Positions 1 to 64,000 of a DNA stretch of 64,000 nt are shown in pieces. Position 1 is the stretch's first letter; the number at the start of each line of letters is the position of its first letter. The notes under the pieces are model-generated. The model had not been told where the DNA came from, did not search any database, and worked only from the letters and a program-made list of their open reading frames with translations. A program made the translations under genes and the position numbers. Origin of the DNA: Chrysomallon squamiferum (Eukaryota > Animalia > Mollusca); contig CM022674.1 of the NCBI GenBank assembly GCA_012295275.1, forward strand, positions 11,036,001-11,100,000, read 5' to 3'.

Positions 1-2157
1 AAAGAGAAATGATTTCTAGGGAGTAAGGTGTCATAATATCCATGTTATCAGCAAAAATAATTAGCATGATTGTGAAATTTATATATTTTTATTATTGTTG
101 TTGTTTTTAATACAAGAGGGTTTATTTTTGTTTGTTTGTGTTGCAAAAATAAGAAAAATATTAGCCATGAAAATAGAGTTACACAAATATTATATCAGAA
201 TAAAAGCAGAAATATCAATATAAATAATAATAATAATGATAATAATAATTACACTTCTTTAGATTCTTTTTTGTTTGAACATCATCATAATCTAATTATC
301 ATCATCATTGTTATCATTATTATGTAACTGATTATTCTAGGAAACCATATACATTGCATTTTGATTTTTTAATAATTTATATCAATTCTAATTACTGAAT
401 AAAAATTCCCAACTTTCTTTAATATTATCAAATAAGTTTCATAAATTTCATTCTGTAGAGAAACATAATTTTGTAATGTCCTTGTGGCTAAATGCTTTTC
501 TCAGTAAAATCAAATTCTTAAAAAGTTTTTTTCTTTGGAAACATTAACTATAAAATTTTATAGCTTCAGGAAAAACTAATGATTGTTACCTGGGGTAACA
601 GGTGTGAACTGTGTTTGAAATTCAAATTAAACTTTCACAGAAACTCTGTATAGCAGCCATATTTAAATATTGTTAACTTAGGCACCATATGGTAAATTTG
701 CATAATTTTGATATCATTAAAAACAATGAATACAAATGGTAATGGAAATTGCTAAAAATGCAAATATTGTGAAAGATATTTAATTTTTATTGTTGGCATC
801 ATATCTTCTTTGATCTTTTTTCTGTTACGAAAATCTTTCAGCAGTGGGAATCTATTGTGAGAAAAAGAATATTCATTTTAAAACATCACAGTCAGTTAAT
901 ATATTAGCAGTAAGATATATTTTATGTAGACTTTCCCACAGACAGGAGAGTTCATAACATAATCACTGATAATTTAGCCACTGGGAGTTGGTTTAAATGG
1001 GATGTTTTAGTTACAGCTGACTCATATAAGTATGTAATGAGATAGTTACACAGACCTAGATTTGTTTTTTTCTTCCTGATTGTGTATTATTTAAGATTAC
1101 TCAGTGTTTGGTGTTTTACTCAGAATGCTGAGTCTTTTTTGACTCATTACTGTGACATCCCCTTCAGTTTTCATGACTTTTAAAAAGTATTGACTTTAAC
1201 CCTTTAAGCCACATAAATTAATAAATACATTTTTAAAGAATAATTTAAAAAAGAATACACTTTTAACTGTTTTAGTTTGTGTAAATTAAAGTGATTAAAA
1301 TTATTTCTGTAGTTTTTGAGTGTATTACTGTTAGCAGTTGTTAGATTTTAAACATTCTGTATTTGATGTATTCATTATAAAAAAAAGAAGAACAACAGAA
1401 AAAGTCTTCACAACTTGGGTTGCCCTTTTTTAATTGTTGTAAGGAAAATTCTATATCCACCTTCTCAGAAAGGAAAAACACAGAAACAGCACTTTGACTG
1501 AACTGGCAAAGAAAATTATTTTACTGAATGATTTGTTATTTCATCATACTTCATAAATTTATTTTAATATTACTTTAACAAAGTTTACAGTTTATTTTAA
1601 GAAACAAGCAGCATTTTTTTATTTGTAATTAATATTATTTTAAACAAAAATAGAAGTGGAAAGAAATTTAGTTTTTCTCATAAAGGTTAAGTATAGCATG
1701 TCAATTAAAACTGGCATGACATGAAACCACCATTCTGATTGGTTGATAAGAATCACCTGTTTAAACAATTTCCATTGGCTGACTGTTATCATCTGATATG
1801 AGGTCAGAGTTCACAGAGTAATAGCATCAGTTAAATTGTATATTGTTTTATAATCAGATAATCTGAACTTAGACACAGATGGTTCATGTATGATTGTTGT
1901 GTTTTTTATTCTGTTTCAGATACTGAAAATTGTTTTTAATCATGTATAATCAAGGCCTTTAGATTACTGACACAAATTCTCACAGATACAGGCTAATAAA
2001 TATTCAGAATAAACATATAAACAAATAAACAGACACATGCACACAAACAATGTTTAGTTATACATACATACATATATGTATCATGTAGATAGACATATAT
2101 GTATAGAAAACTATGATAAGAAAATGCAAAAAAGTAAATATATTAATTGAAAAGTAA

Positions 2158-2188
<31 letters not shown>

Positions 2189-2332
2189 CAGTACAAAAGA
2201 CAAACCAACTGGACACATGACATTTGTTTGACATCCTGTTAACAACTGAAACATTTCGTAAGTTTTGTGTAAACCTAGAAAGGGTGAGAACCAGGAACCA
2301 CAAAGCACTTTGTAAATAGAGACTGCACGTAC

Positions 2333-3225
2333 AGCAACTAGACACACCATACACAGCATATGTAGCAACTAGACACACCATACACAGCATATATAGTAAT
2401 AAGACATATCATACACAGCATATGTAGCAACTAGACACACCATACACAGCATATATAGCAACTAGAACACCACACACAGCATATGTAGCAACTAGACACA
2501 CCATACACAGCATATGTAGTAACTAGACACCATACACAGCATATATAGCAACTAGAACACCATACACAGCATATATAGTAACAAGACACACCATACACAG
2601 CATATGTAGTAACTAGACACACCATACACAGCATATGTAGTAACTAGACACACCATACACAGCATATATAGCAACTAGAACACCATACACAGCATATATA
2701 GTAACTAGACACACCATACACAGCATATATAGCAACTAGAACACCATACACAGCATATATAGCAACTAGAACACCATACACAGCATATGTAGTAACTAGA
2801 CACAGCATATATAGTAACAAGACACACCATACACAGCATATGTAGTAACTAGACACACCATACACAGCATATATAGTAACTAGACACACCATACACAGCA
2901 TATGTAGTAACTAGACACACCATACACAGCATATGTAGTAACTAGACACACCATACACAGCATATGTAGTAACTAGACACACCATACACAGCATATGTAG
3001 TAACTAGACACACCATACACAGCATATGTAGTAACTAGACACACCATACACAGCATATGTAGCAACTAGACACACCATACACAGCATATGTAGTAACTAG
3101 ACACACCATACACAGCATATGTAGTAACTAGACACACCATACACAGCATATCTAGCATATGTAGTAATAGACACACCATACACAGCATATGTAGCAACTA
3201 GACACACCATACACTGTATATATAG
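2333..3225. repeat. 31-bp minisatellite, about 28 copies
   Basis: Unit g(c/t)aactagacacaccatacacagcatatgta, with degenerate tail to about 3300. Confidence 0.95.
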
Positions 3226-4502
3226 CAATAGGATAAATCATACTCTGCTGATATGGCAACAGGATAAAAAACATACTTTACATATGTAGGAATAGGATAT
3301 AAAATTTTCTCTCTCTAATATAGGATATATAATTTACTTTTTATATATGTTATAGGATACTTAAAACATACAGGACATAAAATGTCCTCTGTATGTAGAG
3401 TATGTTTTAAAATCTGAATAGTATATATGTAATATAGAATATGTGTATGTCTGTGTGTGTGTGTCCACACACACATATATATATATACAGTATATCAAAT
3501 AGGAATTAAATAAAATACATATATAACAAAACAACAGAAGTGATGAATGAAAGGTGTGAGTTGATTGGTCACATCCTGTTAACACTTCCACAGCTGATGA
3601 CACACTAACATACTTACTCAGTTACTAACTAGCTTAGTTAACTGTTCAAGTTTGTGACGTCATAATTTGTAGATGTAAAGAACGTGCCATACAAAAGCAC
3701 ACAGACAAAATAAACATAGAAAACTTGTATGGAAACATGCACATGCACATATGCAAACTCACAAATGTCCATCTTCATCTGTTACCATGGTGACTTGTAT
3801 AAGATTAAAGCAAATAATTATTATCGTTATTATTATTATTTTATGACAGGCTACTTGTATGAAATCAATTCTGTTATCTTCAGAGCAAATCATTATCTTT
3901 ATAATTTGTTTACTGAGATTCATTCGTGCAGTTCACTTAGTAATAATCAATAAAGAAATAAATAAAAAGAAGTAATAGGAAGTAAATTTTAGCTGAATGA
4001 TTTCTCAAAACATTATAAAATTAATCTTTATTAGATTATGTGTGCCGGTTTTTGGTTATTGTTTTCTTTTAATGCTTTGGTGATAATGGTATGATGATAA
4101 AACATGATAATGATACAATACATTTGATGATAATTATATCCTGATATAATTATACAATACAGATGCTGATAATCATAATCATGGTAATACAGTATGATGA
4201 TTACATGAAGATTTGTTTGGTGATAATGATACTGCATGAAAATACTTTTACTGATAAATGATAAGATAATACACTTGATGATAATGATATGGTTTAGTTT
4301 TACTTTATAGTCATTAATTTGATTATGCATTTATTTCATTTATAACATGGCTCCAGATTTGTGTAGATGTTTGAAATTCACCTATTTAATGATATATATA
4401 TGTGTGTGTGTGTGTGTAATTGTTATTGTTATATTATATATATACTGATAAACACATATACATATATGTAATAACATAAATACAATATCATTAAATCATA
4501 CA

Positions 4503-4534
<32 letters not shown>

Positions 4535-4559
4535 ACACACAATGCAATGCATACATAAG

Positions 4560-4905
4560 TACATACATACATAAATACAAACAAATACACATTTCCATCC
4601 ATACATACATACAACACACACAGACATGAACATACTAAAGTTATTCACAGAAACTGTATATGTATGTCTGCACACACACACACACACACATACATACATA
4701 CACACACACACATATACAGATATCCATACATACATACAACACACATATACAGACACACACAGACATTAACATACCAAAGTTATTCACAGAAACTGTACAT
4801 GTATGTCTGCACACACACACACACACACATGCACACACATGCACACACACGAACACACACACATATACACACACGCACACTCACAGACATTGTTCACAGA
4901 GACAG
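4560..4905. repeat. About 140-bp imperfect tandem duplication embedded in CA repeats
   Basis: aaagttattcacagaaactgta(t/c)atgtatgtctgcacacac at 4637 and 4777. Confidence 0.8.
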
Positions 4906-5173
4906 TGAACATTTAATGTCTAACAACACATAGAGACATAGTTGGATGATGAAATACTAATTATGACATCTGTTACCTGCTGTGGTGTTTGATGTGAATG
5001 AAAATAAAGTTCTGTGATGACGTAGTCTTCACATTGGGCTAGCTAACTGCAAATGCCATGCACACACTGAGTTTACTTGTACAGGTGTGGTTGAAGTGAC
5101 TCTGCATTGTGACAGTGTGAACCAGTGTACTTAGTCTGTGGTTGTTATCACGTACTCTGTTGTTATACCAGCA

Positions 5174-5193
5174 ATGAAGCGGTTTGTAAACAG
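5174..5193 (+). CDS. NADK: Candidate alternative first coding mini-exon of NADK (MKRFVNR)
   Basis: ATG AAG CGG TTT GTA AAC AG|gtaagg. Strong donor, and phase 2 matches the acceptor at 11782. Confidence 0.5.
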
Positions 5194-5226
5194 GTAAGGT
5201 TTATTGTTGTTACTTTGTGAGCATGT

Positions 5227-5262
<36 letters not shown>

Positions 5263-6133
5263 TATATGTGTTTATATGTCCTGTGTGTGTGTATATATGT
5301 AGAGTATCTGTATTTTGTTGTGAATGTGTATATGTATGTATGTATGTATGTATGTATATATTTGTGTGTGAGTGTTATGTGTGTTTGTATGTAGGTATGT
5401 GTGTATACATATAGAGCATATATATTTCTTGTGTGTGTGTATATGTACATAGTTTTCTCTGTTCTCTGTGTGTGTGAATGTGAGAGAGAGAACACAGATA
5501 AATAAATGGATGGATGGATGGATGGATGGCTGTATAGTCAGATAAATATATACTAGATAAATATAGATAGATATAGACAAACATCAGTAGATAGGTAGGT
5601 AAGTAGATAGATGTTTGAAGATTATTTTATGTAATATTTAAGTAGAAAGGGTGTGTTTGTCAGCTATTGGTTAATTGTCTGTGAAATTCACATAAAACTG
5701 AAATATGTGAATGTTGTTATAATTTGAATTTCAAATACATCGACTGTTAGATTGTTTATATTTTATTGCATGCATTATACAAGTGAAATTTTTCATTTCT
5801 GCTCATAACCCAGTGGTTATACAACTTTGTAAATTTATCCTCTCTTTCTGTCTGTCTGTCTGTCACTTTCTCTCTCTCTCACACACACATACACACAAAC
5901 ACACAAACATGTACACACATTTAAGTATATATATATATGTGTGTATATGTTTTTCAAGTGTTTAAATCACATTATTAAGTTAAGTTTTATACTGTATTTG
6001 TGTATGTGAGAGTGTAATTCAAACACACAAGTGTTTGCTAAATAAATATAAACAATATTAAAGAAACTAAATTGTTTATTTTAATAAATTTAGCAAACTT
6101 TTATATTGCAGATATATTATGAAGAGATGTTTA

Positions 6134-6170
<37 letters not shown>

Positions 6171-7459
6171 TCTTTACCACTGTATAATCTAACAACATAA
6201 TAATTAATTTTTCACTCTATATTCTTGTGTATATGAGTATAAACAAGTTGTTTGCAGTTTAAGCCTGGGAATAAGGACACACATCATTTCATTTTTCAGT
6301 ATATTTTTTTATTACTTATACAAACAGGACAGGACATGTACACAGAAATCTTGTTACAAACCTTTTCATTCAGTCATCTCGTGCATGGCTTGTCGTGACT
6401 GAAAACTTAAACAATCACAACATTGCCTCTGTGTCTGGATTCTGTGAATTTTATCCATGATTTCCAATGGCAATTGTATCATTTACCGTTGCAAGGAATA
6501 GTGGGTAATTTTCACTGTATGAATTCTCAGCCTCCATTGCAACATTTTTGTTAATTTTTCTAGCTGTACCTCCAATTTTACATGTTATAAGTTTATTTTT
6601 AATTATCATGTACCTTTAATATATAACATTATTTCTTCATTTTGAATTATCAAGCATCATTAAAATGTCATGCAACATTTTGAATTATACAGCTTTGAAA
6701 TATCATGACTTCTATTTGAATTATACTTTAGATGTCATGATATCATTTTGAATTATGTAACTTTAAAATATGACTTCTATTTGAATTATACTTTATCATT
6801 TTGAATTATAGCATTAAAATGTCATATTAGTTTGAATTATTCAACTTCAAAATGTGACAACTTCTGTTTGAATTATAGTTTAAAATATCTTGCGACATTT
6901 TCAATTATGATATCATTTTTAATTTGACAAAATGTGTTTATCTATGCATGTTTGTTTTCATGTTCAGTCAGCTGTTTTATAAGTTACTCTAAATTACCCA
7001 GTTATTAAGTATAATTAAGTGTTCAGCTGTAAAGTTGTAAGTTATTGGAGAAGAAAACCGCAGTAAAAGCTGATCTGTGACAGATGTTGCACACCACAGC
7101 TTGTTTTTTATTTAGTTCAATCACTGTGAAAGTATTTATTACACATAACTAACTCTAAACAGAGGGATTTTAATACAACACTAATTACAACTTGTTTAAA
7201 TGTAGGGTGAGTTAAATACACTTAATCTTCATGAGTTTGTTTATGTTTGTGTCTGTTTTTGTTTGTGTATGTGTGTGTGTGTATGCATGTGTGTATGTAT
7301 CTGTGTTGTGTATGTGTGTTGTGTGTGTATGTGTGTTGTGTTATGTATGTGTGTTGTGTGCTTGTGTATCTGTAAGAAGGTTTATTCGTATAATGTTATG
7401 CTTGTCTGTGTGTATTGTGTGTGTCTATGTGTGTATGTATGTGCACGCATGTGTGCACG

Positions 7460-8035
7460 CATGTGTATCTGTATAAGTCTGTTTTTAGTATGTATCTGTA
7501 TCAGTCTGTTTTTAGTATATATCTGTTTTTAGTATGTATCTGTATCATATCTGTTTTTAGTATGTATCTGTATAAGTCTGTTTTTAGTATATATCTGTTT
7601 TAAGTATGTTTTCTGTATATATCTGTTTTTAGTATGTATCTGTATATATCTGTTTTTAGTATGTATCTGTATATATCTGTTTTTAGTATGTATCTGTATA
7701 AGTCTGTTTTAGTACATATCTGTTTTTAGTATGTATCTGTATAAATCGGTTTTTAGTATGTATCTGTATAAATCGGTTTTTAGTATGTATCTGTATATAT
7801 CTATTTTTAGTATGTATCTGTATAAGTCTGTTTTAGTACATATCTGTTTTTAGTATGTATCTGTATAAATTGGTTTTTAGTATGTATCTGTATAAATTGG
7901 TTTTTAGTATGTATCTGTATAAATTGGTTTTTAGTATGTATCTGTATAATATCTGTTTTTAGTATTATCTGTATATATCTGTTTTTAGTATGTATCTGTA
8001 TATATCTGTTTTTAGTATGTATCTGTATATATCTG
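7460..8035. repeat. About 27-bp minisatellite, about 20 copies
   Basis: Unit tatctgtttttagtatgtatctgtata. Confidence 0.92.
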
Positions 8036-8419
8036 GTATGTATGTTTGTGTATCTGTGTCCATCTATCTGTCTTTAATAATTATTTGAAGAATCTTTCTC
8101 AGATATTTTTTGTTGCACAAAATATGATGAAAAGATAATTGACTTTTTTTTTTTTTTTTTTATTTATCAGTCTGGTAAAACAAAAAAAGATAAAAAAGAT
8201 AAAAAAAAGAAAAGAAAAGATTCATGAATTAAATATTATTCTAGTTTCCAGTAAATTAAACAAAAGTTTGATATTTGTCATGATTAAGTCATCAACTACT
8301 AAGTCAATAGTTTAAAAAAATCCTGTTCTCTTTCTTTTCTCTCTCTTGTCTTTACTTCCTTGACCACACATATAAATACATTAGTTGTGTATCTGATGGT
8401 TTTCAGCATTTCATGCAGG

Positions 8420-8463
8420 ATGTACAACACCCAAAGTGTTTGTCAGTTTGACAACATTTACAA
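8420..8463 (+). CDS. NADK: Candidate alternative first coding mini-exon of NADK (MYNTQSVCQFDNIYK)
   Basis: ATG at 8420, open for 44 nt to AA|gtaagt (consensus donor). Phase 2 matches 11782. Confidence 0.4.
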
Positions 8464-9365
8464 GTAAGTTTTTACACAACTTCGTGTAATATGTTTTTTA
8501 AATTTTAAAATATTTGGCAACTTCTTGTTAATGAAGGAAGGATATTGATATAAAATTATCTTGCAGGTTAATATTTTAAAAATTTTGTTGTGTTTATTGG
8601 GTATGGAAAATCTGATTTTATGTTCTCTAAATTACTGTTCTGTTTCTTCTATTTTTCTTTTCTTTTTTCTCGCCATTTTCTCATTCTACTTCTTTCTTTC
8701 TCACCTTCTTTTTCTCTGTCATGCAGTTCTTTCTGTTTCACAAATGTACACAAAAACATGCAATACACATACATAAATACTGATATAACAAAAAGAAAAA
8801 CATACCAAAACACACACATACATAAGCACAAACACAAAACACACACACACACATATACACATTTACACAAACGTTTACACAAAAAAAACACCTACACACC
8901 CATACATTTGGAAAGTACCTTCAACACAGTAACATCATTACATTAAATAAATAGGTCATTTAGATCAATTACTTAAAATAGACGCCAAGTATTTTCCGGG
9001 GTTTGAGCCAATTAGAATATTCCTTTGATCACAGTATATTAAAAAACCAGTCTAGCAATCAATAAATGTTGACACAGTGATAGACAAAGAAAACGTTTCT
9101 CTTTTTTTTTATACACAGACCTTACCTGTCGTTTTTGGAAACGCAAAATGTTTTCATGGAAATACTGTGAGAAGATTTTCTTGTTTGTATCTTAAAAATG
9201 TTATTTTTGTTCAGTAATATTTCAGTGTGAGCATGATACATTTGCTTGAACCTTCAGTTAATATATATCTGTAAAATGTGTATGTTATATATACATGTAT
9301 TATATTTAAGTTTGTGTATATTTATGTATATTTATGTATGTTTTTATATCATGTATAAAAGTATG

Positions 9366-9439
<74 letters not shown>

Positions 9440-10022
9440 TATCATACTATATTAATTTGGTGGTTTTCATGCTCAGTGAAAAGCTGTTTGATTATAATTT
9501 ATATCTGCTTCTTGTCTACAGTGAAGTGCTTAATACTATTTATGTTACTGCTAATTAAAAAAAAGAATAGTCCACGCTTAATATCAGCTGGTTTCATTTA
9601 TTATTATTTGTATATTACTGTTAACTGTAGATTACGAATGTGTTGAGTGCATCATTAAACTTGAAGAAATGTATGATTCTTCCTTCCTTGTTATAAAAAT
9701 AGATAGCTACTGGATAAAAGCTTCATTATGATTGGTGACATTAATACAGGTCTCATGCAGGTGACAAACGATTCATTGCATTCATAAAAGCCAGGTAATG
9801 GCCATTACGTGCAATGAAATAAAAAGATTAACATACATTCTAGTACAAATATAAATAAATCTGTTTGAATTATGAAATAAAACATAAATTTAGTGTACCA
9901 GTAGATTAAAAAACTTGTGTGATGTCTGGTGGATCAAGCAGTTAATGCTCATTATTACAAAAACTGTGCTCTGATGTGGGTTAGAACAGGAAAACATCGC
10001 AAGAATCAAAGATTCATCTAAA

Positions 10023-10060
10023 ATGCATCATGGAGTTAATGCCAGTGGCATCCGTTTGAG
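10023..10060 (+). CDS. NADK: Candidate alternative first coding mini-exon of NADK (MHHGVNASGIRLR)
   Basis: aaaATG at 10023, 38 nt to GAG|gtaata. Phase 2 matches 11782. Confidence 0.3.
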
Positions 10061-10494
10061 GTAATACTTTCCTAACAACAAACTTCAGTGGTATTTGGGT
10101 AAATCATGGATACAGACATCATAAATGCAATTTAGCTACTGACAAACATGACTGTGAAAACAAAATCAACTAGTTTAGTCCATGGTGTTTTTGGTGAGAT
10201 TAACTGAAAGCATTTTTTTTTATTTGTAATAATCGTTTACATAACATTAAAAAACACAAAGGAACTGCCAACCCAGGATTAGCATGTTAAAACTCATTCA
10301 TGTGCAGTGGACCATGTGTCTCTTGTAACAGGTTGGTCAAAGACCTGCAGTGGTCACACATGGCTGAAATCTTGCTTAACTATTAGACAATAATTTTATA
10401 AAAGTAATATTTAATAATGTATCGCAATTTTAATCTTTGTTTTACTTCTGCAGTTTGCTGGTTTGATGAACATTTCAGCTGTTCTCTACAAATA

Positions 10495-10601
10495 ACTGTT
10501 CTAGTTGTACCTTACAAAGAACTGTGTTCTAGTTGTATCTTATACAGAACTGTGTTCTAGTTGTATCTTACACAGAACTGTTCTAGTTGTGCCTTACAAA
10601 G
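10495..10601. repeat. 26-28-bp tandem repeat, 4 copies
   Basis: ctg(tg)ttctagttgta(c/t)cttacaaagaa. Confidence 0.85.
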
Positions 10602-11781
10602 ACATTAGAATTTTAATACATTAGTTACACAGACAAAATCATAGAAATAGATATGTCATTAATGTGAATACTGAAATTTTATAAATGTGACATTAAAGTG
10701 AACAACTTGATTTTTTTGTTAACTTTATGATCCATGGTTTGGGTGTGTGTAAATATATGTGCATGTTATTTGTTATCAGATATAAATATTTTATTGAATA
10801 AATACAGATTTATTTTGTTATTTGATCTGAAGTATAAGCATCTATGTCTATGTTGTGTACAGACCTTAGTAAAAATATTCAGATGCAACCAAAATGTTAT
10901 TTAAAAAAAAAAAAAAAAAATATAATATACTGAGACAAGTTTTTTTTCTCTTTATCTAGGCTGTATGTGTATGTGTGTGTATTTATGTTTGTGCATGCAC
11001 ATACAGTGTATACATATACATGTACACACACACACACACACACACATTTAATTAGTCCTGTTGGTGCCTACTACATCGTTACATCAGGTGGTTCAATGCT
11101 TTTAATACTGATAAACCATCAAAGGTCACATTGCTGTCAGACAGCCACCCATATTAATAATGTTCAGTTAAATTATTTACCTTGATTATAAATAATACAG
11201 GTGCTAATTAAGATGTTTTTCTGAAGAAGAAATCTACATTTGACCAGACGTGTGTTGATAAAGTGCTTCTTTTTATTTAACCCCAAACAGCTGACTCTGT
11301 GCCACATAAAATTTGCCACATGTTAATTTTGATATGCAATGAAATACATAAAATACATGATACAGTTTACATGATAATACAGAATGAAGTGTCATACATA
11401 AAACAGATAATATCACTGACATTTCATACATATACAAAAATAAAAGAATTAATTGCTACTACATTGTACAGCCTTAAAATATCTGTTTATATATCTTTAT
11501 TTATTTACTTATTTATTAACATGTTTGTTTGTTTATCTGTTTATTTATTTACTTATTTGTCTGTCTATCTGTATTACTTATCTGTTTATCTATCTAGATT
11601 ATATTTAGTTATTTACATAATCTATCTATAATCTATCTATATATAGCTATCTGTTTATCTATCTATCTCTGTATCTATCTATATCTAGTTATCTATCTAT
11701 CTATATCTGTCTATCTATCTATATAACTATCTGTCTGTCTACATACCTGTATTTATGTATTTGTTTATTTGTGTATTTCAG

Positions 11782-12927
11782 AAACATTCCTGACCCAGCC
11801 TGTCAGCGACTGCATTGGAACAAACCTCCAGTCTCTGTTCTCGTTGTGAGAAAAATCAACGATGACGCTGTTGTCATTCCTTTCAGAAACCTCCTTATAT
11901 GGTTAATAGAGGTCAGTCTTACTGCCGTTGTTGTTGTGGTTGTTGTTGTTGTGTCACTGTTTTCTGCTATGACTACTTTATTTATTATTATTGTTACTGT
12001 CATTATTATTGTGTTATTATTACTGATGTTGTAGTTGTTGTTGCTGCTTTTGTTGTTATTGACGTAATTGTTATTAGTAGTATTTTATCAGATTTTTTAA
12101 ATTATTATTATTATTATTATTATTAGCATCATCATCATCATCATCATCATCATTATCATCACCATAATCATCATCATAATTCAAATCATTTTTATTATTT
12201 CATTCTTTATATTTTTATTGTTATTTTAATTATTCAGTTTTCTTTTCTGTATTATTATAATAATTAGTTAACCAACATATTGATCGTTTTTTTATTGATT
12301 TTTTTATTGATTTTTTTTATTAAGGTTCTTACAACATTAATTAGTTTGATTTTGTTGTAATTTCAAAATTATTTTAGAGTTGACATCAGTAGAACAAACA
12401 GGCTTACAAAAGTTCATTAAAATTTCATATTTGTTTTATGCATTGACTATGGTTACCTGAAACTAAATGAAACAAAGACAGACACATTGGGGATGTTTTT
12501 GTGTTGTCACATAAAAGATGCTCAGTCATGCATGAACATTAGCATAGGTTGGAAAGGGAAAACAAAGACTAATCCATGAAACTGAGAACTGAAGAAACTC
12601 GAAACACCACAGTAAAATCTAATCTGTTACACCATAGAGGGTATGATGCTCCATTGATGTGTGTTAGAACTGGAAAACATGGGAACCTTAGATTCTTTTA
12701 TACCACAGAGATTATGTTCATTCAGGCGTTATTGTTGCTTGGAACTAGAAAACAGTAATTCAGAAGGACCCTGGTGACATGATATATATAATTAACTAGT
12801 CAGATAGAGATACTAATACAGGTTAGATTGGGAAAATTGTTCAACACAGCAGTTCTGGTTTTGTATTGGCTTATTCCAAGTTTTATCCAGAAACTAAATA
12901 TCTTGTTTAGGTTTATTAAAGATTATT

Positions 12928-12964
<37 letters not shown>

Positions 12965-13256
12965 CCATTATCACCATCATTATAATCATCATTATTCTGC
13001 TACTATTGTGACTATTATTACTATTGCAACTACTTCTACTACTACTGTAATATTCTACCACAGCTACTTCTTCTACTACTACCATTATTACTGCTACTGC
13101 AGCTACTACCACTACTATTACAATAAACATCTTTACCAATATCAACATCATCATCACCATTATCATGCTCATTATCATTACTGCTGCTGCTATTAGTGTT
13201 ATTTTTATGACTGCAATAATATTTTAGCAAAATCATGATTATTATTATTATTTTTA

Positions 13257-13317
<61 letters not shown>

Positions 13318-14111
13318 TATTTATTTTATTTTATTTATTTATTTATTTTTTTTGTTTTTCCAGGAGAAGGACATGGTTGTGTTTGTTGAGTCAACCATGT
13401 TGGATGAACCAGTCTGTTCAGATGAGGAATTTCAGAAAATTGTCAAGAAGGTCCATACTTTTAAAGAAGGTAAGCCAACATGATGCTGTTGCTGTTGTTG
13501 ATGTTGATGTTGTTTGATTGGTGATTATGTTTGACACAGATATGAGTTTAATAAGTAATAGGATACACAATTTGTGATTTTAGATGAGGAGAAGCTGACA
13601 GATAAAATTGACTTCATTGTTTGTCTGGGGGGAGATGGAACTTTGCTGTATGTTTCATCTTTGTTTCAGGTATTTTTATTATACAATTTGTGTTTTTCAT
13701 CATTTTATTTAAAATATTACTTGCCTATTTCTTTCTGTGTATGTGAATGTGTGATTGTGTCAGGTGTATATATGTTGTGTGTAAACATACATACATACAC
13801 ATACACATATATACAACAGAAACACATACATATATGTAGTCTGTATGTTTAGAGAGTTTAATATGTGTGTGTGTTTGTGTTTGTGTGTGTGTGTGTTTGA
13901 GTGTGTGTGTGTGTGTGTGGATACAAACTTATACATACACACAAACAGAAAGGAAATACATTTTTATGTTATATACTTGAATGTTAACTGATGACCAAAA
14001 TGAAAAAATGTGTACCTCCAATTGATCATTCTCTGTCAGACACTAACAAACTGTACAAACACTGACACTTAGTAAATCATTCAGAATTGAATTGTTTTTT
14101 TTTCCTTGTAC

Positions 14112-14161
<50 letters not shown>

Positions 14162-16693
14162 TAATAATAATATTACAACAATAATAATAATAATATAGAA
14201 ACACTTTAATATTTATTTTTTTGTATAAAATTTAAATTTGTCTTGTTAAATACATTTTTAATTGCATTTATTTTATTTTATATTTTTTTATGAATGTTGT
14301 TTATTTTTATTTATTTTATTTTATTTTATATTTTTTTATGTGTGTTTTTCAGACGAGTGTTCCTCCAGTGATGGCGTTCAACATGGGCTCTCTCGGGTTT
14401 CTCACTCCGTTTCAAATACAGGACTTCAAAGAAGAAATCTCCGCAGTGCTGGCAGGTAAAACAGGGCAGCTTACTCTGGGGGTGCTAGCAGGTAAAACAG
14501 GGCAGCTTACTCTGGGGGTGCTAGCAGGTAAAACAGGGCAGCTTACTCTGGGGGTGCTAGCAGGTAAAACAGAGCAGCTTACTCTGGGGGTGCTAGCAGG
14601 TAAAACAATGGCAGCTTACTCTGGGGGTGCTAGTAGGTAAAATGGCAGCTTACTCTGGGGGTGCTAGCAGGTAAAACAGAGCAGCTTACTCTGGGGGTGC
14701 TAGCAGGTAAAACAGGGCAGCTTACTCTGGGGGTGCTAGCAGGTAAAACAATGGCAGCTTACTCTGGGGGTGCTAGCAGGTAAAACAATGGCAGCTTACT
14801 CTGGGGTTGCTAAAAAACAATGGCAGCTTACTCTGGGGGTGCTAGCAGGTAAAACAATGGCAGCTTACTCTGGGGGTGCTAGCAGGTAAAACAGAGCAGC
14901 TTACTCTGGGGGTGCTAGCAGGTAAAACAATGGCAGCTTACTCTGGGGGTGCTTAACAGGTAAAAACAATGGCAGCTTACTCTGGGGGTGCTAGTAGGTA
15001 AAACGGCAGCTTACTCTGGGGGTGCTGGCAGGTAAAACAGAGCAGCTTACTCTGGGGGTGCTGGCAGGTAAAACAGGGCAGCTTACTCTGGGGTTGCTGG
15101 CAGGTAAAACAGAGCAGCTTACTCTGGGGGTGCTAGCAGGTAAAACAGGGCAGCTTACTCTGGGGGTGCTGGCAGGTAAAACAGGGCAGCTTACTCTGGG
15201 GGTGCTAGCAGGTAAAACAGGGCAGCTTACTCTGGGGGTGCCGGCAGGTAAAACAGAGCAGCTTACTCTGGGGGTGCTAGCAGGTAAAACAATGGCAGCT
15301 TACTCTGGGGGTGCTAGCAGGTAAAACAGGGCAGCTTACTCTGGGGGTGCTGGCAGGTAAAACAGGGCAGCTTACTCTGGGGGTGCTAGCAGGTAAAACA
15401 ATGGCAGCTTACTCTGGGGGTGCTAGTAGGTAAAACGGCAGCTTACTCTGGGGGTGCTGGCAGGTAAAACAGGGCAGCTTACTCTGGGGGTGCTGGCAGG
15501 TAAAAAACAGAGCAGCTTACTCTGGGGGTGCTGGCAGGTAAAACAGGGCAGCTTACTCTGGGGGTTGCTGGCAGGTAAAACAGAGCAGCTTACTCTGGGG
15601 GTGCTAGCAGGTAAAACAGAGCAGCTTACTCTGGGGGTGCTAGCAGGTAAAACAGGGCAGCTTACTCTGGGGGTGCTAGCAGGTAAAACAGGGCAGCTTA
15701 CTCTGGGGGTGCCGGCAGGTAAAACAGAGCAGCTTACTCTGGGGGTGCTAGCAGGTAAAACAGGGCAGCTTACTCTGGGGGTGCTAGCAGGTAAAACAGA
15801 GCAGCTTACTCTGGGGGGGTGCTAGCAGGTAAAACAAGGGCAGCTTACTCTGGGGGTGCTAGTAGGTAAAATGGCAGCTTACTCTGGGGGTGCTGGCAGG
15901 TAAAACAGGGCAGCTTACTCTGGGGGTGCTGGCAGGTAAAAAACAGAGCAGCTTACTCTGGGGGTGCTGGCAGGTAAAACAGGGCAGCTTACTCTGGGGT
16001 TGCTGGCAGGTAAAACAGAGCAGCTTACTCTGGGGGTGCTAGCAGGTAAAACAGAGCAGCTTACTCTGGGGGTGCTAGCAGGTAAAACAGGGCAGCTTAC
16101 TCTGGGGGTGCTAGCAGGTAAAACAGGGCAGCTTACTCTGGGGGTGCTGGCAGGTAAAACAGAGCAGCTTACTCTGGGGGTGCTAGCAGGTAAAACAATG
16201 GCAGCTTACTCTGGGGGTGCTAGCAGGTAAAACGGCAGCTTACTCTGGGGGTGCTAGCAGGTAAAACGGCAGCTTACTCTGGGGGTGCTAGCAGGTAAAA
16301 CGGCAGCTTACTCTGGGGGTGCTAGCAGGTAAAACAGGGCAGCTTACTCTGGGGGTGCTAGCAGGTAAAATGGCAGCTTACTCTGGGGGTTCTAGCAGGT
16401 AAAACGGCAGCTTACTCTGGGGGTGCTAGCAGGTAAAACGGCAGCTTACTCTGGGGGTTCTGGTAGGTGACAATAAATCAGGCTGAAATGAGGACAGAAT
16501 TTAGCATTTCACATACAAAGAGAAAATATCTAGAGTTTTAGAAGATATATATGCATATATAATGATGACCATTAGCAGCTTAAACATCATAATCATTGCT
16601 GTTTAACTGCTGCTTATTATTATTATTAGTGTTTATATATACATACATATATTATACTTATATACACACACTGTTGTTTGTTTACTTGTTGTT

Positions 16694-16724
<31 letters not shown>

Positions 16725-16822
16725 TGATTCTTATTCCTGTTGTTGCTCTCCTTCTTATTCTTCCTAATTAGTATTATTATTATCATTACCACAACCACTA
16801 CCATTGTTACTATTACTATTAC

Positions 16823-16869
<47 letters not shown>

Positions 16870-17944
16870 GTGACCACTATCACCATCATCATCATCATTA
16901 TTATATTTTTTTTTATTTATGTTTCTTTCAGGCAATGCCAGTCTGATTCTGCGGAATCGGTTGAAGTGTGTGGTGTGTAAGTGTAAACATGGCTCCTGCA
17001 ATGACATGCCACATGTCAAATTCATTGACACCATTCAGACCAACAGACATTTTCTTGAATGTGTTACGGTATGTACTGTCTTGTCATTTCAGCTTGTGTA
17101 TGTACAAGTTATCTAAATATATGTTTGTGTACTTTCATATTATTTGTTTTATTTCTTAAAATTGAAGATAAAATAATAAATTACTGCGGCATTTTCTGTG
17201 TTGGTAAATAAATGTTATAGAAAAATATTCTTTATTAATAATAAAGTATGGCAATAAAATAGCAACATCATTCACATTTTCTGTTATCTCTGTTATAGAT
17301 AACTATTCTTTTTCAATAATAAATATACAACAGTGAAGTAATGAAATCTAGACATGTTCTGTTTTATAATAACTTTTATAATCATTCTTTGTTAATAATT
17401 AACAGTATGGCATGTGATGCTGATCATTTGTTTAATAATTACTGTTACAGATAACAGTTCTTTGTTAATAATAAAGTAAAATAACTCATTAAATACAAAC
17501 ATTTTCTATTTTATCATAATTCTTACAGATGACTATAATTATAATAATATAAAATTGTTGTTGCCAGGTTCTGTGTGTTTTTATTCAATTATCATTTATT
17601 TTTAGCAAAGGTTTTTTGAAATATATATAAGTAAAATAACATGATATAAGTAGCATTGTTTATTTTATTTAAAGACAAAACATAAATTTCATAAGTTTTA
17701 CAAAGATACATTTTTTTAGAAACTCTTTTGTATGTACTGTCCTGTCATTTTTATTATTTTAATTGTTTCAGGTGTTAAATGAAGTTGTAGTTGACCGAGG
17801 TCCATCTCCATACCTGTCCAACATTGACCTTTATATTGATGGTCATATGGTCACTTCAGTTCAAGGAGATGGTAAATATAGACAGTATAAATACATGGAC
17901 ACATGCACACACACGCACACACATACATGCACACACACGCACAT

Positions 17945-18025
<81 letters not shown>

Positions 18026-20126
18026 AATTATGAAATACCACACCAAAATAATTAAATGTGAAAATCAATTCAAATATTCTCATGTTTCAGGAAATCCTGG
18101 ATATTTATTTATTTATTTATTTATTTGTTCATTTTACATTTTTATTCCTTTATTTTGTTTATTAATTATTTATTTATTTGATTTTTTGTTTATTTATTTA
18201 TATGTTTATATATATAATTTTTATGATTTTATATATTTGTTTGTGTGTTAACTGTATTTATTTATGTTATTTATTCATTTCTTTAATTTATTATTTATTT
18301 ATTCATCATTACCAATTATTTCATGTGGTTTTTTTTAAATTTATTTATTTATTTTTTAATTTTATTTTCAGGTTTGATAATTTCGACCCCCACGGGGAGT
18401 ACAGCGTATGCAGTGAGTGCAGGGGCATCCATGGTGCACCCCTGTGTCCCCTGCATCCTAATCACACCCATCTGTCCCCACTCCCTCTCCTTCAGACCTG
18501 TCATAGTACCTGCTGGTGTCGAGATCAAGGTAATCTGTTATAACAGTAGTAGTGGTAGTTGTAGAAGTAGATGTAGTAGTTGTCATAGTAGTTGTAGCAG
18601 TGGTAGTAATAGTAGCAGAAGCAGGAGTAATAGCAGTAGTAGCAATAGTAGCAGATGTATTGTAGTAGGAGTAGTAGTGGTAGTAATAGTAGTCATAATA
18701 TACTATTAATATTATTATTATTATTATCATCATTATTGTTATAATATTAGTATGATTGTAACAGTAGTAGAAGTAATTTTATTAGTAGATGTAACAGTAA
18801 TAGTAGTATAGCAGTAGTCATATTTGTAGCAGCATTTGTCTTAGTTATAGTATATGTACACTATTGTCCAAATTATTCTAATTGTGTCTGTTTGTATGTG
18901 AATGTATGTGTGGTTATATGTACATATGTGTCTGTGTGTGTGTGTATTAATGTTTATGTTAGTGTTTGTGTGTGTGCATATGTGTTTGTGTGGATGTATA
19001 TGTATGTGTGTGTATTTAATGTTTGTGTTAGTGTGTGTGTATGTGTGTGTGTCTGGTTAAATTTCTGTCTGTATATATGTATGTATACAGGTAGGCAGAC
19101 TAAGGTGGGTTTGTGAAATGATTTTGCCAGCCAACCTAAAGAGATCAATGTTAGTTATTTTTTTTCAAAACACTGTTGTTTGCATTATTCTCCTGTTTCT
19201 TCTTATTATTGTTATTGTTATTATTACTCTATGTTGTTGTTGTTGTTGTTATTGTTATTATTACTCTATGTTGTTGTTGTTGTTGTTATTGCCACAGATA
19301 ATGGTGTCACCAGACGCTCGACATAATGCCTGGGTTTCATTTGATGGGAGAAACAGACACGAAATTAAACAAGGAGACAGGTAAACAGTTATTTCTTAAT
19401 TACAGGTAACACACAGTCAGTTCATTAATTCAGGTGTGCTGTTTGTATTTTTCAGTGTTCACAAAACCCACTCCTAAGTACCCACATTTTTCTCATTTCA
19501 ATATTATGTTATCAGTTGTAATGTTTTTCAGTGTTATATATCCTGTTTTATGTACACACTTTTAAACATCTTCCAGTACCTACTTTTTTCTTTTTTTCAA
19601 ATAATGTACCCACTTTGTTTTTTGTACTATGTACCTACATCTGTGTTTTTTATAATCCACTTTGTTGTGTGTTTCAGTGTTTGAATAATGACTGCTGTTT
19701 ACCCACTTTGTTGTGTGTTTCAGTGTTTGAATAATGACTGCTGTTTACCCACTTTGTTGTGTGTTTCAGTGTTTGAATAACGACTGCTGTTTACCCACTT
19801 TGTTGTGTGTTTCAGTGTTTGAATAACGACTGCTGTTTACCCACTTTGTTGTGTGTTTGAATAATGACTTCTGTTTACCCACTTTGTTGTGTGTTTCAGT
19901 GTTTGAATAAAGACTGCTGTTTACCCACTTTGTTGTGTGTTTCAGTGTTCGAATAACGACTGCTGTTTACCCACTTCCCTCTATATGTGCGAAGGACCAG
20001 GTAGAGGACTGGTTTGCAGGACTGGCTGACTGTCTACACTGGAACATCCGCAGACCTCAGAAGAGTCTTTCGTCAGGACAGAGTGCTGCCAGCCTAGAGC
20101 TGTTTGACACCGAGTTCCTCAATTAA
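11782..20126 (+). CDS. NADK: Cytosolic NAD+ kinase, 9 coding exons (5' end upstream or alternative)
   Basis: Exons 11782-11911, 13364-13469, 13584-13669, 14353-14455, 16932-17068, 17772-17871, 18372-18529, 19298-19380, 19946-20126. All introns are GT-AG and phases add up. Spliced product has the NADK motifs [75 protein letters not shown] and [11 protein letters not shown]. Confidence 0.97.
14446..16468 (+). repeat. 36-bp minisatellite (about 56 copies) spanning the NADK exon/intron donor
   Basis: Unit gtgctagcag|gtaaaacagggcagcttactctgggg is the last 10 exon nt plus the first 26 intron nt. Confidence 0.97.
17900..18023. repeat. (CA)n microsatellite
   Basis: Direct inspection. One of many CA, TAA, CT and TTTA tracts in the window. 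Confidence 0.95.
19657..19976 (+). repeat. 46-bp tandem repeat (7 units) spanning the NADK last-exon acceptor
   Basis: Unit ccactttgttgtgtgtttcag|tgtttgaataa(t/c)gactgctgtttac. The last unit is the true exon start. Confidence 0.96.
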
Positions 20127-20984
20127 CCTTCACTTTGCCTTTAGTGAACAAAACTACTTCAATAGCTTTTAAATTTTAAATTTAAAATCTCTTTCAGTTG
20201 AATACATTTCTTTCAAATTTCTGAAAATAATTTAAAAAGATTTTTAATAGTCGTGTAATAAAAATGTTTCTCAAAGTTAATGAAAAATGTATTTCAGTTT
20301 TTGTGAAATGAATATAGATATAATTTACAAATTTCTCAAAATTATTGAAAACATTTTAGTTTGTTCATAGATTATTGTGTCTTTCAACTTGACGTAGTTA
20401 ATTAATATATCTTTCAGCTTTCACATAATTAATGAAAATATATTTTAATATTGTCACAATATGAACACGTTATTTTACTCTCACAGTTACAGAAATCATT
20501 TTAAACTTTCACATAGCAAAAACTTTCAGCTCTGTCACATTTCATAATTAATCAAAATATATTTCACACAGTTTTTGAAAACTTCTTTAAAACTTAGACA
20601 TAATTAATGAAATGATTCAGTTTTCTGAATACTGGCTTAATTTAAAAAAAAACAAAAACAGAAATAATATACATTGTAATTGTTAGTTTTATAATTGTAT
20701 TGATTATTCTAAATTGTCCAAAAGTGTTTATGATAAAATAAAAACATATATATTTTTATCTCTTTCCTCCTTCACTGGACAAATTACTTCAGGGTGTATA
20801 AATATCTTGCTAAATATTTTACTGTTTTAACTGTTGTTGATTTTTGAAGTTGTTTTAATGTATGTTTTTTTCATCAGAAGAGTTTTTTAATATTTATGAA
20901 TAATAATAGTCATGTGTTACAGGGTCACTTCTAAGTAATGGAAAGTGTATGACTGCAAAATATATATATATATATACATATATA

Positions 20985-21086
20985 TGTGTGTGTTTGTGTT
21001 TGTGTGTATGTGTGTGTGTGTTTGTGCATGCTGTGTGTGTGTATGTGTGTGCCTGTGTGTGTCAGTGTGTGTGTGTGTGTGTGTGT

Positions 21087-21159
<73 letters not shown>
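20985..21159. repeat. (GT)n microsatellite downstream of the NADK stop
   Basis: Direct inspection. Confidence 0.95.
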
Positions 21160-21161
<2 letters not shown>

Positions 21162-21468
21162 CTTGCATGTATGCATGGTTAAGTTATTAATTTGGATTAA
21201 GTGAGTAATGAAATGTTTATCTGGCAGTAAATTCTATTTTAATTCATTTGGTTTAATTAAATGTGAAAATTAATTATTGATAAAATAAGCTGTTTTAATC
21301 TGATAATATTGTTTTATGAATTTTAACAATGATTAGCAAAATTGTGAAAATAAATATGTTTTTAGTCACATGTTACTTCCAAATACATAGAAAAGAATAT
21401 AAATAATAAAATTATAAATATATACTTAAATATCTGTGTGTGTGTTATTTTTGGACTTCAGATAGTTA

Positions 21469-21503
<35 letters not shown>

Positions 21504-24419
21504 CATATGAATACAAAATGTATACACACACATACATATGCACACAACATACATATTATGTAGGTATGTACATGAAATTATCAAGTTATTGACTTATAAT
21601 CTGCACTTGACTGCATAATATATCATAGCTATATATTTTGTATATGTGTATGTTATGTATCTGTGTGTATGTATGTGTATAGAGACACAAACACACATAC
21701 ACAAATAAAAAAACAAGACAGACAAAGGTTATATGCATTTGAGAAAACTTGTAGTTCAGATGATTACTGTATGTATGTTTATCTTGTTTTGAAGAAATAA
21801 CGTCTATAATACTGGACCAATGTTTTGTTTTGTTGTGTGTGTGTGTGTGTGTGTTGATTAAGTGTTCATATATATTTTTAAAGTAAAAATTTCCATGTGT
21901 AAATTTGATTTAATACTAATTTTAATGAATATAAATCAAACAAAATAGTCATGCAAATATTCTGATATATTTTTTAAATTATCTCTTAATTTTGTGATTT
22001 TAGTTTGTCAGTTAAAAAGTGAACTGTGTTTAACAAAACTGTCATAATATCATTGTCTTATTTTCACTGTAATGTTGCTACTGCTGGGTTGAAAAACAGT
22101 GAAAACTGAAAACTGACAACAGCAGTTTGTGTTTATGGTTGTCTTAACACAGAACAGTTTTATCTATAAAACAGGATAAAATACTTAAAAAATCCTTATA
22201 CAAGAGTGGTCTGAAAACTCAGGTTTCATTTCACTGTAGTTGTTAGATTGTGATGATTATAAATTATATTATTATTAATTAAAAGCAAATAAAATTTAGT
22301 AATATAGAAACAAATTATATTATTATTGATTAAAAATCAAATAAAAATGGTGATATCTCTTTTTCATTCTGTTTTTATGTGTGGGAGTGGTTGGCTGTCA
22401 GACTGCGTGTATTTTATTTGTGTGTTTATTTGTTTATGTTATATAATGTGGACCAATATTTTTAAAACTTATTTTTAACTGAGGCTACATTTTAAAATAA
22501 TTTCATTTTTAGCAAGAATATGATAAAAATATATCAACTTAGAAAAATATACCAAGAAATAGTGAAAATATGTCAAGAATATGATGGAATATAGCAAGAA
22601 AATGATGAAAATATATCAGGAACAGTATAAAAATATATCAAACATGGTGTCCTTAGTGTTTATCATCAGAATTTCAGTTTAAATAATAACAGATTATTTT
22701 TAAAAAATATAAATGTTCAAAAATTAAAAATTTATTTCAAAGTGAGTAAACAAATCACTCTATGAGGCTATTTGGGTAACACTGACAATTATTGTTTGTT
22801 AAATAAAACAAAGACAAAATATAAGTCTATAAACAAAATGGAGTTCAAGTGTATTTAGTTTAGTGTACATATCTTAATACTTCATAATTTGGTAGTGTTC
22901 ACTGTTCATAATATAAAAAATATAGTTCAAATTATACTGGCAAAATATATATTATTTCAGTTAAATTTGAATAAATATGTATTTACTAAATGTATGACCT
23001 CATTATATGTTACATAAAATATTGTTAGAAAAACAGGCATGTTTTATATAATATGTGTTGAAATGAAATAAATTTATTTTCTGTTTTCATAATATATTTG
23101 TTAAAACCTTTCTGTGAACACATTTTGAATTGTAAATATACTTTAGCCCAAAAGTGGCAGATTGAAATGTTCTTCAAATATTTGTTTTGTTGTTATTTTT
23201 ATTATTAATACCAAAATGTGTCTGTATGTACCAAAACTTGCTATGTGCATGTAAATACACACACACACCGAACATATACATGCACACTCAGACATACATA
23301 AACATTTCTTTTTTAAATTTCAAATCTTTATAAGATATAACGATTAAAGTTCATGTTTATTATTTTTTAAAACTTAAAATGTTTCTTAATTTGTTTCCTA
23401 TTTAGTTTGGTATCCAGGTTACTTGAGAAATTATAAAGAGATATTTTACTCTACAAATTTAATTTATCATTTCCCACAACTCATTTATCTCAGGATGTGT
23501 TTTCTAATCTTTGGGTAGGTGCATATAAAAAAATAATTCTTGCTATTTAATGAAAACAGTATAGAATTTTTGTGTTTTGGCAAAATGTTTCCTATCTCAT
23601 TATGTCTGTCATATTTAAACCACAGATTAAGAATATATCTGTAAATAAAATACTCCTGTTTGTGGGAAGGCACATATTAAAATACTTGTTTCTGCCTACT
23701 TTTGGAAGCTGGTCAGTTGTCATCTATAATATGCAATGGTAAATAATAATAGATTAAAACAGAGTTGAAAACATTGTTAAATAAAATATTTCTTTCTTTG
23801 ATTTGTTGTGTGTTTATGCTAAAAGAGACAGTTTAAATTTGTAATATGTAACAAAAACAGACCAAAACAATTTTTATTTTTATACTAATCATTAATCAGC
23901 CTAGGAAAGGAAAAAGAGTGTACAGTAAATTCATCTAGCAATTTAAAATTTTAAATTATGAAACAAACCACATATTAATTTTGTAAATTTTTTAATTTTA
24001 AAATATATATATAATATCACCTAAGCATATTAAATATTAGATTATTGTTAACATTTTAAAAATAGCCAAATATAAACTGTAATATAGGTTGTTAACTCCA
24101 CAATATCTTAATAATAAAGACATAATTGTATGTATATAAAATGTATCTGTTTATGAAACAAAAAGAAGTCTCTCCTTATAAAACAACATATAAAAAAGCA
24201 GTATATTTTAAATTTTTACATACTGGAATATTTTTATTGTATTAAAAACTTCAAAACAATGATAAATATGTTTAAAGTTTCATTTAAAAAGGTATATAGT
24301 TTATTATTATACACAGAAGCACAAAATTTTATTTAATACATATAAATCTCTCTCTCTCTCTCTCTCTGTGTATAAACATATATACAAAATATAAAAAGAT
24401 ATTCACACTGATACTATTA

Positions 24420-24552
24420 TGATACTGTTTTAAGATGGTACTAATATACTGTTGTAACAAGATACTAATACACTGTTGTAACATGATACTACACTGTTGT
24501 AACATGGTACTGATATACTGTTGTAACAAGATACTACTGGTACTGTGATACT
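24420..24552. repeat. About 26-bp tandem repeat just 3' of the RanBP2-like stop
   Basis: atactgttgtaaca(a/t)gatactaat, about 5 degenerate copies. Confidence 0.75.
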
Positions 24553-24603
24553 TCTAATTTATTATATGTAACTGAAACATCAACCCAAATCTTGCAGCTC
24601 ATT

Positions 24604-27600
24604 TTAATCCTCAAAGTACAGATCTTCCCTGTAGCACCCAATACAACCTTTACAGTGAGGTTTCTTTTCATACAGATAGAAACTGTCAGGTAGCAAAAAC
24701 TTCCTTGCTTTTTCCACTTGTTCTCTGGTGGCTTTTTCTTCATACAGGAATTCAACTTCTGTCTCAAACTCTTCTACACTATCAAAACTTTTAGCGTTTT
24801 CACTTATTGCATCATGTGTCCCAGTATTTTTACTTGTGTCATCATGTTCTCCAGTATTTTCCTCATCATATTCTCTGGTATTTTTACTGGTGTCATCATA
24901 TTCTCTGGTATTTTGACTGGTGTCATCGTATTCTCTGGTATTTTGACTTGTGTCATCACATTCTCTGGTATTTTGACTTATGTCATCATGTTCTCCTGTA
25001 TTTTTACTTGTGTCATCATGTTCTCTGGTATTTTTACTTGTGTCATCATGTTCTGTATTTTTGCTTATGTCATCATGTTCTCCTGTATTTTTACTTATGT
25101 CATCATGTTCTCCTGAATTTTTACTTGTGTCATCATGTTCTCCTGTATTTTTACTTATGTCATCATGGCCTCTGGTACTTTCACCATTCAGCATTTTTGA
25201 GAACTTCTTTCTGCATTTACTGAAATGTTTATTTGAGGCACCTGCACCTGTGAACACAAACACTGCAATTGGAGACTTTAACTCTCCAGTATTTTCACTT
25301 GAACCATCAAACTTAAATCCTCCAGTATTTTTACTTAAATAATCAAATTTCCACCCTCCAGTATTTTCACTTGGACCGTGTAACTTAAATCCTCCAGTAT
25401 TTTTACTTAAATAATCAAATTTCCACCCTCCAGTATTTTCACTTGGACCGTGTAACTTAAATCCTCCAGTATTTTTACTTAAATAATCAAATTTCCACCT
25501 CCAGTATTTTCACTTGGACCGTGTAACTTAAATCCTCCAGTATTTTTACTTAAATAATCAAATTTCCACCCTCCAGTATTTTCACTTGGACCGTGTAACT
25601 TAAATCCTCCAGTATTTTCACTTGGACCGTGTAGCTTAAATCCTCCAGTATTTTCACTTGGACCGTGTAGCTTAAATCCTCCAGTATTTTCACTTGGACC
25701 GTGTAGCTTAAATCCTCCAGTATTTTCACTTGGACCGTGTAGCTTAAATCCTCCAGTATTTTCACTTGGACCGTGTAGCTTAAATCCTCCAGTATTTTCA
25801 CTTGGACCGTGTAGCTTAAATCCTCCAGTATTTTCACTTGGACCGTGTAACTTAAATCCTCCAGTATTTTCACTTGGACCGTGTAGCTTAAATCCTCCAG
25901 TATTTTCACTTGGATCATTAAACTTCAACTTTCCAGTATTTTTACTTGTATCATGTAACTTCAATCCTGTGGTGTTTTTACTTGGATCATCAAACTTCAG
26001 CTCTCCAGCATTTTCACTTGAACCATGTAACTTCAACCCTCCAGTATTTTTACTTGAATCATGTAACTTTAATCCTGCACTATTTTTACTTGAATCATCA
26101 AACTTCAACTCTCCACTGTTATTACCTGGAACATGTAACTTCAATCCTCCAGTATTTTTACTTGAATCATCAAACTTCAACTCTCCAGTATTTTTATTTG
26201 AATCATCAAACTTCAACTCTCCAGTATTTTTACTTGAATCATCAAACTTCAACTCTCCAGTATTTTTACTTGAATCATCAAACTTCAACTCTCCAGTATT
26301 TTTACTTGAATCATCAAACTTCAACTCTCCAGTATTTTTACTTGGATCATCAAACTTCAATCCTCCAGTATTTTTACTTGAATCATCAAACTTCAACCCT
26401 CCAGTATTTTTACTTGAATCATCAAACTTCAATCCTCCAGTATTTTTACTTCGATCATCAAACTTCAACCCTCCAGTATTTTCACTTGGATCATCAAACT
26501 TCAACTCTCCAGTATTTTCTTTTGAATCATGTAACTTAAGTCTTCCAGCATTTTTACTTAAATCATCAAACTTCAACCCTCCAGCATTTTCACTTGAATC
26601 ACGTAACTTCAATCCTGCAGTAGTTTCACTTGAACCATGTAACTTCAACCCTCCAGCATTTTTACTTAAATAATCAAACTTCAACCATCCAGTGTTTTCA
26701 CTTGATCCATGTAACTTAAATCGTCCGGAATTTTTACTTAAATCATCAAATTTCAACTCTCCACTATTTTTACTTGAATCATGTAACTTAAATCCTGCAG
26801 TGTTTTTACTAGGATCATCAAACTTCAACCCTCCAGTAGTTTCACTTGACTCATCAAACTTCAATCCAGCAGTATTTTCTCTTGAATCTTGTAACTTAAA
26901 TCCTCCAGTATTTTTACTTGGTTCAAACTTCAACCCTCCAGTAGTTTCACTTGACTCATCAAACTTCAATCCAGCAGTATTTTCTCTTGAATCTTGTAAC
27001 TTAAATCCTGCAGTATTTTTGCTTGGCTCAAACTTCAACCCTCCAGTAGTTTCACTTGACTCATCAAACTTCAATCCAGCAGTATTTTCTCTTGAACCAT
27101 GTAACTTAAATCCTGCAGTATTTTTGCTTGGTTCAAACTTCAACCCTCCAGTAGTTTCACTTGACTCATCAAACTTCAATCCAGCAGTATTTTCTCTTGA
27201 ACCATGTAACTTAAATCCTGCAGTATTTTTGCTTGGTTCAAACTTCAACCCTCCAGTAGTTTCACTTGACTCATCAAACTTCAATCCAGCAGTATTTTCT
27301 CTTGAACCTTGTAACTTAAATCCTGCAGTATTTTTACTTGGTTTAAACTTCAACCCTCCAGTAGTTTCACTTGACTCATCAAACTTCAATCCACCAGTAT
27401 TTTCACTTGAACCATGTAACTTAAATCCTCCAGTATTTTTACTTGGTTCAAACGTCAACCCTCCAGTATTTTCACTGTGCTCTGCTAACTTCAAAATTCC
27501 AGTATTTTTATTTGCTCCTCCAGTTTTACTGCTTACTGCATCAACATCTTTTCTGCTGTAGATGAAGCTGCTGCTGCTGCTATATCTGTTTGTGTGTCCT

Positions 27601-30204
27601 TTGTAGACGCTGGTACTGTGTTCATTATATTTAGCAGTGTTGTTGTTAATCTTTTCACTCACATCTACGTATTCTGAGTTTCTTCGAGGAACTGATGATT
27701 CTGGAAATGTCAGCATGCTTTCTGCATTATCCTTTTCTGTAGTCTTCTCTGTTCCTTCTGGTGGGTTCAGTGGACGAGGCCATTTAGGTGTCTGTGTGGA
27801 AGTTGTGATAAAATGCTGACGACTTGATTTAAGATCATTCTGTTAAGATATAAAACAAAATGTCATGATAAAAACATTTTTCTTCTTCTGTTAGATCAGT
27901 GGTTCTCAAACTTTTTTTGCCAACGGCACACCTTGGAACACACGAAGAAATAGCGGCACACCTGGCTAAATATATATACAAAAAATATTTGAATTTTGTA
28001 AAGTAAAAACATGGCAAGTCGTAGACGGCATACAATCGTAAAGACAGACTAGTCATAGACACATAAAATGATTCAAACTAAATAAAGAAAAACATAGCTA
28101 TACTTCACTGCAGTGTTTCGAATTTCATCAGTCAAATAGCTGGCTTCTTTAGTGAGAAATTTGTGCCTGACTTTTATTCATAATTTCCTCAATGTTTGGT
28201 CGAATATGAAACAGACTCACCCTCATTTCTTCTTTTGTTGTATGTAATCTCTCGTGCCTCATGTTTTTGATGTTGTTTAATGTTGAGAAGCCTAATTCAC
28301 ATATATAAGAAGTTGAAAATTGGAACTGAAATGAAAAATGAATCAATGGGCAAAGTCGAATGTTTTAATTTTAACAATTTTCTTTTTGAGGGCAGGTAGC
28401 TTGTCTGTTGAAGTGAGAATATTTTCGTTTTTACCTTGCATACTACTGTTTGTTTTATTTTTTACCTTGCATACTACTGTTTGTTTTATTTTTGGACCAC
28501 ATGGTTTTTCGCATTTTCTTAGTGTGCCGTTCAAAATTTGGCGGCACACTTAGGAAGATCTCGTGGCACATCTGTGCGCCGCGGCACACTGGTTGAGAAT
28601 CACTGTGTTAAATGATGCACTGGATGATATTATTTCATTAACTGAACAAAACAACAACACTGATGATGATACAATGCAAACAACAAGCACTATTACTACT
28701 TATACTGCTACAACAACTGCAGTTGACACACAAGTATTAGTTATCATTCTCATACCATTACACATTGTCACTGCTGTTATCTCTATACTAATACTGCTGT
28801 CTCTATTTTACTTACAGAACAACTACCACTATCACTACTATTACTAGTACTGCTGCTACTGTTAGTACTAGTATTACTAATATTTGACTACCACTACAAT
28901 ATTACTACTATTACTTCAACTACTATACTACCATTAAACTACTATACTGCTACTACTGCTACTATTGTACAACAACAACAACAACAACAATAATATTAAT
29001 AATTATTATATTAATAATAATTATAATAATAATTAATATGACTTGTCACTATCAAAATAGTTTACAAAAAGTTGATCAACTGATAATGTATTAAACAGCT
29101 GGTGACATAAAAAAAAATTAGTCTCCTCTAATCATATTGAGTAAATAGATATTTTACATTCACTAGGTGATGGATTAAAAAGTAATTAGAAAAGTCAAAT
29201 AATGTTTGCTGGTGGACAGAAAAGGAAATAAATTACATGGCGGTAAAGAATGGAAATTTATTTTATAAGTTCAGTTAAATGTGTTACTCACAACAAGCTG
29301 ACGAATAAGCTCATAGCTGCTGTGTTGCTGCTGCACAAGTTCTTTCACGATGTTCACCATGTCGTTGTTGCTGTCTAGAACCATTTTCAGTAAATATTCT
29401 GGACTGACCTACAAATAGGGAGACACGTGTGTAGGTTGCAGGAACTTAGAATGGATGATAAACACAAAGAGAGACAGGTATAAAGATAAAGATATTTAGT
29501 AAGAAGATACAGATGCAGATACTTAGGTATGAAGACAAAAATGGAGATATTTAGATCCGATGATAAAAATTCAGATATTTGGGTAAGAAAATAAAGATGT
29601 AGATGTTTAGATAAGAAGATAAAGATGTAGATATTTAGATAAGAAAATAAAGATGTAGATGTTTAGATAAGAAAATAAAGATGTAGATATTTAGATAAGA
29701 AAATAGAGATGTAGATATTTAGATAAGAAAATAGAGATGTAGATATTTAGATAAGAATATAAAGATGTTAATATTTAGATAAGAAAATAAAGATGTAGAT
29801 ATTTAGATAAGAAAATAAAGATTGATATTTAGATAAGAAAATAGAGATGTAGATATTTAGATAAGAATATAAAGATGTTGATATTTAGATAAGAAAATAA
29901 AGATGTAGATATTTAGATAAGAAAATAAAGATGTAAATATTTAGATAAGAAAATAAAGGTATGCTGGTATGTATGAGGTCACAGAGATGGACAGACAAAA
30001 ACATAAACACTGTCAGACATATGGACAGAATGACAGAACTGACGTTCATACATACAGATTATAGACAGACTCAAAGAAGAACTAGTTATGACAGACACAC
30101 AATCAGACAGACAACCTGAATTAAGAAGACAGACTCACTGACATATCAGGGAGACTGGTAAACTCTGATGATTTTGCGTCAGCTTCTGCTGTATCATGTG
30201 ACAT
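24604..30204 (-). CDS. RanBP2/Nup358-like truncated protein of about 1140 aa: short coiled coil, degenerate FxFG-like repeats, acidic repeats and a C-terminal IR-like (SUMO E3) motif; one 1-bp frameshift near 25498
   Basis: Exons 30204-30139 (MSHDTAEADAKSSEFTSLPDMS|gtgagt), 29408-29292 (VSPEYLLKMVLDSNNDMVNIVKELVQQQHSSYELIRQLV|gtgagt) and 27839-24604, all phase 0. The 745-aa and 219-aa ORFs join if one C is restored near 25498 (one 71-nt unit among 72-nt units). C-terminus EVEFLYEEKATREQVEKARKFLLPDSFYLYEKKPHCKGCIGC resembles the RanBP2 internal repeat, recognised from memory. Confidence 0.75.
24810..25180 (-). repeat. Coding 30-nt acidic repeat (HDDTSKNTGE)
   Basis: About 12 copies in the 219-aa ORF. 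Confidence 0.9.
25290..27480 (-). repeat. Coding tandem repeat, 33-36 nt units (S[KE]NTG[GE][LF]K[FL][DH]xx), with higher-order 72-nt and 105-nt periods
   Basis: About 60 units visible in the 745-aa ORF, in homogeneous blocks (GGFKLHGPSENT, GELKFDDSSKNT and a 35-aa trimer). Confidence 0.95.
27897..28605 (-). mobile_element. Non-autonomous hAT (Charlie/Buster-type) DNA transposon, 709 bp
   Basis: TIRs cagtggttctcaaac (27897) and ggttgagaatcactg (28591-28605). 8-bp TSD tgttagat/tgttaaat (7/8). Subterminal ggcacac motifs. Minus-strand transposase remnants QGKNENILTSTDK and FSTSYICELGFSTL...RPNIEEIMNKSQAQISH (C-terminal dimerisation region). Confidence 0.92.
29575..29958. repeat. 28-bp intronic minisatellite, about 13 copies
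   Basis: gatatttagataagaaaataaagatgta, with degenerate copies back to about 29480. Confidence 0.93.
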
Positions 30205-30729
30205 TTTGAAACACTATTATACAACCAGTCACATGCAATTCATCTAAAATAATAATAATAATAATAATAATAAAAACAAACAAAAAAGCCATATATATAT
30301 ATATATATATATACATATATAGATACAACAACAAAAAGATAATAAATAACGATAATAATAAATAATAATAATAATAATAATATCACAAATACTATAAAAA
30401 ATACAATTTCCATATTTATTCCTTGAATTTCTGACCTATCAGTGAATTGTAAAATGAATTTTTCAGTATACTTGAATACTTGCACTTTTTCAATAATTAT
30501 TTGTATTAGTATCAACAGATAAAGTGGAATAATAATTCTAATTCTAATAAAGAATCATTGATTTTAATACCAAAATACCTATCACTTTTATCAAATAAAT
30601 TTACTACTTTCACTATCTTTCTGTTTCCAACTAAAAGTTTGCCGTCTGATAACGTGAAATATCGACAATCATTCATCCGTTCGTTTTCTCACATAATTAT
30701 AGACTTTGTTAGTGTATTTACAGATACAA

Positions 30730-31400
30730 ATACTTACGTTATGATGGAATAGAACTGCAAAAGTTACCAAGGAAGTCATCCCGTTTTTCACAGATTTGTT
30801 TCTAGTTTCGATTTAGCTTGTTCTGTCTAGACTGATACTCTTCTGTATTAGAAAAGCGTAATAACTAAGAGCAACGACCGAGTAGGCTGCACGGGTTTCG
30901 TACCCAACATGCTGGCGCACAAAAGATACAAAAGTATCAAAAACTAGTTCGTTCCCAAAATCTTTTGAAATATAGGACGGAAAAAAAAAAAATTTTTCCT
31001 TAAATATTTAAAATTTTTACAATTATTACAGTGGAGAAGTTTAGTATAAACGTGACTTTGATGTACGTAACCCGTATCGTGTTTTCTCGTCCGATTTCCT
31101 CGATACGGAAGAAGCCGAATACGTTCGTTTTAACGTATAGCGAAGCACTTGTACGTGCGCGTTTTCGTATCGTTATAGCAATTGTTTTTTAAACCTTATA
31201 AACAGTGAGAGAGATGTTTTGGGGATTTTCTTTAATAACCTTTGCACAGATTAGTGTTGCTTAAGTTGCATTTTCGTGCATGGTTTTCACAAAATGATCG
31301 CCAAAGAAAGACCCCCTTCTCTCAAAAACAACAAGAAAACAACGTGGTTATACTTACCGTTGTACGCTGATTGACCGAAATCACGATGTCGGGTGCTAAA
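30730..31400 (-). promoter_or_regulatory. CpG-enriched probable promoter and non-coding first exon(s) of the RanBP2-like gene
   Basis: Local CpG excess against a CpG-poor background. Minus-strand gtaagt donors at about 30737 and 31357, and an acceptor at 30244 upstream of the ATG. Confidence 0.45.
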
Positions 31401-32165
31401 TTCAATCTAAGATGTTTAAAGTAGTAAATTAACGTTGTTGACCTTTATATTGCCTTGAGATGTTGTTTTGCTTCTTGCTGAGAAATAGACAAATCATTTA
31501 TTTGAAAATACTGGCCATTCCATAGTTCTGTGTGTACTATACTGTTGCAACAGTAGCAAATAACAAATAAATGGTGTGTGACAAAATTTTCGAATACACA
31601 ATTTTCCTATAAAATTATAAATCATCAGAAGCAGCAGTAAGAACAGATTAAAATGACTCCAAGATATCTTTGATAGCTTGGATATGAAAAAAATAACAAC
31701 AAACAAACAAAAAACAAAATATAATAATAATTAAAAATTATGAATGTCATCTGAATACAGTTTGCCTGTATTTTTCTTTCAAAATCCGTTGAGAACTAGT
31801 GTTTGATTTTGGTCATTTGGCAACATAAACACTGAATGCCTTATACATGTTGAAACGAAATATGCATATTTTGTATATCCAAATAAAGCTTTTTATGAGT
31901 TCTAGAAATATAGTTACTTCCCTTTCATGACGTATTTAGATACGAGCTTCGTGCTTTACGTGGAAGCTGAACTGAAGCTGAGTTACGTACATGACCCGTA
32001 CCGTAGTCCGTGCGTAGTGAGACACGTGAACAGATTATGTCCCTGATAAACCTCTCTATGAATGTGTTAAATATTAAAGAGAAATCAGCACAAATTAAGA
32101 GCATTGCTTTTCTTTTATTAGCATCAATGAATTGATTCATGGTTATTTTGTTATTGTTGTTGTTG

Positions 32166-32230
<65 letters not shown>

Positions 32231-32374
32231 GCAATACAGCAGCAGATATTGCTGCTAATACCTAAACATGTTAATGAAACAACAAAATTCATATAAGATG
32301 AATGTATTTTAATAATATTTGGCTGAACGGCAAACCGTGTAATATAAAGTGCACCCTGATTTTCTAAATGTTCA

Positions 32375-32677
32375 TAGGTTCAGGATTCTTTATTCGAAAT
32401 TCCGAATTACGAAATATTTTTCGAACAACTGATATATTATAGTTTTCAGATGATCTATTCAATACACATTTTAATTCGTGCATTAAATTATTAAAACTGT
32501 TATATAAACCTATTTGCAGACTATCTTCATGAACTGAATTTAAAATGTCAATGGATTTCATGTTCATACTTTGATCTCATTCTCGGCTCTCGCTGTTCAT
32601 TTTTAAACAAATCCGAAAATATCCGAAATCGGATCCACTTCCGGTCCCATGCTGTTCGGATAAGACAACCTCAAATG
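32375..32677. mobile_element. Degenerate Tigger/pogo-like MITE
   Basis: Left end taggttcaggattctttattcgaaattccgaattacgaaat. Right end read on minus is ttgaggttgtcttatccgaacagcatgggaccggaagtggatccgatttcggatattttcggat. The ends are imperfect inverted repeats resembling Tigger4/MER46-type termini (from memory). Confidence 0.65.
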
Positions 32678-33444
32678 ATATCAGTTACTAAGCATAGCAC
32701 AAAGAATTTCAGAACGTGAATTATAAAGTAAATTTCTATTACTATACTTTTCAATAAATAACTTTGCTAATCTGACAAAAGACACTATCATGAACACAGA
32801 ACATTGAAAATAAAAATGATAAACAGAGAATGAATAAATTGATGAATGAATGAATAGATGGAAAGATGGATGATGATAATGATGATGACAAAAAAAGAAC
32901 CCATCACAACCATCATCACCACAAACAACAAAACAACAATAATAAAATAAAAATAAAATAAAACAATTAAAATAAAATAACATAACATAAAATAAAATAA
33001 AATAAATGTAACAAAAAAAAGAAATAAACAAATATTTGTTATTAAAACCTGCAGTTAACCACATCGGAAATGGCGAGATCATATTCTCTTCTTTCCGTCG
33101 TAATCGTCACGGAGTTCGACGAAACATTCCGAATGCGCGTGTGACGTAATCAGTGAGTTACTTTAGTTTCCATAGTCAGTAACTTGGAGATGCACCCCCT
33201 TGTGCAAAACAAGTGTACAGCTATAATTTATTTTTATATATTGACAATAAAAAGAGGAATTTTCTTTAGAGAAACAGTTTAAACAACAGTAAATTATAAC
33301 AAAAAACAACAACAGAAACACACAAAACAATAAAAGAAAGGTAATAATTGAGTTAAAGGTAAGTTTTTACAATATTTTTTTTTCCTTCAAAACAAAATAA
33401 TATTTTTTTTATAAATAATATAAATATTAATATTTACATCAAGT

Positions 33445-33525
<81 letters not shown>

Positions 33526-33703
33526 GATACAAACGCACACAAATACACACGTATATGCAAATACATACGTGTACAATACATAAATAAAAGCACACGGTGT
33601 GTATAGTGTGTGTGAATCTATCTATCTATCTACATGAACACACACACACACATTTATATAGAATAAAACGAAACAAAAGTAATTTTAAAATAACTATAAT
33701 TTA

Positions 33704-34134
33704 TTATGCACGTGGTTTGGATGTTGGTGTCACTGTTTTAGATCGGAAAAAACGTCGCATCACGTAGACCTGAGCACACGATGAAATGATGATGATGATG
33801 CACTGAATGACTGAGTAGTAGCCGACGTAGCGGTTGTTGCCTTTGACCAAGTACCAGTCACGTAAGATGTTGGCGCCAGATCGTGACTGATGTTTTCTCA
33901 TTTCCATCACCGACTCTTCAACATGCGTCAACGACGACTGGGCGAGTGAGAGAAGGTTAAAAAAAAAACAGAAAGAAAAAATTAAACAAAGACAGAGGAA
34001 AAGATTACGAGAGAAAGAAAAGCAAAACGAAAAAAAATTGAAGGGATGAAGATTGAAAAGAAGGAAACAGATATAACTGATGAAAAAGGGATGAGAGAAA
34101 GATAGAAATTGTTAGAATAAAAGAATGAAAGAAA

Positions 34135-34194
<60 letters not shown>

Positions 34195-34555
34195 TAGAAA
34201 GTTAACCATAAACACAAATTTTAAAAATATGAAAAGGGTGATCACGTTTACATACATAATTAAACTTTTGAATAGCAAAACCCCATCTTGGTAGCTTTGT
34301 GTTTAAAACATAAAACACTTCAAAACTGACGGAATTTACAAATTTTGAAACTGTTTTAACTACAGACATTTTCCACGTCAGCTTCCCTTTAAATTTGACT
34401 GAGCATAGTTTATGACACTTCCAAACAAAATTTCAGACTCTCTGCCAGATTTAATAACTTTTTCAACCATTCATCTAAACATTAAAAAAAAATTAATGTA
34501 ATAACTTGAGTCAGAATTTTATCGGTCTACATCCAGTCTGTAAGTACTGTAATAC

Positions 34556-34587
<32 letters not shown>

Positions 34588-35584
34588 TGTACAAAATTAA
34601 ACTTCAGATTGACACAGGTAGGGATGGTCTCAACTAGAACGGGATACACACGTAAGTGGGAGGGTTTCCGTTATCTGAAAAATGAACGTATTCACAACCC
34701 ACCTTTAACAAAGCAGACATGTTGTGCAAGCCTTCTAGCTGTTGAATGTATTCGGACCACTTGTTCGGCGTTTGTGCGTACAGTGAAAAAACAACACGCT
34801 TGGACGAGAATCGAGAAAACGTGTTGTCTAAACAAACAGTGTAAATACCTGCAATCAGAAAAGTGTCTGTCAATTACTGTACAAAATCAAACTGGCCACG
34901 GAAAGGGTAGGGGGGGGTGTCATCTAGAAGCGGAACTGATTTGAGTAGCTGATATACTTTAAACAGACTGTGTCTTTCTGCTGATCCAGCCAATGAGTGG
35001 GCAAAAAATTCCTGCTAGCCTGTTTTATTGAGGATGTCTCTCTGTCAGTTTACATACACTTTTCCATTAGCAAACACAGATGACTGCTAATCAGTATAAT
35101 TATTTAACTGTTTTAATTGTTTGTTGTTAGTGCGAAACATTTGCTTAGAACTTCATAGACTTAACGTTAATCTGAACACTTAGTTTCTAGTAATACCTAC
35201 AAAACACAGCTCCAAACAGTTTGAGGAATTTTATTTATCTCGAGCCATTGAAGACAAATGATATATATTTATTTTATTTTTGTTTGTTTCAAAGGTGTAG
35301 GTATGGTCGTGGCCCTGGGTGTGTGGGTGTGACATTACTGGTCAATAACTTACCTTCCATTTCAGTTATATTCTTTATGGATCCTTCACACTCAAAATTA
35401 AAGAGCAACAATCGTGAAAATAGAATACATATCAGACCACTGTTCAGTACCCATGTATCACAGTTTTAATATGCATAAAGCCTAGAATATTTTATCTTGA
35501 TCTGAGGAACATTTTTAACTGACTATCGTATACATCAGTATGAAAGCTATTTCTTTTCAAAGTACCAATAATAATAACAACAAC

Positions 35585-35628
<44 letters not shown>

Positions 35629-36987
35629 CAACAACAATAATAATAGTAATAACTGCAACAACAATAATAAAACAACAACAACAACAACAATAATAATAAC
35701 AATAAAATAATAAATAATAATAAAGAAAAACTATAAAGAAAAAATAATAATTATATTAAAGAAATAATGCCTTGATTGTTGCTCTTTAATCAATATTTAC
35801 TTCAGTTTCAGTTACTTTACCTTGTTCCATGTAATATTCCGTACACTTGACTGGGTGAAACCGTGATTTTAATTAGTTCTCAGTATAACAAATACTGTGA
35901 AGCACCAGTCTAACATCCAGGTTTGTATTTAGCTCTCAGTATAATACATACTGTGAAGCACCAGTCTAACATCCAGGTTTGTATTTAGCTCTCAGTATAA
36001 TACATACTGTGAAGCACCAGTCTAACATCCAGGTTTGTATTTAGCTCTCAGTATAATACATACTGAGCAGCACCAGTGTAAAATCCCAAAGTATGAACGA
36101 ATACGCTACCTTCAGTTTCAATTTCTTTCTTCATCGCGCCATCACTCTTATAATAAAGTGTTTCTATTATTTGATTATTTGGATCCTTTACTATCATATC
36201 AATCTTCCGATCATCACCACGAAGTACCTGTAGAGTAAGTAAGTAAATAAATAATCGTAACATTTTTAACACACGTGACACGAAAGGACAGGATTTAGAT
36301 TTAAAATAAGGCGATTAGTATCAAATAAATAAATAAATATTTATAACGGCAATGACCTCAATAGAAAAAAAAAATTAAAAAATTAAAAAAAAGAAAGAAA
36401 TAATATTCAATTCAATGCAATGCAATACAATACAATACAATATAACATAATAATAAATAAATAAATAATAAAAATTAAAATAATAATTAAAATATACAAT
36501 AAAAATAAAATGAACATTTTGTAATATTAGAAATTTTTAGAATAATTTCTAGCATTGATAATCGCGTTATTTAGCTAATGTGATTCTACATGCATGTGTT
36601 TATTTATGCACGCCATGAATGTGTGTGTGTGTGTGTGTGTGTTAATCTCAGTATGTAGGTTAATAAATAACCAGAACTCACTCACGCAATGCATTATTTT
36701 AGATACAATCTGTTATTAATGTTATATTTATTCTGTACTGTAAGAGAAACACGTGTTACCTCAAACGAAAAATAAAAATTTGCTCCTTTCGAAATATGTT
36801 GGAAAAAACAGTCTTCCCGTAGAGCTCCGATTTCTACGGTCAGTTCATGATACGTCCCGAATAAATAATTATTCAGGAAGAAATCAGGGTCTGGTGTTTC
36901 ATCATTTTCTTCTGTCTGAGCCAGCAACGTCGACAAAGAGTTCAGAAAAAACACGACTGCAAAAACTAGTGAGTATTTCCAGAACAT
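33704..36987 (-). CDS. p24/emp24/TMED family cargo receptor (GOLD domain, probably gamma subfamily), 241 aa
   Basis: Exons 36987-36760, 36227-36110, 34848-34703, 33937-33704 with consistent phases. Signal peptide, GOLD motifs (ELTVEIGALREDCFFQ, FEVLRG, GIYTVCLDNTFSRFSSKRV), coiled coil, NNRYV followed by a TM helix, tail QVYVMRRFF...PTSKPRA. Confidence 0.93.
35870..36085. repeat. 56-bp tandem repeat (about 3.7 copies) near the 5' end of TMED intron 2
   Basis: tactgtgaagcaccagtctaacatccaggtttgtatttagctctcagtataataca at 35893, 35949, 36005, partial at 36061. Confidence 0.92.
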
Positions 36988-37274
36988 ACTGCAACTAGCG
37001 TGTTAGTGTTTAGATTTACAACACGTGTGAGGGGCATAATCGATCTCAGTGTGATATCCCGGCATGCCTGTCACGTATCCATAGTTACCATTTGAATTAG
37101 CAAAATGACTGTGTTATCTGTTTTTATCAAGTGCGGTTTTAGAGAAAGGCATGTCGCAATATGAAAATTATTATCTACTTCTGTTTTTTGTTCCCACGGT
37201 CAAAGTAGTCCGTCTGAAGCCAGACCACAGTTTATGAAGACTAGGCACGCATGTGCGGCGACCTCTGTCATCTG

Positions 37275-38127
37275 ATCTGTGCTGTCCAGAACTGTGTTAG
37301 TGTGTTAGTAAGCCAGATCTGTGCTGTCCAGAACTGTGTTAGTGTGTTAGTAAGGAAGATTAAAGCAGTAGTTACACAGTGTACAGAACTGTGTTAGTGT
37401 GTTAGTAAGGAAGATTAAAGCAGTAGTTACACAGTGTACAGAACTGTGTTAGTGTGTTAGTAAGGAAGATTAAAGCAGTAGTTACACAGTGTACAGAACT
37501 GTGTTAGTGTGTTAGTATGGAAGATTAAAGCAGTAGTTACACAGTGTACAGAACTGTGTTAGTGTGTTAGTATGGAAGATTAAAAAAACAGTAGTTACAG
37601 TGTACAGAACTGTGTTAGTGTGTTAGGAAGATTAAAGGAAGATTAAAGCTGTGTTAGTAAGGAAGATTAAAGCAGTAGTTACAGTGTACAGAACTGTGTT
37701 AGTGTGTTAGTATGGAAGATTAAAGCAGTAGTTACACAGTGTACAGTGTACAGAACTGTGTTAGTGTGTTAGTATGGAAGATTAAAGCAGTAGTTACACA
37801 GTGTACAGAACTGTGTTAGTGTTAGTAAGGAAGATTAAAGCAGTAGTTACACAGTGTACAGAACTGTGTTAGTGTGTTAGTAAGGAAGATTAAAGCAGTA
37901 GTTACACAGTGTACATAACTGTGTTAGTGTGTTAGTAAGGAAGATTAAAGCAGTAGTTACACAGTGTACAGAACTGTGTTAGTGTGTTAGTATGGAAGAT
38001 TAAAGCAGTAGTTACAGTGTACAGAACTGTGTTAGTGTGTTAGTATGGAAGATTAAAGCAGTAGTTACACAGTGTACAGAACTGTGTTAGTGTGTTAGTA
38101 AGGAAGATTAAAGCAGTAGTTACACAG
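37275..38127. repeat. 55-bp minisatellite (about 15 copies) upstream of the TMED start codon
   Basis: agaactgtgttagtgtgttagta(a/t)ggaagattaaagcagtagttacacagtgtac, preceded by a 42-bp duplication at 37275-37353. Confidence 0.95.
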
Positions 38128-38253
38128 CGTAGCTGTAACATAACGACTGGAATAAATAACTGTTGGAAACTGTTTCCTTGGCAACGTTCTGCAAGATAAA
38201 TTTACCGCTGCACCAACGCGTATGTTAAATTACTGATTTTGTTGTTATATTAT

Positions 38254-38291
<38 letters not shown>

Positions 38292-38318
38292 TATGATGTT
38301 GATGATGATGAAAATATA

Positions 38319-38373
<55 letters not shown>

Positions 38374-39383
38374 TAACAACAATAATAAAAGAATTAAATT
38401 AAATAATCAATAAATTAAAAGGAGTTTTATACAAAAATATTGTATAACGAATCCACATTTACTTATTTAGACACATTTAATTTATTCATTTATACATTTT
38501 TTTTTTTCCTGCACAAAATAATTTAAAACATTACAAATTACCTTCAGATTGCGTGCATGTGTGTGTGTGTAAGCTGTATTGGAAAGACAAATAGCTTTCG
38601 GGTTTAGACTTGGATCCCTTTCTCAAACTTATGATATTCTAAAGAAAAGAGAAAATTTCTGAAATACGAGATGAATCCCAAGTAATTCCTGCTGGGGATG
38701 ATCAACCAGTATCGAAATATGATTACTTCACTTTTTACATAAAAAAGCAAAAAACAAAATCTAACCCATTGTTATGACTATATTTTTAACCAAGGAATGG
38801 TCACGTGGTATGTATTGTTCCTGTATATTACCTTTAATGTCAAATATGGTCAACTTCATTGTGGATAATTCCGGGTTTATTTTCGTAGCATAGTAACATC
38901 ACTGACCTTTTTTTTAGCGAAGGAGCATCCAGTGAAAATCACGTCTTCGCGAGCTTATGGCTAAAACATACGTTCATTGATAAAATGACAGTGTTGTGAT
39001 TATATAAGTTTGCGAATAAATTAATATATATATATATTTTTTTAAATCCTGAAATTGTGGGAAGAATGTACGTAAATTTGTCACTTTCTTAGTATTATTT
39101 GTTTTGCTTTAATCACAGAAGCAGTAATATTTAAAAAAAAGGTAGTAAAAAAAATTAAAATGTTTTCGATCAGGCTTATAGAGACTAACAGTTTAAACAA
39201 CCGAACGCACATAGAAGTATGAACTGGTAAAATAAGTTAGCTGTGTTTATTCTCGTAGATTATTTTTCGTGCGTTCATCATGCACGTGAATCCGCCATTA
39301 TATCAGGTTGTAACAACACGTCATTAAAAGCAAATCTGTGACGTCAGATATATATTGTAAACATTCCTTTTTGAATGAGTATG

Positions 39384-39436
<53 letters not shown>

Positions 39437-42400
39437 TAAAATTAAAATTAAAATATCGTCACTTAAACATTGTATTTTTATATTTTATTTTCTTCCTCTC
39501 TCCCGGCCGCAAGAAAATGTGTCATTCACGTAAAGTCAGTCCCTTTGTTTTAACCAATACTGTGAATACAGTATCTAAATCCACCATTTTGCTTCTCTGT
39601 ATGGAAACAAACTACATCACATTAGACAAAATACAGTTTTATTCTCAGTGGGAGAAAATAAATTGGATTACAAACGTAGCTTTACCTGTGTGATTGGGAC
39701 ACAAAATGGCCAACACCTGTTGGATTCTGGGAATCTACTAATAACCCAATGACGAAAGTGAAAATAAATGAGCTCGACTCGTAATGTACGTAGTTCTCGG
39801 ACGAACGAGAATCGCCGAGATGATATTTTTTGAACTTATTATCAGTATTATAAATGTTGTTTTTCTTTCTTTCTTTTTAAGAATTAATCCAGAAAAAAAA
39901 AAAAAAAAAAGTAAATAAATACAAAATTGCAATAAACAAAAATAAATTAAAATGTTTCAATACATTTTATTATCTGTTTCAAATATTTACATTCAAAAAC
40001 TGTTTAATATAAAAGCTTATTTTTTTAGTACTGTTGAAATAAACACAAACAAAACAATAATATCATAACACATATTTATATATGTTAATGTTTAAATGTG
40101 CACCTTTTATCTAAAAACGTAACAAAATTAAGGTAACTAATACAATGCAACTAATTTGCATCCTAAAGCATTATCATAAATTATTTATTCTAAACAGGAA
40201 TAATTCAGTTCAGTTCTTTATTTTTGTGTATATTTAAAAAAATAAAATTAAAATATTAAGGTTATAAGTTAATGTAAATGTATGACTTCTGTTGAATTTT
40301 CAATGTGTATTGTGAAAATAAAACATTTAGTTTCAAATAAAATCACAAATGTTTGTTATTTTAATGTTTTTGTTTCATTTAATTTATTTAGTTACTGATG
40401 ACGGTCTTTATTTGTTTTAAATATAAAATGCAACAATTTCCAGCAGAAAAAAAAAAGGTAAATGTTAGAATAAAAAAATATAATAATAATAATTATATAA
40501 ATATTTATTTTAGAAAAAAATAGAATAAAATAAATAACTAAAGATAAATGAAAAATGAATTTAGATTGAGGAAAGTTCTGAACAAGACAGTGATGTAAAC
40601 AGATATTAACTTTCTCTCACGTTCTGTCTTACACAGTTATCCCACCCTCTTAGTCCTTTCTGAATCTACAGTAAATATCTTCACTTTTTAACAAAATCAC
40701 ATTTATCTTTATATTAAACATCTGTGAAATGAAAAATATATATAATTATCTTATATACACCTATGCACATATATATGAAAATATAAATTTGTGATCTCAG
40801 AAAACTATACATATTCAATAACTTAAGGAGAGAAGATTTCATCTTTTCCAGTTTTGACTAATTAAGATAAAATATATAGATCAAGAATTTTCTAAAAAGA
40901 ATTTAAGAATTTCAAAATATTAATTTTAGGTTTTGTTCGTATGTTTTTTTTAATAATAAAAAAAAAGAAGATAGTGTTACATATTTGAATATAACATTAG
41001 AAATAAAATTTGAAATTAACATTTAAAACGGAGTTTCCCTGTTGAAATTTCTATGAGGCAATAAAGATAATTAACTGAATATTATTCCCAGTATATATTG
41101 TAAATAATAATTAAATAAAATCTTTCCAGAAATGGTTGGAAAGCTGTAGAGGGTGAAGAAAGAAGGTGACGGGTGTGGTTTGGAACAAATGATTTAGAAT
41201 ATATTCAAATAAAAAATTCTTGAAGCGAAATGTTAAAATCAAATTTTTCATGTAACATTTGAACTAATGGGATATAACATTTTAGAACTTGTTTGACTAT
41301 ATAAATAGAACAGTTAATAAAACATTATTCTTTAGATTTAAAGAAAACAAAACATCCTTGGGTCTATTCTCAAATTACAGCTGAAGTCAGTAAAAAAGGA
41401 AACAAACAAACAAACAAAAATATATATATATAAAATAAAAAATAAAAAATAAAAATAAATAAAATGACAAACAAAAAACTCTAAAATTAGAATAATATTT
41501 TTATCACTCTCCCAGAGTTTGGAAAACACAAACAGGGTAAAATACTATATAAGATTTAAAAATAAATACGTGTCTTTTGGAAGATTTGTTTGGAAGACAT
41601 TTTAAATCATCATTCCTTTCTTCATTTAGAAATATTTCACTGTTTATATTACTACATTATATTTTGAATTTAAGTTAGTTATTCATTTTTATTTATTTAT
41701 ATATATTTTTTTTATTTACTTACTCATTTTGTTTTCTGAAAATTTTTATTTTAAATTTTTTTATAATAAACATAAATGAGATCTAGAAGATGAATAAAAT
41801 ATGAATTTTCAAAATTTTCTATTCATCACAGTAATAGGTATAAGGCAGCTTTGAAAATTACTGAAAATTATATTTGTAATATAATAAGTAAATAAATGTT
41901 TTAATAATAAATAACAAATAAATAAAAATGTAAAGAGAAAAAAAAAATGATGCTTTTCTCATTATACCATAATAAAATCTTACAACTGTTTGTTTTAATT
42001 ATTAAAATGGTCTTTTATGAACTGAAATAATATACTGATTGTGAATTTTCCAGTTAGTGGAAAGCTGTTACACATATTGCCACTTTGAGCCAATAAATAT
42101 TAACAGATTCACATTAATCTATTTTTAGTACACACATATACAAGACTATTTGATATGCAGAATGTTCATGATAATCTAGTTTAATTATTGCTTGTCACAA
42201 AGTAGATGATATCAGTACAAAAATATGGTTTCATCTATTTGCATAATAGATTTCTCTTTTCAATAAAATATTATATTACCGTGAATTTACATGTAATCTA
42301 GATAAATCATCATTAGCATTCCACTGTTAATTACTGTTAGTTTTCAGATTATTTTTTTATAATGATAACAAAATATTTATTTTCTGATGTTTAGAATTTG

Positions 42401-43811
42401 TTTTAAAAATAACAACAAATTCTCTTCATAATTCTGTTTTCAATTTAAGTAACTGTGAACGTTTTAAACCATGTTAAAGTAAATAGAAATCTTTATTAAA
42501 AACACTACTTGATCTGTTCAGACATTTTACTTCAGCCTTTTGACAGACGGATTAGACTCTTTGCAGACTATTTGCTTTGGATATAACAGTGTATGCCATT
42601 GGCTGCATTATTCTGAATGAGCCAATCAGTATTCAGGACACATCTATGTTAAACAAAGCAGTACTGTTTTCAAGATACTTGTTTGAAGTGGGTTTTCTTG
42701 GCAATACTATCAAAGTGTTAAAGGTTTAACAGATAAAGGGTTAATATTGCCCAATAAAGTTACTTAGAAGAACACAAGAGCAATGTTAGAGGTACTTGAA
42801 ATTTCTAGGATTGAAAAGAAATTAAAAAATAGTTGATTAAATATAATATTGTACCATGTTAAACATACTTAGACCTAAGTACGTATATGTATATGATGGT
42901 AATAAAAAATAAAAATTATAACAATTCTAATTTATTGCATTGTGTACAAAAATGTTTTTAAATTATTGATATATAAAATTATTCTATTTTTGCAATAATC
43001 TTTTTTTTGTTTGTTAAACTGTGCATGTATCAAAGTATATAAAAACTGATTCTATTTATTGCATATATAAAACTAAGGAACATATTCTGTTTCAAATAGT
43101 GCCATTTTTGAGATCATCCAGTGATTCCATCTATCTGTCTGTTGATCATGACAAATTTCCTGTGTTTTTCAGTGAAATCTGTGAGTACATTCTTATTTTT
43201 GTTGCTGTGACCCAGTTCCTTTGAGTAATCCATTTTGAATAATCATTTTCATACTGGTAGTTAAATAGCAAACACTGATTGTATCAAGTAACAAATCAGA
43301 ATCACTTTGAATTTTCATATTGACCAATCACCATGAAGATATGTTTTCACTTAATTATAAAGGAACCAATCAGCACCATTTTCTGTTTATACTGAATGGA
43401 CCAAGGATTTGTTAAACTAATCAGCACCAAGAAATGTTTATTTTATTTCTGATGAACCAATCATCATCAAGGTCTGTATAGTTTATTTCAGACTGACCAA
43501 TCAACACTGAAGATTATTTAATGTCTGACTGATTCCTAATTAGCATTTCACAGTTTCCACTGAGAATCAGTGATATTTTTATTTTCACTTTTCTGATTGG
43601 TACACAACACAGACTGAGTACATACTTCTTTAGTTCTGCTTTCAGGACTAAAAACAATGTGAAGTAAAAAAAACCAAAAAAAAAACCTTAGTAACAAATG
43701 ATCCCATGTTTTTTGAGAAGCACTTGATTGGTTAGTAACCATGGTAACCATGTTGAGAACTGACGTTACTGAAAGCACTTTTTGTCTAAACGAGTTGTAA
43801 ACTGGCTGCTG

Positions 43812-45558
43812 CTAGACCTCTCTGAAATAAAAACACATTTTTTATTTTGTATTTGCTTATTAATAAATAATTTCCTATTTAAAAGAAATAAAAATAATAA
43901 ATATTGTAAAATAAAAATACCATAAAAAAAAAAATACACCATATAACTATAACCATATACAGTCACACACAAACACTCACACACAAACATATGAACATAC
44001 ACAAGCCATTATTATTCTTGAACATTTAGTATTCACACCAGACTATTTATTTTGTAACATTAGAATTATATGTAATCTGAAGTTTTTATTATCTGCAACA
44101 AGATTTAATAGATTAAGCCAGTTTTTAGGTTTCCAAGAAGAAAGATAAATAATCTGGTAAATGTATAATAATAATAATAATTGTATTGTAACAACAACAA
44201 CAATAATAAAAATAACATTAGCAATGGCCACAGTAATAAGATTAACCAAAACTGTAAATACTTACGAAGCCTCCACATTAGAATTGAGTAGTAGTTGTTT
44301 TTTCATTTTAAGAATCTGAGCATGGGAGAGTTTAATCTTATCTGCCTGAACTGAGGGTAAATCTACAGATGATATTCCTTCTTCCAGATCACTCGTTTTC
44401 AACTCCTGCAACAACGTTGCAATGTCTGACGTTGACTTACAGTTGCGTTTTGACTCTACTGTCAATTGTGTTGATGATGGTGAAGATGTCCTCTCTGTTT
44501 CTAAAGAATATGACGACAAATCGTGAATGTCTTGATTTGTCACTGATTCCATCTCCTCACAGATTTCTGACTCGGGATTCTGGAGTGATCCCGAGGAACT
44601 GAAACCACTGGAACTTGGAATACTTCGAATCGAGTCACAACTTTTTGTTTTGTCTTTGAGTCGCTGTTCTTCGAGTTTCGTTCCAAGATTCCACGAGAGT
44701 CGTTTGTGAATGCTGTTGTCCTTGTCGCGGTTTTTGTGCAGCTCCTGCACTGAATCGACGGTGAAGTACCTCTTTTCTGTCCTAGACGAGCGACGCTGGT
44801 TCAGCTTCTGTTTGGTGTCATCATCTACGAGATCTTCGCTTGAACCAGAATGCGTCTGCACGTCTGTTATCACGTCTGAACACACAGTTGTGGGGTTTGG
44901 TGTCGACAAGCAAACTGTGATTGTCTGATTCTTTTTCCTCGGCTGTGGTGAATTTTCAGGTGATGATGATGTAAACAATGTTGTACGCTCACTCTGTGAA
45001 AGATGATGCTGCCGCGGTTGTTGCATAGCTGGGTGTCCTTCAATGTTGCTGAGTGACCCAGATCGGACGATGTCCTGCGGCTGAGAAGAGCAGTGACCGT
45101 TCTGACTGGACACTGAGATGCTGTGAGAAATGTTTGGAATGAACTTGTCCTCGGTTGTGTCTGCACTCTCCGTCCTGGCAAACATCTGCATGAAGGAAGG
45201 TGATGCGCTGTCATGGAGAGCAGGCAGAGTTATCTCCTCCTGCAGATACGTAGACGTCTGCATCAGGCGTTTGGACCTTTCCTTCTCATCTGTGAACTTG
45301 GCGTCCTGGTATGCCTCCTGCAGTTAAACAAAACATGTAAACAAAGCAGTAAACAAAACATGTAAACAAAGCAGTAAACAAAAAAACCCTCAATAAAACC
45401 AGTAAATTAAAAACATCCAAAAATGAATAACAAAGTAGGAGGACTGAATAACAATGGAATAGCTAGTTGATAATTATTATTATTATTAATTAATTAATTA
45501 TTATTTTTATTTTTATTGTTCTTGTTATTAATTACATATTTGCTGATATGATTGTATG

Positions 45559-45632
<74 letters not shown>

Positions 45633-48600
45633 GAATAATTTTTATCATTTTAATGATTATAAAATGTAACAGGTACTTGTCAAAGGGTTCAAATAAGTTA
45701 TTAGAACAAAACAAAATCTTCAAGGAGATTTATCTGCTAAACAGTTAAAATTAAAATGTTTGTAAAGGATTGATTTTGTAAGATATATAAATTGGCAGTT
45801 AATAAAAAAAGTAATGTGTAGAATGATATGTTAAAGTGCTGAAGCTCACAAACCTGAGCATTTTTCAGCTGTTCAAGCCACATTCGTACTGCCATGGGGT
45901 CACCATGAAACGTGAAAGTGGCAGTTGGAACGTCATATTCATTGAGATATATCAACAGAAAACTTCCTGTAAAAAATAAACAAATATGATGATATTAATA
46001 CTTCTAATAATTAAAATAAACAGACGAAAGTTTGATTAAACAGAAATAGAGTAACCGAAAGAACATTTAATTTTTTATCATATTAATTACCATATCACAC
46101 ATGCTAGCATAATGATAAAACAAAAAGGAAATTTCCTGCACATATTCTACAGCAAACTCATTTAGATTAGCAGCAAGAATTCTGTTATATGTTCCTACCC
46201 ATAGTCAGCATAACAACAAGATTAAATTTCAGTGTTTTGATACCTTTATCTTTGAGTTCATGTATGATGATTCTGTCGAGTCGCATTGGAGGTTTTGTGA
46301 TTTTGTATTTGTCCATTCGCTTGTTAGACTTGCATAGCAGCAGCAGGTCTGTGAACAGGAAGCAGTCGACGTCCATCTTGAAAACACAGAAATAAATATT
46401 ATAGAGTTAGGTGCATGAGAATGTGGGTGAAAATATGAAAAGGTGAAAAAGATGCTGAAGAAAAGAAAGAAGAAGAAGAAGAAGAAGAAAAAGCAACCTA
46501 ATGAGATACAGAGATAAAGAGTGAGTTACAGAAGAAAAGAGAAAGAAAGATGAGATAAACTCAATTACTTATGAATCAGACTGTGTACAAAGGCATTTCT
46601 AAAAAGCAAGAAATAATAATCTACCTAAAAAAATAAATAATATAGCAATCAAAATCAGAAGTCCAAGAATCTGAAAACAGTGAATAAAGTAAAATATGAA
46701 ATTGCTCTGAGACATAGAACGTATTTCCTCACCCTGCTGGCTTGCGACTCTTTCATGCGCAGTGCTGAGTGGTAGAGAAGAGCTCGATTCTTATCGTAGC
46801 CAAATCCTGGCATGGGAGACAGCAGATTGAAATTCTGATTATAGTTACCAATAATCTGAAAAACAAAATTACAATATAATACACTGAAAAACAAAATTAC
46901 AATATAATACACTGAAAAACAAAATTACATTGAATATAATGATGTTCCTGTTAGCAGTAATTGATCTTTCATATAAACCTTCCCACAAACAGTACAGTAC
47001 ATAGTGTATTGTTTGTTAAATCAGTTAAAATTTAAAACATGGAGAATATGAATGAATGCAACATCACTGAGGTCATATTTTTAACAACATTTTGTAAATT
47101 TATTTAACATCTGGACATTAATAACCATACATTTTAACCTTTGACCTTTTTAATTCTGTGGACATTTTTACTGTTAAATGATCTAATTTATTGATGAGTT
47201 CTTACTTTTGAACACTCTTCACTGGGTGGTTCGACAGCATCGTACGGTTCAATCTTACCAACCACAGCAACCAGTCTCTCCTGGTTCAGCTTGTCGTTCA
47301 TTTTGTTGTTGATCGACATCACAAACTTGTCAACACTCGCAATCTGGAACAAACAAACATTCGTTATGTCAATATCCCTTTATTTTAATAGTTGTAAATT
47401 TAATAAAAATCCTTTATTTTAATCTCTTGACATTTAACAACATTATATTTTTATTTTTTGATATTAATAATCCTTCATTTTATTCTCTGGATATTAGAAT
47501 CCTAAAGTGTTTTTTTTTATGACTGAAATTGATATAATTCTATGTTTGATCTATAATTTACTTATCATTCATATCAAAATTTTATCTGAAGAATTTGTTA
47601 ATGAAAGTGTGACAAGTAAACTCATTAATTTATCAAGGGAGATGACCTACCATTTCGAGGAGATCTTTTCGATGTCTCTCATCCTCAGTTTTGCGGAGAA
47701 TGGCTTGGATGAGAAGTGAGTATTTGGTGAGACGCTGCATGGGCTGTACTAAAAGTGCAGTCAGACTGAGTCGATTGCACTGTTTCTGTGTTTCGGCCCA
47801 CTACAGTTGTAAAATAAAGATTAAATTAATGGAATAATATAGCCATTAAATATAATGAAAAACAGAAAATAATAGAAATAAATAAACATTAAAAAAATAA
47901 TGAAATAAATATGCACTCAGCTCTAAGTTATCACACTGTTTTGTTTTCTGTTCACAATGAAAAACAGAAAAAAATTGAATCAAATGTTAAAACAGTAATG
48001 AAATAAAATGAAAAAAAATAAAAAATAAAAAATTGATGAATTGGCAGTGAATAAAGAATAACAAATGAATTATTTAAATCAGAAAAATATTTCACTCTAC
48101 AGTAACTGATTTTAAGTATTTGAATGAAAACTTTCTTAAATATAAATGAATGTAAATCCAAAGGTGTTACTTAGAATGCAGATCAACAGTAACACATGTC
48201 CTGTGAGTAAATGTGATAATTCAGGTAATATATACAATGTCTGTGTGTGTCTGTTGATATTATGGCAGAGAGAGGTCTGTAAGTGACAACTGAAGTCTAA
48301 AATATGTTTTGTGTTTGTATAGTTACCATGACGAAAGTCTTGAAGAGGTCGTTTTCGTTGTAGCGAGATTTCATGTAATCAACACATGCTCGCTGCTCCA
48401 TGCAGTACTTCAAATAGGGTCCAAACAGCGTACTGAACTGTAAACAAACAAACAAATAAACAAATAAACAAACAGTAAACAAACAGCATACTGAACTGTA
48501 AACAAACGAAAACAAACAAACAAAAACAAAAACTGAACTGTAAAACACAAACAAAAAAAACAAACAGCATACTGAACTGTAAACAAACAAACAAACAAAA

Positions 48601-49420
48601 ACACACAAAATAAACAAACAAACACAAACAGAGTACTGAACTGTAAACAAACAAACAAACAAACAAACACACGGTTCAAATAAACAAACAACTGAACTAA
48701 ACAAACAAACAAACAAACAAACACACGGTTCAAAAACAAAGAGTACTGAACTGTAAACAAACAAACAACCAAACAAATAAACAAACAAACAAACAAACAA
48801 ACAAACAAACAAACAAACACACGGTTCAAACAGAGTACTGAACTGTAAACAAACAAACAAACAAAGAAACAAACACACAAATAAACAAACAAACAAACAA
48901 ATAAAAACAAATAAACAAACAAAAACAAATAAACAAAAACAAAGCATACTGAACTGTAAAAAACAAACAAACAAACAAACAAACAAAAATGGTTAAACAA
49001 ACAAACAAACAAACAAACAAACAAACAAACAAACAAACAAACACACGGTTCAAACAGCATACTGAGCTGTAAACAAACAAACAACCAAACAAATAAACAA
49101 ACAAATAAATAAATGACTGATTATACATTTAAAAATAAAAAATATTATTACAGAAAGATAATAAGGAAAAATAAATAAATCAGTCAATTCAAATATTCAG
49201 ATAACCATTCTTTTTTATGCTTATCAATAATATTATTATACATGTATAAAAGATATAGAAAATATAATAAATAAATATAGAATTTATTAGTATTAGTAAT
49301 ATTAACAAAAAATAATCATTCAGTTAATCAACAACAAAAAACTAATAATACAATAAAAAAAAAAAAAAAAAACATAGACATAAAAATAAAAATAAACAAA
49401 TAAACATACAAATAAACATA

Positions 49421-49459
<39 letters not shown>

Positions 49460-52428
49460 AGGATATATAAAATGTCTTTGTACAAAATAAAAACAGCCAA
49501 ACAGATGTATCTAGATACACAAGTCAGTTGGTGACAGAGAAGAGAGAGAGAGAAATAGATAAATGATTTACAGATATTTAAGCAGACAGGGAGAAGAACA
49601 GATATATAGACTCAGGTGAAATGTTTAGATGTGGCTTGTTGAGACTGTTGCTGAGGTTTTACCTCCTTTGTGAAGCCAGCTTTCAGCAGCGATGGGTTCA
49701 GTGGTTTTCTTGTCTCTCTCGCCTCGTTCAGCACTTTGAGCAGATGGTCTTCCCAGAATTGTCGATTTACATCACATATAGCATCAATATTACAAAACAA
49801 CTTCTCAGTTTCAATCTGAAACAGATAGTTTCATTCATTACAGTTTAAATTCTTTTTGTCTTTGTACTGGCAATTAATGTAGGTAAAAAAATAAAATAAA
49901 CAACAAAAACAATAAGATGCTATATTGTTACTATGTCAACATGTCACAAATACGACATCATCACATTATGTAACATTTTCACAAAAAAATATTTCTATTT
50001 TTGCTAATATGTTCTCATCTCACAAATATCAGTATTTCATGAATACATTACTATTTTACAAATATGTCATCACAACATTATGTCACAATATCACAAATAT
50101 ATTACTATTTTACTAATATTTTACTGGAGTTCAGCTAAGACACACAGAAATACATACATATCTTAGCCCACTGACAACACACCTGCATTTTTACTTACTT
50201 CATTTAACAACTGTGCTTCTTGTAAATTTAAAAGACTAACTTGGAAGACCTGAAAAATAGTATTATTAAAATATATATTAAGAGTAATAACACAATATAA
50301 TCTTTTGTAATTTATTTAAGTAAAGATATTTCTTATTAATTAATTTTTTCATTTGAATGTGTCAAAACAGAGAACAGGTAAAGTGTACCATTGGTAATAT
50401 AAAGAAACAGTCTAAATATATTTCTCCAGAATATTATTTTTATTTGTTTCTTGTGAAGTATCTAATACATTGTAACAGTGAAGTTTCTAATACCAACAAT
50501 ATAACAGTGAAGTGTTTAATACAAGAGTGAAGTATTTAATACAAGTGAAGTGTTTAATACAGAAGTGAAGTGTTTAATACAAGAGTGAAGTATTTAATAC
50601 AAGTGAAGTGTTTAATACAGAAGTGAAGTGTTTAATACAGAAGTGAAGTGTTTAATACAGAAGTGAAGTGTTTAATACAGAAGTGAAGTATTTAATACAA
50701 GTGAAGTGTTTAATACAGAAGTGAAGTGTTTAATACAGGAGTGAAGTGTTTAATACAGGAGTGAAGTGTTTAATACAGAAGTGAAGTGTTTAATACAGGA
50801 GTGAAGTGTTTAATACAGGAGTGAAGTGTTTAATACAGGAGTGAAGTGTTTAATACAGGAGTGAACTGTTTAATACAGGAGTGAAGTGTTTAATACAAGC
50901 AGTATCTTACATCTGTTATGACCCTGAGCTGACTGATGTAGGAAACTTCTGTGTGCAGCAGTTCCCAGATTGCTTCCTGCTGATCATGTTGTCTCTTAGT
51001 GAGTGCCTGGAACAAACAAACTCACAGATGTACAGATGTACAGATGGACAGACAGACAGGTAAATAAACAAACAAACAAACAAATATACAGATGTATAGA
51101 GAGACAGACAGACAGGCAAATAAACAAACAAACAAATAAATAAACAAATAAACAAATAAACAAACAAATAAATAAACAAATAAACAAATAAACAAACAAA
51201 TAAGTAAATAAGTAAATAAAAAATTAGAAAAGTAATTTAATATAAAAATAAGCAATGAAATTACTTTAATAAAATAGCATTCAGAAACATATCAGGAAAA
51301 GAAACTACCTAACTATAAGTTCATTATCACTAAAAAGTAATATATAAAATTTATCTGTGAATCTATCTATCTTTCTGTATTTTATGGCTTGTTCTTGATT
51401 CAAATTAGGAATTATCATATAAAACTAATATATTTCAATCTAGCCCCTGGACCATGAGACTGTATCCTGTAAGTCTAGAACAACTTAATGTTAGGCAGAA
51501 GTCAAGATTTTGGTGAGGCCTTCAAAAATGTATGAAAATTATAAAGATGCACGCATGCACACACACACGCACACACTATTTTCTTGTAATCAGTGCATAT
51601 GAACTGTTCAGATGTTTTTTGTTTACATGTCTGTCCTTTTTTTTATATTTATATTTTAAAATATTTTCATTATCAGAAAATACAAAACTTTGTTATTTAT
51701 TATCTTTTTTTCCACACATGCACATATATACATTTATACTTTATTCAATAATAAAAATTTACAATCTAATATTAAATTACAATGTTATCAATAATATACC
51801 AATTGTTAATTAATTTATAAAAAAAAAAAAAATAAAAACGTTCAACTGATGTATAACTGATATATTTTATTTAAAATTAGATTACCATGTTTAAAACATA
51901 CTCACTTTATATTTAGATAGATTAAATAAAATATATCATTAATCTCTGTTTCATACAGAACATATGGGTTATCATAATTAAACAGCCATATGCTGCATGC
52001 AATAAAAATACGTATCTGTTTTCACGTATGAAACAGTTTTAATTCTTTGCACCTCATGTTCTGATGTTTTATACCCAACTAAATTTAGCCATATTCACAC
52101 CAATCCTAGAAACTGATATTAACTGGCTGTTTGTGGACATTAGACCACATATACCATCATGATAAAGACCTGACTTCCTGCATTTTTATTTAATTTGAAA
52201 ATGGCTGCATTGCAAAGGATTAATGGTAATATATGAAACAAAATCAATAGGATGATATTAAAATGTTTAAATTATTATTTATTTTTTTTTTTTTTTTTTT
52301 TTAAATTTATGTTGTACTTGTGTAGTCAGATCTATGTTACAATTAAATTATATAAATATCTGAATATAAATGATTACATAAAGGAATATTAACTAAAAAA
52401 ATACTAATTTAATAAAAATAAACATTAG

Positions 52429-52459
<31 letters not shown>

Positions 52460-52483
52460 AATAAATACTACTACTACTACTAC

Positions 52484-52518
<35 letters not shown>

Positions 52519-52597
52519 TTAATACTACTACTACTACTAATACTAATACAAATACAAATACAAATACAAATACTACTACTACTACTACTACTACAAA

Positions 52598-52629
<32 letters not shown>

Positions 52630-52736
52630 ATACAAATACTACTACTACTACTAATACAAATACTACTATACTACTACTACTACTACTAATACAAATACTA
52701 CTACTACTACTACTACTACTAATACAAATACTACTA

Positions 52737-52786
<50 letters not shown>

Positions 52787-52995
52787 ATACTACTACTATT
52801 ACTAATACTACTATTACTAATACTACTAATACTAACAGAAGCGTTGTCAACGATACAGCTCCAGTGAGGTTCTAGCTGAAAGACTTTCTCATCGAAGGGG
52901 ACGCGATCCAGGGCCAGCAATGGCGGCCAGCCTGGTAAACCATCAGTGCTGTAACTACTGAGTATCTCATTTAGCTGTTCTGTCTTCTCCCGGTC
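43812..52995 (-). CDS. PLEKHG5: DH-PH RhoGEF, PLEKHG5/Syx-like, 12 core coding exons
   Basis: Exons 52995-52837, 51006-50911, 50249-50199, 49815-49663, 48437-48327, 47800-47651, 47343-47206, 46855-46733, 46376-46244, 45966-45854, 45317-44266, 43821-43812. DH motifs [47 protein letters not shown] motifs [27 protein letters not shown]. Spliced C-terminus [12 protein letters not shown] is the PDZ-ligand tail typical of PLEKHG5. Confidence 0.93.
46856..46929 (-). repeat. 28-bp triplication of a RhoGEF 3' splice site
   Basis: Minus-strand tgtaattttgtttttcag three times at 28-nt spacing. The last copy precedes exon 46855. Confidence 0.92.
48420..49090 (-). repeat. Compound repeat: RhoGEF acceptor copied about 10 times within (TTTG)n
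   Basis: Minus-strand tttacag|ttcagta.. at plus positions about 48432 (real), 48490, 48532, 48571, 48635, 48691, 48745, 48837, 48948, 49061. Confidence 0.9.
50452..50898. repeat. 20-bp minisatellite (about 20 copies) starting about 12 nt inside a RhoGEF intron
   Basis: gtgaagtgtttaatacag(g/a)a. Confidence 0.93.
52465..52835. repeat. (TAC)n/(TAATAC)n compound microsatellite abutting the RhoGEF donor at 52836
   Basis: Direct inspection. Confidence 0.9.
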
Positions 52996-53137
52996 CTACA
53001 CAAACAAACAAACAAACAAGTAAATAAACAAATAAAAAACATCAGTGCTGTAACTACTGAGTATCTCATTTAGCTGTTCTGTCTTCTCCCGGTCCTTACA
53101 CAAACAAACAAACAAACAAGTAAATAAACAAATAAAC
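52939..53137 (-). repeat. 99/100-bp tandem duplication of a RhoGEF acceptor plus the first 55 exon nt
   Basis: catcagtgctgtaactac...cggtcc(t)tacacaaac... at 52941 and 53040. Confidence 0.95.
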
Positions 53138-54384
53138 AAACAAGTAAATATGTGTGCGTGTGTTGTATGTATAATTATAAATGAATATATGAATAATATA
53201 TAAGTACATGTATAGCCAATATTAATATTAGTCATTTAATATTTTAACTTATTAATATTGTAATTATTACATTAGAGATAACAATAACATTACAGTAACA
53301 GGAGTCATAATCAAACACACACACACAAAAAGACACATACAAACATACACAGATCACACATGCAGTACTGGTTGGAATGGGAATTTGTTTACAGGACATC
53401 AAGAAGAGTTAATCTTGTGAGTCATCACTCATTTCACAAACTTTAACACAGCTGTATTCATAAACACACAGATTAATCATATATATATATATTCAGCAGT
53501 CTACATATATCATAGAAATAATAATAATAAAAAATATATTTATAGAAAGAAACAATAAAAAACAAAAACACCAAACAAGTAATGACCAAAACATTGAAAA
53601 TTATCCAAGTGATAAAACAAGCAAGCAGAAACATAAATCAGTTTCCATGGCAACAACAAAAATAATCTAATTACATAATATTTTCTTCAGTGTTATTTTT
53701 TTCTGTTTTTTTTTCTTCTGGGACAGATAAGAATTGAAGCATATCTAATATATTCTCCAAATTTATCACATTGTTCCCAATATATTCACAGATGTACATG
53801 TTTGTTCATACCTGTTCATTATATGTGCTCTGTATATACCAAGTACAGGGGTACCTAAAAACACTGTATATACATGTGTGTGTGTGTGTGTGTGTGAGTG
53901 AAATAATTATAAAATGATTTAGTTATATCTTGCAAACCAGTCTGTACTGATAAACCGACATCTGGCATGTACAAATTGTAATGTACACGTGAGTTTAATA
54001 TGTTTTTAATGTTAGATGATTACTGTTAAAGATAAAACAAGGCTTGTGTTAAGTAAATAAGTAATTATACATGCTGCAGTATTAGATAACACAAATGAGA
54101 AAAGCAAAAGGAAGAAAGAATGAAATAAAAAGGAAAGGACTCAAAAAAAGAAATAACACATTTAAAAACTAGAGAAAATGAAAACAGAAAAAAAAGAGAA
54201 AATGAGTTGTAACACAACACATAACTTAATGTGTTGTATAAACACAAAATATTAATGTAACACATTGTTTACATACTCACTCACAGTCAATACATTATTT
54301 ATGTACTCACACCAGTCAACATAATTTACATAGTCAACACTGTTTACAAATCAGCATCAGTTTATAAATTCATACTTGTCAACA

Positions 54385-55352
54385 TAGTTTACATACTCAC
54401 ACCAGTCAACTCTGTTTACATACTCACACCAGTCAACTCTGTTTACATACTCACACCAGTCAACACACTGTTTAAATACTCACACCAGTCAACACACTGT
54501 TTAAATACTCACACCAGTCAACTCAGTTTACATACTCACACCAGTCAACTCACTGTGTTTACATACTCACACCAGTCAACTCAGTTTACATACTCACACC
54601 AGTCAACTCACTGTGTTTACATACTCACACCAGTCAACTCACTGTTTACGTACTCACACCAGTCAACTCACTGAGTTTACATACTCACACCAGTCATCTC
54701 ACTGTGTTTACATACTCACACCAGTCAACTCACTGTGTTTACATACTCACACCAGTCAACTCACTGTGTTTACATACTCACACCAGTCAACTCACTGTGT
54801 TTACATACTCACACCAGTCAACTCACTGTGTTTACATACTCACACCAGTCAACACACTGTTTGTATGCCATGCCAGTCTACACACTGTGTTTACATACTC
54901 ACACCAGTCAACACACTGTTTGTATGCCATGCCAGTCTACTCACTGTGTTTACATACTCACACCAGTCAACTCACTGTGTTTACATACTCACACCAGTCA
55001 ACTCACTGAGTTTACATACACCAGTCAACTCACTGAGTTTACATACTCACACCAGTCAACACACTGTGTTTACATACTCACACCAGTCAACACACTGTGT
55101 TTGTACGCCATGCCAGTCTACTCACTGTGTTTTCATACTCACACCAGTCTACTCACTGTGTTTACATACTCACACCAGTCAACTCACTGTGTTTACATAC
55201 TCACACCAGTCAACTCACTGAGTTTACATACTCACACCAGTCAACACACTGTGTTTACATACTCACACCAGTCAACACACTGTGTTTACATACTCACACC
55301 AGTCTACTCACTGTGTTTACATACTCACACCAGTCAACACACTGTGTTTGTA
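54385..55352 (-). repeat. 31-bp minisatellite (about 30 copies) spanning the RhoGEF alternative-exon donor
   Basis: Minus-strand unit cacagtg(a/t)gttgactggt|gtgagtatgtaaa. It decays toward about 54260. Confidence 0.93.
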
Positions 55353-55502
55353 CGCCATGCCTTTGATCAACACTTCAAGTCCTGCGATGAGGACTGACGA
55401 ATCTTTCCGTTCTGCACGTGATCCTTTCCTCTGAACACCATTTTCCCGTTCCACACGAGAACCCTTCCTCTGAATAACATTTTCTGTGCCACCAACCTCC
55501 AT
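55329..55502 (-). CDS. PLEKHG5: Candidate alternative first coding exon of the RhoGEF (MEVGGTENVIQRKGSR...KHSVLTG)
   Basis: ATG at 55502, 58 complex codons, donor GGT|gtgagtat. Phase 0 matches the acceptor at 52995. Confidence 0.65.
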
Positions 55503-56537
55503 GTTATTCTGTCTTTTAAGAACACAGTCCTAATTACTGATGTTTCCTTTTAGAACATACACAGGTGTGTTTTAAGGTAAGTAGGGTGATTTCCTTCCAG
55601 CTTCAAACGTACAGAACTACTTCTTTTTACCTATAATCCATTTTGACTGTTTGTATCTGCAGAAAATAGGGTCCACTACGAGATGTGACTGTTTTTGAAA
55701 ACACAGAAGTCTGTATGTATGAGACTGGAAGCCCAAAGTTAAAAATAGGATGATTTCTTTCAAGCCCCAAGCCCAAATGAACAAGCTGTACTAGTTTGAA
55801 AAATTCAGCACGGCTACTTTTTCTTAAGTGTGTAGCACCCTATTTCAACATAGAGCAATTTGTTCTGAACAAAGCAGGGGTTATAACTTTAAAATACCCT
55901 GGGCTACTGAATAAAGTGCAAATTACACTGGGTTTCTTGTTTCAAAAAGCATGTCCCCAGCTACCTATGGCTATCTGCTTAAAAATACCCAGCCCCTGAC
56001 ATACACTAAGACATTACAACAGAAAGTGACTTCTTAAAAACAACACTCTGTCATTACAGGGGACCTGAGTCAAATATCAAACAGGCTACCTAATTTAAAC
56101 AGCCACCCCTAAGCATACAGGGTTTCTGTATTATAAACAAAACCCACACAAAACAGAGATAGAGAGAGAGAAATACCCTTTTCAAACAGCAACACCTCAC
56201 TAAAATAACTTCTTGTTTCAAACATGGACTACCCCTTCCCTCCAAACCCAAGCTTCCTGTTTGAAGTGTCCACTATTTGATTCAAATACAAACTGACCAC
56301 AACACAGAATGACTACTTGATTCAGAGGCACAATACAGGATGACCAAGTGGTGCTATAAGCAAGCACAGACAAGTGACAACAAAAGAAATTCTTGTGACG
56401 AGATGAATAAAAACAACTCACTCTGTTACATAACAACATGTCACACAATTACCTGCACTCAACTTTCACACCTGCTCTCTAGTTTACACTCTTAACTGTG
56501 CTTCTGTCAAAACCCAGCAATTACTACTGTCAGAATA

Positions 56538-56641
<104 letters not shown>

Positions 56642-57839
56642 TATAATTATTATTATTATTATTAGTTACTATTGTTTTTGGAACTATTATATCTGTTGTT
56701 GTTATTGTTATTATACTATTATTATTGTTGGTGATATTCTTATCATCATCATCATTTTTATATTATTATTACTATCACTTTTATTTATTTACTTATTTAT
56801 TTTCTTTGGTTTTTGAGGATACGAACAAGAACTGAAATGTACAGATTTTGTTTTGATTGTTTTGTTAACTTTACTAACATCATTAGCATTTTTTCTATCA
56901 ACATATTATTAATCTTATTATTATATCTAAATGTTATTATTTTATACAGTTTTTAGTATTGCTCTGTTTTGTATTATTTACTTGTATTAAACATTTAAAA
57001 AAAATGTTGTTATAACCAGTACTCTCCTGAGACAAGGGAAAGGTTAGCCAGGTGAGGCTACAACCCTCCCCCAGACTTCTAATCTTCTTTTCCCTGACCC
57101 AAGTGGTTAATGAGCTTGGGATGTAATTAGGTAAAGAAAGTAGAAATGAAAATTTAGCAGTGGAAAAATTATATCTCAGCTTGTATGTCTACAGCTTAAT
57201 GTCAACAGAAATAAAATAAAAAAATAAATAAATAAATAAATTAACAGGGATTTAAAAACAATATGCTATAAAAGAAGTTAAAATAACTAACTATATGTGT
57301 GTGTTGTAATAATGCCTAACTTTTCTTTCTTTACTTTTCTCTCCTGATTTATCCCTTCTTTATCACATTTTATCTTTCCACTTTTTATTTCATTCTAAAT
57401 ATCCACATTGTCTGTGTGTGTGTGTGTGTGTGTGTGTGAGTGTGTGTGCATTTAAGTAATTTTTTTAAATTATAACACAGAAAACTCAAAATGTTCTTTT
57501 AAAATTAAAAACAACATAAAAATTCCACTATATTGAACAGTAAATACGCAGTAAATCTAACTGGTTTAACGTCAGGAATAATAAATTTATACCATTCCCT
57601 TTAATCCATATCAGCAATATTCAACAGGCAAGCCACATGATATATATGTTTATGTGTGTTTTTATCTATCTATCTATCTATCTATATATATTTATGTTTT
57701 TCTATATATTTGTGTTTGTGTGAGTGTGTGTATATATGTCTGTACACATGTACACATTATATGCATAGTTATATATATATATACACACATATGCATAGTT
57801 ATACACAGATTCCTGAACACACATACACATACACATACA

Positions 57840-57880
<41 letters not shown>

Positions 57881-60120
57881 ATTATATCTATCATCCACCC
57901 TTCAACACTTTGTTCTATTCATATACACATACACAGACAGGCACATGCACATGCTTACTATGTATGCAAGTGTGTGTTTGTTTCGAATATGAATGTATGT
58001 ATATATAAGCTTACACTCACCTTCAAATACATGTACATATTTACATATATGTTTATATACACTTAGCAGTATTTAAACACACATATATATGAATACACAT
58101 ATACATGCATCTGCACACACACACACATGCATGGTCACTCAGATATATGTATATATATAAATACATACACAGATACACATATATCAATACAGACACACAC
58201 ACACACACACACAGAGAAATATCTACACATAAATATAATTAAGAGACTACTAACCGTCAAAAACTTGAAATAGGATACAGGTACAGGGAACATATTAACA
58301 GTTAGCACTGACTGGGTGTAGATTATCACTTATAGCTCACACCACACTCAGTCTCTGAGAGGAATAACTGACCACATTATGTCAGTACAAAACGCCAACA
58401 CAACACAAATGTGTATAGTACTGATGTTGCAGGTAATGCTCACCTGAAGGCAAAATTTTACTATCTACAATCTAAGTCTTCAGATATCATTTCCCTGTCT
58501 CTTGTGTTATACAAAAACTTTTTAGTCACTTTTGTTTAGGTATGTGTATATTTATCTACCTATGATGATGTATCAGTAGTTTTTTATTTTTTTTTTAACT
58601 TAACAAACTTAGTAAAGAGGAATAAACAAGTAAATTATTGTATTAGTATTTATTGTTCTCGTACATTTGTGAGTATATTTTTAGTTATCTGTTAACATTA
58701 TTAGTTTTTTCTGAGATGTTTAGTGAAATAAATAAATAAATAAATAAATAAACAAATAAATGTTTTGTCTCTCCCCACAGATGCACATATGCTGAGCTGT
58801 TTTGTTTGTGTCTGTGCATCTATCTACATTCATGATATACATGTTCCTGCATAACTATGTGTATATTAAACAATTATTTCACTGAATAAATTATTAAAAT
58901 AAATAAATAAATATATAAATAAAACATTAAATAAACAAATATTTATTAAAATAAAGATTCTTTTTAAATTATGTGTAATAAGTATTTATTTAACTACTAA
59001 GTTTTTTACATTCAGAAACTACTGCACTAAAACAGTACAGCTTATTCCAAACTTTTTTGTTTTAAATTATAAATATCAAAATTTTTATGATGTCTGGACA
59101 AGAAACATTTGTGAAATGATGGTCACAAAGTAAGGCAACTGCCCAGGGGTGGTGGTCAGTCAGTTAAATGACCAGTGGGCAGTATTAAACTCAATAATCT
59201 GACCAGTGTCCCTTTATCTCTGATTCACTGATGGTGTTTATAGGATCACGGTTGGATGAACAGATAAACAGATGTACTGATGTCACAGTCTGATTGAGTG
59301 TGGTGGGTAGGGGTGTGGACAGGGATGGTGGCTAGGGGTGGGGCTTATTAACAGTCAGACAGGGACAGAATCTGATGTGGCATCAGTTCTGTCGTGAATC
59401 CTAAGAGCAAGGTATCCTGTGGATTATGGTATCCTATTTGTCCTGGTATCCTATGAGTCCTGTTATTACTTGTGTTATGTTATCCTGTTATTCTGCATGC
59501 CTTGATATCCTGCCTAATGGGATCCTGTGTTCTAATATTCTGTGATAACAACCATAAGTGTGTTATAATGTAACATGGTATATGTAATGTGACATAACAC
59601 TTTATAATGCAGCATGTGGCATAGTGCTGTACAATGTGGCTTAGTATAATATGGCATATCACTGTGTAATGTATCTGATAACCAAAATCAGTAATAAATA
59701 CGCTCTCAGATATAGAAATAAATTTGTATTTTCTGGGCAACACCCAAAAAACAGAAATCTTTCACCACCACTGGTAACATTTCTAGAACTGCCTGATTAT
59801 TATAAAAAAAAAAAATATATATCTGTGTCAAAGACCAGTCTGTTATGAAGTGTCAAAATTTGATAGAGTGAGATATCACCTGTATTACACAGGTACAATA
59901 AAGTCTTGTAAAAACATACACCAGTCACACAGTGACCTGCTGGAGTCCTTTCTACATGAAACCTGAGAAGCATTATTCAACAAACTGGGTTCAAAATAAA
60001 CATATGAAATATAACATGATATCTCTACAACGTGTATCCTCTTTAGAAATGTTTTATTACACACAGTCATAATTGTTTGTTCTTGTTTCTTTTTTACATC
60101 CCTCTACCTTTCACTGAAAA

Positions 60121-60267
<147 letters not shown>

Positions 60268-61384
60268 AAGAATTCTGTTTCATGTCAACAGGAAAGGTTT
60301 TCCTCCCAGTGCTGACACATTCTGTGCTACACAAGTTTGTGTGTTGACAAACACAGTAACCTGTTTATTCTGGACTCACAAACATACAACATTTGCAGAA
60401 AAAAAAAAAAAAAAAAAAAAGAAAGATTTAAACAGAATTTTTCCAAGTGTGTTTAAGTTATAAACTGGAAAAGAAAAAAGAAATTAAGTTACAGACAGGT
60501 AAAAGAATGAGACAAAAAAAAAAGAAAAAAAGTGGGACTATTCTTAACCTTTTTGTACTTAAAAAAGTAAAAATAATGACTAAGCTATAAAGAGCAACAT
60601 CACTGTTATCTGTTTCTTCCAACAACAACAGCAACAGTTATGTAGCTGTAGTAGTAGTAGTAGTAATCAAAGGAGCAATGACAACATCAAATAAATTAAT
60701 TTTAAGATTATACTGAATTTTAAAAGTGAAAATTTAAGTTAAATAAATTGTAAGAATTATTAATAAAATAAAATAAAATAAAATAAAATAAATTAATAAA
60801 AAAATCTAAACTAAATAAAATAAATAAAAACATTACACAAATAAGATTTATATAAATGCATAAAACTTTAAAAATAAAAGAAAACTCTGCATCAACAAAA
60901 TATTTTGAAAAACACACTGAAAACAAAACGAGCTGACAAAAACACTTTGACATAAAGAAACAAAAATACCCCACTTTTTTTTTTTACTCTTTTGACACTG
61001 AGCTCCCAACACAAAACAATTTTCAAGATGGCTGACAAAGCTGAATACATCAAACTCTATATATTTTTCATGCTTCACAAAGTCAGCTAGTCATGAATTG
61101 CTCAGATGAAGTAACTTTAGAGATGTTTATTGTCAGCTGTATTATACACACCTACGTATAGCATACATGAATTACTAGTCCGTATTATATCTCTGGGTAA
61201 CAACAAAATGAAATGTATTTAGTGTAGGCACTGAAGAAAGAAGCCCTTGAACTTTTAAGTGATATATTTTATAAAAAAGAAAAATAAAATACTTTTTTAT
61301 ACAAGAAAACCTATATATATTTTTGTTCAGTCTGTAATTGATGTTGTTGGTGTTTAACACAAATGCAAGCCTGTGTGTATATAT

Positions 61385-61592
61385 GTATGTGTGTGTGTGT
61401 GTGGGAACATCAGAAAAAAAGTTTCAATTAGTGTGTATGTATATATATCTATATCTAGCTGTCTATCTGTATATTTCTATAAGACACTGTCAGTGTATCA
61501 AACAAACATGATATACTGTAGATAAATGCAAGGATGGGTGTATGTATGAGTATGTATGTGGGAACATCAGAAAAAGTTTCAATTAGCGTCTA

Positions 61593-61628
<36 letters not shown>

Positions 61629-61720
61629 TGTGTGTGTTTGTGTGTGTGTATATATATATATAAGAAAAGATTTCTGTAAGACATTGTCAGTGCATCAAAC
61701 AAACACATAACATACTGAAG
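61385..61720. repeat. Imperfect tandem duplication, about 160-200 bp
   Basis: gggaacatcagaaaaa..gtttcaattag and taagaca(c/t)tgtcagtg(t/c)atcaaacaaaca each occur twice. Confidence 0.8.
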
Positions 61721-63553
61721 GTATCTATCAACTTGTATTATTCAACTGGTTAATAAGAAAAATTAATTTCTTTCTTTATAAAGGACACTGAAGAAGAGAA
61801 TTATTTTTCAATTTACTCTTCGTGAAAAAGTCATTGACTTCTGTAAGCAAACTGACAACAAGAAACTTTCAATGCATCTTTGTGTTTCATGTAGATAATA
61901 AAAAAAATGTGGTGAGAAAAACAGAGTAAATTTGTTAGTGGTTGAACATAATAAAAAGCACACTATTAATAGCAACATATGTATATACATGTATTATGTC
62001 TATATAATAAAGAGGTGTGTTATATTTTTTTTTATTAACTGGTAGACAGAGACAGATATATAGATATGTATGTAGACAGACATGTAGATCAAGGGAGGAA
62101 GAGAGAGAGAGAGATTATAATTAGACACACACAGACAGAAACAGGGAAAGAAAAAGAAAACAAAATCCAAACAAATAATACAAAAATAAATAAGTAAATA
62201 AAAAACAAATAAGACAATGTATTTTACATGTCTTGGCAAGTCTACAAGTGAGAGAAAGCTACATGTACAAGTTCACACTGGACTTTCCTCTGCAGTCTAG
62301 ACACTAAACATGACTAGCTGTGTGGAATGTGGTCTTCAAGCGACTCAACAGCTGGTGCACCTCACAGTTAATCAATAAATACTTTCAAAGTCGGATTAGG
62401 GGCTGATCAAAAATTACTTATTTCATTCCATCACATGACATCAGGCCACTGACCCATATGTAACTGTGTTAAATCTGCTAACATACTAACCAAATACAGA
62501 ACAGAGAAGTTTTGTTCAGATTCTAAGTTGAACGGATTTTGAAAACTAACCCACTAATGAAAATATTTCAAATTATTACCAATTTAGAAAGATACCAAGT
62601 GAATGACCCTGGTGTTGAATTTTTAACCAACTGGATTAATTTAAATCCTGTTAATATACTAATGAAATTTTCCCTGTATCCACAGAAGGTAAACTTATGC
62701 TTTTTCCAAGTCTGTCTCAGTTATAAATTAAGTTTACATTCAGACTGTTTCCAATCCATTTATTGCAAATCTGTTAAAACAGACTGGAGGATTCAAACTG
62801 ACTGCATTGTCACTAACTTGCTAACAAAATAACCCAAATGCTCTGACTGGAATACAAAACGTTGTGAAATAATCTGGTTACTACTAATCCAGTAAATCTG
62901 ACACATCTGCTAACAGGATTACTGATTAACACTTTTGTTTCTCGCCTGTCAAACAACTTTCAAAACTTTGAAGTTTTATATTGATTATTAACTGGATTAC
63001 TGGTAATCCTTTTACTGTTAACTTACTAACAAACTAACCAAAGAGCATATCTCAAGTCTTATTGACAGGATTATTAATGTTTTTATTTCATTAACAATTA
63101 ACTAGTATTAGTAAGGTACTAATTGAAGTCTGAAGGAGCAGCACTTTGATTATTGCTGTTTTCTCTGAGAGGATTTAAGTAATGGCTCAGCATTTAGTCA
63201 GCAAATTACAGAGAGAGAAATAAAGAACAAGGAAATTTCACATTTGTTATAATCAAATAAAGAAAGAAGACATCAAGATGTAAATAAATAGCAAACAAAC
63301 AAACAAATAAATAAATAAAAGAATGAATGCATAATGATAATAATAATAACAATAATGATAATGATAATAATAATAATAATATTAATAATAACAATAATGA
63401 TATTGATAATGATGATAATAATAATAATGATAATGATGATGATAATGATAATGATGATAATAATAATGATGATAATAATAATAACAACAACAATAGTAAT
63501 AATAATAGCAGTAATAATGATAGTGGTGATGGTTTTAACATGTTGACACTCAC

Positions 63554-63658
63554 CTTCAGGTTTCTGACAAACGAGGGGCTCATGGGCCAGGAACGTCTGT
63601 ACACGTTGTTCACATCCGAACGGACAGACCGACGTTTCACAACTGTATTTGGATACAT
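63554..63658 (-). CDS. PLEKHG5: Candidate alternative first coding exon of the RhoGEF (MYPNTVVKRRSVRSDVNNVYRRSWPMSPSFVRNLK)
   Basis: CpG-containing coding-like island, ATG at 63658 with an in-frame TGA upstream, donor AAG|gtgagt. Phase 0 matches 52995. Confidence 0.65.
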
Positions 63659-64000
63659 CGAGAACAAATAATTCCAAAACACTGAATCTAAATCCACTCA
63701 GTCGCATTCCCAAAAGGCACACAAGGTTTTTTTGTAAAAGTCAGGCACCTCTAACTACAGTGAAAGTACTGTTTTAATAATTGTTCAGGAATTCGGGCAT
63801 TCAGTGGCAATAGGATAATAAAAAAAAAGTCAAAAATCAAGAAACAGTTGTTATTTTAGGCAACAATGCAGGCACTGAGTAACAGTTCAGCAGTATTGAG
63901 GCATCAAGTAACAATTCAGTTACAGTGTTTAAAACATGACATAACTGTCAAGGTAACAAAGTGAAGGCACTGTTCAAACGTATTAGACAGCAACCAATAA

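Follow-up and report, generated by a model that had tools for sequence, protein, structure and literature searches.

Genes and copied junctions

The window, by which we mean the whole 64,000-nucleotide stretch of DNA analysed, contains NADK on the plus strand, a RhoGEF gene on the minus strand and a TMED gene, and the exon models of all three give clean spliced open reading frames. These hand-made models supply 52 junctions in total; a fourth, repeat-rich gene is outside this set. The NADK model encodes an open spliced reading frame of 384 amino acids, and for three of its exons the PDB contains matching human NADK chains. Exon 16934-17068 has no match in the PDB, and a single short NADK exon used as a protein query, in a weak search with one candidate, also gave no match. 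The RhoGEF model has 13 exons in the full spliced reading frame and aligns with Gigantopelta aegis P0001 at 78.2% over 789 alignment columns.

9990..20128, plus strand: NAD kinase gene (NADK), 10 modelled exons, 5' exons incomplete
43812..52995, minus strand: PLEKHG5-like RhoGEF gene, with 12 exons in the part that homology supports

Tandem duplications that span an exon boundary are described in amphioxus under the name "mirages", and were proposed there as possibly general (PMC3087553). According to the initial annotation, eight splice sites of NADK and RhoGEF are copied into the neighbouring introns. Four of these, donor 14456 and acceptors 19945, 48438 and 52996, are true tandem arrays on homology-supported junctions and belong to the mirage class, with periods of 36, 46 and 99 bp and, at 48438, an irregular one. 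The other four fall short, although donor 55328 would join the class on condition that the donor is genuine. The eight features are as follows.

14446..16458, plus strand: mirage array over donor 14456, with a unit of 36 bp made up of 10 nt exon and 26 nt intron
19657..19976, plus strand: mirage array over acceptor 19945, with about 7 copies of a 46-bp unit made up of 15 nt intron and 31 nt exon
48425..49078, minus strand: mirage array over acceptor 48438, with irregular units that combine (GTTT)n, AG and the beginning of the exon
52937..53142, minus strand: 99-bp duplication across acceptor 52996, two copies
54266..55361, minus strand: 31-bp array over putative donor 55328, about 32-35 copies
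46856..46929, minus strand: 28-bp intronic unit, 2.6 copies, terminus at acceptor 46856, three AGs, unit free of exon sequence
17730..17750, plus strand: one non-tandem 21-nt copy, with one mismatch, of the first intron bases at donor 17069
19377..19435, plus strand: 25-bp echo of donor 19381, degenerate and without statistical significance

The array at donor 14456 bears out the roughly 56-fold copying first claimed for it, with 56.1 copies by TRF and 56 AG/GT(A/G)A sites, counting the real donor and one degenerate terminal site. The sequence from -3 to +6 is identical to that of the real donor in 51 of the 56 sites. The 55 units fall into 17 types, few of which recur, one unit has lost the donor, and the array closes with a degenerate version of the exonic stretch with which it opens. 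The claimed copying of three acceptors was likewise recovered, each count including the real site: six AGs at 19945, 10 at 48438 (nine decoys, in irregular units around the (GTTT)n) and two at 52996. At 19945 all six copies have TG in place of the first exon CpG, and at 48438 none of the eight copies listed retains the CpG; array copies share changes relative to the exon, and such shared changes may represent single events.

Three of the remaining sites were not filed as mirages. At acceptor 46856 the three AGs are present as annotated, but the junction itself is not copied: the unit is intronic and stops exactly at the AG. The copy assigned to donor 17069 is a lone one, 661 bp away, and is not used in the RNA contigs examined. 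The supposed triplication of donor 19381 is a marginal echo with an empirical p of 0.106 against 1500 intronic controls, and was dropped.

For donor 55328, said to be copied about 30 times, the array is real and contains 29 GGT/GTGAGT sites, the putative real one included, whereas the donor is putative, its exon being without a homologue or RNA counterpart. Sequence 55329-55496 is matched by none of 18 homologues, belongs to no Pfam family and has no match in 1.84 billion representatives, and no contig covers 55354-55563 in three of four runs (X8, X9 and X6). Absence from contigs proves nothing, and the donor is therefore not rejected. The exon at this donor is a candidate alternative first exon, running from 55329 to about 55500. 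Separately, in run X8 the repeat unit is covered by two contigs of 61 nt, for which pre-mRNA or DNA could account.

Short-read contigs stop inside the arrays. One could ask whether the arrays are artefacts of assembly or polishing at exon ends. We consider this hardly credible. In DNA run X1, five short contigs lie on the 55328 unit at a depth of 133-575 against 64.9 in unique flank, a depth that is not to be equated with copy number, and these contigs include a variant letter. This check covered the 55328 array only, which is the point left to an artefact. The units of the arrays differ from the exon and among themselves in a patterned way, as in the unit types at 14456 and the CpG decay, and this is not what an assembler would produce.

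Decoy sites, reading frame and splice choice

The exon-proximal copy was originally described as always the functional one, and this fits the homology and the limited RNA data, with direct RNA proof for donor 17069 only. Across 14456 the alignment of VIEG-NAA with VLAG-NAS is collinear with the proximal donor, and residues 302-328 and then 331 of human chain 3pfn are collinear with the proximal sites across 19381 and 19945. In RhoGEF, the Gigantopelta protein is collinear with the proximal sites across 52996, 48438 and 46856. In the RNA contigs, the joint from 17068 to 17772 is present in all four runs (three samples, two studies), and the junction at 16932 is crossed without a break in the same number. 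A contig of run X9 contains 425 nt upstream of 16932 that correspond to four modelled exons and no repeat unit. Its end, 27 nt into the last exon, would fit a 31-mer break with donor 19381, on the assumption of a word size of 31. Within the one intron examined for decoy joints the RNA contigs show the canonical joint alone, in data where contigs drop minor forms.

An open frame is kept by 6 of 100 decoys, and the other 94 are out of frame or stopped. At 14456 the decoys in frame without a stop are limited to 14492, 14528, 14564 and 14600, which would add 12 to 48 amino acids. From each of the five decoy AGs of acceptor 19945 the frame meets a stop at codon two, two of the nine decoys at 48438 are in frame without a stop, and the 52996 decoy (53095) is in frame, yet reaches a stop at the real AG.

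These results bear on the suggestion that copy number sets the balance between productive and unproductive splicing through the decoys, for which NADK donor 14456 is the best candidate. The 36-bp unit is divisible by three, its first decoys are open, nearly all of its sites share the sequence of the real donor, and many human loci are reported at which tandem repeats affect splicing (PMC10078293). However, the proportion of broken decoys is high, one unit has no donor and the copied CpGs have decayed. The repeat peptide of the 14456 array has no counterpart in human NADK, and the unbroken RNA contigs over 16932 and the sole canonical joint likewise speak against it. The tunable switch proposed in the initial annotation thus finds no support here, and we regard it as very unlikely. 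The in-frame decoys at 14456 may be used at a low level, since human 6-16 and CBS make use of their first two pseudo-sites (PMC1557585).

Arrays at exon edges

Several arrays lie next to a junction with no copy of it. Five are found 2-25 bp from a junction, among them the following.

50506..50897, minus strand: 20-bp intronic array of 20 copies, 13 bp past donor 50910, unit lacking a splice site
45320..45383, minus strand: 25-bp intronic duplication of 2.6 copies, 2 bp short of acceptor 45318, without AG
35873..36086, minus strand: 56-bp intronic array of 3.8 copies, 23 bp past TMED donor 36109
19209..19291, plus strand: 37-bp low-complexity duplication of 2.2 copies, 6 bp short of acceptor 19297

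We counted arrays in two ways. A 14-mer screen gave 25 clusters, of which two coding arrays were set aside to leave 23 arrays. A TRF list of 30 arrays was restricted to periods of at least 15, a microsatellite content of at most half and an exonic content below 60%, so that the 48438 array falls out. Strict straddling of a junction is seen for 5 of the 23 arrays against 1.2-1.5 expected (P 0.005-0.014), or for 4 of 23 without 55328 (P 0.03-0.07), and the other 18 span no junction; in the TRF list, 5 of 30 arrays touch a junction against 1.16 expected. The initial estimate that a third of the arrays straddle a junction is therefore too high, the strict figure being about one in five; an enrichment over chance is present in the window but is modest.

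Proximity to an exon edge, whether or not the splice site is copied, is the stronger signal. Arrays within 25 bp of an edge number 9 of 30 in the TRF list against 1.95 expected (P=7.6e-5), and those near an edge 10 of 23 in the other list against 2.0 expected. An excess is found in both lists at all cut-offs from 0 to 200 bp, with P from 0.005 to 8e-5, or from 0.025 to 4e-4 without 55328; these P values come from a window picked as striking, and the 25-bp cut-off was set after the distances had been seen. Arrays thus occur at about four times the chance level at exon edges, in one window selected afterwards. A position-level test is weak at score 30, with hits at 4 of 53 junctions and at 66 of 1500 controls (P=0.21), and gives P=0.04 at score 36 and P=0.02 at score 44; masking hid the (GTTT)n stretches in 48438 and 52996 and also the 17730 copy, so that this test undercounts. 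Among the 46 remaining junctions, hidden remnants of exon ends are not in excess (Wilcoxon P=0.14), a comparison that left out the two junctions of a 114-bp intron.

The unit consensuses are unlike between loci, as judged by inspection, and with the over-representation at exon edges in the window this supports a recurring, locus-independent duplication process, as first suggested. The mechanisms offered for it fare less well. Splice sites as specific seeds are not supported, because the five arrays beside junctions copy none and microhomology is scarcer across junctions: pairs of 6-mers average 0.78 across junctions (n=37) against 2.04 deep in introns (n=1977). Microhomology at junctions as the seed has no support from these values, and simple slippage would not favour junctions. 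R-loops as the cause lack a common signature, since the sense-strand GC skew of the arrays runs from +0.51 to -0.86 and takes both signs.

A rival reading, which we think rather doubtful, is that the mirages are neutral but that in this lineage exon edges truly give rise to more tandem duplications, probably owing to exon architecture and not to GT or AG. Likely causes would be nucleosomes on GC-richer exons within AT-rich introns, lagging-strand flap errors and co-transcriptional pausing. Flap errors may be linked to nucleosomes over exons. In yeast, duplications of this kind are reported to become more frequent after loss of the flap endonuclease (PMC13167724). The excess at every cut-off in both lists, the arrays that abut junctions without copying them, including the one that stops exactly at the AG, and the failure of microhomology supply to account for the excess would all fit. 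Against these stand the single striking window with its hand-made exons and later choice of cut-off, the marginal count of straddlers once 55328 is removed, the lack of hidden remnants, the weak position-level test and the mixed GC skew.

Origin and known parallels

We favour, with a probability of about 0.6, the reading that the arrays are neutral mirage minisatellites, produced by short-homology tandem duplication and later gain of units in a repeat-prone region, with the proximal copy spliced. Birth would be by microhomology-mediated tandem duplication of a stretch spanning the junction, and growth by slippage or unequal exchange that adds units. Scanning or exon definition may select the exon-proximal site, in the manner of human F7. 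Such arrays likely persist as neutral clutter because the exon-adjacent copy is intact and is probably the one spliced, and the broken decoy frames and decayed exon CpGs fit neutral repeats. Duplication is frequent throughout the window, since complex non-coding arrays occupy 9,223 bp (14%), microsatellites occupy about 17%, and one coding array is present where tolerated. The degenerate exonic copy that ends the 14456 array is the terminal redundancy expected under models of birth from short repeats (PMC3389668, PMC13167724).

Under neutral origin, the excess at exon edges would reflect survivorship, in that duplications within exons are purged, the edge copy is fixed and deletions near exons are constrained, together with the choice of an extreme window. 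By our reasoning survivorship alone would yield about a 2-fold excess, so that window selection must supply the remainder of the 4-fold excess seen.

The known microhomology-mediated duplications (PMC13167724, PMC3389668) resemble the arrays in having units of tens of bases and terminal redundancy, and in being mostly neutral and depleted in coding sequence. The text of PMC13167724 has neither "intron" nor "splice", and so does not address exon edges, and the junctions here are not richer in microhomology. A search of the gastropod repeat literature gave no match, and in the sources consulted we found no genome-wide test of tandem repeats being enriched at exon edges.

We give a rather low probability to a broader reading, in which tandem duplications arise across the genome of this gastropod lineage several-fold more often at exon edges than in intron interiors, independently of GT and AG. 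If this were true, mirages would be the visible tip of a mutational bias coupled to chromatin or splicing, with a steady supply of cryptic splice sites and precursors of new introns, and with thousands of natural experiments on the choice among identical splice sites. A genome that is compact and prone to repeats, and that shows this roughly 4-fold local excess, is well suited to a genome-wide test that tells mutation bias from survivorship.

The junction-spanning repeats here are of a class already described, contrary to the statement that only isolated VNTRs are known, and single cases therefore matter little. Amphioxus mirages occur in Adh3, the globins BflGb6 and BflGb9, troponin C and PGBD5 (PMC3087553, PMC3902484), and their origin is called unclear (PMC3087553). 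As here, they span both donors and acceptors, carry the GT or AG signals and are found at several loci per genome; units are of varied length in both, 10-160 bp in amphioxus and 31-99 bp here, and splicing is apparently normal in amphioxus (PMC3087553, PMC3902484). In contrast to amphioxus, we find up to 56 copies and four to five cases in two neighbouring genes of a probable gastropod, give an enrichment estimate for the window, and see further arrays that abut junctions without copying them.

Human examples are the 37-bp repeat of F7 IVS7 and, listed in the same paper, four more genes, namely CBS (IVS13), 6-16, lamin B2 and PDGF (PMC1557585). These are donor-side and in scattered genes, whereas here acceptors are also copied and the cases are clustered. 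The 14456 array is a close analogue of F7, in which the first unit spans the donor and identical pseudo-donors follow, and where use of the most upstream donor is explained by oriented scanning (PMC1557585). The four identical in-frame donors of the NADK array make it a natural experiment, in a mollusc, on how 5' splice sites are scanned.

Genes and repeats in the window

The window is AT-rich and repeat-rich, with 189 TRF rows, approximately 17% microsatellite and 14% complex non-coding arrays. Exon models were made by hand, and the spliced frames are open for NADK, the RhoGEF and TMED/p24. The features are:

9990-20128, forward strand: NADK, hand exon model with an open spliced frame
55517-43812, reverse strand: RhoGEF, PLEKHG5-like, hand exon model with an open spliced frame
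33704-36990, reverse strand: TMED/p24 gene, four modelled exons, Pfam EMP24 (EMP24_GP25L)
24604-30779, reverse strand: fourth gene with a coding minisatellite, provisional gene model
63554-63661, reverse strand: exon, strong donor at 63553, matching the N-terminus of protein P0004 (E=0.002)

For NADK, three exons find matches in human NAD kinase chains, and the nearest relative of the RhoGEF is that of Gigantopelta aegis (64% for the long exon, 78.2% over 789 columns), which makes a gastropod the probable source. The minisatellite of the fourth gene consists of 61 copies of 36 bp and 13 copies of 30 bp, and the overlap of ORFs of 787 and 301 amino acids near 25500 hints at a 1-bp frame break within a single unit. 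Our hand splice model of this gene stayed outside the long frame, and its small upstream exon has no family match in Pfam. Upstream of the first TMED/p24 donor, at a distance of approximately 500 bp, lies a 55-bp array of 15 copies, and a 56-bp array directly follows donor 36109.

Repeats spanning exon-intron boundaries

The initial annotation proposed that splice junctions of NADK and the RhoGEF seed tandem repeats, and named eight copied sites. Four of these are solid, the repeats crossing junctions supported by homology: donor 14456 (36-bp unit, about 56 copies), acceptor 19945 (46-bp unit, about 7 copies, 6 AGs), acceptor 48438 (irregular units, 10 AGs) and acceptor 52996 (99 bp, two copies). 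Three were over-called: the 28-bp unit at acceptor 46856 is intronic and halts at the AG, spanning no junction, donor 17069 has a single 21-nt copy 661 bp distant, and the echo of donor 19381 is compatible with chance (p=0.106). One more, donor 55328, is conditional: the 31-bp array with its 29 donor-like sites is real, but the exon upstream is putative, with no counterpart among 18 homologues and no match in 1.84 billion representatives. The N-terminus of P0004 matches another exon, with its end at 63554, and P0004 continues from there directly into the 52995 exon; from this match, the exon is predicted to be a conserved first exon for a short isoform of the PLEKHG5-like gene. Upstream exons at this position differ among homologues and several are in use; therefore, the putative 55329 exon could yet prove to be an alternative first exon. 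Within it lies an in-frame 39-bp duplication (55407-55484, reverse strand).

That the arrays are artefacts is extremely improbable, since the unit variants are patterned and, for the one array checked, the unit recurs in reads. In DNA run X1, the 55328 unit is found in five short contigs at a depth of 133-575 versus 64.9 on unique flank, a ratio that is not a copy number, indicating that the unit is multi-copy in the read data.

The arrays belong to an already named class. Two reports (PMC3087553, PMC3902484) describe amphioxus "mirages" in Adh3, globins, troponin C and PGBD5, likewise tandem repeats that cross exon-intron boundaries at either side, with splicing undisturbed, length unstable, a suggested generality in cephalochordates and an origin called unclear. 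Human junction repeats are mentioned for F7, CBS, 6-16, lamin B2 and PDGF in PMC1557585, and PMC2812944 catalogues intron changes driven by repeats in duplicated human genes. No genome-wide enrichment test for such repeats was found in a search of largely open-access literature. The lasting value of the arrays is a testable question, namely whether exon edges are hot zones of duplication.

Excess of arrays near exon edges

Two array lists were built blind to the junctions (52 from the gene models and a 53rd added at 63553), each array was collapsed to one unit, and the null placed units at random in sequence not wholly exonic. All resulting P values are optimistic, because the window was picked as unusual, the exon set was hand-made and the 25-bp cut-off was set after seeing the distances. 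In the 14-mer list, 5 of 23 non-coding arrays span a junction versus 1.18-1.53 expected (P=0.005-0.014), falling to 4/23 (P=0.026-0.06) without 55328 and 4/16 (P=0.028-0.073) within genes. In the TRF list, 5/30 touch one versus 1.16 expected (P=0.005), or 4/30 without 55328 (P=0.025). The fraction is therefore about a fifth by both lists, not the third originally estimated.

Nearness to a junction is a stronger signal than spanning one. Arrays within 25 bp number 9/30 versus 1.95 expected in the TRF list (P=7.6e-5) and 10/23 versus 2.0 in the 14-mer list (P=8e-6), and the excess persists whichever of nine cut-offs between 0 and 200 bp is applied. For the arrays at 45320, 19209, 50506, 35873 and 33960, the nearest junction is 2-25 bp away and is not copied. 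A position-level test at score 30 was weaker than the array tests (4/53 junctions versus 66/1500 controls, P=0.21), and exon-end remnants are not in excess at the other 46 junctions (P=0.14). The local excess of arrays at junctions is modest.

Site choice and origin of the arrays

Exon-proximal sites yield collinear proteins: residues 302-328 then 331 of the human NADK structure 3pfn across 19381/19945, VIEG-NAA versus VLAG-NAS across donor 14456, and uninterrupted Gigantopelta residues across 52996, 48438 and 46856. The joint from 17068 to 17772, and onward into exon 18372, occurs in contigs of all four runs examined (three samples, two studies), two recorded as RNA and two spliced like RNA. 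In a contig of run X9, 425 nt upstream of 16932 match exactly the sum of four modelled exons without any repeat unit, versus 427 nt predicted for a spliced/unspliced merge, and the contig stops 27 nt inside the last exon, the 31-mer graph break expected if donor 19381 is used. From these lengths we infer proximal donors at 14456 and 19381; the 3' break would be the same for the real 19945 acceptor or a decoy, and because contigs lose minor forms, decoy use at a low level would not appear.

The introns hold 100 such decoys (55 at 14456, 5 at 19945, 9 at 48438, 1 at 52996, 28 at 55328 and 2 at 46856), only six of which are in frame with no stop (four at 14456, two at 48438), making a copy-number switch very unlikely. 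All five 19945 decoys hit TGA at the second codon because the exon CpG reads TG in 6/6 copies, and the 48438 exon CpG is gone in all eight copies listed. These changes show that copying ran from exon into intron. The losses at both sites also fit the neutral loss of methylated CpG, although shared changes may be single homogenised events.

The 14456 array terminates in a degenerate form of its exonic start. Such terminal redundancy is expected when sequence flanked by two short direct repeats duplicates, and such duplications are for the most part neutral and are eliminated from coding sequence, according to PMC3389668 and PMC13167724; the array may have been born in this way. A junction-crossing duplication keeps one intact copy next to the exon. 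Splicing of human F7 uses the most upstream donor alone out of several identical ones, through oriented scanning (PMC1557585). Similar choice here, together with the intact copy, would remove most of the cost, so arrays could extend into the intron. We put at roughly 60% the probability that the arrays are neutral and their local excess reflects survivorship and the choice of window. Counting against this are the 4-fold excess, by our own estimate beyond what survivorship easily yields, and the 6-mer microhomology pairs, rarer across junctions (0.78) than deep in introns (2.04). A real bias of duplication toward exon edges in general, not toward splice signals, is therefore retained as a less likely alternative. 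The arrays have no common strand skew.

Several minor features were also seen. An 18-bp direct repeat (16/18 identical; 13563-13580 and 13679-13696, forward strand) lies either side of NADK exon 13584-13669, so that the upstream-intron end recurs just past its donor (p=0.08 versus controls). The 33-bp intronic stretch 17229-17261 (forward strand) also occurs within parts of various unrelated transcript contigs from each of the four runs, and is therefore probably a short dispersed repeat. NADK exon contigs show T>C differences at 17014 in X9 and at 17026 in X6, X7 and X8, probably alleles. Across the four genes, CpG per kb is 24 in exons, about 10 in the first 25 intronic bases and 3 at 200-500 bp, from small counts with an uneven trend.
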